A stretch of 64,000 nt of DNA from the NCBI GenBank assembly GCA_964187785.1, contig OZ076409.1, positions 62,126,001 through 62,190,000 of the forward strand, written 5' to 3'. Below are positions 1 through 64,000 of this stretch, piece by piece. The DNA is from Amphiscolops sp. MND2022 (lineage: Eukaryota). A program made the translations under genes and the position numbers. The notes under the pieces are model-generated. The model did not search any database. It was not told where the DNA came from and worked only from the letters and a program-made list of their open reading frames with translations. Every line of letters starts with the position of its first letter. Positions within the stretch are counted from its first letter, which is position 1.

Positions 1-3000
1 GAAATTTTCCACAGTCATTTTACAACAAAATAGAATCCTATATGCGTAATGGCATCAAAACCGTATTGCTGGCATGCGAGAAAAATAGCCAAACTTAACT
101 CGAAATTGGCCAAATAAACAGCCAATTTTGACGTTTTACGATTTTCTCAAAAACTGTCCATACGAGTCGAACGAAAGTCTCTACAGTCATTTCACTCCAA
201 ATTAGAGTCCTTTATGCGCAATGGAATCAAAATCGCATGGCTGGGATGCAAGAAACATAGCCCAAATTACTTCAAAAATGGCCAAAAAACAGCCATTTTC
301 CGCCCTATTTTCGAGTTTCTCAAAAACTTTTCATATGATTCGAAGAAAATTTTCGACAGTCATTTTACACCATAATAGAAACCTATATGCGCAATGGCAT
401 CAAAATGGTATTACGGGGATGTGAGAAACATAGCCAAAATTGACCCAAAAATGACTAAAAAAACATTTTTGGACATTTTCCGATTTTCTCATAACTGTCC
501 ATACTATTCGTACAAACTTTTCTACAGTCAATCTACACAATATCAGAGTCCTATATAAGCAAGAGCATCAGAATTGTATGGCTGGGATGCGAGAAACATA
601 GCCATCATCAACTCAAAAATTGCAAAAAAACAGCCAGTTTTCGACCTTTTTTCGAAATTCTCAAACTGTCCACATTATTCGAACGAAACTCTCTACAGTC
701 ATTTCACACCATATTAGAGTCCTATTTGCGCAGTGGATTCCAAATCGTATAGCTGGGATGCGAGAAACGTAGTGAAAGGTACCTCAAAAATGGCCTGAAA
801 ATGGACACTTTTCGACTTCTGTAGATTTTCTCCAAAAACTTTCCATATGATTCGAACAAATATTTCTACAGTCATTTTACACCATAATTGAGTTCTATAT
901 GCGCAATGGCGTCTAAATCAAATTGCTGGGATGTGAGAGACATAGCCAAAATTGACCCAAAAATGGCCAAAAAACGGCCATTTCGGACTTTTTCCGATTT
1001 TCTCAAAAACTGTCCACACGATTCGTACGAAAGTCTCCACAGTCATTTCACACCAAATTACAGTCTTTTATGAGCAATGGAATCAAAATCGTACGGCTGG
1101 GATGCGAGAAACATAGTCAAAATTACTTTGAAAATTGCTAAAAAACTGCCATTTTTCGATTTTTTTCAAGTTCCTCAAAAACTTATCATATAATTTGAAG
1201 GAAATTTTCGACAGTCATTTTACACCCTAATAGAACCCTATATGCGCAATGGCATCAAAATGGTATTACGGGGATGTGAGAAACATAGCCAAAACTGACC
1301 CAAAAATGACTAAAAAAATATTTTTGGACATTTTCCGATTTTCTCACAACTGTCCATACTATTCGTACGAACTTTACTACAGTCATGCTACACCATATTA
1401 GCGTCCTTTATGTGCAAAAGCATCAGAACTGTTTGGCTGGGATGCGAGGAACATAGCCAACATTAACCCAAAAATGGCCGCAAATCAGCCAGTTTTCGTC
1501 ATTTTTTCTTGAATTTCTCAAAAGTTCCATATGATTCGAACGAAATTTTCTACGGTCTTTTTACACCATATTAGAATCCTATATACGCAATGGCATCGAA
1601 ATTTCATTGCTGGAATGTGAGAAACGTAGCTAAAGTTGAACCAAAAATGACTGAAAAAAAAACATTTTTTGGACTATTTTTGACTTTCTCGAAACTGTCC
1701 ATACGATCCGTACGAGATTTTCTACAGTTATGCCACACCATAATAGAGTCCTATATGTGCAAAAGCATCAAAATAGTAATGCTGGGACGTGAGAGACATA
1801 GCCAAAATTGACCCAAAAATGACTAAGAAAAAGCCATTTTTGGACTGTTTTCGACTTTCCCGAAACTGTCCATACGAATCGTACGAACTTTTCTACAGTC
1901 AATTTAAACCATACTAGCGTTCTATATGCGCAATGGCTTCAAACTCGTATTGCTGAGATGCGAGAAAGTTAGCCAAAATTAACCCAAAATTGGCCAAAAA
2001 CAACCATTTTGGACTTTTTTTCTATTTTCTCAGAAACTGTCCTCACGATTCGGATGAAAGTCTCTACTGTCGTTTCACACCAAACTAGAGTCCTATATGC
2101 GCAATGGAATCGAAATCGTATGGCTGGATTGCGAGAAACATAGCCAAAATTACTTTAAAAATGGCCAAGAAACAGCCATTTCTCGACTTTTTTCGAGTTT
2201 CTCAAACACGTATCATATAAGTGGAAGGAAATTTTTGACAGTCATTTTACACCATAAAAGAACCCTATATGCGCAATGGCATCAAAATGGTATTACGGGG
2301 ATGTGAGAAACATAGCCAAAATTGACGCAAAAATGACCTAAAAAACATTTTTGACCTTTTCCGATTTTCTCAAAAACTGTCCACACGATTCGAACGAAAG
2401 TCTCCACAGTCATTTCACATCAAATCAGAGTCCTTTATGCGCAATGGAATCAAAATCGTATGGCTGGGGTGTGAGAAACATAGCCAAAACTGACCAAAAA
2501 ACGACTAAAAGCAAACCATTTTTGGACATTTTTCGTTTCTCTCAAAACTGTCCACACGATTCGTACGAACTTTTCTAGAGTCATTCTACACCATATTAGA
2601 ATCCTATATGTGCAAAAGCATCAGCATTGTATAGCAGGGATGCCAGAAACATACCCAACACCGACCCAAAAAATGCCAAGAAAATAGCCAGTTTTCGACC
2701 TTTTTTTGGAAATTCTCAAACTGTCCACATTATTCGAACGGAACTCTCTACAGTCATTTCACACCACATTAGAGTCCTATATGCGCAATGGAATTAAAAT
2801 CATATGGCTGGGATGCAAGAAACATAGCCAAAATTACTTTAAAAATGGCCAAAAAACAGCCATTTTTCGACTTTTTTCGAGTTTCTCAAACACGTATCAT
2901 ATAATTGGAAGGAAAGTTTTGACAGTCACTTTACACCATAAAGAACCCTATATGCGCAATGGCATCAAAATGGTATTACGGGGATGTGAGAAACATAGCC

Positions 3001-6000
3001 AAAATTGACCCGAAAATGACTAAAAAATCATTTTTGACTTTTTCCGATTTTCTCAAAAACTGTTCACACGATTCGAACGAAAGTCTCCACAGTCATTTCA
3101 CACCAAAATACAGTCCTTTATGAGCAATGGAATCAAAATCGTACGGCTGGGATACGAGAAACATAGTCAAAATTACTTTAAAAATGGCCAAAAAACTGCC
3201 ATTTTTCGATTTTGTTCAAGTTCCTCAAAAACTTATCATATAATTAGAAGGAAATTTTCGACAGTCATTTTACACCCTAATAGAACCCTATATGCGCAAT
3301 GGCATCAAAATGGTATTACGGGGATGTGAGTAACATAGCCAAAACTGACCCAAAAATGACTAAAAAAATATTTTTGGACCTTTTCCGATTTTCTCATAAC
3401 TGTCCATACTATTCGTACGAACTTTACTACAGTCATGCTACACCATATTAGCGTCCTTTATGTGCAAAAGCATCAGAACTGTTTGGCTGGGATGCGAGGA
3501 ACATAGCCAACATTAACCCAAAAATGGCCGCAAATCAGCCAGTTTTCGTCATTTTTTCTTGAATTTCTCAAAATTTCCATATGATTCGAACGAAAGTTTC
3601 TACGGTCTTTTTACACCATATTAGAATCCTAAATACGCAATGGCATCGAAATTTCATTGCTGGAATGTGAGAAACGTAGCCAAATTTGAACCAAAAATGA
3701 CTGAAAAAAAAAACATTTTTTGGACTATTTTTGACTTTCTTGAAACTGTCCATACGATCCGTACGAGTTTTTCTACAGTTATGCCACACCATAATAGAGT
3801 CCTATATATGCAAAAGCATCAAAATAGTAATGCTGTCATAGCCTGACGTGAGAGACATAGCCGGACGTGAGAGACATAGCCAAAATTACCCAAAAATGAC
3901 TAAGAAAAAGCCATTTTTGGACTGTTTTCGACTTTCTCGAAACTGTCCATACGAATCGTACGAACTTTTCTACAGTCAATTTAAACCATACTAGCGTTCT
4001 ATATGCGCAATGGCTTCAAACTCGTATTGCTGAGATGCGAGAAAGTTAGCCAAAATTAACCCAAAAATGGCCAAAAACAACCATTTTCGACTTTTTTCTA
4101 TTTTCTCAGAAACTGTTCTCACGATTCGGATGAAAGTCTCTACAGTCATTTCACACCAAACTAGAGTCCTATTTGCGCAATGGAATTAAAATCATATGGC
4201 TGGGATGCAAGAAACATAGCCGAAATTACTTTGAAAATGGCCAAGAAACAGCCATTTTTCGAATTTTTTCGAGTTTCTCAAACACGTATCATATAATTGG
4301 AAGGCAATTTTTGACAGTCATTTTACACCATGAAAGAACCCTATATGCGCAATGGCATCAAAATGGTATTACGGGGATGTGAGAAACATAGCCAAAATTG
4401 ACGCAAAAATGACCTAAAAAACATTTTTGATCATTTCCGATTTTCTCAAAAACTGTTCACACGATTCGAACGAAAGTCTCCACAGTCATTGCACATCAAA
4501 CTAGAGTCCTTTATGCGCAATGGAATCAAAATCGTATGGCTGGGGTGTGAGAAACATAGCCAAAATTGACCCAAAAACGACTAAGAGCAAACCATTTTTG
4601 GACATTTTTCGTTTCTCTCAAAACTGTCCACACGATTCGTACGAACTTTTCTAGGGTCATTCTACACCATATTAGAATCCTATATGTGCAAAAGCATTAG
4701 CTTTGTATAGCAGGGATGCCAGAAACATAGCCAACATTAAACCAAAAATGGCCAAAAAACAGCCAGTTTTCGACTTTCTTTCGAATGTTCAAACTGTCCA
4801 CACGATTCGAACCAAACTTTCTACAGTCATTTCACACCATATTAGAGTCCTACTTGCGCAATGGTATCAAAATTGTATGGCTGGGATGCGATAAACATAG
4901 TCAAAGTTAACCCAAATATGGCCAGAAAATTGCCAAGTTTTGATTTCTTTAGGTTTTCTCAAAAGCTTTCCATATGATTGGAGCGAAAATTTCTTGTCAT
5001 TTTACACCATAATATCGTCATATATTATATGTGCAATGGCATCAAGACCGAATTGCTGGGATGCGAGTAAAATAGCCAAAATTAACCCAAAAAATGGCCA
5101 GAAACAACCATTTCTCGACTTTTTTCTATTTTCTCAGAAACTGTCCTCACGATTCGGATGAAAGTCTCTACTGTCGTTTCACACCAAACTAGAGTCCTAT
5201 ATGCGCAATGGAAACGAAATCGTATGGCTAGAATGCGAGAAATATAGCCAAAGTTAACCCAAATATGGCCAAAAAACAGCCATTTTTCGATTTTTTTTCG
5301 ACTTTCTCAAAAACTGAACACACGATTTGAATGAAAGTCTCTACCGTCATTTCACACCAAACTAGAGTCCTATATGCGCAATGGAATCAAAATCATATGG
5401 CTGGGATGCGAGAAACAAAGCCAAAATTATTTTAAAAGAAGCCAAACGACAGCCAATTTTCGACTTTTTTCAAGTTTCTCAAACACTTGTCATATAATTG
5501 GAAAGAATTTTTTGACAGTCATTTTACACCATAAAAGAACCCTATATGCGCAAAGGCATCAGAATCGTATTGCTGGGATGTGAGAAACATAGCCAAAATT
5601 GACCCAAAAAGGACTAAGAGCAAACCATTTTTGGACATTTTTCGATTCTCTCAAAACTGTCCATACGATTAGTACGAATTTTCTAGGATCATTCTACACC
5701 ATATTAGTGTCCTATATGGGCAAAAGCATCAGAATTGTATAGCAGGGATGCCAGAAACATAGCCAACATCAAACCAAAAATGGCCAAAAGAGAGCCAGTT
5801 TTTGACTTTTTTTCGAATGTTCAAATTGTCCTCACGATTCGAACGAAACTTTCTACAGTCATTTCACACCATATTAAAGTCCTACTTGCGCAATGGAATC
5901 AAGATTGTATGGCTGGGATGCGATAAACATAGTCAAAGTTAACCCAAATATGGCCGAAAACAACCATTTTTCGACTTTTTTCGATTTTCTCAGAGACTGT

Positions 6001-9000
6001 CCTCACGATTCGAATGAAAGTCTCTACCGTCATTTCACACCAAACTAGCGTCCTATTTGTGCAATGGCATCAAACTCGTATTGCTGAGATACGAGAGACA
6101 TAGCCAAAATTACTTTCAAAATGGCCAAAAAACAGCCGTTTTTCGACTTTTTTAGAGTATCTCAAACACTTATCATATAATTGGAAAAAAATTTTCGACA
6201 GTCATTCTACACCACAAAAGAACCCTATATGCGCAACGGCATCAGAATTTTATTGCTGGGATGTGAGAAACAGACCCAAAATTGACCCAAAAACAACTAA
6301 GTGCAAACTATTTTTGGACATTTTTCGATTCTCTCAAAACTGTCCATACGATTCGTACGAACTTTTCTATTGTCATGCTACACCATATTAGAGTCCTATA
6401 TGTGCAGAAGCATCAGAATTGTATGGTTGGGATGCGAGAAACAAAGCCAACATTAACCCAAAAATGGCCACAAATCAGCCAGTTTTCGACATTTGTCGAA
6501 TTTCTCAAACTTTCCATATGATTAGAACAAAATTTTCTACAGTCATTTCACACCATAATAGAATCCTATATGCGCAATGGCATCAAAATCGTATTGCTGG
6601 GATGTGAGAAACATATCCAAAATTGACCCAAATTGACTAAGAAAAACTCATTTTTGGACTATTTTCGATTTTCTCGAAACTGTCCATTCGATTCGTACAA
6701 TTTTTTTTTACAGTCAATTGACACCAGAATAGCGTCCTTTATGCGCAATGGCATCAAACTCGTATTGCTGAGATACGAGAAAAATAGCCAAAATTAACCC
6801 AAAAATGGCCAAAAAGAGACATTTTTCGACTTGTTTCGATTTACTCAAAATCTTTCCACACGATTCAAATGAAACCTCTCCAGTCATTTCACACCAAATT
6901 AGAGTCCTTTAAGCGCAATTGAATCAAAATCGTATGGCTGGAATGCGAGAAACATAGCCAAAATTAACTCAAAAATGGCCAAAAACAGTCATTTTTCGAC
7001 TTTTTTCGATTTCCTCAAAAACTGTTCACACTATTCACACGAAAGTCTCTACCGTCATTTCACATCACATTGGAGTGCTATATGCGCAATGGAATCAAAA
7101 TCGTATGGCTAAAATTCGATAAAAATAACCAAAAACAACTCAAAAATGGCCAAAAAACATCCATTTTTCGACTTTTTTCGATTTTCTCAAAAACTGTCCA
7201 CACGATTCGAAGGAAAGTCTCTACAGTCATTTCACACCAAATTAGAGTCCTTTAAGCGCAATGGAATCAAAATAGTATGGCTGGAATGCGAGAAATATAG
7301 CCAAAGTTCACCCAAAAACGGCCAAAAACAGCCATTTTTCGACTTTTTTCGACTTCCTCTGAAACTGTCCACACGATTCACACGAAAGTCTCTACAGTCA
7401 TTTCACACCAAATTAGAGTCCTATATGCGCAATGGAATCAAAATCGTATGGCTGGGATGCAAGAAACATAGCCAAAATAACTTCAAAAATTGCCAAAAAG
7501 AGCCATTTTTTGACTTTTTTCGAGTTTCTCAAAAACTTTTCATATGATTTGAAGGAAACCTTCGACAGTCATTCTACACAATAGTAGAATCCTATATGCG
7601 CATTGGCGTCAAAATCGTATTGCTGGGATTTGAGAAACAGACAAAATTACTTCAAAAATTGACCCAAATATGACTCAGTAAAAAACCATTTTTGGACACT
7701 TTTCGATACATGGAAACATAGCCAACGTGAAACCAAAAATGGCCAAAAAACAGCCAGTTTTCGACTTTTTTTCGAATGTTCAAACTGTCCACACGATTCC
7801 AACGAAACTTTCTACAGTCATTTTACACCATATTAGAGTCCTGTTTGAGCAATGGAATCAAAATCGTATGGCTGGGATGCAAAAAACATAGTCAAAGTTA
7901 ACCCAAAAATGGCCAGTAAACGGCCAATTTTTGATTTCTTTAGGTTTTCTCAAAAGCTTTCCATATGATTCGAACGAAATTTTCTTGTCATTTTACACCA
8001 AAATAGCGTCCTGTATGTGCAATGGCATCAAAACCGTATTGCTGGGATGCGAGTTAAACAGCCAAAATTAACCCAAAAAAGGGCCAAAAACAACCATTTT
8101 TCGACTTTTTTCGATTTTTCTCAAAAACTGTTCACACCATTCAAATGAAAATCGCTACAGTCTTTTCACACCAAACTCGAGTCCTATATGGGCAATGGAA
8201 TCGAAAGCGTGTGGCTGGAATGCGAGAAATATAGCCAAAGTTAACCCAAAATTGGCCAAAAAACTGCTATTTCTCGACTTTTTTCAATTTTTGCAAAAAG
8301 TGTCCACACGATTCGAACGAAAGTCTCTACAGTCATTTTTCACCAAATAAAAGTCTTATATGCGCAATGGAAGCAAAATCGTATAGCTTGATTTCGACAA
8401 ATATAGCCAAAGTTAACCCAAAAATGGCCAAACAAAGTCATTTTCCGGCTTTTTTTCCGGTTTTCTCAAAACGTGTCCACACGATTCGAACGAATGTCTC
8501 TACAGCAATTTCACACCATATAAGAGTAATATATGCGCAATTGCATCAAAATTGTGTTGCTGGGATGTGCATCAATAGCTGAAATTGACCCAAAATTGTC
8601 TTAAAAACAGCTATTCTGGACATATTTCGATTTTCTCAAAACTGTCCATACGATTCGTTTGAACTTTCCTACATTTTTCTACACCATATTAGAGTCTTTT
8701 CGTGCAGAAGCATCATAATCGTATGACTGGGATGCGAGAAACATAGCCAAAATCAATCCAAAAATTTCGATTTTCTCAAAAAGTGACCACACGATTCAAA
8801 CGAAAGTCTCTACAATCATTTCACAACTAATTAGAGTAAAATATGCGCTATGGAATCAAAATTGTATAGCTGGAATGCAACGAATCTAGCCAGAGTTAAC
8901 CTAAAAATGGCCAAAAAACTGCCCTTTTTTGACTTTTTCTAATTTTCTCAAAAACTCTCGAAATGATTCGAACGAAATTTTCTACAGTCTTTTCACACCA

Positions 9001-10295
9001 TAATAGAGTCCTATATGAGCAATGGCTTTCAAAATCGTATGGCTGGGATGTGAGAAATATAGCCAATGTTGACCCAAAAATATCTTGAAAACAACCATTC
9101 TGGAAATTTTTCGATTTGCTCAAATCTGTCCATACGATTCGTTTGCACTTTTCTACAGTCTTCCTACACCGTATTTGAGTCGTATATGTGCAAAAGCTTC
9201 AGACTCGTATGGTTGGGATGAGAGAACATAGCCAAAGTTAACCCAAAAATGGCCAAAAAACAGTCATTTTTCGACTTTTTTCCAGATTTCTCAAAAACTG
9301 TCCAAACGATTCGAACGAGGCTTTCTACAGTCATTTTACACCATAATAGAGTCATTCATGCGCAATTGCATCAAGTTTGTAAGGCTGAGATGTGAGAAAA
9401 ACAACCGAAATTGACCCAAAAAATGCTAAAAACAGCCATTTTTCGTTTTTTTTTGATTTTCTCAAAAACTGTCCACACGATTCGAACGGAATTCCATACA
9501 GTCATTCCACACCATATGAGAGTTCCGTATGCGCAAAAATGTCTTAAAAACAACCATTCTGGAAATTTTTTAACTTTCTTAAATCTGTCCATACGATTCG
9601 TACAACCTTTCTACAGTCTTTCTACACCGTATTAGAGTCGTATATGTGCAAAAGCATCAGACTCGTATGGTTGGGATGCGAGAACATAGCCAAAGTTAAC
9701 CCAAAAATGGCCAAAAAACAGTCATTTTTTGACTTTTTCCCTGTTTTCCCGAAAACTGTCCACACGATTTGAACGAAATTTTCTACTCTCATTTTAAACC
9801 ATAATAGAGTCCTCTATGCGCAGTTGCATCAAAATGGTACTGCTGGGATCTGAGAAACATAGCCGAAATGGACCCGAAAAAGGCTAAAAATGGCCATTTC
9901 CGGACAGTTTTCGATTTTCTCAAAACTGTCCATACGATTCGTACGAACTTTACTACAGTCATTATACACCATATAAGATTCCTTTACTTGCAAACGCATC
10001 GGAATTGTGTGGCTGGCATGCGAGGAACATAGCCATAATCAACCCAAAATGGCCAAAGAACAGCCATTTTTCGACCTTTTTCGATTTTCTCAAAAACTGT
10101 CCACACGATTCGTACGAACTTTTCTACAGTCATACTACACCGTATTAGAGTCCTATATGTGCAAAAGCATCAAAATCTTATGGCTGAAATGCGAGAAACA
10201 TAGCCAAAATCAACCAAAAAATGGCCAAAAAACAGTCAATTTTCAACTTTTTTTCGAGTTTCTCAAAAAGTGTCCAAACGATACGAACGAAATTT
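1..10295. repeat. Tandem satellite array, ~171-bp monomer (about 60 copies), runs off the window start
   Basis: Motif TTCTCAAAAACTGTCCACACGATTCGAACG...ATGCGCAATGG(A/C)ATCAAAATCGTATGGCTGGGATGCGAGAAACATAGCC recurs at ~141, 313, 482, 656, 826 and onward (169-174 bp spacing). Confidence 0.97.
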
Positions 10296-12243
10296 CATTA
10301 CAGTGCATCGAAGCTAAATCGCCACAGACACTGTTCAGTGCGTGTATGTCCTCAGATTCCGCAGACATATCTTAAAGCGTGTAAAATTGGCAATTTAGCA
10401 CTGATGTTGCGGGATCCACGCCACGAAAGTCGGCGTTTTTCGACATCCGAAGGGCATGGGTTTATACGTAAGACGGTTTCATATTGCGGAAACTGGGACC
10501 AAAATTATGCCGACAAATGCCGACAAGATGGCGCCAAATTCGTGGCTGGGATTCCACAAAGTGTATTATAACCAATCAGAGGGCTGTAAATTTTAAATTT
10601 CAGCGTCTTAGTTTCCACTTATGTTTTGATTAGCCGAAATCAAATTTAATAAGACAGAGTGTAAATACAAAGTCAATTACCACAAACAAGTTACAATCAA
10701 TGTCTCCCTTTCCGTAAAACTGTCGGCTTCTCTTCCTTTCATCTTTATATTGGTGATAAATTTATTTCAAGACTCTACTATACTATGGTACTACAATTAT
10801 ACCAACTGCATTTGAATTTGAAAAAAAACGAAAGTTGAAAATGAGTTTGAAAAAAAATGAGAAAGAAAAATTTCTTTCAATACTTCACTATACTCTGGTG
10901 GAACATACTATGACAATGAAACTTTGATTGAAAAAGTCAACTAGAATGCACTTGAAACCATTCAGGCTACTTATACTATACTATATTATACTATAATATA
11001 CACTATACTTTCAGTATTGTAGAAAATATTTATACTGATTGTATAAAATGATATACAATAGTGAAATACATTCATACCAATTGGAATAAATTGTTTTAAA
11101 AAAGAAAAATTGATTTCAAAAATTAGAATGGAAATCGGGAGACTTTGGTTCCAATCGTGGGTCAAATCGTGAAGCTTTTTAGATCAATAAAAGTGAATAT
11201 TTCATTGAAATAGTCAGTTAGAATGCAAATGAAAAGATTGAGGTTACTTGTACTATTCTTACCTATAATATACACCGTACTATATACAATAGTGAAATAC
11301 TACCTTTATACTGGAAAGATTTTTTCTTTAAAAATGAAGGATTTGTTATAATAATTACAGTGGAAATGGGGAGATTTTGGTTCCAATCGTGGGTCCAATC
11401 GTGAAGCATTTTAGCGACCAGAAAGTTTTTGACCAATAACCCCCATCCCTCCTCCCCAATCACGAAAGCACAAACTCAAGGACAAACCTAATCGAAGTGA
11501 TTTCTTTTTGAATTTCCTCAAATAGTGACGGAAACTTATTGACTTAAATTGTTAGCATTACAGCTTATACCATTGTCTCTTTTTCTCTAGTTTTGATTTT
11601 ATTATATTGTTTCAAATATTTCATCGATTCACATGAGGAGGAATTGCAAAGATTTTGGTTCAATTCAATAATGGACCTTTTCTGTTAATTCAAGTAATTC
11701 AATACCCGCAGTAATTCAATGATATTCTGCGGCCACAATTTTTTGAACGGGCATCCCGAAAAGAATACTGACCCCAGTAAGGCTCTCACGGTTCCAGATT
11801 ATGTGCCCATTGCTGTTAACCCCTACACGAAAACCTACGAGGAAGTAATGACCATCAAAACCCGCAAAGATGGTTACCCATGTTAAAGGCAGGGGAAGAA
11901 CTGTCTTGCCGGCAAAAACGGTGGGTCCATCTTTGCACCCGAAACGCTGTCCTTTTGATGCTGCCAATACGGGAATATGCTCAACCCCCCTTTAACTAGA
12001 CTTTTCAGATTTAGAGAAATTTGTAGATTCAGATTTAGATTTTCATTATTATTGAAAAAATGACAAAAAAACTGCAACAAAATACTTTACAAACCCGTTT
12101 CATTCAAGAAGTTTAATGTGAAAATTAATTGAAAAATATACTCAAACGTTCAAAACATGCTTTGAAACATTTAAACATTTGGACGTCTAATGCAAATTTT
12201 TTCAAAGAAGAAAAATAGGAGAAAAATTAGGAGTAAACCTCCT

Positions 12244-13811
12244 CATTACGAGGCCAAAGTGGGAAAAACGTGAACTACAACGATTTCGTTGTTGTAATTT
12301 TTGAATTCTTGAACTAATGGTAATACATGCAAATTTCAAGAATCGAGAAAAACTAAGCGAAAGCAAGTGGGGATTTTTCTCGATTCTTGATTTAAATATA
12401 ATGCATAGCATGCAAGAATCGAGAAAAGTTTCAAGAATCGAGAAAAACAGCTTCTAGCTGTTTTTCTCGATTCTTGAAACTTTCTCGATTCTTCAATTTT
12501 ACGTTGATTCTTAAAATTTATATGAATTCTTGAAAATTGTATGTCAATTCTTCAAAACTTTTCATCAATTCTTGGTCTAATCTAATCACACTAAATGTTA
12601 TTGAGATTTGATTCTCAGTTTTAAAAAAAATTCATTCTCGCTTTTATATAAATATCATCCTTTTTCAAACCAATTTTATTTGAATTCTAAATTTTAAATC
12701 AAAAATTTGTTCAGGTTCGCGTGGTTGGACTTTCTACTGCTTTGGCCAATACCCGGGACTTGGCGGACTGGCTTGGGATCAAAACGCAAGGCCTTTTCAA
12801 CTTCAAGCCATCTGTTCGTTCCGTCCTTCTTGAAATACACATGGCAGGTTTTGCTGGCAGACATTACTGTCCACGAATGGCATCGATGAACAAACCTGCT
12901 TATCAACAAATCAGAACCCATTCCCCCAACAAACCAGTGCAACTGGTTTAGAAGTTTTTGAAAATTCATAGTGTGACTCGAAGAGATAATAACCGTTATT
13001 GTGACAATGTTATTGTCATGTTAATAATGTTATTGTGACAATAACATTATGATGGTCTTAGGCTAATTCTTTTTCGTTCCATGTGGCCAAAATCGATGAA
13101 ATTTGAAAATTCAAAGAGTGACTCGAATTCAAGTTAATTTTGCTTTTGTTGCTCATGGATTAGAAATTTTTAATAATTCATTGAAAGACTCGATGTCAAT
13201 TCAATTTTGCTCTTGTTACTCACGGTTTTTGACAAGTAGTTTTTGACAAGTAACGAAGTAAAAAGCTAACATGAATCTCCTCCTGGTTGAGAAAAAACCT
13301 TTGCTTCAACGAAATAAAAATATTCATTCAAAAATCTATTAAAGTAACCCGAGCAATCATTGTAAACCTTTATTAGAATTTTAACAATGATTCTTCCGTT
13401 GAAATAATCATCACCTGATCAATAAAATTTACTATTATGACATTTGAATAAGAATTCGGGAAAACTTTCTAAGAATTCAGACACTTTGCAAGAATCGATA
13501 AAATTTTCAAGAATCAACAAAATTTTCAAGAATCGACAAAATTTCGAGAATCGACAAACTAATGTTAATACATCATCTCCATGTATTAACACTAGTGTCT
13601 AGATTCTCCAATGATTTTTTCTCGATTCTTGAATTTGGTGGAAATACATGCGCACTATTGTTTTCTCAATTCTTGACTTTTATAGGCGGCATAAACAATT
13701 CCTTTGAAGTTCAATTTTCAAGAATCGAGAAAAAGTTCACTTCGCTGCGTTAAATTACCACTTTTCTCGATTCTTGAAAATTTGAACATTTCCCACTTTG
13801 GCCTCGTAATG
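12244..13811. mobile_element. Non-autonomous CATTAC-family TIR element (1568 bp) nested in element 1
   Basis: Perfect 23-bp TIR CATTACGAGGCCAAAGTGGGAAA; 2-bp TSD CT (12242-43, 13812-13); many subterminal CAAGAATCGAGAAAA motifs in both orientations. Confidence 0.95.
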
Positions 13812-13839
13812 CTCAAGTGAAGTTCTGCAAGCTAAAACC

Positions 13840-14256
13840 GCAATGGAAACCAGGACATTTATTGTAACGCGCAATCATGTGTCTACCCCTTTGAGTGAAA
13901 GTCCTCAATGTATTAGGATTTGTGTATGGTTTCCACGCCATGTGTTTAAAGATATGGTCTTGTTTTCCGCATTGCATTCGTTGAGTAAGTCAGTTTATGC
14001 TCAAAACGGTTGAAACTAGGACGTTTGTGGTAACGCGCAATCATGTGTATGCATACCCCTTTCAGTGAAAGTTCACAATGTATTAAGATATGTGTTTGAT
14101 TTCCACGCCATATGTTTGAGGGAAATATACATGCTTCGCACTTTTCCGCATTTGCTTCTTGCGGCTTGGGAGATTTTTCCAAAACACGTGGAAACCAGGA
14201 CAAACGAAAGTTCGCCGAAACGGAGCCTAATATTGTGTGCTTTTTGGTACCAATCA
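13840..14256. repeat. Internal ~167-170-bp tandem repeat cluster 1 of element 1
   Basis: Repeated TAACGCGCAATCATGTGT...TTCCACGCCAT(G/A)TGTTT...TTTTCCGCATT; ends in TTTTGGTACCAATC. Confidence 0.85.
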
Positions 14257-14399
14257 ATGACATGTAAAACATTTCCTCAGTTCGTAGGAGCATCACAATT
14301 ACCCTAATAACAAAAGTTGAGAATTTATTGAATAGTTTCAAGTTCGGGTAACATATGAATTAGAAGAGAACAGTGAATCAAAACGACAGATGTCTAAAA

Positions 14400-17340
14400 G
14401 TGCCATCACGACAATCGCAGATACACCTTTGGATCCGGGCTGAAGTATGTATGGCTCCGGGTCAATCAGCATTTTTTTCTCGTCAACTTCAGCTACAAAA
14501 TCGATGTTCAAAAATTAGAAACCCCCAGCTGCAAATAGTTTCGCTATTTTGGAATATTGTGATGGTTCAATTCCAAACTCCCGTGTTGCTGATGACTCTC
14601 TTTTCTTTGGTTTCTTCATATCGTTTATTTCCTCTGTGGAACATAAGATTAAGTCTTTTTCGTCCTTCAGAACAAAACAATTGGGGAGCTGTGAATGGGT
14701 GCTCATCAACACGTCAGCTTGTTCATTCTCTAGAAAAGTCCCTCCCAAATTGATAATCAAGTTTTTCACCATGTCATGTGTTAGAATATGTTTGTTCCAG
14801 GAACCCAAGCGACCAAGCAGTGAAAATCTTAACCCACTTAAAGAATTTTCTTGACATCCAATGGCGATAGCTGTCAATGGTGGTTCTTTGCGGCAAATAT
14901 CAAGATACTCAGGTCCTGGGACGTCAATGTCCTTCACTTTTGTTGCACTATGAAAAATACTCATTACGCTGTTCGAGTTTTTTTTTCGAAACTGTCTGAT
15001 AGTTCTTTTTGTTTCTAGTCACATTATGACTACTACTATCATCAAAGTAGACCTCTGTTGGTGCGTTTTGTTCAGGTTCCATGATGTTCCTATAAGTTGG
15101 TTCCGCGTCCAACCCTTTGTCTTCAACTTCAACTGCGACTCTTAAGAATTTCAAGAAAGAAAAGGACGACTTGAGGAATAGTGGATCCTTGTGATAGATT
15201 TTGCCTCCTCCGCGCCTTGTTTTTGTCTGGAATCCACGATTAGCTTGGTGGTTGGATTTTTCAAGGCCTTCGCACGAATGATCAAATGGTCTTTGTATAT
15301 ATACACTCTCAACAAGTTGAGGAAACATCAGCATTTTCAATTTATAAGGTGTCAAACCGGCACACCCGAATATCAAGATTTCAATTTGGTAATAGGCTTC
15401 AGCCCATTTTTTGAATGTTTCATTGTTGAATTCTTCTGCTCACAGACATAAAACACTTTGGTTCAAACTCGATCGCAGGAGTTCGCAAGCACCAAAAGCA
15501 GATTTGATTTTGTCACTGGACACTTTTTGCTTGGAGTTATTTTTAATGAAAAGTTTAGTAAACCAGTTTCTTAGGATATTAACGCAAGGGACATCTGCGC
15601 TTTCTTCACTACCAACAATGATAAGAGACCCCAAACACCATCGTAAAGATCGCTAATTTTACAGTCTTTTGCACGTGCAAGCTCCTCTTTATCGGCAATG
15701 ACCGCTTGAGCACTCCTACCTGCGAGGGATACTGCACCTACAGTACCGATACCTGAACCACTTCTATGAGATATGTTGAACTGAAAGTATGGTTTCTTTG
15801 CATCTTTTCTAGTCAAGTTTTCTTCAAGCTGGCGAACTGCTACATCATGATTAGGAAACTTTTCTCTGATAATTTTCGATGCAATTCTCTGGAGGTCATT
15901 TTCAACATAACGGGTGGTCATTTGCGTGGTATCAGGACAAACTGATTGCTGATTGTTTATTTTCGTAGAAGATGAAGGAAGATTTTTGGGGGTCCGTTCT
16001 GAGGGGTATAATAACATCATTTTGGTAGACCAGTGTCATGATGACATTTTGTTGGTGTGTATTAAAGTTCCGTTATATATAGTGGCATTTTCGATGGGCT
16101 AGTTGACTCAACTGTGATTCCGAGCACTAATTTCATTAAAAACGGCGAATCGCCACTGTATGTCAAAATAACGCCTCGTTTTGATAGTTCCAGGGTCTTC
16201 TTAAAAAATCAACCAGACTCTGGAACTCCAGCTATAGTTGGTCCAAGGTTTTGCTCCAATGCGAATCTTCTATATTTATCCCTGTATGCAGCAAAACAGA
16301 ATACTGAATGTGATGATTGACACTTTACTTTGTCAGTAAGGATCCGGATTGCAATTTGTGTTGTTTCGACACCTTCAATTTCACAACCATCACCCCAAAT
16401 GTCAACTCGTAGGCCATTGAGTTCTTTCGTTCCAATTAGGAAGTATGACACCCTTCCACGCATTTGATAAGGTTGCAGCGAAAACCAGAGAAGTTTCTTA
16501 CTGGCTCACACATTGCGGTAAAGTAGGACTGAATCTCGGATGTTGACTTCTTGACCAATCAAATGCATGGGACTAAATAGTATCCGAGTCCAACAATTGA
16601 GAGTCTTGTTCGAATAACTTTTATAACATCTTCCATGTTACCCGTTTTCGTGACAATAGATAAATGGTGCCTGAACTCATCAGTAGATCCTCTTGTTTCG
16701 AAAAGATCTTCAATTTTTTGATTAGGTTTGGTTCCTTTTTTGTGAATCGTTGATCTTTTCTCTTATTTGCAGAGCTATTGATTTTTTCATGAAACTGTTG
16801 AACCCAACTTCTGACATCAGATTTGTTCTAATTAGATCAGTTTGTTCACGTTTGACTTTTTTTGGCGTCTGATTTTTCTAGCTCCCTTTCTTTTGAGAGA
16901 AAATTGTCACTGACTGGACCTTCAGGGCCACATCTTCAGGAGTCCCATCTGCAGGTGTCGCAAGGGTGTCTTTCATGTAAGGATTGTAATATGGTATGAC
17001 ATCATTAATGAAAAACAAACTGACAAACTCTCTTCTGGCTGAATTCTAAGGAAAGTCTTCAAATCCACGCAGTACAAGTAGTTTTGCCAATTTTGCTGCT
17101 ACAAATACAGGAGCTTTTTTTGGCCTTTAACAGCAATTCTCCGAATGAATTTTTTTGCATTTAATTTTGTGCTAGTCAACATTTCCCCAACAAGTGTCTC
17201 GAACATCCGAAACCTATTCGGTATTTCTTTCCCGGAAACATCGTCAAAAAATCTACAGTTTGTGATGAGTTTTTCATTTTCCACTTTGATAATATTTCTT
17301 TCCCAAATTGACAGGGGAGTCATTTCTAAAGCCGGTTTTT
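14400..17340 (-). pseudogene. Frameshifted RAG1/Transib/CMC-related DDE transposase with C-terminal BRCT-like domain
   Basis: Ordered motifs across broken frames: RVDIWGDGC (D1), LTYSGDSPFL (D2), VCPDTTQMTTR, LTPYKLKMLMFP...HSCEGLEKSN (E). Compare RAG1 KESCDG / GYDEK / DALH / TNYFHK / SEGNESGN. Followed by LSGLRFSLLG...DMVKNLIINLGG (BRCT-like). Boundaries approximate. Confidence 0.72.
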
Positions 17341-17724
17341 AGGTTTACTGCAAAGTGAAATTGTATTGATTGTAGAAAATTTTTCAGACTGACAACCATT
17401 ACACACAATAAAATGAAATGCAATTAGATACACAAAACCACAAGTGAAAATGAGTCCGATTTTGAGTCTCTCCATTAAATTGATGAAGAACGGTTCAAAT
17501 AATTTATTAAACTTGAGTCCATATCACCCAAGGCCATTTTGTCAATAATCACAATCAGATGCAAAAGAGTCCTTCATTATGTCTTCTCACATATAATTAG
17601 AAGGTTTCACCTCTTAGGACTGTTTGTTTTGTCTTTGTAAAGTGTTATCTGATTGAAAACACTCAAAAGGTAGTAAAGAAAAGGAAAAACAAAAACTGTT
17701 TGATTGTTTTTCAAAAACCTTGAC

Positions 17725-18220
17725 TACACCCCTTCGAATGAAATTGAGCAACGTAATAGGATATGTGTTCGGTTTACACGCCTTGTCTTCAAAGTTATGT
17801 CTTTGTTTTCCGCATTGTTTTCTTTGAGCTAGTTATTATTTACTTAAATACCTTGAAAACCAGAACATTTATGGTAACGCGCAATCCGGTGTCTGCATAC
17901 ATACCCCTTCGAGTGAAAGTTCGAGTGAAAGAATGTGTTAAGATTTTGCTTTGAAATCCACGCCATATGTTTGAAAATATGGTCTTGTTTTCCGCATTAG
18001 GTTCTTTGAGCATTATACTGAAAATCCGTGGAAACCGAGACGAATAGAATTGAGCAATGCGTTACGACTTGTGTTTGGATTTCATGCCATGTTTTTTAAG
18101 ATGTGTCCTTGTTTTCCGCATAGCTTTTCGGAGCACTTCATTTATGCTGAAAAACGTTGGAAAACGCGACATGTAAAAATCCCGGAAAAAGCTGAGATGG
18201 TGTCATTTTTGGTACCAATC
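17725..18220. repeat. Internal ~167-170-bp tandem repeat cluster 2 of element 1
   Basis: Same unit as 13840-14256; starts ACACCCCTT, ends TTTTGGTACCAATC. Confidence 0.85.
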
Positions 18221-18447
18221 AGGGGATGACTTATAAAAGACAAGTGCCTTGTTGATCATACGCTTTCAGAATAAAGTAATTCGATAGTCTAAGAATTTCC
18301 TCAAGAATTTTCACGAATGCAAGATCATGGAAGTCATATTGTAATACTTACTAATATTGATGAAAGATGAACTGTTGAACAAACAAAAAATGATCAAACA
18401 CGAATACAAAAAGTTTTTTAAAATTTAAAAGATTGTAAGAGAGTATT

Positions 18448-19850
18448 TCATGCGTCTGAGACAGGTACATTTCGACTCAGATCTCTATATGGGCTGTTTT
18501 TGTAGTGGCCTTGGCTCGTCAAAAACTGAACACGAATCGTGAACATGCCAATTTCTCGCTGATCAAAGAAACTCATTGTCTTTAAAAGAACATCTTCTCC
18601 ATCGCTTGCGTGACATGGGATCAAATCCCAATTTCTTCCAAGTACAGTATCCCATGTACCGTTGCACCATTTATGTCCCTCTTGGTTTGCAACACTATAC
18701 TTGGCAGCCTCTTTGAAATTGCAAGTTTCAAAGCTACAGAGCTTTTTTGTCAAAGAGGTACAGGGAACTAATGTTGCGGTTAAGGAATGCTTCTTTCTTG
18801 AGAGTCCCATCATTCGTTTCATTGCGGAAAACAAAGCATAAGCTTGGTCCATGTTTTCCAGAAGCAAATTAAAATCCATAACATCGCCTTTAGAAGACGT
18901 TGTTGTGACAACCCGAATTGTTGGAAAAAGCACTTCAATGTGAGGATCACTTCTGCTCTACATGAATGCACATGCTTTTCTCTTCTGATAATCATAGTAA
19001 CCTTCTTGCGTTCAAAATCATCATTTGCGTAAAATACAATAAATCCAACCTGAAAATAAAATGATTGAACAAATATTAGGTGGGAAAAAGTCCTTGAAAA
19101 ATTTGGTGCCAAGGGTTATCAAAATTCAAAAGCAAAATTTGCAAACAAAAAAGCAAGAAAGAATACCTTTATGACATTATTTTCACAAGGCGCATATGTT
19201 AATTCAACGTCATCGTCAACATTTGGAGGCAAGGAAAGAAGGTCGACTTGTGGCATCGGTTAGGTGGCGCTTGTCACACGGGCTTGCTTCTTGACGAATG
19301 GGCGATGTACGTCAGATCCTGAATCTTGATCTTGTTCAGTTTCATCATTTTTTGGTTCAGTGTCTCTTACACAAGGTTTATTTCTTAGTTGGCGATACGA
19401 AACATACCCCTCATTGTATTGTCCTCCACGTCGGTTATCAAACATTGTTGACAGGAAGCGTCAATAATTTTTACCCTACCTATCACAACTGACTCACAGC
19501 AATGGTCCTCCCGGCATCTTTCGCTATCTACACAATTACAATCTGGCTGCCAAAAGTAAATTTGATCGTTTCTGACCAGTCGACGAGCGTTGTAGCTAAG
19601 TGGTGTTGACCGTCCATTGTTGCTCACAGTTTCTTCGCGGACAAGATTGTGGGATTTTCTAATTTTCCAGTGATTTTTGTCAGGTCTGTATACTTCGGGA
19701 ACAGTGATATATTCTTTTCTATTGTAACACCAATCGAACCATTTAATTCTTACACACCAATCGCTCACAAAAGAAATAATTTTCGCTGATTCTCAAATTG
19801 ATGTCGCAGGATCCAAGATTTACACAACTTCATTTTCATAGAGAGATTGT
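18448..19850 (-). pseudogene. Element-borne gene: N-terminal Tudor/chromo-barrel-like region plus C-terminal WD-x-x-LG-x-x-WD domain of unknown function
   Basis: Translation LYENEVV*ILDPATSI*ESAKIISFVSDWCVRIKWFDW; probable intron ~19050-19170; C-terminal LVPCTS...WDTVLGRNWD. Homologue at 46969-48835. Confidence 0.55.
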
Positions 19851-20184
19851 AGAAGCATTTATATTTTAAAGCTCGAAACTAATAGAATGTGTAGACCCCT
19901 TATGTGGTGACTGTTGATGGGATGAGCGTTAAAGAAGACGATAACGAGATTGGTTGCAACCCAAATTAATTACAACTAGTCGTCACTTTTTTACCAAGCA
20001 TGTGCACTAATAAAAGTAGTTGCAAATTGGAGACTATAGCATCATTCCGAAGTAACGCTTTTCACATGCCTCATTTAGGATTGAGGTTTTCAGTTGCACA
20101 GCCGGATATGGCACTACAAATTACCATTTACCAGATATTATCGTATTCCGTATCAACAAATATTCGCAATCTACAATCATTATC

Positions 20185-22827
20185 TTGAAATTGTCTCTGA
20201 AAATCAGACAGTCAAAACTGAATTTCAAACTCTCTGAAATGGAACAAAACAAACCCTTTGCTGCATTTGTTGATGCCCCCAATTCCAACACCATCTTCCG
20301 CGGACATGTCACGTTAACCCAAATGCAAACTCCTTCTAGTTTGTTTACGCCCCTGGTATCGCCCGAGATGTTTAGCCAAACACCGGGCGGGCCACTCAAC
20401 AGCACTCCGCTCTGTCTCAAAGATCCACCTGAATTCAGCTTCAATGATGCGATGATGGAATAATAACCGAACATCTCCCGACTGAATCTGAAGAGGTCAT
20501 TAACGAGTTTTTGAAAATTCAGAGCGAATCATCAGCTGAGATTATAATTCCTCTAAAACCGTCGAATGGACATGCAAGCTCGGATAATGTAGCAAGCAAA
20601 CGTCCTATGCCCCCACCAGTTGATATGGTAAATATACTAAAACTTCTGAATAGATACGTTTTAAACTTTGCGTTTCGATGAGGGGCACGTTCCCTGGAAA
20701 CCAATTAACTTTTTAATTCCTGGAGGATGCGTTATCAGTTTCAAATACATTTTGAAAATTTTTGAAAACTCTCCATTTTTTAAATTGTTCCCGCCAAGAA
20801 GAAGAAGCCTGATAATAAAACGGATACAGTGGAGTCCTTCATCAAATGGACAATAACAGAGAATGTATCACGTTGTAGTAAGAGCATTCTGGCTACGAAA
20901 AAGGTTCAAATGGAGTTCAGTTCTTTCTTTCTAATTTTCTTGGGTTTTCGGGATCAGGAGGTCAGCAATGTCACTGTCCACGCCGTGAAATGAAAGAATC
21001 CGACGACAAAAATGCCTCTTTCAGGCTTGAGATAGATGTAGCGGAGTGATGCGCCCAAAAAACGTGCTACAATATCCCACGATGGTTATCGGGAGGCTTT
21101 GTGGACTACTTTGTGAGTGTTCGAAGCGCGTTTCTGGAGCACAGTGAGGGAACTCCTTTCGAAAGACTGCTGAGTGACCCAGACGATCGGATCCTGTACA
21201 CCGAATTGTTTTTTTGTGAACTCCGTTGGGAAACCCAACCAAAAACTTCCAACCTAGCCACGTTGTTGACCAATATATGGAGTCGGTATGTATTAACAAA
21301 TCATAATCACACCCCTTTGAAAAAAACAAGCAATGAGTTAGGATTTGGATTCGATTTCCACGCCATGTGTTCAAAGATATGGTCTTCTTTTCCGCATTGC
21401 GTTCTTTGAGTGAGTCAATTCGAACTGAAAACCGTGGAAACTAGGGCATTCGTGTTAACGCGCAATGGTGTGAAAACCCCTTTGAGTTAATGTTCGCATT
21501 GTATTAGGATTTGTATTTAATTTGAACGCCATGTGTTTAGAGATATGATCTTGTTTTCTGCGTCGCATTCTTTGAGCAAGTCAAATTATACTGAAAATTC
21601 GTGGAAACCGGGACAGTTTATAATGTAGAGCTAGTTTTGGTACCAGTCGAGGGTCGATCTATCTGTGACACGTACACTGTTGATATAATTAATTCAGAAT
21701 GCATATAGACACTATTGTGAAACCCTTTCAATCAAAAAACGACGGTATTTTCATCGAATGCAAAAACCCAAACAAAACAAAGCTAAATTCAATGTTTGTA
21801 TGAATTTAAACAGGTACTGAAACACTGTGATAGCCCGCTGTGAGAATTGGAAAGGCACCTTCATATTGTGTTGCCCATTGCAAGCGACACTGAAGCAGCG
21901 CTCCCTAAGTTGAAAGTCCAAACAAAAGCAATTTGGGAGACTCTGGACATTGCCTTGGACTACCAGGTCGTGGAGTTGGTGGTGAGAAGGCACCAGGATC
22001 GACAGAGATATGCCCGCCAATCAGCTCGTGCCAAGCCTTTTTTAAGCATATGAATGGGAAAACTAACGTTGCTTCGTTGGAAATGAGACTGAAGAGCTAT
22101 TTTCAGCGACAGAAGTGGACGACGCAGGATGAAGGCAACCAAGACCTGAGAAAAGTTTATGTACTTGTGCTGCCAGTGCTTATTACACCAAAAGTAGAAA
22201 CGAACATAGCAATTCAGAAGATTTATTAAAAGGATTGGCAAGCAATATGGAGTTTGAAGATCAAACTTTGCTTATGAAGAGATGTCGATATCAAAAATGG
22301 CCCGGAGTCACGCAGGTTTTTTTAGCAAGTTTTGACGAGGAATCGTTGCCACCCGAGTTTTCCAGAAAAATGAAGTCGTCCTTGATTACCACGGGCAGGT
22401 TTTTCACCCAAACATCAATGGACGAAGTATCCGCCATTGAGGTGTTAAACGGGAGTTTTGTCTTGAAGTCAAAGGACCTGACCGAAGGATAATCAATGCC
22501 TATGCGGAAACGTGTCCTGTCCACCCTGATAGTAGATGTATGGGCAGCCTTGCCAATCACTCAGTTTTGGAAGCCAATATGGAGTCCACTGATGTCGTTG
22601 TGTTTGCCGACAACAATCAACGTTAAGTTGTCCTCCGAGCAAGTAAAACAATTCATCTCTTCGAGCAATTAATTTTCTACTACGAAGATCCGGTAGCCCG
22701 CTCTGAATTCAGTGAGTCAAAGTCAGGCAGCAGCTCAGAAAACACCAGCAGCCTCTTCAGCGGTAGTCAAGAACCAAGAAAAGAAAACAGTAACAACCTT
22801 GCAGAAAATTTAGACAAAGAAAATTGA
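20185..22827 (+). pseudogene. Element-borne gene: tentative tyrosine-recombinase-like region fused to a C-terminal SET domain; disrupted
   Basis: SET: QKWPGV...INAYAETCPVHPDSRCMGSLANHS..EAN...VVLRASKTIHLFEQLIFYYED (22280-22700; frameshift and stop). Recombinase-like: LGFRDQEVSNVT and DYFVSVRSAFL...LFF (20940-21290). Intron ~21286-21813. SET is solid; the recombinase call is weak. Confidence 0.65.
21308..21650. repeat. Internal ~167-bp tandem repeat cluster 3 of element 1 (intronic)
   Basis: ACTGAAAA(C/TT)CGTGGAAAC at ~21423 and ~21590; ends TTTTGGTACCAGTC. Confidence 0.85.
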
Positions 22828-23396
22828 CGTTGAAAGGGAATCACAAACTTTTAGACATTTGTGGCATTGGTTCATTGGTTTTAGTGTACGTGATTGTTTA
22901 AAATGTTGTTACTTAGTTTGCACTGAAACTATTTTGAGATTAAAATGCTGACGAAAGCTTGAACCTAATTTTAAACCATTTCAAAGTAGTTTTTGTAACG
23001 TTTGCACCGCAATGCAAGAATTAGGTTTGATTTGAAGAATTCATTTACTTTGTTATCATAAGTCAAAATTTGAATGGAACAAATTTTCCAATAAAATTCA
23101 CACCCAAAATTACATCGGAAGCCCCTTGATAATTTGAGGTGAAAGAAAACGTACTTCAAAGTTTTACAAAACGTCACAAGTTCAATTGTAAGTCCAAAAA
23201 ATAGGTTGCTCGAATATTTTTATTCAAATAGATTCAAGTATAGAAAACTTTTTTTCCGACAGTGGGTCGTGTTGTGATGTTTCAATTCGTTACTAACGAT
23301 GATGTACTTATTAAAAAGTCGTTTCTTGTCATATCAATAATCACACATTGCTAATTCTTATCGGAGATTTTCAAAAGTTTATATATGTGTCTAATT

Positions 23397-23645
23397 CAAC
23401 GGCGGCATAATGGAGATGGTGGCGCAGTTGATAATTCCCGGTTGTCAGGAGTGAAGCTTGATACGTTGTCTACCACCGGTTCGATTTCGCCTATAAACTT
23501 CAAGGTGATTTGATGCAGACTACTCTGTATTCCCTCCATTTTGATTGAGCAAAAGACGATTGTGTTTCTCTTCACAATGATCGAAAGAGCCCACATGAAA
23601 TGATCACTGCGCCACTGCATCTCTTTTGATGTCCTTTTTTCCAAT
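23397..23645 (+). repeat. tRNA-like/Pol III-box module, copy 1
   Basis: GATGGTGGCGCAGTTG (A-box-like) ... GGTTCGATTTC (B-box-like); paralogous to 24121-24350. Confidence 0.55.
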
Positions 23646-24120
23646 TGGTTGTGATATCCGGTCTCATCCGTTCTTGTAATATAAACTGAAAGTTTTTTGA
23701 TCGCCTCATAGGCTTATCATCAAAAAGGTTTCCCTTCGTCTTTCGACCACAAATGTCATTTTCTGAAAACACATAGAAATTACATGCGACTTACAATCGA
23801 TTTATCTTGCCTCAATAACAATGAAAAGTAGTACATGGTAATCTGTTCGTTTTTCCGTACATTTCTTACGTTCATTGAATACTATCTTCTCATTGGTCAC
23901 GACAAATGAAAACGTAATTACGAGAGTTACGGTAATGTGACAGAACAATATTCCAACGATGTATTAAGTAATTGAAACACCGAGATTCGACCCACGATTG
24001 GAAACAAAAGTTTTTCAAAAGCATTCTCTATATTCCATTTATTGCTATTTTTCATCGAAGATGACAGCCAAGTGGTTCAAAACCAAGTTCAACAATCAAA
24101 AATTTTTATTTGTGTCCAAA

Positions 24121-24350
24121 GCAACGGCATAATGGGGATGGTGGCGCAGCTGATAATTCCCGTGGGTATGTAGTGAAGCTTGATACCTTGTCACCACCGG
24201 TTCGATCCCCGCCAACACGCTATTGGGAGACTCGATGCAGACTGCTCTGTATTCCCTCCACTGTATTGATTCGGCAAAAGGTGTCAATCCACTTCACAAT
24301 AATGGAAGAATCACTGCGCCACTGCATCTCTTGTGATGTCTTTTTTTTAT
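24121..24350 (+). repeat. tRNA-like/Pol III-box module, copy 2
   Basis: GGGGATGGTGGCGCAGCTG ... CCGGTTCGATCCCCGCCA; second A-box-like TGGCGCAGTGA on the minus strand at ~24311-24322. Confidence 0.6.
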
Positions 24351-25423
24351 TGGTAGTTCATTCTGTCTGAGAAGACTCCCTCTATCAAATCAAACTCAAC
24401 TATAACTGCAACTGAAACTCATCACTGATAGGAGTGGGTATTTGAAAATTCCGCGCTTAATGTGTTACTGTGGGGGGGGATGTTGAATTAACGGAAAAGA
24501 TCCCAGCATACCTTTAGCTGACTTGATTAACAGCTAAAATTTTCTTGAAGAAAAAACTCGAAATTAAGGACTCTCACTTTCAACTAGAATTTCACAGTCA
24601 TCAATTTCGGTGTGACCCAAATCGTACACTTCAGTTGTAATATATTTACCATTGGTCAGCTTTACAATTTATTTACAATTACAAGATTTGATGTTTCTGT
24701 ACATAAATGGGACACCAATTGAAACAATTGAAAGACATTACTGAAACATTTAATAACTAAAAATTTTAAACTGAAATAACTGATAATTTTAAATGAATCA
24801 TGAAATTTGACCTTTCGAAGAACGCAAATTCATTTCAACGTAGTAAAAACCTTACTTCCGAGAGGGTATGTTATAGGTACAGGTTCAACTGTATTCTTTA
24901 GACTCTCAAATGTAAATATTTTACTATAGTGGAATGCTACATTTCTACCAACTGTATGAATTTGAAAAAAATGAAAATTTTATTGAAGTAATTAGTGTGG
25001 AATTGAAGTTATATTTTGGTTCCAATCGTGGGTCAAATCGTGATTAACCGAGCATTATCTTTTCTAGCTATTTTCATCTGATTCCAAGAGATAAAATGCG
25101 GAAACAGAATATACGTGTTGCGGAATGTAGGTGAACGAATTACTCTACTGGATAAAAATGTGAAGTCTGAGACACATTTAGCACTAAGCACTATTTGCAC
25201 TCTACATAATTGGCGCTATTAGGGCCTGGCATAAGTGGCAATTAATTGGCCCCATTAACTTGCCAAGACACAAACTTGCGGAAAGTAAGATATCGACTTC
25301 AAAGGAAGCTAAGGCAGCCGACATCAAAAGGGAATGAATTCAGTGCACGCGTCTCGGTTTCCAAGATTTCGTGTCCTGATTTCCCCAAAACGCTCAGAAA
25401 AAGGATGCAGATGCACTCTATTG

Positions 25424-25666
25424 ATTCTACAGTCAATCTACACCATATAAGAATCCTTTAAAGGCAAGGGCATTGGAATCGTGTGGCTGGGATGCGAGGA
25501 ACGTAGCCATTACTAACCCAAAAATGGCCAAAGACGGCCATTTTTCGATTTTTTTTTTCGATTTTCTCAAAAACTGTCCACACGATTCGTACGAACTTTT
25601 TTTACAGGCATTCTACACCATATTAGAGTCATATATCGGCAAAGGCATCAGAATCGTATGGCTGGG
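25424..25666. repeat. 171-bp satellite, continuation after element 1
   Basis: Same monomer as 1-10295. Confidence 0.95.
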
Positions 25667-26920
25667 TGAGCGGGGGAATCCCCAAAAATTGTTCTGAGGG
25701 ATGGGTAGGGCCCCTATCCCGAGATCGAGGGCGGAGCTAAATAACAACCATATCCAAAACACGCACTTTTGAGGACGATCTCGAAAACTGTCCTTAAGAG
25801 TGTGCTGAAACTTTGCACACATGCAAAACTGAATATTCTAGGAACTTGTGCCCGCTGACGTTTTTTCGAAAAAAATCTCTAGTCATGCCGAAAAACCTTA
25901 TTTTTTCAACAAAAAACTACTTTTTCCAGTTTTTTCTCAATCATGACGTCATAACTTGTCTCAGACGGCTCGGAGCGATTCGGGCGTGGTCCACAATATT
26001 ATTCAACGGTTCGTGAGGAGTGTGTAGGGCAAGTTTGATGCCAATCGGATAGAAACGCAGTGAGTAATAGACAAATTTCCAAGAAGTTTTTCCGAAAAAA
26101 AGTTTTTTCTCTACCATTTTTGCCCATATTTTCAAAGATACAGTCACCTTGGGTAGTTTCTGCCCAACTTACTAGTCAACAAAACCATTTGGCCAATTTG
26201 CGGCAGTTTCAGCGTTCCAGCATTGCCCGGTGAAAAAATATGTGACTTCGAACATTCAAAAAATTATTTTTCGACTTCAATTTTTTTGTTCAACTTCAGG
26301 CCGCCCAAAGGTTAAAAACTTCCACACAACTTAGATTGCAAGTAGATGCATGCGGAAAGTACTCGGGTAGACGAGAAAAGTGGGCTTCAGAACAACTCTC
26401 TATCTTAACCTGACGTTGCCTTATGATGTTTTGAGTGTGCGATTGAGAAGTGTTGAAATTGTCAAAAAATGAAAATGGAAGACAAGTCTCATTGAAAACT
26501 TATCGATAGATGTTCAAGCAACCGCAGAGCTGTTCAATTGACGTAGTTTAGTGCACCAAGACTCATCAATTTTTTCGACTTATTTTAAAAAGTGTTGAAA
26601 TCTGTATTAAGTATCAGTTAACGAGAAATACACAAGTACATTGTGGGGGGAGATGAGAATGTACACTTCAAAAGCCAAAAGATGCTACCTTCTCAATTTC
26701 TTCAACCTTGTTAACTGTCATTCAGAAGACACAAAACCGTTTCCAGTAACTCCATGACTTTTAGCAGTAGGTTCTGTAAAAAAATTGCAGTGCTGATACT
26801 AAGTGATCCAAAGTTGAATACATATAGTAAACCATGGAAATACTTTAAGATCATCTGTCATCGTCATCAACTTTCCACAACCATCCACTAACCTATCCTG
26901 TGAGGACGTGGCATCCGTCT
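25667..26920. mobile_element. Unclassified ~1.25-kb non-coding insertion in the satellite
   Basis: Monomer breaks at ATGGCTGGG (25666) and resumes at TGGATGCGAGAAAC (26921); no clear TIR/TSD or ORF. Confidence 0.6.
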
Positions 26921-27666
26921 TGGATGCGAGAAACGTAGCCAAAGTTAACCCAAAAATGGCCAAAAAACAGTCATTTTTCGACGTTTTTAGTTTTCCTAAA
27001 AACTGTCCACACGATTCGAACGAAACTTTCTACAGTCATTTTACACCATAATAGAGTCTTATATGCGCAATTACATTAAAATCGTATTGCTGGGATGTGA
27101 GAAACATAGCTGAAATTGACCCAAAAAAGGTTAAAAACAGCCATTTTTGGACATTTTTCGATTTTCTCAAAACTGTCCATACGATTCCTACGGACTTTTC
27201 TACAGTCATTCTACACCAAATAAGAGTCCTTTAATTGCAAAAGCATCGGAATTGTGTGGCTGGGATGCGAGGAACATAGCCAAAGTTAACCCAAAAATGG
27301 AAAAAAACATTCATTTTTCGACTTTTTTCGATTTTCTCAAAACTGTCCATACGATACGTACGAACTTTTCCACAGTCATTCTACACCATATAAGAGTCCT
27401 TTAATTGCAAGGGCATCGGAATCGTGTGGCTGGGATGCGAGGAACATAGCCATAATTAACCCAAAAAAAGTCAAAAAACAGCCATTTTTCGATTTTTTTC
27501 GATTTTCTCAAAAACTGTCCACACGATTCGAACGAAATTTTCTACTGTTTTTCTAACCCTTATTAGAGTCCTATTTTTGCAATGGCATCAAAAATGTATG
27601 ATTGGTATATAAGAAATATAGTCAAAATTAGCCCAAAAATAGTCAAAAGTATGCCATTTTTTGGAC
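26921..27666. repeat. 171-bp satellite, terminal ~4 monomers
   Basis: Same monomer as 1-10295. Confidence 0.95.
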
Positions 27667-28220
27667 ATCAGAGGGAAAAAGGCCTAAGCCGACTCTTTAA
27701 CAGCATATGCAGCTCTGGTTGTTTAAAGATCGGCGTTTTTTCTATGCAACTTTTTTTTCTAATTTAGATTTTATCGAAGTCCCCTCACGTTTTCCTTGAA
27801 ACGAAACGTTTTGCGAGCATGAAGCACTCTTCAGGATTTTCGGCACTGTGCGATTTACCTGAGATCTTCGTCAAAAAAATTTCAAAAAAATTCAATAATT
27901 TTTTCCTCACCTGTAAAGGTTTCCGGTTAAGAAAGATGGGTTTTTTGCTGCTTCCAGTTGGGGAAAATGGTGTTCGAGTCCTATGCGTTCCCTTCGGGTT
28001 TTTTGAGCGCTGATTGATAAAATTTTCTCGATGTCCTTTCACCCTTGGTTCTCCGTGTGATCTTGCTTATTTGGCTTTCTCTTCAAAAGTTTGAATTTTC
28101 TTCGTTGTGTTTGCGAAGTACCGTTTCTGTGTAAGAAACTTAGTTGCCTCGAAATTTTTCTGTCCGATAGTAACTCAGGTGCATGTTGGGCTCGAAAATG
28201 GCTCAGACTTCTCGGTTTAG

Positions 28221-30892
28221 GTATTCGACGCTGCTCTGAATGACAAAAAGGATGTTCTGACGGGGATCTTGCAAGTTCTGGAAGTAGAGTTATTAGATGC
28301 AGAGAAGAACCAGATGGGAAAGACTCTGTTGGAGACAATAATGAGAAAGTGGTTGCCAGTCGGAGACACTGTGCTGCAGTTGATCACCTTCCACTTACCG
28401 TCTCCCGCTCAGGCTCAGAAGTACAGAATGGAAATGCTGTACGAAGGACCCCACGACGACCCTTGTGCCACGGCTATTAAGAACTGTGACCCAGAGGGCG
28501 AACTCATGATGTACATCTCCAAAATGGTGCCGAGCAACGACAGAGGTCGATTCTACGCTTTCGGTCGAGTCTTCTCAGGAAAAGTGTCTACCGGACTCAA
28601 GGCCAGAATAATGGGACCCAACTTCGTGCACGGCGGCAAGACAGATCTGTACTGCACATCCATCCAAAGGTAACCCATCTTCAGTTCAATACGCGAACTG
28701 TTAAAAGAATTGTCATTGATATACCTTTAGTGTTGTGTTTGACATCATCTATCCACTTCTGACGTCATGTTCCGTATAAATGTGGTGTTTCTCGGCATTT
28801 CGAACTCTTCACTCATCTATCAGGCGAGCGACGGTTTTCCCGTCTCCCTAACCTGCTTCAGGGCGAAACTTTAACCCAATTTTGAATGAAAGACCCCATT
28901 TTTACTGATGCTTTTCTTGCTTATGAAAATAACTCATGAATCTATCCTTTTAACTATATTTCAACACCAAGTTGAAAATCGCGGAGCTGGAATAAAAAGA
29001 TTGCCCAAAATTGTCATATTAAGTACATGAGCCGAGATGCGCTCTTAAACTACACTCGTCAAAATAAATGATTGTTTCAGATGCATTTCATATTTGTTCT
29101 GAATTCAGTTTGCAATTACAACCCTACTTTGGCTAATTTTTGATTTTTTTTCTCATTGAACTACATTTTTCACTGGGTTAAATCACTGTGAATTTGATCT
29201 ACAAATAACTGATTTGACTGAATAAATTGTTTACAGGACAATGCTGATGATGGGTTGTTATATGGAACCCATCGATGATGTTCCTTGTGGAAACATCTGT
29301 AGTTTGGTTGGAGTTGATCAGTACTTGGTGAAATCTGGTACGATCTCCACGTACGAGAAGGCTCATAACTTGAAAGTGATGAAGTTCAGTGTCAGTCCCG
29401 TCGTCCGAGTTGCCGTTGAATGTAAAAACCCGCAGGATCTACCCAAGCTTGTCGAAGGTACCACTTTGCTTTTTTGGCTACTTCAGCCTTATTATTGCGA
29501 ATGTGTCCATTGTAAGGTCTCATTTTGGAACTCACTTGCATTCGCCTATTTCGAGTTGCCTCACTTTGACCCTTCTTTTTTCAAGTACAAAATCACTGCA
29601 AATTTTATGATAAATTTTTCAATACGTCCTGATAAAAAGTAGAATTTACCTGATGCTTCCGTGTTGTCAGGCTTGAAGCGATTGGCCAAATCAGATCCTA
29701 TGGTGCTGTGTGAGACCACCGAGGGTGGAGACCACATTGTGTCAGGTGCCGGTGAATTGCACTTGGAGATCTGTTTGAAAGATTTGGAGGAGGACCACGC
29801 TTGCGTTCCCATCATCAAGAACGACCCCGTCGTGTCCTTCAGAGAAACTGTCATCTCAACAGGAAGAACCGCTGCTCTCAGCAAGTCTCCCAATAAGCAC
29901 AACCGATTGTTCGTTACCGCAGATCCTTTCCTGGAAGGACTCGCTGAAAAGATTGACCTTGGTGACGTTAAGGCCAGTGACGAAGCCAAGGCCAGAGCTC
30001 AATTTATATACGAGACTTTCGTGAAAGGAGACGATAATGAAGCTGAATTGGTAGGAGCACAATGGGGACCCGACGATCTTCAAAAGATCTGGGCTTTTGG
30101 ACCTGACACATCGGGACCCAACTTCCTAATCGATGGTACCAAGGGTGTACAATACTTGAACGAAATCAAAGACAGTTTCGTGTACGGTTTTCAATGGGCC
30201 ACCAAAGAGGTGAGAATTATTTGCTTGCATAGTGTTTCAAAAGTATGCCTAACGAAATTATAACGTAATGAACTTTAAACAGGGTGTTGTTGCTAATGAA
30301 AACTGTCGAGGAATTCGATGGAGAATCAAGGACGTCACGTTGCATACTGATGCAATTCACAGAGGTGGTGGACAGATCATTCCCACTGCTTTAAGGGTGT
30401 TGTACGCTTCACACTTGCAAGCCGATCCCAGAATGGTTGAGCCCATCTACCTTTGTGAAATCCAGTGTCCTAATGATATGTATAGCAGTGTCAACGGAGT
30501 ATTGAATAGAAGACGAGGGGCCATATTCGACCAGAGCAATTTGGCCACTTCTCAACTCAACTTGAAGTGTTATCTACCCGTTCTGGAATCATTTGGTTAG
30601 CTCGAATAAATGGTCACATTTAAATATCGTAAAGTGCTAGCCCTCATACAATTTTTTGTTTTGCTTTTCTCGGCGTACTTAATTTGCGAGTTTTGCAGGT
30701 TTCACGGCTGAGCTCAGATCAAATACTGGTGGTAAGGCTTTCCCTCAGTGTGTATTCGATCACTGGGACATTCTCAATGATGATCCTATGGAAATGAACT
30801 CGAAGACGAATGTGATCATCCTCGGCATCCGAAAAAGAAAGGGAATCAAGGAAGAAATCCCCAAACTGGACGACTACCTTGACAAGCTGTAA
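28221..30892 (+). CDS. EEF2: Eukaryotic translation elongation factor 2, 3' portion; exons 28221-28669, 29237-29457, 29671-30209, 30283-30595, 30699-30892
   Basis: Motifs [68 protein letters not shown], diphthamide loop [33 protein letters not shown] introns join in frame. The N-terminal ~295 aa are absent from the window. Confidence 0.97.
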
Positions 30893-33299
30893 ATTCCCTC
30901 GACGCCTTTGAAAAAATTGGGTGACGGTGGAGCGCATGTTTTGCTTTCTTGCTCACATAGGTGGCATAGTTGGCAGACATGATTCACTGCCATTGATACA
31001 TTACATAACATTGTGCTGACGTCTTTATGTCGTCGGTTGTACAAAGTGTACAAATGTAATTTGAGTAAGATCACATGAGTAAGATTTTCAATTTAAAGAA
31101 TTGCATACCTATCTTTTTCGCTGGAGTTGTGAAAAAGCTTTATCTCAGGCACTTCCCACTTTTTCGAACGCCGAAGTCGATTGTTGAAAGCTTGCGTGGG
31201 GGACAGTCTTTTACAGATTTTTTGATCTGTATAAATCCACAGGCAGGTTGAATCCGTATATGAGCTGATTTAACCTCCCACATTTATTTCTACAAGTCGG
31301 GACAAACGGGAAGCTATGATCACAGTAGTTTTTTACCTGTTTTCAGATTCCTTTTCTACTAAATCTCGCCACTGAAATCAAGTTTTTGGGTTAGCTTTTC
31401 ACCGTTCAACGTTATTGTCTTCTCGATACAGGAAATTTAACGTGACAGGCTTCTCTTGAAATTTCTACCCACTGCTGTACTACCTGAGCTACCTCAAAAA
31501 GGGTTTTCAGCAAGAATCTTACTAAAAGTACCCACGTACGTCTCCTTCCTCGGATTCAAAAGCGCCCGTAACAGGGAAGCCGAACCGCGGTGCCAGTTCA
31601 TAATTTCCAAGCTCTCAATTGAATTTTTTGACTATATACATTTAAAAAAGTAAATCATGTACTATCACAAAATTGCTCGAGGGGACCCTGTATTTTTTCG
31701 CGTTGCCCTTAGTGTCTCAGGAGAAAATGCAACGTTTTACAAGGTTCATGAATTGTTTTACTCATTCTACGATTCACCACAGAAAAGCTAGCTTTACATA
31801 TATACCCTTATACGTCAAAATTGCAACAGAAAAAGCACTATTTTCGGATAAAGCAGAACACTACGGTAGAACTAAAGCCAGGACTAGACCTACTGTTAAA
31901 CTCATGCATGCTAAATTTTAGGGTGATATGATGATCCTACAGTGAGTCCGCTCGCTTCATAGCACATTTAGATTTTTAGATCTTCATGAGTTGACATTCA
32001 AACAAGCCCGCATTGATTTCGCAGAACAAAAAGTTCAGTTGCCCATAACCTAAAAACAAGAGGACCTTTTGGTCTCATGCAGTTCCGTAGCTCATATATA
32101 ATGAAATTTCAAAAGGACGGGTCTCCAACTGTTTTGAGTATATACTAGGCTAAATAAAAAGATTGTCAAAATTTTGACGATCCAGTGTAATGAATTTTTC
32201 CATCTGAGAAAGTCGTAAGCGTTAAAAAAGGTACAACTCCGTCGAGCGGGTACAACCACAGTGGTATTCGAACCCTGGAAAAATCAAATCGATTAAGCAT
32301 TCAAACAGTCGTCGCACCCTATTATCTCGAGCTTCTCAAAACCTATAACTAAACAGGTGGAGAAGCTCTAGTGACTAAATCTAGTTTTTGACCTCGACGC
32401 AATTCTGGTGTCCGAAAACACATGGTGCAATTGTCACACCCGTTTCTAATCCTTATTTACCTAATACAGAACGAAAATATTACAACCCTTAAACGCACAA
32501 AGTGAAGACTTCCATTTTGATTAAATTGGATTATTCAGTAGACATAAGTGGGCTCTTTCTAGTAGCAGTAAGTGCGCCTTACTATTACAGTAGCAAAATT
32601 TTTGTCAGATGGCAATCTCACATTGAATGGTCCACTTTTAAAATATCCGCCAAACTCCTGTGGTCGCCGTGGCCCTCCCAGCGCACTATTTCCGAGTTTT
32701 TGACGTTATATCCAAACTATATTGCGTTTTACTAAGGACGAGGCGGATGTTCGGAAAAAGCGATACCATTTGTCGCAGCACGCTTCATACGAACTTTGAC
32801 GTTATGTTCGAATTATAATGCATTTTACCAAGAAGACGGGGTTCAAAAATAAAAACGCATTAAGCGTATTCTTGAAACTTTGCGCTTTTTGAGTCTTGTT
32901 TTCTACTAACCATTGATCGAAAGTTTCGAATTTGGTTCCGGAAAAGTTCGAAGCGCCAAAAAACTTACATATAATCAATCCGCAAAAAAATTATAAGTGC
33001 AAAACGCCTTCGAGTTTCAAACAAAAGTACAACTGTATGTTTTGTTTTGGACTCTGTTATAACTCATGGAAAAGAAAGAAGAAGATGTGTAATACGTTAC
33101 TTTTGCCCTTTTCTGTATCTTAGCGTAAATTGATCCTTCACATTAAAGTAACTTTTGTACAGCTTTGTCCGGCATTTAAGTGTCGAGATAATAACTAGAT
33201 TGACAGATGCCACGTTCCCCTTTTTGCATTGATGAAGAATAATTTTAACATCAATATTTTCCGCCCATATTCCCTATAGGAAAGAAAAATATTTGAATC

Positions 33300-35100
33300 A
33301 AACGGTTCACAAAATTTGCCAAGCACCAAATTTATATTTAACTTTAAGGGTGTTACCCATAGAATCCAACTCACAAAAATTTAGCTTTGTGCTATGTGTA
33401 CTTGTGGATATTTCTGAACTTTCTTTGCTGACTCCAAGGAATACATAATGACCCAAAAATGACCCCGAAATTGAGAAAATTTGCACATTTTCCCAATTGT
33501 TTTTTACGTTTTAATGCAAATTTTGTCACTTTTCGATAGAAATTGTAAGTTAGAATGTTGGAAACGTTCAGCAAGGCACAAATGTGTGGTCTAATAGTCT
33601 TCGATGAAGAGATCAATGCAGTTTGTTGAAAAAAAATGACCTCAAAAAGGACAAATTTTCCGAAATTTCCCGATATTCAACGTTTGTTTGCAGTTTTTGT
33701 CAGTTTTTCGATAGACTTCGTGGATTAAAATGTTGAAAACGTTCCTCAACGTAGGAATTTATTCTCCAGTAGTCTCTAATGAAGTGATAATTTAAGTTTT
33801 TTGAAAGAAAATTGCCTCAAATTGGCACGAAAATTGACAAACGCAAAGTTTCCCAATTTTTCAAGTTTTTTTGCAATTTCTGTCAAAATTTTGACAGACT
33901 CCATGGATTGGAATGTTGAAAACATTCCTCAAGGTAAATATTCGTCTGTTCTCCAGTAGTCTTTAATGAAGAGATAATATCAGTTTTTTGAATGGAAAAT
34001 GTCAAATGGACACCGAAAATTGCAAAAATCCCAGAGGATTTTTTATTCATTTGTTTCCAAATTTTTGACTGATTCCGGAGATTAAAATATTAGAAAGCGT
34101 CAACAAGGTGAGACTAAGTTGTCCTGTATGCTTGGTGGAGAGATAAAAGCAGTTTTTTAAAGGAAAAATGTCTGGAACTGACAACCAAAAGTACAAAAAT
34201 TCTAGTACTTTCGATTTTCACCATTTCCGTTCAATTTTTGTATCGAAAAAACGTCGTGGACTAGACTTTTAAAACCTTTTAAAATTGGGAAACTTGTTGT
34301 TCGGTGAGCTTTCGTCAAGAGACAAGCTCTATTTCTAAGAGAAAAAAAGCTTCAAATTGACCCTGAAATTGTCGAGAAATTTGAAGTTTTTGTGGTTTTT
34401 GATGCAATTTCTGTACAATTTCGAAAAGATTTCCTTATCAATTTCAACACAATCAGCAACGAAACAGCGATCTTTGCATTACCTTTTTGAAAAAAACGTT
34501 GCAACGTTTTGCTTCAAAACACTTCAGAAAGCATCCAAAGAAATCAGGAAATTCCAACATCTTCGTTTTTGTGCAACATATGTCTACTTTTCGAATCGTT
34601 TCGGTGTCAAAGCGACCGCAAACGTTCAACAAAGATCGAACTGACCATCCAGTTGACCTTTGAAAAAATGCCTTGCAGGCTTTGGTTTTTGCCAACTTTT
34701 GCTGATTTCTGACATTTTCAGTGAATTTTAATATGGATTGCGTTAAGAAGAAATTATGAGACAGGAACTTTTTTTAATTCTAAAAAAGCTTCAAACAGCC
34801 TCAGATTATAAAACTACGTCCACAGCAGCTTTTTATAGAAAAATTGGCTTTTTTATACAAAAAATTTCCTCAGGATGACACAAATAAGGCATGATCTGAG
34901 AATTTTCAAGTTTTTTTTCATATTTTCAGCAGTATTTTGTACAATTTCGAGCTACTTCTTCGCAAAAAATGATTGTAAGAGATCAACAAAGACTAATCTT
35001 GGTATCAAGTAGACGATTTTGAAAAAACAACTTCAAATTTTTGTTGGAATTAGCCTCAAAGCACCCCAAAACCAATGAAACAACAAAAAAGCATGTTTCT
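33300..35100. repeat. Degenerate ~180-bp tandem repeat with a unique head; same family as 63120-64000
   Basis: TTTTGTCA...CGATAGA...TTA(G/A)AATGTTG(G/A)AAACGTTC at ~33518, 33695, 33877, 34060; head CACAAAATTTGCCAAGCACCAAA matches 63126. Confidence 0.75.
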
Positions 35101-36499
35101 GACAAATTATTCCAATTTTTAATCAAACCATAAAATTTTAGGAGAAAAGAACTTCCATTGATTTCCAGAAATTCGGACCCTTTGCAGAACGTAATTCAAT
35201 CAGTTGACCCATAGGCTCATGCGTAAAACGTGTAGCTACCGGTAGTGTTTCGAAAGTATATCAGACAAGTTTAATTTCACAACTTTTGAAAACTCTACTT
35301 GAAAACGTAAATTTCGACTTTATTTGTCGAAAAAATAACATCCAATAAGCTCCGAGCAAAATCACTAGTTATGGAGTACATTTTCCAAAAGCAAAAGGTA
35401 CTTCGTGTGTTAGAATTGTGTAAACATTCAACAACAACTAACTTCGATGTCCAGGTGGCCTATTTTTGAAAACCCTTCAAATTGACAACTAAGTGGACAA
35501 AAATATATGCCACTTTTTAACACTTCTGGTGCAAACTATATGCAATAATATACACTTGGAAATGACTGTCACAGCACCAGCTGTGAGTGGTACAAACGAG
35601 AAACCCAGTCTATGTAGAACGAAATCGGAAATGGAAGGAAGAAAGACAACGATCAAAAACAACTCTCAAAAAAGTAAAGACTTGATTATGATTCATTGAT
35701 ACTTTAAAATAACGACGATAAAATAAAGTGATAATTGAATAGAAACTCAAAATATTTCTTTGCTATTATAAATTCATACATAAGTATGTAAGTATGGTAC
35801 TCTCACCAATACAAGAGTATCGTGCAGTTAATAGTATTTATCACAGTGCTATATAATCAACTTGAATTGAATAACACTGAAACGCGCAGCCTAACCAGCG
35901 GTCTTAGAAATTGAATGGCACTACCGGAGCCTGACAGGCGGCCTTAAATATGTGAATTAAGACGTCGGCCTGGCAAGCGGCTTCAACTCGAAATGTAATA
36001 TTTACCCTAAATCAGTCCCAAATGCGCTGTTGTGGGCTAAATGTAAATTCATTTAATGCACTGGATGACTTTTGAAACGATGCGATACATATAACTAATG
36101 CTGATGATTCAAATATTATGTAAAAACACATGAACATGAATTACGGCCCGGGACGTGCCCCAGGCCAAAGGAAAATTAAATTTCAATGAAGAAATGGAAT
36201 GCGTTGATGATTTTGATAAATAAGCCTTTTAATGAAAACTAACAGCTAGTATCCTTGCCCATAAACGACAATTGTTGATTGCGTGCACTTTATAGTACCG
36301 TTTTGCATACATTGGAAATTTACCGTTGAACGTCGCAGACTGCGGCCTGGGATCAAGTTTTTCTTCATGTAATTTGACGCTTTTAGTGCCCTAAAAATCC
36401 AGTGTTTTGAGTTAAGTATGATCTTCGTGCAGTATCTTGATGGTTTTAAGTTGAATCGGTTGCTTTTCATCCTCTGTAAAATTTTGAATGTCATCATTT

Positions 36500-37260
36500 C
36501 CGACTTTCACCTTTCATTCTTTCAGACGTGATCAGTGATTCATCCTATACATTTGCCGCTGGGTTCAGCCTCGTTTTCTTGAAGAAGCGGTAACTGGACA
36601 CGAAGGAAAGAGGAGTCGCATCTCAGACAAGAAGTTGACGCTTGTTTTCCTTGGGAGCATGAACGAACTGAGTTTGAGTTCGACAAAGCTGAACTAAATT
36701 TCCTGTTTCCCTGCCTTGGATGGACGAGCGGCTGAACGAAACATGAAGGTTGTGTGTACTTTCCCCCGCTTTTGCGAGTGAAACTTTATAAATCGTTCAA
36801 TTTGAAATTGTTTATCTTTTTATTAATCAATAAACAATTTAGAAATCTACAATTTTCTACGTTTTCATCAAGAATACTAAACTGAAATCTCCGGTTTGCC
36901 TAAATTCTCGAATTCGAAATGTCTGAGAGATCGTCTGAAAAGAAAACTAAAAGAGATTCACCGACCAGCTCGGTAGGGGAATCTTAAGCGACACGTTTGA
37001 GAACCGGAAATATCCAAAGTAATTCGGACAAAGATTTTTCTGAGTTCTCTGAGGAAGTCGAGACATCTGTTAGTAGGAGAATCAGGGAAACTGAAACAAG
37101 GAAAAGAGAGATTTTGAAGAAGATAAAAAATCTGTCTTCAGAAAGAGATTCTTTGTCCGAGAAGAACCTTGAAAACGCAAATCTGGTGATAACTGAGGCT
37201 CACACTGAAAACCTAGCTTCGACATGTGGAAACTTTGGATCGAACGTAATGACTCAGTGC
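36500..37260 (+). mobile_element. Probable LTR-retroelement remnant with short coiled-coil ORF
   Basis: Broken ORF MSERSSEKKTKR...SEEVETSVSRRIRETETRKREILKKI, similar in style to the ORF at 60796-57011; no pol motifs; ends undefined. Confidence 0.3.
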
Positions 37261-38269
37261 CAGAGACATTACAATGATCTAGTTCCAAGCCTTAACCATT
37301 TTGTCAGTGCCAAAAAGTACACCAAGAAGTACACCTGAGATTTAGAAGCCACTTTTTTCCCAACGGCAATCACCAAAAATCCATTTTGTTGATTTTTTTG
37401 AAAAAATTCTCATGATGGCGAAACAGGTTTGGGGCGGAAAAAATCTCGCCGCTCAGCGGGCGTCTTGTATAAACTTCTGTTCAAAATTGTAGAATCGCTG
37501 AAATGTAAGCAATGTTATGTCAATAATTAGTTGATGATTTTTTTTGCTTCTGGATGGTTTTCTCGTGTCCATTACGAGACACATGCCGGTAACGAACTAG
37601 CAGGATACTGCTAGTCCAATTTTTGACCAATCAGAGCGCGAATTTTTTTCGAAAGTTTCACACTTGTCACACATTACACGCATTGATAGGACGTTACACC
37701 AGTTAACACAGCTTCGTAAATTGACCAGTTTACACCATCGGATATAACAGTAATTGACTAGTTTACAGCAAACATCTTTTCACACATTTTGACTACCTAC
37801 ACTGTACCTCTCATAATTACACAGAGTTCTGGGGTTTACGGGGTGTTCTGGTGAGTTACACAGGCTGACTCATAACTACACTGCTTGATTCCCGTACTCA
37901 GTATCAATCAGTCAATCCTATTACATAAGTAGTACTATCATTAGAAGTACTAGTGAATAGACACTGGCAGTGCTAATGGAAGTGCTCACGACAAGGACCA
38001 AAAATACCAAGTTCAATAAATTGTTGACCGATAAATCGCCCATTCAGATTGTACGTACATACGTATTTTTCACTGTCAATGTGAGAGTTTGTAATCAGTT
38101 CATTGTTCCATGAACATTTTTTGAAATGACTTTGTTATCATGGAAAACACATTTTTTTCAGGTCGATAAAATTTTAGGTTTGCTAGATTGTTTTGTTGAA
38201 GATGCTTATCTTGGAATAGTGACCTATTTCGTTTGTTTGGGAGGACCTAAACGGGGGGTTGTTGTCGGA

Positions 38270-39270
38270 TAAGGAACAGTGTTTATTTACGGGGGATAAT
38301 GCACATGGTCCAAACTTCGTTTTCAGTTCAATGATTCATGATTGGTGTTTCATAAGCTATTGTTTTCGGTTTGATAAAGTTTCCATTTCGTATAGACTAC
38401 TTGTAACAACTTTTGCTGATGCTGCTCATGACTGGGATCGAAACTCTGTAAACACCCTCGATCAAAAAACCCTGACCAATTTATGATAGTTTGGCAACTA
38501 TTGATGTGACCTGCTTTGAAAACGAATTTATGAGCAGTACTGATGGTTACTTGGCCAAGTACAAAAGTTCTAATTTGACTGGGTGGTATTTACACAAAAA
38601 AGATGCAGTGGAGCAGTGATCCCCCATGTGGGATATTCCTCAGACGACAACTTTTGCCCAATCATTATTATGGAGGAAACCTTCATAAGAGGAGTGTGTA
38701 TCGATTCACCTAGCAGTAAACATGTATTGGCGCGGATCGATCCTGTGGTATTAACAGTCACATCTAGATTTTCATGCCCACGGACATATCGACTGCGCCA
38801 CCATCCCCATTTTGTCGTTGTTTTGCACGCCTTGATAAACTTAGCAAACATACATATGTACGTTATTCAATTTTTAAAGGGTTAAATAAATGATTACCGT
38901 TGATTTTTTTTGCAAAGATTAAAACTTTTCATCCAAACAAACTGTTTTTTTTCTTGAAAATCATTTATTCATTTGACTAACACTTGCAAGTAGTTCTACA
39001 GTTTGAATAACTCTTGTATTCAAATATATTATTTTACTACGAAAAAAAACAGCAACATGATGTAATGCACCAGAAGAAACCCACATTGTTTGGTTTACTC
39101 TCACCAAGTCTCTTCCATCTAACACCCACGTCAGGCCATTTCGAGGGGGGAGGGTCACACAAGACAATTATATCGACATAATGAGGGTTGGAGGAACGAG
39201 TAACATTGAAGAAAAATTGTGGAATTGTGCTGCTTTCTACTTCAAAAAAGATGATAATCAAAATCATTCT
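38270..39270. repeat. Left subterminal block of element 2 (segments A-B-C), including minus-strand tRNA-like module 38600-38830
   Basis: A (38270-38530) matches 52985-53310. B (38600-39000) matches 52340-52750 and, inverted, 24121-24350. C (39160-39270) matches 52770-52900. Confidence 0.85.
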
Positions 39271-39551
39271 TTCATACCACTACCGCAGTACCGCGTTGGT
39301 TTACTAAACCAATTAAAAAGTGGAGACGGTCATTTGTTACAGGTACAGAAGCTCTAAATTAACTAGGTGGTTACTTGAGTGAAAGGATTAAAAGGACTTG
39401 CAAGCTGTCAAGTCATGAAACAAAGTCATCGTACATAAAAATAAAAGATCTCTAACAACGTGTTTTATTTGTCCCGGGCCGATTGTTTTGACCATTCGAT
39501 CTCGAAACAACCGTGTGACATGACTGACTTTTCAAAACAATCATTAAACGC

Positions 39552-39966
39552 ATGAACCTCCTGAAACACATTGACCACCTGGATATGCTTTGCGCTGTCT
39601 GTGCAAACATCTTTTCGCATGTTTGGATTTTCCATGATAAACACGCGTTTTGCGATCCGTGCCTCAACCCTGGATCAAAGTGGTTGAGAGGTAAGTTTCA
39701 TAGAACCTTGCTTTCAAAAACTGTTAAGGAAGCTGCTTTCACTTTTTTCTTTCACTGATCATTTTTTTGAGGCGTGTTATTTAGGTTTGTGTATTCGTGG
39801 AAACATTGATAAGCACTTGGTTACAGATTTTAAAAGAAAGAAAACTCATTCAAGATGTCGTTCGAAAATAATGACCACTGTGGTTCACAGGGAAACCGCT
39901 GATCGTGTCCTTTGCGTGAAGTGCCCTGTCTGCAGGAAACAAGGATGCCTGCTCAGGCTGAAATAA
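39552..39966 (+). CDS. Small two-exon RING-finger-like protein (~106 aa); exons 39552-39690, 39785-39966
   Basis: CAVC-x11-DKHAFCDPC ... CPVCR; the GTAAGT...TTTAG intron joins in frame to a stop at 39964-66. Confidence 0.6.
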
Positions 39967-42059
39967 TGACTGAGCCCGAGAGACCCAACGTTTCGTTGAA
40001 ATGATTTTAAAATTTCAAGCATTTCTCAAACTTTCAAGTTTCAAAACTAATTATTTCTTTGCTCTTCAAGAGATAATATTTTTTTTGTGATTTTATTCGC
40101 GAAACAGATCAGAATGTTAATAAATTTCATAACAAAAAATTTCAGGTTGTGCTATTTTTGTTTTCAATATACAAAATTCAATTCAATAGAAGTCGTTTAC
40201 TTTCTGACAACACATCGTACGAAAAGTAGGATACCGTAGTTGACAAGGGGGACAGTTTTTCAGAGCTGGTACGTAACCTTAAAGATGGTTTAGCAACTCT
40301 GTTTCAAATTTGCTCAAGACGGGGATCAGAAAGTACCTGTACTTATGGTGGTTCTCAAAAATGATTGAAATAACTTGAGTCTATAATCGATAACAAACAA
40401 AACAAACAACAACTTGAGTCAAGTGATTTTATCAACTTTTGAAAAACAACAGAGCAGTTGGAACGAACAAAGAAAAATCATTGGTTAAGTGAGGCCCACA
40501 CGTTCTTTTCATTGGTTGAGAGCTACAGTACTGTGATTTCCAGGCTCGATTGTTTCGGAATCGATTGAAAGTTTGAAAAATTGTCAGTATTAAACGATTC
40601 CTAAAAGTTCTAGTTTACTTTAGTATAGTTTTGAAAATTTTCAGACGAAAATTGAGAAAGTTGCAGACAGCTGATTTCGTGCAAAATTGGGTTGTTTGAC
40701 CGTTTTTCTATCCTTTGACTGGTTTATCCACAATATTTAAGCGAGTATTTTGTTCAACTAACTCCCACAAAGCTACTAAATCTGTAGACAAGTTTTGATT
40801 TCAAAAATTATCAATCGTTTTCGAAACATCAGGCATAGTTTTCACATAAAACTCCCAAACCAATCCTATGTGACAACCTATATTTTCTCAGAAACACTGT
40901 AAATTACCCAAACATGAGCTCGTTTTGGGTTTTTTCGTCGCGGAGCTTTTTAACAAGCTAGTGGTTGCTAGAAATGATTACTCACTCTCTGATCTCTGAC
41001 ATTACACAATCCTGCCTATATTCAAACAGCCTTAAACACTGTTGTTCTCCTTAACAGAGAGGCTTTTGCTTCTAATGTTCAGCCTCGGCTTGTACTGAAA
41101 GGAAAAACATACGATGCAAAGGAGCACAAAAGACGAAGGTAATTGGAAACTCCCTTTCGATGAACTGATGGTTTCCGGCGGCCATCAAGGATTGATTTTG
41201 ACAGTAGTTGATAACTTTTTTAGGAAACAACCATCCGACATTTCCGACGCTTGTCTTTTTTTTGGAAACAACTACTCGACATTGCCGACAGTGTCTGTCC
41301 AAAACACAAAAAGATACAATCCAGAACTTTCAACTTTCAAAAGATCAAGGCTGAACAATTGCACTCTAAATCGAAGGTAAAATGTACACAATAACTTATT
41401 GAATGAATAGTAAACTAATAATTGAATAAGGGTCAACAACAAGTCTTTTCGCCTTAAATTATAAGTGAAATTAGAAAATTTATTTAGACTATTGAATAAT
41501 TGGACTATGCGGTAATCATTTGCAGAATGTTTCAACCAAATTACCAAGAAGAACTTTCGAGAATCGTCAAGAATGACAATCATTCGGCACTCCGGAGCAG
41601 TTTTTCCAAACTTCAAGTCGGTGGCAATTTTGGATAGATTCAGATTTCGTTGAAGATTTCAAAAACAGATTCAGATCGTGTTTTTGTCGTGTGCTGGTTT
41701 ATGCGTGTTTTGTTTAACGATAACGAAATTTACTGAGCACATCAAAGAACTCGGAAACGAAAAAGTTCAACATATTGAGTTAACATAATGATCAAGTAGA
41801 ACAACTGTGTCTAGGGACAGGGTGGCTAATGATCGAAGCAACGTAACGATCATTGGATGGTTTGAATTCTGAAACAAAAGTATTGAATTTGACTACCACT
41901 TCATCAAAATCAGTTCGAAGTTTTTTTGAAGAAAATCAGAAAAGATTTTCAACCACATGATTAGTTCTGAGTTGATCATTATCATTGACATTAACGTTAT
42001 GTAAATTAAAACGAAACAACCAGGCAATAACTGAAATGGCAAACAAACTTACTACGGTC

Positions 42060-44600
42060 TTGAACGAGGGTTCTTCTTTTTGGCACTTTGTGCAAACCTA
42101 TGACAGTCTGTGATGGTCGCGGGTGAACATACGTGATGGCTTGGGTTCGTCAAGATCAGGTCTTCGCCGCAAAAAAGTGAGGCTCTCCTCAGAAATTGCT
42201 TCTTTCGAGACCCTCACGCCATTCTGGTCCATAACCCAGCTCCTTCTTCTGAAGCAAGGCTTGGGGCTTGGTTTGTAGTTGAGGAGACGTCTAAACGACC
42301 TTCTACCATGGTGACAATTGCACGTTTCGGCAGTAGCATCGAGCCCAAAATCACCAGTCAAGTGCCTGATTGAACGTTCTCGTAACAGTGTCTGGTCTAT
42401 GACAAGGTCTGTGTGGTAGTCACAAACTATTTCCGATTCTTTGATTAAGGCAGTTGTGACCAAACCTCGGCTGACAGAACCATTCTCGAACATTATTTTT
42501 TCCCAAATTTGGAAACTCTTACAGAAGTACTCATGTAATTTTGAGGTGTTCACAAAAGTTGATTTCAGCTCGGAAAAACATGCTCATGCCTATTTCGAGA
42601 TCCGTCTCAATTACTTCACGTACTGTACGTCTAGTGCTTCGTCTAACATCGGTATTTGAAGGCTTCCACGCTAACATCGTGTTGTATACAATTTTTGCAT
42701 GATCAGACCAACAACGACTGCGGACTAATTTCGCTACGCAATCTCTGGACTGTTGAGTTGGTCCATGGAAGTAAATAATAATTTTCTGGACACGCAAACT
42801 TTGTAGCGGAAGTGTTCCTTCACACGTCCTCCGAGATTCTTTGCTGCTGTCGCATCTTCACAAACTCTTCTCATGATTTCTTGGCGGCATTGGGCCGGCG
42901 TCGGAATAGTGTCGACGGGATTATTTGGAGGAAGAAATTTTTTTTCATCTGAAAAAAACCAAAAAAAACTAGAGTTTTGTAGGATTTTTGTTCAAAGAAT
43001 ACCTTTAAAGTCCAAATTACTCAAAAATATTCGTAGACGAATGAAAAGCAAAAGGATCGAAAGAAAAATTTAGCTGTGCTCATGGCAGGGACCCAATTCA
43101 ATCCAAAAACGTATTTTAGTGCGCACAATGTATACCAAAATATTTAATTTTTTGAGTTGATACTGGCAAAACTATCACTGAAGTAGAACAGTTGCTTTTT
43201 TGAAGTGGGGGACATCGAAGTCATCTCTACTTGCTTCAACTGTCTTTGAGCTGCTGAATCGGAAACATGGGTGTTGGTTGGTGGAGTTTTTGGTTGCCTG
43301 CGAGATCACTTCCACTGTTGAACTTACAGTTGCATCATTTTCGAGAAGTGTTGGAGTTGGCTCGTAGACAAGGCTTCTTTTAGCTTCCTGTGGGCTGCGT
43401 TCATTTTGTTTTGAAAGTTCTCACCAGTTCTGGCAACATTCAATTGTTTTTTTACTTGTGAATTAAGGGTGAAAATTGTGAATTGTGTTTCTTCTTGAGG
43501 GTCCTGTGAGAAAATTGTCTTCGAAAACATCGAATGCACGTGTCCAAAATTGGCACACATGTTTGAAACTGACTGTATATCATAACTTTTTTCTCGAACT
43601 CGTTAAACTTTAGAGCCCTCTTAAATTTGTACTTGTTTCCATCTGTCACAGCACAAACATATTGACCATTTTCTTTCTTGACGAAGTTCACAAAATCATA
43701 CACTATGAACTTCCTGAGAAGTCGGGCAGGGTAATTGTTGATGACACACCAGATGATCTTGAGCAACTGGAACATAATCATGGCTGCTTCTTTTCGAGGA
43801 ACCCGGTCAATTTGCACCAGATGCTCGACACGAGAGCGTCCTTTTGATCATTTCGACATGACGCTCAACAGTTCGCCACTATCACTTGCATCCCGGGCCG
43901 CCGCTGGCAGGTGTTCGAGGGGAGAAGCCATTACGATACATATGCCGCAAAACTGGAATTTATCATCAAGTGTAAAGTGTATTTTCCTTAAAACGAGAGC
44001 GAACCGTATTCTAATTAAACAGTGCATCGTGTTCATCGCGGATTTTGATGCACAGTGTAATCAAAAATTGCGGATTGTGATCATTGAGCGTAATTAGAGA
44101 CAAGTGGAAACCAGTAAAGAATTTTGGTACACACCGTGAGTGAAAATGACTCTAATCAATGCATCCATTCGTATGTGAAGAGGAAACCAGTCAAAGTACG
44201 TAATTGTAGAGAGTGTAAACTAGTCATTTACTGTATGTTGATCAATACACGTAACGCCAAATGACACAGTGTGAGGAGCAAAACATGTAACGCGTTTTTG
44301 AAATAATGACGAGTTTTTATTAGCTGTTAATCGAACTAGCAAGATCTTGCTAGTCCGTTGCGGCATATGTATCGTGATGACATAGTTGCTCCCGTTGGAA
44401 TTGACCACGTCGATTTGCTCAATAGTGCGGCCAAGTTCGTCAATGGCGCATGATTCGGATGTGGTGTTGCATGGGGTGATTCAATCCTTCCGGGCGTTGG
44501 CACTAGAAATTTCAGGCTGCTCATGATGGCCTGGGCGTTTCCCTGATGGAGTTTGATAACCTTAAAGTACAATAATCATGTTTCTTAGTACAATGACTAA
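42060..44600 (-). pseudogene. Element-2 homologue of the recombinase-like + SET gene; disrupted and MITE-interrupted
   Basis: SET: QIWEKI..SRGLVTTALIKESEIVCDYH...LDATAETCNCHHGRRSFRRLLNY (42250-42520). Upstream frames 43324-43817 are only weakly recombinase-like. 5' extent uncertain; may include the exon at 45655-46160. Confidence 0.62.
43929..44379. mobile_element. 451-bp CATTAC-family MITE
   Basis: TIR CAT(T/C)ACGATACATATGCCGCAA; flanks GC/AC (2-bp TSD, one mismatch). Removal rejoins minus-strand frames VNSNGSNY+ASPLEHLP. Confidence 0.9.
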
Positions 44601-45648
44601 ACATAAAACTGAATTGTTTCGAAAGATTTTTAATGGAAAAAGTTCGATCTTTGACCTGGAGCTTCTTGAGAACGGAAAAACTTCTCTCCATGGCGCAGCT
44701 AGTTGGGAGACAACTTTGTAGTTTCTCAACAAGGCCGAGTGAAACCCCATCTTTCGAATAATTGATGTTCTGCGCAGTATTCTAAATGTATATACCTTAA
44801 TTGTACCAAAAATCAAAAATTGACCTACCTGAGAATTCTGCAAAAATTAACCCTCTTTTGGCCGTATTGACTTTATTGACATTATGGGCGCCCTCGTTTT
44901 GAAGTGGTAATTCGACTTGAATAACAAGCCTAATTGATTCTTTGAAAATGATGATATTTTAAATAGGAGAAAGCAGATATATCCGAAGAAATCCAGAAAA
45001 ATTGAATGCATTCAATCATCTAAAAAATCCAATGTTTATCCTACACTGATTTTTCAGCTCAACAGTTTACTCAGCTGAGCTTGAAAACATCCGGTTTTTG
45101 CAAAAACAGTTTCGATGTTCTTTGAGTGATTTCAAAATTTCGGTCCCTGGCGTGAGATCCATTCCAAGGCATCAATTTTTTCAAAACAATCAATTAGACT
45201 TTCATTTATACACACAATGAGAATTGGAGTGGAATCAGAATAAAATAGTTTTTCTGTCTAGGAACACTGCAGCAGATGACGCAGCAAAACATGATTTATT
45301 AACGTCTTTACGAATTTGATGATCTTTATGTGAAATCGGAAAATTATTTCAAACGAATTATAACGGCAGGATCAGATTCGACGTCAAGTTTTGGACAAAA
45401 ATTAGTTCAGAAAGTATCATTCAACTTTGTCAAAACTGAGAGAAACATACAATTTGATCAAAGTTTGTCCAGGTTTACAAAATTGTGAAAATTTTTTTGA
45501 CTAACAATTATTTTGTTATTCTAGCATTTTTCATTTCGTTCGCAATTCTGAGCAATGGACTTGCAATGCGTTGGACTGCTACCCAGTTATGTAGAGCACT
45601 TTGTTCCGTAAGACGTATCTGACATCAGACGACAGTCAATTATTTAAC

Positions 45649-46161
45649 TTACTCACATTGAGTGTCAATACCTTGGTTGATTGACGATTTTACGAAGCCT
45701 GATCGTTTCACGTCAGGAACAACGTGCTTTACGTTACTGGAACTATCAACAGAAGACAAATAGCCCAGAGGAAAAAGCATAACATGTCCATGGAAACATT
45801 TTAAAGTACCAAAAAATGTTATACCTGTTTGATTCTCAGCGATTATTGCTTGTATTGATGAGTTCGATTGAACGAGGTCATATATATCAGCCTCATCGTG
45901 AAGATGAAATATTTGACTTGCCAGAACACGAGCAGGCGCGAAATCATGAATAACTTCTTGTACACTCCCATCATCATTCAAGTGTCGGGCAACAATTTGC
46001 TCGACAGCAATGTTGACAGAAGTTTGGGAAGATGTGTTTTGAGAAGAAGATGCGTTCAGCATTTTGGAAAATTTCGATTTGATTCTCGAATTTAAGAGAT
46101 CAGTATACTCTAGCAGTAAAACCAGCCTTACAAGTGGTGAAATTCGTCCTTGTTGCGACAA
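45649..46161 (-). CDS. Probable exon of an element-2 gene, unknown function
   Basis: 170-aa open frame ending at a GTGAGT donor-like site (~45658); no motif recognised. Confidence 0.4.
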   Translation of the reverse strand: MSQQGRISPLVRLVLLLEYTDLLNSRIKSKFSKMLNASSSQNTSSQTSVNIAVEQIVARHLNDDGSVQEVIHDFAPARVLASQIFHLHDEADIYDLVQSNSSIQAIIAENQTGITFFGTLKCFHGHVMLFPLGYLSSVDSSSNVKHVVPDVKRSGFVKSSINQGIDTQCE

Positions 46162-46419
46162 TATAGTTGAGAAGTTTGAATAAAATTGAGGCTCTGAACT
46201 TGACGAGGAATTGATTTCGAATTATGAATTTAAAAACCTAATGTCTATTTGGGCTTACGAAGTGTCAAAAGACTATGAAAATTTTGTGGTAATCTGTGTA
46301 ATCCAAAAACTGGTCATTCAGCGTGAGTCAGTCAAGACGGTCTATGCCTGGACGGTGTAGATTTGATGACAAAATCGTTCAATGTCCATTCTAGCATCAT
46401 TATCCAATCACTGAATAAT

Positions 46420-46765
46420 TATCATCTATATCCGAATGTCTAAGTTTCAACCTTATTGATTCAAACTAACGCCCAGTCAAAATACTCTGGAACAACTTGA
46501 CCCAAGTTAGTTTTGTGGTTTGAATTTCAACCAAGAATAATTATTGAATGAAATGTGCCTTGTAATGATGATCATCATCATCATAGGCGGCATCATCCAT
46601 TCCTAATAATTGAATAAGAATGAATAGCATCATTACATAGACTAGTTTCCCATTATGCATTTCATCTGGTTATCCGAAAATCTAATATTTGACCTAATTG
46701 ATTCAATTTAACGCCCCGTCAAAATACTTCGGAATTTTATTCATTTTAGTTTTGTGGTTTAATTT
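46420..46765. repeat. Direct duplication, ~240-bp offset
   Basis: TATCCGAA..TCTAA..TT..ACCT.ATTGATTCAA..TAACGCCC.GTCAAAATACT at ~46428 and ~46670. Confidence 0.8.
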
Positions 46766-46968
46766 GTTTTTGTGGCTGTGACAAAATCAAGGTGAAGTCA
46801 TTCAAAACATTCAAGTTTGAATTGAAGTCAGTTCAAGTTGAAGTTATTTTCTAACTTAGTTTGCTTGAAGCAACATAATATTAGTCTCATCTCACTGCAA
46901 AGACACCGAATCTAGTCCTCTTAAACCTATTACTAGTACCGAGTCTTGAACCCAGTGCCTAGCAGACA

Positions 46969-48835
46969 TTGCAGACATTCTCCAAAAATTTCAAAACCGG
47001 AGAACTCCTGCAAGGTTTCGAGGAAGAATGTGGACTTTGGCGATCAGCTCACGTCACCGAATTTCACCAAACTCATGATGTTTTAAACTTTGTTTCCCTT
47101 TCGGTACTCATTTTAAGATCTGGAGTTTTTAAAAGTTGGTCTTTCATAATATTCCCACTTCCCAATAATATTCCCACTTCCCAAATTTCTGTTTTCCACC
47201 GTGGCAAACAGTGTACCACGTTACATTGTTTGCCCCAGATTAGATGTAAAATTGTTCGATATTTCTACTGTGGAAATACCGTTCTACAAAGACGTCTACA
47301 ATAGTGACTCTAAAAGAGACAACATAGCACGCGGAAAGAAAGCAAATGAACAAATCTCATTGGCTGATCAAGGTCTCACGCGCTCTTTTCATTGGTCAAG
47401 AGCGAATGCCAAAACATCTTTTTTTATTTTTTTTTGAAGTTTTGACCCACTCACAATTTTTTGATCTCAGAATAATTTTGACGGAAAATTTTTCCCAAGA
47501 ACTTCGAAAGTGACAATACATTTTGTTCCCGTAAAACTTAGCAGTACGAACTTGTTTCAAGTGGCTATATTTCGTATCCTATTACATGAATTTCCGGAAT
47601 GTCTGATTTGGACAAAAAATTTCTCTAAATTTTTGAGCAAAGGTTTTTTTGAACTTCTTTTCCGAATAAACATATTTAAAAACTAGATAAAAATCTAAGA
47701 AATGTTCACTTTCATCATTTTTCAGAAATCGCTGCTGTTTCGATTTCGAGATTCGCATTTCGAGATTTGCATTCTGTTGCTTTTAGAAGTGTCACTACTG
47801 TACATGAGTTTTGTTCAATAAGTTACGTTTTAAAGTGTTTTTTATTTCCAGGCGAAAGTCAAATGGTTGGATTACATCTCAAAACATGCAACAGGCGTCA
47901 TTCAAGCACCCCCAAAACTCCATGACTTTCCCGCGAAACGGCCCGTCCGACAAAACGAAACGCCAATTCCAAGCTACAGCTGTAGCGTTGAACTGACACT
48001 GAGCCTTGATGTTCTGGGCTACATGAAAGAAAAACGTGTTAGGAACGACAAATTTCAATATACACTAGCCCAGGCTGAAGACGGCGTCCGAAACATAGGG
48101 GACATCGGAAAAAGTTTCGTAATGAAAAACCATCCCATCCGTGAAGAGATGTTGATATCGCCAGTGGTGACACCAATAGAGGAAAACCTGTTTCCGATGA
48201 ACAACTGGAAAAAGTGAATTTGGTCACCATCAAATATTACCAATTTCGATGCGGATCGTCACAAAAGGCACCATCAGTATTCAAAAAAGTCACATTCGAA
48301 GACCCGAGGACTCCTTGGATGAATTTGACGACCCGGAAGAACACTTTATTTCAAGTTGCAACAAAAACACCGTTATGGTGTCAGCCGAATAGAGGCCACG
48401 ATCCCCGCCAAGAGGCCCAAAAAGAAGACTAAAATTGATCTAAAGCAGACGTTAGTGTAATGGGCCTATTCTAACATGAAAAACTTGCTGATGAATTCCC
48501 TCAGTGGAAGCAGCGAAAACAAAGACATTAAGTAAGAATTTGCCCCTTGGACTGCTGCGACGATTCTTGCGTTTGGTATCATAAATGGACCAATGACATT
48601 CCCCATAAAAGAAGACGGCCCTTTTTCGACATCAGCATAGGACGACATACTGGGCAACCAATGGGACAAAGTTGCGGATGGAACCGCTGTCGTTCGGTCT
48701 CTGAAGTTTAAAGTTGACAAAACATCAACTCTAATTTTCAACTGAAACATTTATGTTCACGCGACACTCGTATGCAATGTGAATTTCAAGACAGTGAAAA
48801 ATTATGGGTTTCACGTTGAAGAACTTTGCTCCTAA
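46969..48835 (+). pseudogene. Element-2 homologue of the Tudor-like + WD-x-x-LG-x-x-WD gene
   Basis: N-terminal FKTGELLQGFEEECGLWRSAHV; C-terminal EFAPWTAAT...*DDILGNQWD (48535-48670), matching LVPCTS...WDTVLGRNWD of element 1. Confidence 0.55.
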
Positions 48836-49449
48836 TTTCATATTCATGTATCATGTAACTTTTATTCAAATGGTGTGATCATCAAATGCTTACGATCAAG
48901 ATTGTTGCATTTATTATGAAAGTAAAATAAATTAAAATTCAATATTGGAATTTTCAGGTTAGCGTGTTTCTTGATTAGAAGTCATTGGAGAACAAAATTG
49001 TACCTGTAGGGGCACTTTGTTACAATGCGCTTACCCCAGGGACCAAAATTAGCTGCAACTGACATCAAAAACTGACTGACAAACGTTGATAGAATGTTTG
49101 ATGTGATTGCGCTCTCGACATGGACCAAACTTCAGGATTTTGTTTGAGAGTAAAGAAACCAGTTATCGTAAACGTTTTCTTTACTCTCAACCAAGTTTCT
49201 GAATTTTGGTCTCCATCGTATGAGGGACTTATTTTATTTAGGTTAGGACGACCAAAGTTCGGCGCTTGAAAAGTGTTCGAACCAACTTATATCCTGTTCC
49301 TTAGTAACTGATTCAGATTCAATATAGAAGAAATGATCGTTTTGAAGGGGGGGGGGGTAAACCACATTTTGTTTGAAAATATACTATACTTAAAGTTTTT
49401 ATTAAGGTGACTAAACTTTAAGATAGCTAAAGTCTACCGAAAGGAAACA

Positions 49450-50000
49450 AAACTATCAATATGTTACCTAACCTTTTGTTGAAATTTCTAAAAAGAGAGA
49501 GGATTCAACGGTCAACCGTTTTTGCTTGATTTCACGTATTGATAAATTTAGAAGCTAAATTTTTCCTCTCGAAGCTAAAAATACGGACCAGCTACTTCTG
49601 CTTTCAGAAGTGTATTGTAACAGTGGTGAGAAAGTTTCACCATTGAACTGTCGATCATCAATTTTCGAATTCATGTTGGCGTTCATAGTTACCAACACGT
49701 CAATGATATTGCTGTCAAAAATACAAATTCTGACTGCCAATTTTCAGAACACTTCATTTGATTCATTCATAGCAGCCAATGATTGCAATGAAAACGAACG
49801 TTTATTCCCATTTCAACGAACGATTATAAGTAAGCTCAGGATTTATATGTCTATCCAAATTCCATGTATTACTCCATATTTCGCCTTAAATAGTTTTGTA
49901 TCCATATTGATAAAAAAATTCCATATTTAGCTGGATTGTAATATTTCTGAGAAATGATGATAAGCTTTTCTGAGAAGCGACCGATTAACAATCACTAATT
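49450..50000 (-). pseudogene. Possible Ulp1/C48 SUMO-protease relic
   Basis: Ordered fragments in broken frames: GIWID, HCNHWLL, ICIFDSN, NQAKTVDR* (GAC CGT TGA is two changes from D-C-G). Spacing is imperfect. Confidence 0.33.
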
Positions 50001-51439
50001 TCAGTATTTCTCAGAAATATATACTGTTTTATTTTTACATATTCCAACGCTTCTTCCGTATTTCACTTTTAATATTGATTAGTCATCAACCAAACGGTAA
50101 AACATTCGTCATTTTGCTTGAAGTCGCACATTATTGAGCATAAAAAGTTTTGGTCTCGAGAATTTAGTCAATTGAAAAAAGCGTTTTGCATCCGTGTTTC
50201 GGTGTTTGTTTTTCATATTTTATAGCATGTTTCTGCGTACTAAATTTGATATAAAGCCAACGCCTACTCACAAGGGAAATTCGTCTCTTCGAGAAGATCT
50301 GATTACCGCCTACTTAATTTGAATTTTACCGCAATCAGATTTGAAGTACGTCAAAGCAGGCGCCTACTGACCAAATAAAATAGTACGGACACAGTTCCCT
50401 CTCAATGATGAATCGCCGCATTGGCCAAATAAGGTAGCTTTCTCTTAGGAAGGGAACCGTTCGTACCTTATAAGCAAAGAGAGCTCTAAGTTGAAAGTTT
50501 CGTTTCATTATAAGGTAAGACCTATTGGCATCTTTTTTGAAGCCATGAGTAGCTGTAACAAAACTTCAAATTTGATGAATCGTAAACAAAGGAATGAAAC
50601 AGTTCGTTCAGTTTCAGAGTGAACTTCACTGACTTTTGAAAATCTTTCGTTTACAAGGCGCGATGGCAATTAATTTTAAACTATCGGCTTTTTAATCTTG
50701 TCGTTAACTTCCTTCATTTCGTACAAAGCGTATAAGAGAGTTTTATTAGTTTGTTTTATTAGACAAACTAGTATTAGTTATTTTCATTAGAATAGTTTCG
50801 TACATTTGATATTTATAACTCTACAGAGGGATGTAAAAACTGTGTATTGAAAACATCGACAATACAAAACAGTATTTCTTGAAGAAGTTATATATTTTAA
50901 CGTCGATATTTTTTGATACATTGTTTTTTTACATCCCTGTTTAGAGTTATAAAACTTTGTGATTGGGAGAGGGGAGAGGGGGAATTTCACGAAAGCCCAG
51001 TTCTCTTTTTTGTTTTATTGGGGGTTTGAATAAATGGGTTGTATTGATGGGGAGTTTTTATTTCATATTAGGATGATAAGTTTTCCAAATTGTTTTTGGA
51101 GAAATTTTGGCTGATGCTCACGGCAGGCGTCAAAAAACGGATCAGTGTAGAGATCATGGATCACGACCGGGATCAAACTTTTAAAGTTTACCAAATAATC
51201 TATGGGTTTCTTTCTGTTAATTCAGCCAGCAAGTTCCAATCTCTATCGAAGTGTTTCCGCCCAGTGTTCAGAAAATTCTTCAAACGATTTCTGAAATACA
51301 TCTTTCGCTATTACCAGCAGAAAACAAAAGGTACGTTTGATGGGGAAAAGTAGTTTGGATCTGTTCAGCTCCAAGAATTTTTGCCCCTCTTCAAAAAGTC
51401 TCTCATTGTTCTTCTTCTCATCAATTTTTTGTGACATAC

Positions 51440-53310
51440 GTTGTCACCTTGAAGGAATTCAGTGACGCAGTGATCCTTCCAAGTAAGATCTTCTTCTCAG
51501 TTGGAACCCAAAGAATACATATAGATGTCTTTTGCTCATTTAAGATGAAAGGGATTTTCTCAGTAATTTGTTTTGATTCACCACAAAGAGTTACGATACA
51601 GAAGAAAGTCACTCATTGGAGTTTCTCTCGGTTCTTTTCTGTTTTCCTCCACAGTCAGTTTGTTTTTAAAAATTAGTGTAAATTTAATAACAAGAAAACT
51701 TGATTACAGACCAGAAACCATCTATTTGAGTATCTTCAAGGTGACAGTTCGGAATTGAAATACAAACCTTCTTAACACTATTTTTGCGTAATCAATCAAT
51801 ATAAAAAGGTAATCAGGCTGGTCTAAAGTTGTCAGGGAAATTTACATTGAAAAACGTTGAAACAGAAAAGAGCATTCCTCTTATCAAAAAGAGAAGCAGC
51901 GACGCAGTGATTTCCATGTGGGCTATTCCTATCATTGGAAAGTGGAACAAGACATATGTCTTTTGCTGAATCAATATGTAGGGATTTTTAGCTGAATCAA
52001 TACGGAGGGAATTTGTCTCAGTGGTTTGCTTTGAATCACCACCAGACCTTGGTAATGAATCATTGTCTGAAAAATAACTGCAAGACTTTTTGAATTGATA
52101 ATTTATTGGCGTCCATTCGCAATACCATCTATTTATTTCATTCTATTCATTATATCACAATGATTTGAACTTCAAATTTTGAAGGAATGAAGTTTGTTGT
52201 TTGTATCATATAGTGATGAACGAAAAAGTCTTACTCAAGTGCATTTGGAAGAAAATGAATAATATTGCAATCATTACTTACCTAGGTCTTGTCAGCACAC
52301 AAATTTTTGGCAAAAAAGGTCAGTTCTTGGAGTTCCTCTCATCAAAATGGATGATTAGTTGACGTAGTGATCCTTCCATGTGGGATCTTCGGGGGATTGA
52401 GACCGATGTCTTTTGCTGAATCAATATGAAAGAGTTCTTCGCCAAAGTCGTATACATCGATTCATTTAGCCAGTGTGATAATGTCTGGGATCGATCTTGT
52501 GGTACTAACAGTTTCATCTAGCTTCGCATACCCACGGATTTATCGACGGCGTCATCATCCCCACTTTGCCGTTGCTTTGGACACATTCAAAACATTTTTA
52601 AAACATACATATGACGTTATTCAATTCTTTCATGAATTTATGAAAAGACTAACCATTCATTCATTTGTAAAGATTCAAACTTTTCTTTTGAACAAATGAT
52701 TTTACTTCTTTAAAACAACATTCATTTATTTAACTAACACTTGTAGTTAGTGTAGGGGGGCGAGACAAAAAACAAATACCACTATATCGACATAAAGGCG
52801 GGTGTGAGGAAAAAAAACCAATCAATAAAGAAAAATTATGGAATACTGAAACTTCGTATATACGTTTGGTTGAGAAACAAACGACAAAGATCATTATGAC
52901 GTTATGATAGGGGGTGTTAATTGTTAGTAGGAACTAGCAACTACTAGTTATAAAAACAAGTAAAAAATAAAAACTAACAAACATTGGGAAACAGTGTTTA
53001 TCTAAGGGGGAAAACCACATGGTCCGAACTTCGTTTTTTAGTTCAATGATTCATGATTGGTATTTCATAAACTATTGTTTTCGGTTTGATAAAGTTTCAA
53101 TTTTGTCTAGACTCTTTGTAACAACTTTTTTTGATATTGCTCACGACAGGGATTAAATTTCAACATTGTAAATGCCCTGGCTCAAAAACCCCAGACCAGA
53201 ACAAATAAATTGATCAATTCGTTAACCAATAATTCCGGTGACTGTGCTTTGCTCACGACAGGGACCAAAACAAAACTAATTGAGCAACTATTGATGAGGG
53301 CTGCTTTGAA
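51440..53310. repeat. Right subterminal block of element 2: partial B copies (51440-51620, 51880-52045), then B-C-A
   Basis: GACG(C/T)AGTGAT...GATGTCTTTTGCT repeated three times; matches to 38270-39270. Confidence 0.8.
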
Positions 53311-54329
53311 ATTACATTTTCTCAATATAAGAAACCCGGTGACAGATTGTTATAATGCTACTAATTAGTTGCTACAAGTTACTTTTATTTGCACGTGAAA
53401 TGCATGATGAAGTACACGTATACATGTGAGCAACTTGCATTCAATGCAGGTAATACGTACTATGCACGGTAGAGTTTAGTATTGATAACTAATTATTTGA
53501 TGAACCACTGCTTAATTTGACTGTTTTACGATGTGGTCGTATGAAGTGGAATTAAACTGAACATTGAGTTTTGAATACATATAAACATGGCGTAAGTTAG
53601 TCAAACTTTAACCACATTCCCTTTTTGCAAATTGCAGATCGCTATACTTGCAATAAGTCGAAGTTAGTCGAAGTTTTGACTGAATTACGAAAAAGTGTAT
53701 TTTTGGACTATATTCCACTTTTCACTAATTACGTGCCTTAACTAGTTTACACTATTTTCCATTATAGGACCAAGCTACACCGTCCAGGCATAGACCGCCT
53801 TGACTAACTTACGCTGAATGACCATTTTACGAATTACACAGATTACTCTGCGTGACTACAATCCATTTTACCGGGATGTGTCTCGTAATGTCTGCCTGAC
53901 TATCTGCGGTCTATTGTCCACTGAACTGGGCCAATATTTGGTTTTTCCTTGGTATGGTGGTACCTGTAAAAGATCAAAATGTTATTGGGTTCCCTTATCA
54001 TAATATTGGGCTAATTGCACTGTGATTTTCAATTTTTTTCGAGTTTTGGTGATTTTATTGGACCTTTGGTTGAGGAATATCTTGTAATTCCATCAGTGTA
54101 TGCGGTAATTGACTACATTATCTTAAATTTTTATGGCACCAGGCTGACCATACTCTGGGCTATAAAGGTGCATGGTTCCAGGCTGACCATAGACTGAACC
54201 ATATATGGTCCAGAATATGATCAGGCTGGAAGCATAACACTTTATGGTCCAGAGTATGATCAGCCTGGAATCATACTGTGAGTATGAAGGCAGAGTATGA
54301 TTGACCTGTTTTTGTATGGGAGGGAAACC

Positions 54330-55450
54330 CGGGTGATCTTATTCTAGAAGTCTTTGTTTTATCATGGGTTTCAAGAGGTCAACGTTTATTTTGAATTGAG
54401 GCTAGGTGAACTGAACTCAGAGCTTGTCTCTAGTGTGTTCTCATTCTCCAGTTCTGGAAACGGCGTGTAATGTCCTTCAATTTGTGTTCCTGAGGGCCTG
54501 GTAATATCATTTTTTCATAGTTCCTGATCCCCGTTTGCATAGTGATTTCTGGCGAGATCGATATTTGGAGGAAACGACGGTCCGGCCACCTAGCGTTTTC
54601 TCCTCATCTGGACACGGTGTTATATTCCTTAAATTTCCGTGCCATTTTCATGACTGGTTGGTTTGTTTGTCCATCGCCGTTGTTGACAGTGTACTAATGT
54701 AGTATTGTTCCATTACCGAAACCCGGATTTGAGTCTGGTGATGTGTTCCAATAACATTTTAGCTCCGCTCTTGGTTTTCTTCCATAGTGTCCTTCCAACG
54801 GAGTTTCTTCTAATTTTGTATGGACCGTGTCATCATTGCCATGAGTGGACTAATTCCTCGTTCAAATTACACTCATCATCTAAAATAGTTTACATCAAAT
54901 ATTTCAAAAGTTTCAACTTTGTTCAAGTTCAACTTTTGTCTGGGTTCAAATGTTTCCCTGGTAAGTGAAAATTGAGCGTTGTGCACATTTCCAACCAACA
55001 AGTAAGATTGAAATTTGTAACTTTCTGGGATTTGATGCCATGGCCTTGCCCATGCTCTAGAAAGTTGTCTATGATTTTTAGCTCAATCACGGTTATTTTA
55101 AATAGCACTCACCTATATCTTCACCCACGTCGTTTGTACATTCAGAGTTCAGCTCTGATCTCGTAGATCTTAGGTCCCCTTATAAGTTTGTGGTATCTTT
55201 AAAGTACGTTTTGAAGAATTAAACTACTCGAAGCTGAGAAATTATCCTTTCATTGATCGCTGAATTGAATGCTCCGTGTATTTGAGTATCATAGGTGTCT
55301 CTGATTTCTTGAAGTCGCCTAATAATGCGGTGATTGGTTTCACCAGTAAGAATTTCCAAGGTGTCAATGATTTTTTCACCATTTGCACAATTACATGCAG
55401 ATGAGTACAAAGTTCACGCGTAAATTGCACTCTTATGTCTAAATTACCTG
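54330..55450 (-). mobile_element. Decayed gag-like fragment of an LTR retroelement
   Basis: Broken frames including DTLEILTGETNHRIIRRLQEIRDTYDTQIHGAFNSAINERIISQL; by-eye resemblance only. Confidence 0.3.
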
Positions 55451-55931
55451 TAAAATTTCATGTCGTACACTAAAATGAAGAGGCAACACAAGATAACTGC
55501 ATGTATGTTGTTTATATCTAGAAAAATATATTATGATTACAATCAACTACTCGTTCAGAAATAAAAATATGTGACAATTTAGGTTTGATGAAGTCCAGAT
55601 GATTGATTCTCACTCATAATGGCAGTACACCTGGAGGCAAGGCAGTTCAGTATTTTCTCCTGTCGTCCTGCGACATTTGACCAGAACTATCATCTCAAAA
55701 CTTGAACATTTTCAAACTCAGTAATGACAGGATCATCGAAGGTCCAAGATAGCAATAATGCATCGAAAAACTCATTACGTTGTGGAAATAAAACAAAGAT
55801 TTTCATGCGACTCTATGATTGGAACCATGTGACTTTATACGATCGCATCGTGCAGTTTCCATATATGGAAACAGGGAGTCATATTGTTAGATGTAGGGAA
55901 TTAGGTGCACCATGGAACCATGTGATTCCAG

Positions 55932-56350
55932 GGTTACAGGTCTTAATACCAGACGACAAAATACCAGAGGTCAAAAGACCAGAGGGCATAAAACCACAAA
56001 GTTAAATTACCAGATGGTCAAAATACCATTCAGAAAAATGAAGTTTTAGTGAAATGAATAAAAATATCGGTATAAAATGATTTCAGTGTTTTCAGAATCG
56101 AAAGTATTGCAATAATTAGTTAATGAGATGTGAACAAAGGGACCATTTACTAATTTATGTTTATCAACTCGTAGACATTAGTTACAATAATTAGAAATCA
56201 TACTTCACGTGGTACATTACTTGGTTTCCTAATCCTCTGGTATTTTGACCGTCTGGTAATTTGACCATGTGGTAATTTGACAATGTGGTTTTATGACCTA
56301 TGGTCTTTCGACCTATGGTATTTCGACTTGCGGTATTTTGACCTGACACC
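55932..56350. mobile_element. 419-bp foldback MITE (MULE/Merlin-like) with 15-bp subterminal tandem repeats
   Basis: 8-bp TSD GATTCCAG (55924-31, 56351-58); termini GGTTACAGGTC / revcomp GGTGTCAGGTC; arrays of GGTCAAAATACC-like 15-mers inverted between the arms. Confidence 0.88.
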
Positions 56351-57314
56351 GATTCCAGAAATGTAGGAACAGAAACTTCTATAATTTTTTGCATAAATAG
56401 TCACTGTGCCGAAGAATCCAACGTGAACTGACAAGTCGTCATGAATTGAATAGAAGATAGCAATTGTCTGAGGTTGTTTTCAAACTTCCTCAAGAGAGAT
56501 GCGTTGATAGAAAACATCAACGGATCATACCTACCGGAAGAAATGGGCGTCAAGAGTAAATCTCACTTATCGACAGCTAAAAACTCTAGAAACAATAGAA
56601 ACAAAAAGGCTAAAAAAGAACTCTTTCATTTAACTTTTACCGAGCATTTGGTAACCTGTCCTCGGAAAACAACTACAAGTGATTTCATGTTGAGAATGAA
56701 GAGTTAGAAACCTCATTTGATTTAAAAAATACACAATAAGTTGGAAACTTTTGACCTTTAATATACATCTCGACAGCAAAGTATAATTTTTACGAGTTGT
56801 TACATGCGACAATGTTGAAAGCCATGTAGTTTCACGTACTAAAACGTAGCGAAAACATGAATACCAAGGTTCCATGGATGGAATCGCATAGAATTATTTC
56901 GAATCGTGTTGAATTGTGTTGAATCGAAGGCTCCAAATGTATGGTCAAGTATCAAAACCTCATGCTAAATGAAAGAAACATTTTACTAACATATGACATT
57001 AGTTCGTAACTGTTACGACTATTGTCCGGGGTTGTTTTAGAACTAGTCGCAGTGTATGCTTTCACGGGCGTGGACGTTCTTGCTACGGAGATGTTTTCTG
57101 GTTCAGAGACAGAATCTTGAACATTCGAACAAGCAGGCTGTTTTTTATTCAAAGGTGCTATCAATTTGAGCATTCCCTTCTTGTCACTGAAGTGACTCAT
57201 AACTTCACTAAACTAACTGAAGTGTTTCACGATTTTAGATATAATACTTTTTGACTTTATTTTGACGTAAAGTGTGCCCTCGAAGTACCGACCCTACTTC
57301 ATTTCCAAAAGTGG

Positions 57315-58540
57315 TTGCAAATTCAAGCTGCAGTTGTCGAAAAACTCCAGCCATTCCTCTCCAAAGATACTTCACACAAACCAGATAGCACTGAACGAGA
57401 CTTCCATCGTCCAAAGCCATCTACCTCAACTCCGAAAAAACAACGTTCCTGTCCCCTCTGTAACCAGTTGCACTTCATTGCTGCCTGCCCGCACTACCTC
57501 GAAGCATCTACCTCCGACAAACTTGCGATAGTCCGAAAACACCAACTTTGCTTCAACTGTCTTAGTTGTAGTCACCAGAAAAGTGACTGCCCGTCCCGCA
57601 ATCACTGTTTTGTGCCTGGATGCAGCGCATTGCACCATACTTCGCTTCATCCCGTAGATAAAACCGCTCCTCGCTCTTCACCAACCGTTCGCAGCGCCGA
57701 CACATGTAAACCCTCCTCAAACCCTGGTCGCAGTAGCGACACGAGTCAACCCAGTACTCACGCTCAGAAACGTCACCCATCTAATGACCTACAGAATAGC
57801 CGTCGTTCTCAACAACCGAACCGCTCGAAAAGTCCCCATTTCAACGCAACCGCTATGAATAACGATAACTCCAAACTACCCACCGATCTTTTGTCAGTCT
57901 TGCAAGTCATTCCCGTTTCAACCATGAATGGCAAACAGATCGTCGACACTTACGCTCTTATTGATCCCGGTAGCACGGGAACATACATCGTTGAGAACAT
58001 AGCAAAATCTATAGATCTGAAGACCGATAGGAAGTTCAACATGAACGTTCAATTCTTGAGTGCCTCTAAATCACTGCCCGTTTCTCTCACAAATTTTACA
58101 ATTGCCCTATACGCTGACAACGAAAAGACATTTTCGGTTCAGAATGCATTCTGTACTGACCATATCAATCTCCCCCCAGCTGACACTTACGAACTTAACA
58201 CAATTTGCCAATCCTCACCTCACTTGCGTCACATCAAGTTCCCGGATATCAATAACGGACACATCGGAGTTCTTCTCGGAACCGCCTGTATATCCTTCAC
58301 CTATGCCCTTGAATGGATCCGAGGCTCTGCCAACTACCCTTCTGGGATCCGAACCGAGCTTGGATGGACAATTGCTGGCGAGTTCCATGTTCCACGAAGA
58401 AAGAACAGCCGTCCGATCAATTCTCTCATTTTTTACGCAACCGCTAATCTTAGTCCCGAACAATCCCTCTTCGCATCGCCCAACGTCGATTTTCTCCAAC
58501 ATTTCTGGAATATAGAAAAAACCGCCGTTGAACCGCAAGT
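57315..58540 (+). CDS. BEL/Pao gag C-terminus (three zinc knuckles) and aspartic protease, truncated
   Basis: CPLCNQLHFIAAC, CFNCLSCSHQKSDC, CFVPGCSALHHTSLH; YALIDPGS; TELGWTIAG. Confidence 0.92.
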
Positions 58541-60345
58541 TTCAATCCTTCGCCACACAGTTTCAATCCGTTACTTTTTGGACCGACAGTTGTGTGGTCC
58601 TCGATTGGATCCAATCCCGCAACAAATTGAAGAGTTTTGTCGCCAACAGAGTCGACGAAATCAGACAATCGACATCTCCAGTTGACTGGAGATATGTACC
58701 AACCGAATCGAACCCAGCCGATCATGGCACGAGAGGTTTAAAACCCGACGCTATCCAACAGAAATGGACTCGACCCCCTCCATTTTTGGCCCAACCACCG
58801 CATAAATGGCCGCAACGCCGCCCTCTTTCGCCCGCCAATAGTATTTGCGCAGCCGCTAAAACAAAACTTCAATCCGTTCTTCTGAATGTTAATCGATTTT
58901 CCTCTTGGATTCGTCTCCTTCGCTCAACCGCTCAAGTGTTCCGTTTCGTCCGCCGCCTCCGCCATCGCTCGTCTGACCACAGTCTCATCACCGATGACTT
59001 TCAACGCGCCCAGCACCTGCTTTTCCGACAATCGCAAATTGAGTCGTTTCCCTCCACGATAGCTCAATTGCATAGTGAAGAAACTCTTTCATCGAAAGAC
59101 AAACTTTTACCATACAGCCCAGTTTTGGACGAACACGCCGTTCTGCGTTCCGCCGGTCGCCTCCAGTACGCTCCTCTTCCCTCTTCGACACGCAATCCGA
59201 TCGTTTTAGACGCCCGCAATCGCATTGTACATCTCCTCTTACAACATTATCACGCCGTCTGTCACCACGCCGGGCCAGAATACGTCAAAGCCTTTCTCCA
59301 GCAGCGTTTTCTGATTCTCGGAGTCCGTTGTGCGTTGCGCACACTGAGTCACAGATGCTTCACTTGTCGCCGATTCCGCGCGCAAAACGTAGAACCTAAA
59401 ATGGCCCCACTTCCGTCATACCGTTTTCCGAGCACCGATAAACCGTTCCCGTTCGAAAAAACCGGAGTTGATGTTTTCGGTCCCTTTCTCATCGTGAATG
59501 GCCGAAAAACCGATAAACATTATGGCATCATCTTTAATTGCCTAGTAACACGAGCTTGCCATTTAGAAGCGTGTCCCTCCCTTACAAGCGACAGCTTCTT
59601 GAACGCCTTCCGACGATTCCTCACTAGACGGGGACAACCACGCCTTTTGCGTTCTGACAATGGAACCAACTTTATTGGTGCCCGTCGTTCCCTCCAGGAC
59701 AGCTTGAACGAAGGGATTCGTTATTCCAAAGAAAAAATCTCGCAAGCTGCCGATATACAATGGGATTTCAACCCACCGTTAGCTCCGCATTTCGGTGGAG
59801 CTTGGGAGAGGATGATCCAGACAGCCAAGCGAACACTTCTGATCATCCTGGGATCGCAGAAGCTCACTTTGGATTTCTTCACGACTATTTTAGCAGAAAC
59901 AGAGCTGATGCTCAATTCCCGCCCACTCACTCATGTTGCCGATCAGCCGGATAATGAAGAACCACTGACGCCCAACCACTTCCTACTGCATCGACCCTAT
60001 GCCAACTTACCTCCTGGAGTTTTTGACAGCTCTGAGCAGCCGCTTTCATTTAAATCATGGAAAGAAATTCAGAAAGTGACAAACCACATATGGAAGAGGT
60101 TGCTGAAAGAATACCTCCCTACTCTTCATCCTCGAGGGAAGTGGTCGACTGCCCAACCTCAGCTACGAGTAGGTGATCTTGTCTGGATTCTACGCGATTT
60201 TACGCCTCGTGGAATATGGCCTCTTGGACGAATCGCAGCTACCCACCCTGAGCGAGATGGAGTTGTCCGTGTCTGCACAGTCAAGACAGCCTACGGAACC
60301 TTCGATCGGCCCGCCGTTTCGTTGTCTCGCGTTTTTGCCCCGTGA
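58528..60345 (+). CDS. BEL/Pao RNase H C-terminal end plus complete integrase
   Basis: FWTDS..VLDWI, FVANRV, NPADHGTRG; HHCC (HAVCHH...CFTC); GVDVFGP, SDNG, GGAWER; LTPNHFL; WPLGRI. Confidence 0.95.
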   Translation: MNRKFQSFATQFQSVTFWTDSCVVLDWIQSRNKLKSFVANRVDEIRQSTSPVDWRYVPTESNPADHGTRGLKPDAIQQKWTRPPPFLAQPPHKWPQRRPLSPANSICAAAKTKLQSVLLNVNRFSSWIRLLRSTAQVFRFVRRLRHRSSDHSLITDDFQRAQHLLFRQSQIESFPSTIAQLHSEETLSSKDKLLPYSPVLDEHAVLRSAGRLQYAPLPSSTRNPIVLDARNRIVHLLLQHYHAVCHHAGPEYVKAFLQQRFLILGVRCALRTLSHRCFTCRRFRAQNVEPKMAPLPSYRFPSTDKPFPFEKTGVDVFGPFLIVNGRKTDKHYGIIFNCLVTRACHLEACPSLTSDSFLNAFRRFLTRRGQPRLLRSDNGTNFIGARRSLQDSLNEGIRYSKEKISQAADIQWDFNPPLAPHFGGAWERMIQTAKRTLLIILGSQKLTLDFFTTILAETELMLNSRPLTHVADQPDNEEPLTPNHFLLHRPYANLPPGVFDSSEQPLSFKSWKEIQKVTNHIWKRLLKEYLPTLHPRGKWSTAQPQLRVGDLVWILRDFTPRGIWPLGRIAATHPERDGVVRVCTVKTAYGTFDRPAVSLSRVFAP

Positions 60346-62905
60346 CGGTTCGCTCCGCGACGCTACGCATCATCTTTTTCTCCTTAGCCGCTACGTGCCC
60401 CCCTTCTTCTTCTTTGCAGCTAAGGGGGTGGAGCATGTCACTGAAGTGACTCATAACTTCACTAAACTAACTGAAGTGTTTCACGATTTTATATATAATA
60501 CTTTTTGACTTCCATTGTGTTGTGTTCTCACTGAGAATCAGAACCATTGATAATATAAGAATTGAAAGACTCTTTCTCTTATACTTCTGATTTTCAGCAA
60601 GTAACTTAGTCAAGTCTGACATAATTTCTTTTCTCAAAGATGTTTTTACTTCCTCGAGATTCTCAGGTTCTACTCTGGGAGTTTTGCTAGGTCCAGCTAC
60701 CAGATTCTCAGGCGAGTTATTTTCGGCTACAGAAGCTTCAAAATCTCCAGAAACTAGTACTGCTACAGCTTTCATCTTCTGACTTCTAGTTGTCATTTTT
60801 AACTGAAAGAAAGGAGATCTTTGAGATCAGTGAATTCTTCAAAGAAAAGTTTTTCGTTATTACAACGGAACAGTTTGAACATAAAGCGGTTACAAAAACT
60901 AACTGGGAAATACTGCATGTTCTTACATTATTATACCTTTCAAGCATCATTTGTTCTTCAACTAAAAATTCCTAAGTAACATAAAAATCGGGTTTGTTCA
61001 TCAAAAAGCGCTAACGATTCAAAATATTTCAGTCCCGCGTCGTGAAATCAGGTATCAAAACTCCTAGTTGCGTCGCTATTCCGTAAATTTTGTTGAAATC
61101 TTTTTTTTTCAGGCAATTCCATTTCCTGTTTGTTCTTCAAAATTGCGGCAAAATAAAACTCTAGTTAATATTTTCATCAGCGTAGGCACGCAGGCGTGAT
61201 CAATTAGTCAATTCCCAACTGAGAAAGTTGAAATTCGAAGTAAAAGAATGACTCGCAAAAATTGTGACGGAATCGCAAAGGAGCAAAAAAAATTCGAGAA
61301 TACGATTATTTAGAAATTAATGGGGAACAAATGATGCCAGAAAGATAATGATAATCGGTTATTAACTGCATGAATTGCATGAATTGAACGAACATATTTA
61401 TATCAGCTCAGATTTTGCCTTTAGGTGGGTTCATCAGAAAAAGGTACAAAACTACAAAACTTGAAGTACAAATGTATAGTGGAGAACTAGTTAACAAAAC
61501 AAATTCATTGTTGACGGAAAACGTCCGTCACTTCAATATAAATACAGACAAACAAAACATTAGTGTTATTGGAACAATGATCTAAAGGAGAGAGGAGGAA
61601 ATGATGGTTTGCGACTCTCATAACCTTACGTTGCAACTTCGACGTTAACCCTAAATCATAATTCATATGTGTGAGTTGAATTCTGACCGTAAACATTCTA
61701 AAAGGGTTGTTTGCAAAGTAAGGTAAACGGTATTTTTGCCAACATTATACTTTAAGGTAGCTCTTTATCAGGGAAAACATTTTCATACCCTTCCTTACAG
61801 GACAGCTATTTCCTTAAAATGTTGTCATAAGCATCATTTGAATCCTTCGATTCAAAAGAAGTTTCATTTGAGATTCATTTGACCTATTGCTGCATTACAG
61901 CAACCTTGTAATTCACCCCGTAAATGCTTCGTACGTATCAAGCTTATCTGTGTGTGTTCCACCGGATGCAATCTTACCAACCGTGACGTAGTGTTGACGT
62001 ACGTATTAACATTAGTTATAGCTGAGCAGCGGTGGTTGACGGAGAGAAAGCGAAGAGCGTAAGCAGTTTCATTCTCTTTCTTAGTTAGTCGGCGTTGCTA
62101 GGGGCAACCGAGTACAATTCTTTTGGCTTGAGCTCAAAGAATTCTTTTAAGAAATGACGCTATTGGTCCGTAAAAATAGAAACACCGGTTACTCGCTTAG
62201 TTGAGTGACGCTGTCATATCGTTGTAAACATTAAATTAAAATCACTTGACTGGGATTTTAAGTGGATATTAACAACTACTCTAATCCTGGGAAACAATTC
62301 CCCTATACTATTTTGTATGTTCTTTCACTTTAGATTGTATGAGTTCCGTTGGGATCACGGAATTAAATATTGGTGTTTTCATTTTAGTGTGGAGAAGAAA
62401 GAATTGATCCCATTTCAGAAGATGTTTTCAATTAAGTGTTTAGATTATTATAAAAAATCCAGAAGACGAAACCGGAAATAAGAAATAGCGTTGCACGTGG
62501 AAACATTAGACCGGAAGTTTTAGTTAGTCCAAAAGCATTTCTGAAAATATTTCGTAACGCTTACGTCGTATTTTGTAACTGAAAAATTATCTACAAATAA
62601 TTTATCTGTGCTGTAAGTAGAATTATATTAACTTACTCATTATCGTTAGTTTGGTACTTCGGTTCTAGTTGTATTTGCAATACCCTCATCCTCTGCCTCT
62701 TCCCAATACGTAACAAAAGTCACAACCACGACCGGAAGCGGGACCAGACAGTAACAATGCAGCTAATTTTTGATTGGAGGCTGTTTTTAAAACCCCGAGT
62801 TGAAAGTTAAGAAATAACACAGGATGCTACCAAAATGCTGGAGACTCAATTTCGTTTACAAAAAATCTAATTCGCGATAAGTTTTCACATATTCAATTGG
62901 CACAA

Positions 62906-63080
62906 CATTACGATACACATGCCGGTACGAACTAGCAGGATCCTGCTAGTTCGATTTTTGTCCAATCAGAGCGCGAATATTTTTTTTGGAAGTTTTACAC
63001 TTTTCTCACATTACGCGCATTGATAGGCCGTTACACTCGTTGATTTTGCTACGTACGTTGACTAGTTTACACCATTGGAA
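62906..63080 (+). mobile_element. Orphan left end of a CATTAC-family element
   Basis: Direct match to 37570-37745: CATTACGATACACATGCCGGTACGAACTAGCAGGATCCTGCTAG...CCAATCAGAGCGCGAAT...AGTTTACACCAT. Confidence 0.9.
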
Positions 63081-63119
63081 TTTTCCCTAATTTCGATCAG
63101 AATTACGTTTTTTTTGTTG

Positions 63120-64000
63120 TTTTTCCACAAAGTTTGCCAAGCTCCAAAATTATATCCAAGTTAAAGTGTTTCACTCAAAACATTCAATTGACGTAAAGTT
63201 AAAGTCATGCAATATGTATTTGTAGACATTTTTGGATTTTTTGGTTGACCCAAAGACCCGAAAAATGACAAAAACTGCCATTTTTTTCAATTTTTAGCAT
63301 TTCTATGCAATTTTTGTCAAACCTTCGATAGATTTCGTGGCTTAGAATGTTAAAACTGTTCAAACGGGAAAGCATTCGTGGTTCAAGAGGCTATTTAGTT
63401 GAAATAAATGCAATTTTTATATGAAAAAATGCATCAAATTGAGACCGAGTATGACAAAAGTTCCAGAAGGCAGATGCAGATCTTCGACGTTTTTATGCAA
63501 CTTATATTAAATTTTCGATAGACTGGCTGGTCTAGAAAGCTACAAACGTTCAACAGGGAACAAAAAAATTCGTTGTCCAAGAGGCTTCTTCGAAAAATAA
63601 ATGCGTATGTTATGGAAAAATTTCCCAAATTCGGACGAAATTTGACAAAGTTTAAATTCCAAAAAAACTCAGCTTTTCAACAATTTAAATTGAATTTTGT
63701 CAAATTTTTGAAAGACTTGGCGGCTTAGAATGATGGAATCACCCAAAAAGCAAAATTTAGTTGTCCGAGAGGCTTTTGTGAAGAAGTAAACGCGCTGTTT
63801 CAATTGAAAAAGAGTCAAAATGTTACCGAAAAAGACGCAAACGCCAATTTTTACAGATATTCCACGTTTTTAAGCGACTTTTATATCAAATTTCCAGGAA
63901 ATTTAGTGGATAAGAAGGTTGAACACGTTCGACAACAAAAAAACTCGTTGTCCAAAGAGTTGTTTGGGGAGATAAATGCAGTTTTGTGAAAAAATATTGC
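63120..64000. repeat. Degenerate ~190-bp tandem repeat, same family as 33300-35100
   Basis: Units at ~63310, 63500, 63695, 63880 sharing GTTGTCC(A/G)AGAGGCT and AAATGC; shared head sequence. Confidence 0.75.

Follow-up and report, generated by a model that had tools for sequence, protein, structure and literature searches.

The elements reported here are best compared with RAG1 and its RAGL relatives (ProtoRAG), with Transib, and with the CMCT superfamily (EnSpm/CACTA, Mirage, Chapaev, Plavaka, ESTA and Lanisha). The catalytic residues of RAG1 are D600/D708/E962, and Transib elements are small, with one gene and CAC ends. Both RAG1/RAGL and Transib elements have target site duplications (TSDs) of 5 bp (PMC10629977). 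According to PMC12730594, the CMCT clade has 5'-CA..TG-3' termini and TSDs of 2-5 bp, and C(2)C and H(3-4)H zinc motifs are common to all CMCT/RAG1 transposases, including that of Transib. The same text reports the capture of TET/JBP epigenetic enzymes by fungal ESTA, EnSpm and Plavaka elements, and the presence of a SET methyltransferase or an anti-silencing factor in oomycete HarbingerS and MuDR and in plant VANDAL/VANC elements (PMC12730594). The transposases of HarbingerS, MuDR with SET and VANDAL/VANC belong to superfamilies unrelated to ours, and the passages on these elements mention no writer-plus-eraser pair.

In the window analysed here (i.e., the whole stretch of 64,000 nucleotides), two large elements, E1 (10296-25423) and E2 (37570-53890), belong as broken copies to two families of transposons with terminal inverted repeats (TIRs) and hundreds of ends genome-wide. 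The exact E2 TIR occurred 636 times in the 1.07-Gb genome vs 0 times for its reversed control, and the E1 TIR had 447 exact occurrences vs 5 in the control. Element ends begin with CATTAC, the termini are CA..TG, and many near-identical copies are dispersed through the genome. An earlier note on this DNA had proposed that large TIR transposons with several genes, such ends, 2-bp TSDs and common chromatin-enzyme cargo form a lineage, and had suggested a genome-wide check of TIR pairs; that check revealed a 2-bp TSD, and none longer, in 19 of 20 pairs tested (10 of 10 in the E2 family and 9 of 10 in the E1 family, with varied dinucleotides), and the proposal is supported. Both window copies are dead, and the elements are almost certainly transposons, whose several families make up a clade of 18-30 kb cut-and-paste DNA elements that were active recently.

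E1 is a decayed, JmjC-deleted copy of a family with full-length members of ~17.8 kb, as judged from its TIRs and from the TIR pairs and TSDs of the family; it shares 85-90% DNA identity with a relative (G000:C6:30.19 Mb), and its insertion interrupted one unit of a 171-bp satellite. Its left TIR (10296-10309, +) and right TIR (25410-25423, -; 2 mismatches to the left TIR) read CATTACAGTGCATC / CAATAGAGTGCATC and match at 12 of 14 bases. The claimed combination of short TIRs with 2-bp flanking duplications held in part, in that both elements have TIRs and E2 has an exact TC/TC duplication, whereas the flanks of E1 (TT/AT) are inexact and would fit a TSD of TT with one later change. Inside E1 lie a nested non-autonomous relative (12244-13811; 23-bp perfect TIR beginning CATTACGAGG, TSD CT) and a transposase pseudogene (14422-17338, -) with a putative RAG1/Transib-like DDE core and BRCT-like C-terminus, which carries frameshifts and stops and was recovered by tblastn as six pieces in three frames with an intact 1017-aa ORF as the query (E1-type frames span 1017-1250 codons). 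These are followed by the two exons of ORF2 (18451-19939, -), a conserved partner gene without a recognised family, by the 5' exons of the SET gene (20234-21321, +), which encode an unrecognised pre-SET domain, and by a broken SETD8/KMT5A-like SET-domain exon (21787-22912, +). Two copies of a ~270-bp subterminal module with a tRNA-like A/B-box head (23366-23655 and 24091-24380, both +) complete the element.

E2 is an internally deleted copy of a family with full-length members of 27-30 kb, and its TIR, CATTACGAGACACAT(G/C)CCGGTA, matches at 22 of 23 bases. At ~42266 it has lost ~10 kb that held the transposase and JmjC genes, and the deletion cuts the broken SET-domain exon (42266-42958, -). 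The pre-SET exon (43153-44558, -) is interrupted by a nested 451-bp non-autonomous relative (43929-44379; TIR 22/23) with imperfect flanks (GC/AC); beyond it are an unrecognised ORF conserved in E2-family copies (45769-46239, -) and ORF2 (47746-48679, +), which forms a head-to-head pair with the SET gene. Subterminal modules lie near the left (38562-38851, -) and right (52317-52606, -) ends, and a RING-like ORF fragment (39528-39755, +) has a counterpart in a young E2-type copy. The left end of another E2-family copy follows at 62906-63079 (+; 85% over 175 bp to 37570), which, together with the two nested elements, accounts for the three smaller relatives that had been noticed before.

E1 and E2 are, as the earlier note stated, very diverged in DNA, with similarity (~70-80%) almost confined to the ~270-bp subterminal module. 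The common inverted layout described there is real for ORF2 and the SET gene, which are head to head in both elements and inverted in orientation between them, but it is also partly a deletion product because E2 lost its transposase and JmjC genes. The tblastx comparison of E1 with E2 gave only weak pieces (e.g., a 19-aa SET piece, E 4e-4), and homology of their cargo became clear only via intact relatives, in which protein similarity between the families was found for the SET gene (E 2e-19) and for a PHF8-like JmjC demethylase-like gene (46-55% identity), a shared cargo gene beyond those listed earlier that both window copies have lost by deletion.

The transposase of intact relatives is a DDE enzyme with a BRCT-like domain at its C-terminus, and the same 622-codon open frame appeared, counted by eye, in 76 of the 150 transposase matches listed. 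The transposase structure was predicted with a pLDDT of 87 and pTM of 0.83 (a single-sequence fold reached a pLDDT of 31), and its top Foldseek match was RAG1 (6oes, E 3.5e-7, 13% identity). Comparisons of this model (VIA) gave RAG1 (Z 18.9, rmsd 3.9, 401 aligned), BbRAG1L (Z 18.2, rmsd 4.8, 405 aligned), HzTransib (Z 13.6, rmsd 6.2, 321 aligned), the P element (Z 12.7, rmsd 5.0, 296 aligned) and Hermes (Z 8.8), so that the modelled fold is closest to RAG1/ProtoRAG among solved structures, in match lists that contain no EnSpm or Mirage chain. PDB sequence and profile searches with the transposase returned nothing significant, the ESM Atlas offered RAG1 clusters only at 0.76, which we treat as a lead, and a genome search with Pfam RAG1 (PF12940) gave no matches while its controls were blank too. 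Pfam named no transposase among 225 window ORFs; BRCT_2 matched 18 of 62 transposase members (best E 1.6e-6).

A putative catalytic triad, D146/D226/E521 (numbered on L034:7062-8819:-), was assigned from conservation and secondary structure; among the rows covering each column, these residues occur in 25/25, 48/48 and 47/48, respectively, and the DDE core further holds DxxH and a final motif of the ExxExxN type. CxxC anywhere between D and E was seen in 2 of 34 rows, at different places, and the site that we take to correspond to the H(3-4)H motif of RAG1 reads TPYKLKL. The transposases of the two families are 33% identical and are separated by the deepest split in a quick tree (midpoint-rooted, 42 of 62 rows, no outgroup).

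With RAG1/RAGL elements, the present ones thus have in common the best structural match (~400 residues), the DDE core, CA..TG ends and a dedicated second gene, but they differ in their 2-bp rather than 5-bp TSDs (PMC10629977), in the absence of a CAC heptamer (E1-type CATTACAGTG resembles CACAGTG only internally) and of both zinc motifs, in their low identity (10-13%), and in their BRCT-like domain, SET and JmjC genes and size (18-30 kb). A RAG2-like gene went undetected: ORF scans, which can miss short exons and covered the young E2-type copy without its left 4.6 kb and the E1-type copy without its two ends, yielded neither kelch nor PHD matches. Transib shares the fold and short TIRs, while the elements here are multi-gene, have CAT ends and 2-bp TSDs, and lack its zinc motifs.

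It is also conceivable, though in our view unlikely, that these are divergent members of the catalogued CMCT superfamily, maybe already named in Repbase or Dfam. Like CMCT elements, they combine CA..TG ends and a TSD inside the 2-5 bp range with large size, accessory ORFs and captured epigenetic enzymes (PMC12730594); ESTA was likewise recognised through RAG1 similarity, and RAG1/Transib may rank top only since other CMCT enzymes lack solved structures in the lists. The zinc motifs said there to mark all CMCT lineages are, however, nearly absent, as C(2)C (CxxC between D226 and DxxH) was found in only 2 of 47 rows and H(3-4)H before E in 0 of 48, and the BRCT-like domain and SET plus JmjC cargo set these elements further apart. 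Moreover, none of the 62 members matched a transposase family in Pfam, the TSD was TA in only 3 of 19 cases and varied in the rest, unlike the TA-specific TSD of ESTA, and of the 20 homologue clusters looked up, none had a source in NCBI or UniRef or was informatively named. The EnSpm/Mirage affinity suggested earlier stands for the ends and TSD, but the enzyme is no ordinary member of that group, its modelled fold being closest to RAG1 among solved structures and lacking both motifs. Homologues were found only among nameless assembly and metagenome proteins, which may be why the lineage was overlooked; 0 of 46 candidates in prokaryote genomes and 0 of 36 in viral contigs were confirmed as relatives, and no description of the elements was found in the literature searched.

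The transposase is physically linked with the JmjC, SET and ORF2 genes. JmjC lay within 25 kb of 124 of the 150 transposase matches listed (chance ~0.7% each), at several family-specific distances; for SET, 75 of 85 matches had the gene within 15 kb. The previously proposed SET-domain gene was confirmed by Pfam SET matches above cut-off (42-44 bits) and by SETD8 as the best PDB match (E 1.5e-5 and 4.7e-6), and, since the similarity to SETD8 amounts to only ~25 bits, its substrate identity is a guess. The SET domains read FDY where wild-type SETD8 reads YDY, and the E2 type has NY instead of the canonical NH motif. In an E2-type relative, the pre-SET region and SET form one 796-aa ORF (P0202); the pre-SET regions of the two families gave no significant alignment, and a tyrosine-recombinase-like identity for this region was dropped as unsupported by Pfam, PDB and PHROGs. 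The JmjC gene matches PHF8 best (E 1.1e-11) and keeps an intact iron-binding HxD...H pattern in both families, with Pfam matches on single exons falling below cut-off.

If the SET, JmjC and RING genes were passengers of no benefit, taken from the host in a single Pack-type capture, with the transposon part as described, the SET dN/dS near 1 within the E2 family would be expected (four of the five comparisons gave 0.72-1.13 and the remaining one, with a single synonymous change, 3.7). This analysis detected no recent purifying selection on SET; it gave 0.63-5.7 for the first JmjC exon and 0.30-0.40 for the transposase, from small counts and single copies that carry post-insertion decay. Passengers would also agree with the spread or survival of both window copies without JmjC, and with the lack of SET or JmjC in 16 short metagenome loci (1.1-7.4 kb), so that the cargo is documented in this genome alone. 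Yet reading frames and catalytic motifs are kept although the transposases differ at two thirds of their residues and the DNA is unalignable, and JmjC accompanies most listed transposase matches in several families. Since neutral passengers would decay over such divergence, we consider the passenger reading improbable; the cargo probably acts on chromatin for the benefit of the element.

Other components named in the earlier note fared less well. Its 'Tudor-like' gene is ORF2, which both families carry and which adjoins related transposases in 4 of the 16 metagenome loci; the Trp-rich N-terminus presumably resembles Tudor, but the label was not confirmed, as ORF2 had no Pfam, PDB-profile or Atlas match and no recognised fold. 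A complex prediction of the transposase core with an ORF2 relative, run without alignments on chains from different families, gave no answer. Inspection by eye showed A-box- and B-box-like motifs in the tRNA-like module, which was not called as tRNA by ARAGORN at default settings, had no Rfam tRNA match and in folding did not outperform shuffled sequences (z -0.14 to -0.32); relaxed ARAGORN made 32 scattered low-grade calls, one overlapping a module-copy tail (52301-52390) and none on the A/B-box head. When the module was considered as a free SINE, at least 23 of its 40 best matches lay near a listed transposase or TIR. Of the suggested ubiquitin and SUMO tools, the former came down to the RING-like match in E2, below the Pfam cut-off (E 0.0026), and no SUMO protease was found by motif scan and Pfam.

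We consider a RAG1/Transib-like lineage without zinc motifs, with histone enzymes captured against silencing and perhaps steering repair, to be the most likely explanation. Mechanistically, the transposase (D146/D226/E521) would pair two CATTAC ends, excise the element as RAG and Transib do, and attack target DNA with a 2-nt instead of a 5-nt stagger, without the usual zinc site. ORF2 would be a dedicated accessory factor joining transposase and chromatin, a role held elsewhere by RAG2 or TnpA. The PHF8/KDM7-like JmjC enzyme would demethylate repressive histone marks on the element, keeping it expressed, and the SETD8-like enzyme would methylate H4K20, possibly to the dimethyl state because it has Phe at the position of SETD8 Tyr334, a change (Y334F) reportedly linked to dimethylation. 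H4K20 methylation and the BRCT-like domain of the transposase may then attract end joining to the break left by excision, and we offer this specific H4K20/repair step only tentatively. PHF8 removes H4K20me1, and H4K20me2 is bound by 53BP1, which promotes end joining (PMC3597678).

The counter-silencing role is what we infer for the cargo, and it has a functional competitor, in which the enzymes would serve repair or cell-cycle chromatin, non-histone targets (transposase, ORF2 or host silencing proteins), or self-silencing that limits harm. The BRCT-like domain points to damage signalling, and a timed on/off cycle fits a writer plus an eraser, whose closest solved relatives both act on H4K20 (PMC3597678), as well as anti-silencing does. 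Against this, PHF8/KDM7 enzymes also remove H3K9me1/2 and H3K27me2. The epigenetic enzymes of VANDAL, TET/JBP and HarbingerS are likewise interpreted as anti-silencing (PMC12730594), and overall we regard the competitor as rather unlikely. Our preferred account, a recently active RAG1-fold transposon clade that uses its own chromatin enzymes, is moderately likely to hold. More speculatively, and with less confidence, the clade may be an undescribed sister of RAG1/Transib at superfamily rank, which lost the zinc module, changed its stagger from 5 to 2, gained a BRCT domain, and evolved a chromatin-reading ORF2 as an independent RAG2 analogue, a histone-methylation write-and-erase kit (possibly for H4K20) serving activity and repair choice at its own breaks, and subterminal Pol III-box modules as chromatin barriers.

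A natural, apparently intact RAG1-fold transposase that lacks zinc motifs and differs in target stagger makes the role of the zinc domain in RAG/Transib catalysis and the control of TSD length testable. The clade also retains histone methyltransferase-like and demethylase-like genes over deep divergence within eukaryotic transposons, so counter-silencing by a transposon's own enzymes becomes directly assayable, and elements that move 28 kb are candidate large-cargo gene-transfer tools.

Two large, decayed transposon copies occupy the window, each naming its own family. E2 (37570-53890) is bounded by 23-bp TIRs that differ at a single position, and its flanks repeat TC exactly, a 2-bp duplication of the kind that the earlier note had described for both elements; E1 (10296-25423), with 14-bp TIRs carrying two mismatches, has the non-identical flanks TT/AT, which would fit a TT TSD with one subsequent change. 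The three smaller relatives were recovered, nested in E1 (12244-13811), nested in E2 (43929-44379), and as an additional left end outside both (62906). Because Pfam hints among 225 window ORFs were, inside the elements, just sub-threshold (BRCT and RING), and because the anticipated tblastx similarity between E1 and E2 appeared at the SET gene and a subterminal module but was weak, decay has gone too far for either copy to be classified by itself.

The E1 insertion interrupts a single unit of a 171-bp satellite array with higher-order structure (1-10295, 25424-25666, 26919-27668), and ~166-bp tandem repeats lie between and within E1 genes (13834-14160, 17726-18170, 21309-21621), as also in an intact relative. 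A second satellite of ~185-bp units (33455-34241, 63262-63985) forms another long array at G000:C1:48.70 Mb in the host assembly. An eEF2 gene is represented by its 3' two thirds (28221-30889, + strand), with introns and open exons; N-terminal GTPase motifs were found nowhere in the window. The gene may be a duplicate that was truncated, or its introns may be very long and filled with repeats. An LTR-retroelement remnant (57182-60511, + strand) carries protease-like, integrase, and DUF5641 matches between 76-bp direct repeats of 99% identity, with no reverse transcriptase match. Rfam microRNA matches at long palindromes or inverted repeats (12412-12494, 49123-49211, 54132-54275, 55932-56350) were under gathering scores.

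Across the 1.07-Gb host assembly, the exact E2 TIR occurred 636 times (control, 0) and the exact E1 TIR 447 times (control, 5). Ten convergent TIR pairs per family were picked among the matches listed, and a 2-bp duplication flanked 10/10 E2-type and 9/10 E1-type pairs (19 of 20 overall) with varied dinucleotides, bearing out the proposed coupling of these termini to 2-bp TSDs. E2-type pairs spanned 26.9-30.0 kb in nine cases and 12.2 kb in one, and an E1-type pair bearing the transposase spanned 17.8 kb. Older E2-type copies contain an internal segment missing from the window E2, and 76 of the 150 scored genome matches listed for its protein share a 622-codon open frame (counted by eye); E1's broken ORF as query retrieved additional families, whose open frames measure 1017-1250 codons. 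Four E2-type copies are ~98% identical across 10-12 kb, and this near-identity together with the open frames indicates that the clade moved recently. Young ~27.7-kb E2-type copies (e.g., L032:5334-5425) have a second, internal right-end TIR that separates the pre-SET exons from the SET exons and sits ~17.7 kb in from the left end, and 12.2-kb pairs recur in the family; both may mark alternative mobile units.

Transposase homologues numbered 19 by word-indexed search and 422 clusters by full HMMER search (E <= 0.001), all unnamed assembly or metagenome proteins, and 0 of 20 clusters looked up had an NCBI or UniRef source. A model from a 62-row alignment (pLDDT 87) gave 46 Foldseek matches at E <= 0.001, all RAG1, BbRAG1L, or HzTransib among the matches listed, and a wide VIA structure search put RAG1 first (Z 18.9, rmsd 3.9 with 401 aligned) and BbRAG1L next (18.2), with lower scores for Transib (13.6), P element (12.7), and Hermes (8.8), an order that hinges on which structures have been solved. 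Near-invariant positions comprise a DxxH motif and D146, D226, and E521, the last three a putative catalytic triad. A BRCT-like domain, under the curated cut-off, lies C-terminal to the core in 18/62 members. On one metagenome contig, a PLAC8-family ORF (L062:5886-6887, - strand) is immediately downstream of a related transposase and may be either cargo or flanking host DNA.

The 2-bp TSDs agree with the EnSpm/Mirage (CMC) type suggested earlier, but the CMCT zinc motifs do not, as CxxC occurred in only 2/47 transposase rows and H(3-4)H in 0/48. RAG and Transib make 5-bp TSDs (PMC10629977; PMC9435367); their RAG1-like fold is shared by our predicted model. Because of this combination, the element is predicted to operate in the RAG/Transib manner, yet it falls outside Transib, RAGL, and, by motif, CMCT. 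Such elements were undescribed in a full-text literature search whose scope excluded most subscription journals, Repbase Reports, and some supplements, and supplements outside or partly inside it may contain related sequences; that the family is already catalogued within CMCT seems unlikely, and the clade possibly ranks as a superfamily. Capture of SET by other transposons (HarbingerS, MuDR) is already known from work cited in PMC12730594.

Three extra genes, JmjC, SET, and ORF2, are common to both families. The JmjC gene, split into several exons and preceded by C2H2-type fingers, has PHF8/KDM7 as nearest match (E 1.1e-11) and is 46-55% identical between families with intact HxD...H residues; it is deleted in both window copies and lies <=25 kb from 124 of the 150 transposase matches listed. 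One young copy has its JmjC exons tandemly duplicated over 2.25 kb (L031:4775-10000, L032:1-74). The SET gene, closest to SETD8, is 23% identical between families (E 2e-19) and lies <=15 kb from 75/85 transposase matches (best 85 of 150, those nearest E1), a count using 111/150 SET matches and leaving out 39 rows from a SET family that is less closely related. N-terminal to SET is a domain of no recognised type, both being fused in P0202, an ORF of an E2-type relative. SET has Phe at the position of the wild-type SETD8 Tyr, and SETD8 Y334F reportedly makes dimethylation possible. Related SET ORFs also make up another multi-copy family in the host assembly (e.g., C10:35462961, C7:6904782), with 50-54% identity, frames up to 680 codons, and no link here to any transposase family. 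In one E2-type subfamily, a trinucleotide tract encoding poly-Thr/Ser is expanding in frame at the end of the SET ORF (L011:8638-8800; L017:8271-8700).

ORF2, earlier called Tudor-like, matched no recognised family in Pfam, PDB, or Atlas and is 22% identical between families (E 6e-8). Its head-to-head block with SET is what survives of the common layout once claimed, the families otherwise differing in gene order. Among 16 short metagenome loci with related transposases, ORF2 was directly upstream and divergent in four using a profile excluding those loci, and in five when the profile included them; since these five belong to just two record series, themselves related, they may represent one host. 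Neither SET nor JmjC appeared in the 16 loci. The sole clear DNA-level link between families is the ~270-bp subterminal module, which has the A/B boxes noted before but no recognisable tRNA by ARAGORN, Rfam, or folding against shuffles. The supposed ubiquitin/SUMO tools reduce to a weak RING-like ORF in the E2 family alone, with no SUMO protease found by motif scan or Pfam.

Pairwise dN/dS within the E2 family came from small counts in single, partly dead copies. The transposase gave 0.30-0.40 and ORF2 0.33-0.77; of the JmjC exons, the first ranged over 0.63-5.7 and the second over 0.29-0.73. SET gave 0.72-1.13 (one outlier, 3.7), so no recent selection on it was detected by this comparison. 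The SET values are what passenger genes could yield; set beside the intact JmjC residues and the cargo common to both families, we judge mere carriage very improbable. RAG-type excision, then insertion with a 2-nt stagger, by a transposase that lacks the customary zinc site is strongly supported as what the element would do. For the subsequent steps, we infer that JmjC would strip repressive marks and keep the element active, ORF2 would be an accessory factor, and SET would methylate H4K20 and, together with the BRCT-like domain, bias repair of the excision break towards end joining. According to PMC3597678, PHF8 removes H4K20me1, and 53BP1, which promotes end joining, binds H4K20me2; we hold this H4K20 route only tentatively. 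Roles confined to repair or otherwise unrelated to silencing appear improbable given the PHF8/KDM7 likeness of JmjC, and overall the cargo rather probably acts usefully on chromatin.

Follow-up and report, generated by a model that had tools for sequence, protein, structure and literature searches.

Transib transposons have CAC termini, which resemble the RSS heptamer. Known Transibs encode one protein and create a 5-bp target duplication, according to the part of PMC4411706 available to us. For the wider CMCT group, the accessible sections of PMC12730594 give a definition based on 5'-CA..TG-3' termini and a target duplication of 2-5 bp, report C(2)C and H(3-4)H zinc motifs as common to RAG1, Transib and all CMCT groups, and say that both Mirage and Lanisha keep these motifs; Lanisha itself is described in PMC8245031, likewise available in part. 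Both large, multi-gene EnSpm elements and transposons that carry SET have been described before, as set out in the portions of PMC6431247, PMC12477816 and PMC12730594 at hand, and the last of these lists precedents for anti-silencing cargo in VANDAL, HarbingerS (SET) and TET/JBP elements.

Here, we analyzed a stretch of 64,000 nucleotides from Amphiscolops sp. MND2022 (contig OZ076409.1, hereafter the window), for which an earlier note had proposed a RAG1/Transib-like transposase fused to a BRCT-like domain, within an element with non-Transib ends. The explanation that best covers the whole, to which we give a probability of roughly two in three, is a transposon whose transposase has a predicted RAG1 fold, lacks the zinc site and ends in a BRCT domain, and whose JmjC, SET and Tudor-like genes likely control its chromatin. 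That the locus represents a real transposon of an active type, with a RAG1 fold and a fused BRCT, is almost certain.

A multi-copy DNA transposon and its decayed copy in the window

The window contains a decayed copy of a recently spreading, multi-copy DNA transposon with the following features:

10296..25423, no strand: whole element copy, decayed, 15,128 bp (from its ends and from mapping its DNA onto an intact copy of 17,832 bp)
10296..10317, plus: left terminal inverted repeat, degenerate after CATTACAGTGCATC (the two ends of the intact copy match 22/22)
11731..12016, plus: remnant of a coding segment lying 3' of the JmjC exons in intact copies (map against the intact copy), putatively the last exon of the JmjC gene
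12244..13811, no strand: nested non-coding element of 1.57 kb, bounded by 23-bp inverted ends (CATTAC...) and flanked by CT/CT; it likely belongs to this kind of element as a non-autonomous member
13828..14117, plus: ~166-bp repeat cluster
14433..17323, minus: transposase gene, broken here (relative to the intact copy, H473Q, 6 in-frame stops and 11 frame-shifting indels, including one at the 3' end, where the alignment is poor)
14433..14850, minus: BRCT domain, one only, covering residues 829-971 and containing a variable insert (in-frame fusion in intact copies)
15115..16687, minus: RAG1/Transib-fold catalytic core, residues 221-744 (predicted structure and alignments)
17012..17308, minus: N-terminal folded domain, residues ~11-110 (model pLDDT about 80)
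17728..18165, plus: ~166-bp repeat cluster, upstream of the transposase
18451..19939, minus: partner gene, broken here, with a 434-codon frame in family B (two predicted N-terminal Tudor/SH3-like barrels)
20234..22821, plus: SET-gene coding segments, broken here and putatively one spliced gene, with the SETD8-like SET domain last (21787-22821; Pfam SET, E 1.1e-10)
21311..21615, plus: ~166-bp repeat cluster, between SET-gene coding segments
25402..25423, minus: right terminal inverted repeat, mutated (ends of the intact copy as reference)

By the same mapping, the window copy is missing element bases ~984-6285, a region that includes most of the zinc-finger/JmjC gene, and its flanks (TT / AT) form no clean duplication. 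Within the broken transposase, D320, D400, E692 and E695 survive, with codons at 16391, 16151, 15271 and 15262 on the minus strand. Five motifs had previously been read as following the order of the RAG1 catalytic core, and all of them occur on the minus strand in that order—IWGDG at 16400, SGDSPF at 16157, PDTTQM at 15936, TPYKLK at 15352 and SCEGLEKSN at 15277—while being split over three frames. They are not a chance occurrence: a single stop-free frame of 1017 codons, running from the core into the BRCT region, holds them in 6 of the 11 other genomic copies fetched, and with such intact frames in hand the suggested reconstruction of the protein from multiple copies was unnecessary. Two details called for revision. 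PDTTQM is indeed present, but it reflects a change of H473 to Q in the window and thereby the loss of a conserved His, intact copies reading PDATHM; the BRCT-like stretch is likewise real, but it spans about 14433-14850 rather than 14650-14850 only.

Across the 1.07-Gb genome of the same organism, the transposase stretch of the window had at least 42 matches, with identities of 88-100%, from the 40 candidates scored out of 229, and a protein search recovered three tiers of relatives, with core identities of about 90-100%, 77-82% and 63-64% (94 of 1244 candidates scored). Young copies measure 17,832-18,718 bp, and copies on different contigs reach up to 99.9% identity over a full length of 17,832 bp. 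The intact copy has perfect 22-bp inverted ends, CATTACAGTGCATCTGCAAGCT (22/22). We distinguish three families, A, B and C; the family B element is 17.1 kb long and that of family C about 47 kb, including a nested Gypsy sequence common to its copies. All elements of the three families start with CATTAC(A/T)GTGC, and CATTACAG ends are found in each family.

Target duplications were counted in 14 elements: the window copy and the 13 of 19 other fetched copies in which both ends were readable, the remaining 6 having been left out as one end was not found. A 2-bp duplication flanks 11 of these 14 elements (9/9 in family A, 1/2 in B, 1/2 in C and 0/1 for the window copy), and none has a 3-bp or 5-bp duplication. 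The duplicated dinucleotides are GA, CA, TA, AA, GT and AC, hence not TA only; the three elements without a 2-bp duplication are the window copy (TT/AT), one of family B (TC/AG) and one of family C (AA/AC). Together, the CATTACAG... termini and 2-bp duplications confirm the non-Transib ends that had been proposed. KolobokP-like long terminal direct repeats were also considered and rejected, since the sole direct repeat found was a subterminal one of 225 bp (91%) and the ends are inverted repeats. A viral origin found no support either, as viral contigs yielded 85 pattern matches, of which 0 were confirmed as relatives.

The transposase: catalytic core, zinc-motif positions and BRCT domain

The AlphaFold model of the intact transposase (pLDDT 77) upholds the RAG1/Transib core fold anticipated from the window. 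By structure comparison (VIA), residues 221-744 matched RAG1 with a Z of 17.6 (rmsd 4.1, 413 aligned), followed by HzTransib (Z 15.6), BbRAG1L (BbRAGL; Z 15.0) and the P-element transposase (Z 10.0). At E<=0.001, the Foldseek matches listed for the model (40 counted) were RAG1, BbRAGL or HzTransib only, with low TM-scores of 0.3-0.54 at 10-14% identity, and the Atlas neighbors, at 0.92-0.94, were RAG1_RNase_H clusters. Since no CMC transposase occurs in the PDB match lists of the model, the fold does not rank Transib against CMC. Sequence searches with the intact transposase returned nothing significant from Pfam or PDB sequences. Moreover, Pfam RAG1, DUF1280, Transposase_21 and Plavaka had no match in sets of 2, 25 and 24 family proteins; RAG1 (PF12940) and DUF1280 had none in the organism's own genome, where the controls were equally silent; and hhalign of the family profile—shallow, with an Neff of 2.4—against 7 EnSpm-type proteins gave a probability of 0.2%. 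The family is wide: among representatives clustered at 50% identity, 612 proteins matched at E<=0.001 (150 of them listed), and neither a transposase name nor a transposase Pfam appears among the 49 plus 73 homologues listed. The missing Pfam matches and the hhalign result agree with the earlier proposal of a distinct lineage.

Core residues, the DDE triad included, are invariant: in alignments A2 and A3, of 41 and 29 rows, no row without a gap at D320, D400, D470, H473, E692 or E695 has a substitution there. We take E695 to be the equivalent of RAG1 E962, on an assumed alignment register. A D-x-x-H motif is common to the family and EnSpm-type proteins. The zinc motifs follow another pattern. 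C-x-x-C was seen in 1 of the 45 rows that have D400, and off position in that row; H-x(3,4)-H was seen in 6 of 58 rows, in none of the 6 at the motif position; and His at positions 668-675 was present in 0/39 and 1/28 rows. As a control, C-x-x-C is kept in 7/7 EnSpm-type proteins of the same genome. The residues at the places of the two motifs are MPLY and YKLKMLMFP, from which we infer that hydrophobic residues have replaced the zinc site. As judged by these alignments, the C(2)C and H(3-4)H motifs are absent family-wide.

In intact copies, the core and the BRCT region share a single reading frame, so the fusion noticed earlier stands and the BRCT is not a separate gene. The BRCT region (residues 829-971) matched the MDC1 BRCT with a VIA Z of 10.5 (rmsd 2.2, 93 aligned) and the BRCTs of BRCA1, Rev1 and 53BP1 with a Z of about 10. 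Nine of 25 homologues had a Pfam BRCT_2 match, at E 7.6e-7 in the best case, Pfam BRCT support extended to 8 of 24 proteins in a second set, and the protein P0097 scored above the BRCT cut-off (32.3 vs 21.3 bits); the intact transposase's own sequence stayed at a non-significant E of 0.016. Of the 29 rows of the diverse alignment A3, which reaches 22-23% identity, 27 have the region, among them all 19 rows with both D400 and E695. This retention in relatives down to 22-23% identity indicates that the BRCT is ancestral to the family.

Tandem BRCTs that bind phosphopeptides consist of two repeats with a Ser/Thr-Gly pocket. The BRCT of the family is single, not tandem, and its alignment has no conserved Ser/Thr before the Gly, the place that we take to be the phosphate-binding position. 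The family profile had a sole match in PDB, the PARP1 BRCT, at a non-significant E of 0.56. These three features—a single domain, the missing pocket residue and PARP1 as the only match—favor DNA binding, and BRCTs of PARPs that bind nucleic acids have been described in the literature. Holding DNA in the transpososome would be the most likely role of the domain, to which we give about even odds; recruitment of repair proteins by the BRCT, as the earlier note suggested, is less likely. At the other end of the protein, the N-terminal domain is possibly KilA-N/Bro-N-like and DNA-binding. We treat this assignment as a lead, as several KilA-N/Bro-N entries of 70-105 columns appeared in BFVD, none of them at E<=0.001 and with match positions not given. 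No Chapa-type Cys/His-rich pattern was seen by eye in the N-terminal 200 residues.

Accessory genes and the internal repeat

Intact elements encode a JmjC domain, nearest to PHF8/KDM7 (PHF8, E 6.6e-12), with C2H2 fingers ahead of it. Families A and B have the iron triad H-x-D...H as HQD and LHF, and the last His and GEK were seen in family C. The SET domain is closest, weakly, to SETD8 (E 9.8e-6), and its switch position holds Phe (FDY) in families A, B and C, as opposed to the Tyr (YDY, Y334) of wild-type SETD8. Such a Tyr-to-Phe switch raises the methylation number. SETD8 Y334F is listed with dimethyl-lysine (PDB 3F9X) in the part of PMC3529403 at our disposal. We also noted a SUV4-20-like SET in EnSpm-type transposases of the same genome. 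The partner protein is predicted to contain two Tudor/SH3-like barrels, the best Z of 7.1 (PHF20L1 Tudor) lying within background and the model having a pLDDT of 40; this low-confidence model matched Tudor/SH3-like barrels only, with no sign of a RAG2 propeller, and Atlas offered only leads below 0.8 for the partner. All these accessory gene models are putative, being derived from sequence.

All three families, A, B and C, have the JmjC, SET and Tudor-like genes, even though genes are rearranged in C. For A versus B, dS was measurable in 5 of 12 segments, which gave a dN/dS (from stop-to-stop frames, over aligned codons only) of 0.10-0.16; the other 7 had saturated dS, with dN of 0.16-0.54. 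Two close A subfamilies gave noisy ratios of 0.12-2.4, with no clear purifying signal in the first JmjC exon (0.86-1.0), segment p13243 (1.3-2.4) or the transposase (0.58-0.64). By these codon estimates, the three accessory genes are under purifying selection across families. Beyond the organism, we looked at 14 metagenome loci of 1-7 kb with transposases about 30-50% identical, and 5 of them have a partner homologue on the opposite strand, upstream of the transposase. None of these 14 short loci showed a match to SET or JmjC, and the SET/JmjC cargo is therefore documented for the organism's own genome only. The ~166-bp repeat is element-specific, with 171 matches inside 14 elements (306,644 bp) and 0 in 175,356 bp of flank.

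This cargo invites comparison with VANDAL, HarbingerS and MuDR elements with SET, and fungal TET/JBP elements, in which chromatin-modifying genes are likewise inherited with the transposase. VANDAL, which we take to carry motif arrays, would also resemble the family in its element-specific internal repeats. In contrast to these transposons, writer, eraser and reader-like genes occur here together on one RAG1-fold element, and the enzymes are a PHF8-like JmjC and a SETD8-like SET rather than TET or VANC.

Placement of the lineage and possible roles of its genes

The family shares with Transib (HzTransib, PDB 6pqx/6pqn) the core fold, the D-D-E order and inverted ends beginning with CA. It differs in its CAT ends, in duplications of 2 rather than 5 bp, in lacking zinc motifs, and in having a C-terminal BRCT and three accessory genes; by ends, duplication, zinc and gene number, it is not a Transib. 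RAG1/RAG1L (ProtoRAG, BbRAG1L 6b40, TransibSU) provides the best structural match and also has a conserved second gene beside the transposase. Unlike RAG1/RAG1L, the present family has no zinc site and no RING or Chapa domain, duplicates 2 bp, and has a partner for which a low-confidence model suggests Tudor-like barrels and gives no hint of a RAG2 propeller.

The closest competitor to a separate lineage is that the family is a highly divergent member of a named CMCT group (Mirage, EnSpm, Lanisha) or of a Repbase family, with zinc loss and the BRCT as sub-lineage traits. Its CA..TG ends and duplications within 2-5 bp fit the CMCT definition in the accessible sections of PMC12730594, and it resembles this group (EnSpm/CACTA, Mirage, Chapaev, Plavaka, ESTA, Lanisha) further in the D-x-x-H motif common with EnSpm-type proteins and in being a large multi-gene element, as are EnSpm elements in the seen portions of PMC6431247 and PMC12477816. 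However, the zinc motifs reported for all named CMCT groups (PMC12730594, in part) are absent here, the BRCT fusion sets the family apart, and neither Pfam, the hhalign comparison—shallow as the profile is—nor the names of listed homologues connect it with a described transposase. Individual groups differ from it as well: the duplication is TA-only in ESTA and not fixed here, the Transposase_21-type match of EnSpm/CACTA is absent, and the N-terminal Chapa zinc finger of Chapaev/Chapaev3 was not seen by eye. Mirage, which we believe also makes 2-bp duplications, is alike in this respect. On this evidence, membership in a named group has a minor share of the probability, and a lineage outside the named superfamilies is probable, with Mirage and Lanisha compared by description only; it possibly deserves superfamily rank. 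The placement between Transib/RAG and CMC that the earlier note inferred is a conjecture, and the family lacks the zinc motifs common to these two groups. Three traits found here were absent from that note: the loss of zinc residues, the element size of 18 kb and the cargo of chromatin enzymes.

End binding, nicking and hairpinning belong to the chemistry of the RAG1/Transib fold, and the proposed mechanism builds on them. A RAG1-type DDE enzyme would perform cut-and-paste transposition, as suggested by fold, ends and duplications: the transposase would bind the ends, nick and hairpin the flanks, and insert the element with a 2-base stagger. The C2H2-JmjC protein may be guided to the ~166-bp repeats and remove repressive marks there, the substrates of PHF8 being H4K20me1, H3K9me1/2 and H3K27me2 in the available text of PMC8897848. 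The SETD8-like protein would write, and the Tudor-like protein read, H4K20 methylation on the element, and this local control of chromatin by the cargo would keep the element mobile. We lean slightly toward the view that the cargo serves in this way to control chromatin locally; simple anti-silencing fits poorly because SETD8-type methylation can compact chromatin.

The same genes could instead act on DNA breaks. The BRCT, SETD8-like writer, PHF8-like eraser and Tudor-like reader would then constitute one H4K20 module choosing break repair, with H4K20me0 at the donor site leading to homologous repair and restoration of the excised copy, and H4K20me2 with 53BP1 leading to end joining. The parts of PMC8897848 at hand are compatible with such a module, in that SETD8 writes and PHF8 removes H4K20me1 and the H4K20 state sets the choice between 53BP1 and BRCA1-BARD1; the Phe found in all three families, read with the dimethyl-lysine of Y334F in 3F9X (PMC3529403, in part), and the SUV4-20-like SET on EnSpm-type transposases point the same way. 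Yet PHF8-like enzymes have several substrates, the resemblance of the SET to SETD8 is weak (E 1e-5 to 1e-4), and the BRCT is single and without the presumed Ser/Thr pocket residue, which together make steering of repair unlikely. A broader version—a zinc-free, superfamily-level RAG1-fold branch that chooses host break repair through an H4K20 toolkit with a predicted dimethylase switch plus the BRCT—is about as unlikely, and under it EnSpm elements would have reached the same mark independently via their SUV4-20-like domain. It is still less probable that the accessory genes are captured passengers, or serve general element expression only, with the BRCT as a structural or dimerization appendage. 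Binding and activity of the cargo are predictions, the selection signal is weak at short distances, and giant elements do carry passengers, such as the nested Gypsy sequence of family-C copies; against this, the three genes are kept across families at saturated synonymous sites, their catalytic motifs are intact, and 5 of 14 distant loci show linkage of partner and transposase.

With its predicted RAG1 fold, its terminal BRCT and its putatively chromatin-controlling cargo, the element apparently represents a zinc-free lineage within the RAG1/CMCT group that was active recently and is so far undescribed. Among the literature matches listed, which cover neither subscription journals nor Repbase Reports, none concerned a member that is BRCT-fused or zinc-free, or a cargo set of this type. 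That an intact and recently spreading family does without the zinc site shows this site to be dispensable. The family also offers a natural comparison for how RAG-type enzymes set the target stagger (2 vs 5 bp) and pass broken ends to repair, and its near-identical copies, intact frames and defined ends make it testable. If the proposed roles hold true, a cut-and-paste element with selected histone writer-, eraser- and reader-like cargo would take transposon anti-silencing further than VANDAL, oomycete SET and fungal TET elements.

The 47-kb unit of family C and aberrant copy ends

Two copies of family C, the ~47-kb tier of the RAG1-fold transposon, measure 47.1 and 47.3 kb in the Amphiscolops assembly (G000), are 99.6% identical and share a nested Gypsy-type sequence. 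They comprise the following loci:

G000 C8 and C13, family C copies: L055-L060, L062, L063, L069, L070, L072, L073

Because of this near-identity and the common nested sequence, the entire 47-kb unit, Gypsy-type sequence included, appears to have moved as one. Its cargo genes are inverted in orientation relative to those of family A, and the family C transposase (proteins P0010 and P0011; locus L053) carries an N-terminal linker with an expanded tandem 13-residue repeat. Aberrant ends were also observed: the right end is inverted in a further family C copy (G000 C1, L071), and a family B copy (G000 C5, L045) has an additional CATTAC-type end 110 bp beyond its right end and lacks a target duplication.

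The window copy and its surroundings

Two features of the window, one nested in the decayed copy and one beyond it, are as follows:

12244-13811, no strand: nested non-coding element with CATTAC ends and CT/CT flanks
42275-42469, reverse strand: another SET-like fragment, not part of the element, matching at 29% identity with E 3e-6

The nested element, which contains numerous internal inverted repeats, is likely a non-autonomous relative. Directly left of the decayed copy, positions 1-10200 display a GC and AT skew that is steady over a long stretch; this region is apparently a tandem repeat array. Positions 57000-60000 are strongly skewed and GC-rich (46-50%), in contrast to the remaining window.

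SET domains in EnSpm-type transposases

In the same genome, a SUV4-20-like SET domain was found at, or just before, the N terminus of EnSpm-type (Transposase_21) transposases:

L090:355-3402, reverse strand: EnSpm-type transposase and SUV4-20-like SET domain in one shared 1016-codon frame
L083, L084, L089, L093, L094: further EnSpm-type loci with a SUV4-20-like SET domain

The L090 domain matches SUV420H2 with an E value of 6e-12. The EnSpm-type elements of this genome are a second transposon lineage with an H4K20 methyltransferase-like domain.

Follow-up and report, generated by a model that had tools for sequence, protein, structure and literature searches.

A SET8-like domain fused to a predicted tyrosine-recombinase remnant in the cargo of a multi-copy DDE transposon of Amphiscolops sp.

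The genome of Amphiscolops sp. MND2022 contains multi-copy transposons carrying a gene in which a domain predicted to be the first half of the tyrosine-recombinase catalytic fold precedes a SET domain most like that of SET8/PR-Set7. We are highly confident that this fusion is real and that its recombinase part is catalytically dead. We slightly favour a further proposal, namely that the remnant is a DNA-binding tether for the SET8-like enzyme of the transposon, the two parts being joined by predicted in-frame splicing.

The gene came to attention in a decayed copy of the element, at positions 10296-25423 of a 64,000-nt stretch of DNA (assembly GCA_964187785.1, contig OZ076409.1, 62,126,001-62,190,000, forward strand), which is called the window throughout. 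An earlier note on this DNA had proposed either a second recombination chemistry or a dead DNA-binding domain that targets a PR-Set7-like methyltransferase to the element.

The transposon, its cargo and its repeats

A DNA search of the 1.07-Gb genome returned 125 matching pieces (40 scored candidates of 412), and exon 2 of the fusion gene, searched as protein, gave 150 scored matches among 518 candidates; the resulting copy counts are lower bounds. Ten other copies align to the window between two sharply defined ends. In the youngest subfamily, the element is about 17.8 kb long and the copies are 99.8-99.9% identical. Each copy is bounded by inverted repeats of 21 bp that terminate in CA...TG, and 2-bp target duplications of varying sequence flank 11 of 11 copies with both ends (18 were examined; one has decayed ends). 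The left inverted repeat of the window copy (10296..10316, plus strand) starts with 5'-CA and is inserted at the end of a 171-bp satellite array, while the right one (25403..25423, minus strand) is decayed; this copy is flanked by TT and AT, with no matching duplication. The array, with 171-172-bp units and a higher-order structure, covers window positions 1-10300 and 25424-27600, the element sitting near its end. A spliced gene on the plus strand at 28221-30600 presumably encodes translation elongation factor 2.

The transposase is a long minus-strand frame, which is broken in the window (14422..17335, minus strand) and has there a C-terminal BRCT-like domain, a tail found in 8 of 38 members. 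Three acidic residues are conserved in its alignment (D in 21/22, D in 34/34, and E in 37/37 rows covering each column), and their motif context suggests that they form the catalytic triad. Taken together, the ends, the duplications, and the triad point to a DDE enzyme as the mover of the element, as the earlier note had supposed. The ends and the duplication fit the CMCT clade, which the accessible part of PMC12730594 describes as having 5'-CA...TG-3' ends and 2-5-bp duplications. The clade motifs C(2)C and H(3-4)H are not conserved in the transposase alignment, which instead shows D-x-x-H and T-P-Y-K motifs, and the transposon, CMCT-like in its ends and apparent triad, is left unclassified. 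A search of PDB sequences gave no match to any solved transposase, RAG1/Transib included. A Crypton identity was ruled out by the 21-bp inverted ends, the 2-bp duplications, and the DDE-type gene, since Cryptons, according to the accessible part of PMC3212892, have no terminal inverted repeats, have short direct repeats, and are moved by their recombinase. No loci related to the element were found in the viral and metagenome contigs searched.

Two further features stand out. The family C transposase (L091:7651-9999) has, near its N terminus, a stretch of coding sequence in which a 13-residue unit is repeated in tandem, and a copy on C5 (L024) has a second related inverted end 4.4 kb past its right end. 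The latter copy is flanked by two open frames (L024:4981-7097) which we take to resemble Polinton/Maverick genes.

All four families of the element (A to D) carry the fusion gene, a second gene head to head with it, a zinc-finger/JmjC region, and the transposase. The order varies, and within the DNA examined part of the set is missing from one of five family-D and one of four family-B copies. The zinc-finger and JmjC exons lie at L023:719-2682; the JmjC exons retain the H-x-D motif and a later His, and they match PHF8 (E 6.6e-12) and KDM7A (E 1.1e-10), as well as PHF2 and KDM2A, values that assign family likeness rather than substrate. The KDM2/7-type JmjC domain is found in all four families, together with a C2H2-like zinc-finger region (weak Pfam hits; tblastn). 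In mammals, PHF8 and SET8 act on the same mark. Of the left-hand cargo region, the window copy retains traces of one downstream exon (11731..12016, plus strand), and tblastn (queries znf, jm1, and jm2) found no match anywhere in the window to the zinc-finger/JmjC exons of intact copies. The head-to-head gene is broken in the window (18451..19939, minus strand), forms a 450-aa open frame in family B (L095:767-2116), and is under purifying selection between families. It has no match in Pfam or the Atlas and thus no assigned family; a chromo or Tudor identity, which was considered, is unsupported by both.

An internal repeat of about 166 bp is present ten times in a family A copy, eight times in B, and 14 times in C. 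The window has two copies at 13844..14165 (plus strand), with the conserved core of about 60 bp, three at 17723..18153 (plus strand), and two more within the fusion gene. The core motif is conserved across families A-C despite saturated silent sites, and B and C carry it on both strands. The repeat of family D is another one, of about 180 bp, with a weak likeness to the core motif (best E 0.004). A tight core pattern gave 741 exact genomic matches against none for the reversed control, a count over the whole genome rather than over the elements alone, with the first 100 places listed. The repeat was also considered as a folded RNA and rejected, as its folding energy was -31.6 kcal/mol against -33.7 +/- 3.6 kcal/mol in 100 base shuffles.

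Structure of the fusion gene and constraint on its parts

In the window, the fusion gene lies on the plus strand. Exon 1 (20239..20627) is a low-complexity Pro/Ser/Thr region of 131 aa in open-frame copies, and exon 2 (20784..21285), with 174 aa in such copies, encodes the predicted first half of the recombinase catalytic domain. A predicted phase-0 intron (GT...AG; 21286..21813), which holds the two internal-repeat copies (dispersed repeat 21301-21600), separates it from exon 3 (21814..22827). This last exon spans 338 aa in open-frame copies and comprises a helical linker of about 150 aa, the SET8-like SET domain (about 22260-22705), and a Ser-rich tail. The predicted product is 131 + 174 + 338 = 643 aa, in line with the database proteins P0005 (642 aa) and P0030.

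Families A, B, and C share the positions of the splice donor that follows exon 2 and of the acceptor that precedes exon 3, both in phase 0, and GT and AG are present in all 29 parsed copies of family A (30 examined). Family D of the same genome is intronless, with one 644-aa frame that is colinear across the exon junction. Therefore, the fusion is seen as DNA in family D and is predicted by splicing in families A-C, and the upstream region and the SET exon are predicted to form one coding unit, as the earlier note had assumed. An H-x-S...F look-alike in family C lies within the intron, judging from the conserved splice sites. Several relatives of 297-339 aa (the P0025, P0039, and P0043 cluster) start at the linker and have no remnant. 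These may represent incomplete genes, or some lineages may be able to do without the remnant.

While the window copy is dead, its family is not. Exon 1 of this copy has three frameshifts, exon 2 has three frameshifts and one stop, and exon 3 has about five frameshifts and three stops; the exon-2 acceptor is AA in place of AG, and the gene is 89-93% identical to an open-frame copy. By comparison, 29 of the 30 best exon-2 genomic matches (150 scored of 518 candidates) have no stop. The motifs from which the gene was recognised are all where the earlier note had read them, GFRDQEVSNVT at 20943, YFVSVRSAF at 21107, ELFF at 21203, CPVHP at 22513, ANHSVLEAN at 22552, and ASKTIHLFEQLIFYY at 22639, but spread over three reading frames (20943-22683), since the window copy is broken. 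The SET match in Pfam and the 150 scored exon-2 matches argue that their resemblance is not due to chance. Two details of that reading did not hold across copies. The Arg of GFRDQE is a private mutation of the window copy, being found in one of 57 rows, with Leu in 54 and Ile in two rows from a single copy, and IFYY is likewise private, FDY standing in 43 of the 45 rows that cover the site.

Exon 2 is conserved between copies, as a passenger sequence would not be. Its pN/pS is 0.16 and 0.20 in comparisons with close subfamilies, where the bootstrap reaches up to 0.59 and 0.74. For two copies of older subfamilies it is 0.44-0.46 with intervals that include 1, and against families B and C it is 0.23-0.35 with silent sites saturated. 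In the same between-family comparison, the SET domain gave 0.19-0.32, near the values of exon 2; exon 1 is under weak constraint. Overall, the remnant is under purifying selection, which answers the earlier note on the question of selection across copies. These values bear on the idea that the remnant is a structural relic, which would pack against the linker and help the SET enzyme to fold with no binding role of its own. In both models, the final helix of the remnant does extend unbroken into the linker, and shorter relatives that lack the remnant exist. However, constraint over all 174 residues is much like that on the SET domain, and the full model (pTM 0.42) has no sign of a fixed inter-domain packing, so that a mere relic appears improbable.

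The SET domain is recognised by Pfam in an open-frame copy (E 1.5e-10), and SETD8 ranks first by sequence, by Foldseek, and by VIA (Z 17.1, rmsd 3.0, 149 aligned), the structure searches having been made with a model of P0005. When the full-length model was used in fold searches, SET matches took up the listings, and the linker thus falls outside their reach. The G-x-G, Y-H-G, R-L-x-N-H, and D-Y motifs are retained, with Asn kept in 46/46, His in 44/46, and the catalytic Tyr in 45/45 rows covering each. Sequence and model therefore agree that the domain is most like SET8/PR-Set7, which bears out the earlier comparison with PR-Set7. It differs from SETD8/KMT5A/PR-Set7, its best match in sequence and structure, in the low identity of about 25%, a Cys/His insert, other flanks, and the residue at the Y334 position of SETD8, which is Phe in 44 of 45 rows and not the Tyr switch of SET8. 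Phe at this position would permit more than one methyl group. By overall likeness at about 25% identity, H4K20 would be the most likely substrate. Further multi-copy SET domains with the same lead-in occur outside families A-D (G000:C13:47864263, C12:31321284, C1:40180301, and similar).

The recombinase half and its origin

The upstream domain was modelled with AlphaFold on family D, which is 27-28% identical to exon 2 of the window family, from an alignment without the fish proteins described below (pLDDT 88.6). When the model was compared by VIA with 48,161 chains, rows 1-23 were all tyrosine recombinases, topoisomerase IB, or recombinase-derived proteins, with XerD at the top (Z 8.8, rmsd 3.4, 125 aligned; a Z of 8-9 is middling by VIA's own note). 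The matches include XerA, XerH, MrpR (Z 8.4), Cre, integrases, topoisomerase IB, QRICH1, and Ndc10, and the first unrelated row has a Z of 4.3. Foldseek ranked XerH first (E 0.27, prob 0.87), with nothing at E <= 0.001. Pfam, NCBIfam, and PHROGs gave no recombinase match for exon 2, the Atlas gave leads alone, and no exon-2 homologue was found among longer proteins. A profile of the remnant matched the fish recombinase regions with a probability of 72 (E 3.4e-5), and in a comparison with 30 column shuffles the probability was 54 against at most 0.37. The upstream domain is thus predicted to be the first half of a tyrosine-recombinase catalytic fold, and the recombinase likeness suspected in the earlier note reappears as a fold match of the family-D model.

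The closing H-x-x-R/H/Y motifs, not evident to the earlier note either, appear to have been lost with the other half. The structural matches run as far as Cre 281, XerH 303, and lambda Int 302, which is 6-8 residues short of the His of H-x-x-R in each (Cre H289, XerH H309, lambda Int H308; Table 3 of PMC10516654). About 20 further residues of the model form one continuous, unaligned helix. As the model is limited to 191 residues, its end alone is no proof of a deletion, a point carried by the alignments: no equivalents of H-x-x-R, H/W, or Tyr were found in either register against the fish relatives, the register and the exact limits of the deletion being uncertain. In the retained half, the first catalytic Arg site (ungapped) is the one occupied by Leu in 54 of 57 rows. 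An alternative Arg lies two positions further along; Lys takes its place in 13 rows and is the residue of family C, family D lacks the Arg, and the catalytic Lys is not conserved in the remnant rows. Of the catalytic residues R, K, H, R, H, and Y, whose pattern the earlier note had proposed to check, none is conserved in the remnant. A His...Tyr pair in the linker was considered as catalytic residues and rejected, as it aligns to the fish linker, downstream of the fish catalytic Tyr. The core-binding (SAM-like) domain is also absent, and the low-complexity exon 1 stands in its place (pLDDT <50).

Because the catalytic residues are missing, we infer that the fusion protein cannot recombine DNA. 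The second recombination chemistry of the earlier note, an active recombinase that circularises or resolves the element, draws on the recombinase fold and on full-length relatives that keep most active-site residues; it is set against a protein with no equivalent of H-x-x-R, H/W, or Y, Leu at the Arg site, and an unconserved Lys, in an element that bears the ends and duplications of a DDE mover, and we regard it as extremely improbable.

The full-length relatives include proteins of fish, such as CAL9688300.1, KAK9535941.1, and XP_072563150.1, in which a full recombinase is fused to SET. The fish set (P0084, P0128, P0131, P0098, P0154, and P0080) is annotated as hypothetical, SET-containing, or KMT5A-like. 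These proteins share with the transposon gene the SET subtype, the Q-x-W lead-in, and the Cys/His insert (profile prob 99.9), but they keep a core-binding-like region and the R, K, R, H, and Y residues. Long relatives from fish have the same domain order, the core-binding-like region, and R, K, x-x-x-R, H, and Y; under strict patterns, R, K, x-x-x-R, and H...Y are found in 4 of 18 fish and other long relatives, and the long relatives give weak matches to Phage_int_SAM. From the last strand of the remnant to the SET lead-in there are 195-201 aa in six truncated proteins; the same segment has 216-330 aa in 10 of 13 long relatives and 154-190 aa in the other three. A search of the PDB with the fish profile gave SET domains only among the 60 matches listed. 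When a full recombinase-SET protein was searched against the Amphiscolops genome, SET domains alone matched and no intact donor was found.

It is likely that the full recombinase-SET fusion kept in fish is the ancestral form, since active sites are lost more easily than gained. This argument, and no rooted tree, is the basis for the direction from full to truncated; a SET tree was mis-cut in 3 of 33 rows and was left unused. The fish fusions themselves possibly represent an undescribed element moved by its recombinase.

Proposed role and relation to known systems

In Cre and Xer, the hairpin and the recognition helix of this half touch DNA. Since both are predicted to be kept, DNA binding is proposed for the remnant; against it speaks the loss of the core-binding region, which supplies much of a recombinase's grip on DNA. 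A possible scheme is as follows. The gene would descend from a full recombinase-SET fusion like those of fish, and the core-binding region and the H-x-x-R/H/Y half may have been lost once a DDE transposase did the moving. The kept half would bind DNA, with the motif of about 60 bp, repeated 8-14 times per element, as its candidate address, and it would bring lysine methylation, most likely of H4K20, to the chromatin of the element itself. The enzyme would act alongside the KDM2/7-type JmjC protein of the element, so that the element might stay usable for transcription or transposition in the manner of the plant VANC proteins. All the data are compatible with the earlier suggestion of a dead domain that binds DNA and directs the methyltransferase to the element, binding and targeting being putative.

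The repeated motif is equally a candidate ligand of the zinc-finger protein or the transposase, and the remnant could instead be a protein-binding or nucleosome-docking module with no sequence preference, any targeting being left to the zinc-finger protein of the element, to which the remnant would bind in the way of the Crypton-derived QRICH1 in Zincore. Such docking would suit the loss of the core-binding region and the C2H2-like region encoded in all four families, and the fold matches include a structure of QRICH1/Zincore with a zinc-finger protein on DNA (9hjt, Z 4.8). However, the fold match spans the very helix that reads DNA in Cre/Xer, and we consider docking rather unlikely.

The direction of the effect may also be the reverse of that proposed, the tethered protein dampening the element in a form of self-limitation, or its substrate may be the transposase or host proteins and not histones. 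SET8 has known non-histone substrates and H4K20 methylation can be repressive, and the Phe in place of Y334 would allow more than one methyl group. The recent spread of a nearly identical young subfamily with open frames and the gene intact speaks against it, although direction of effect is not settled by that; overall, this account seems distinctly improbable, less so than an active recombinase but more so than a relic. Returning to the tether, a wider version of it is put forward tentatively, as possible but doubtful: an unclassified DDE lineage would have captured the recombinase-SET gene of a mobile element of another kind and kept the DNA-reading half of the recombinase as a sequence-specific address label. 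The label would take an H4K20 writer, along with a PHF8-like eraser, to the motif repeated in the element, and the whole would make up a self-contained chromatin editor.

Comparison with known systems draws here on the accessible parts of the cited papers. SET genes on DNA transposons are known from the HarbingerS and MuDR families of Phytophthora (PMC12730594), which are likewise DDE transposons carrying their own SET lysine methyltransferase gene. By contrast, the present element has another transposase type and other ends (CA...TG, 2-bp duplication), and its SET domain is SET8-like, is fused to a putative recombinase remnant, and travels with a JmjC gene; no such fusion is mentioned in the accessible text of PMC12730594. 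Dead recombinase folds kept as regulators are also known (PMC3212892, PMC10516654, PMC13465315). The Crypton-derived DUF3504 proteins (ZMYM2-4, QRICH1, KCTD1, and WOC) and Ndc10/Gcr1 have tyrosine-recombinase domains without catalytic residues that are kept under selection (PMC3212892); those are host genes, whereas here the owner is another transposon, and half of the domain seems deleted, not merely mutated, and is fused to SET. DUF3504 itself gave no Pfam match and one Atlas lead at 0.88. MrpR of prophage SPbeta is a mobile-element recombinase fold without recombinase activity, which binds a repeated motif in its own element (PMC10516654); unlike the present protein, it comes from bacteria, retains both domains, and acts by itself as a repressor, with no enzyme attached. 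With VANC of VANDAL transposons, the likeness is in the proposed logic of an element factor acting on its own repeated motifs (PMC5735166), and no homology is claimed; VANC causes loss of DNA methylation, whereas the cargo here carries histone-enzyme domains and its anti-silencing role is putative.

No published description of a recombinase-SET fusion or of this element was found in titles and abstract openings, a search with Repbase, most subscription journals, and supplements outside its scope, and the transposon families may already bear Repbase names.

How transposons evade silencing by chromatin is well understood in a few plant cases only. The young open-frame copies in Amphiscolops offer testable parts, namely a module predicted to bind DNA, a repeated motif as its candidate target, a SET8-like writer, and an eraser of the KDM2/7 type. 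In addition, attention is drawn to a group of uncharacterised fish proteins with a full recombinase-SET fusion, and the transposon gene would be a case of one mobile element re-using the recombinase of another.
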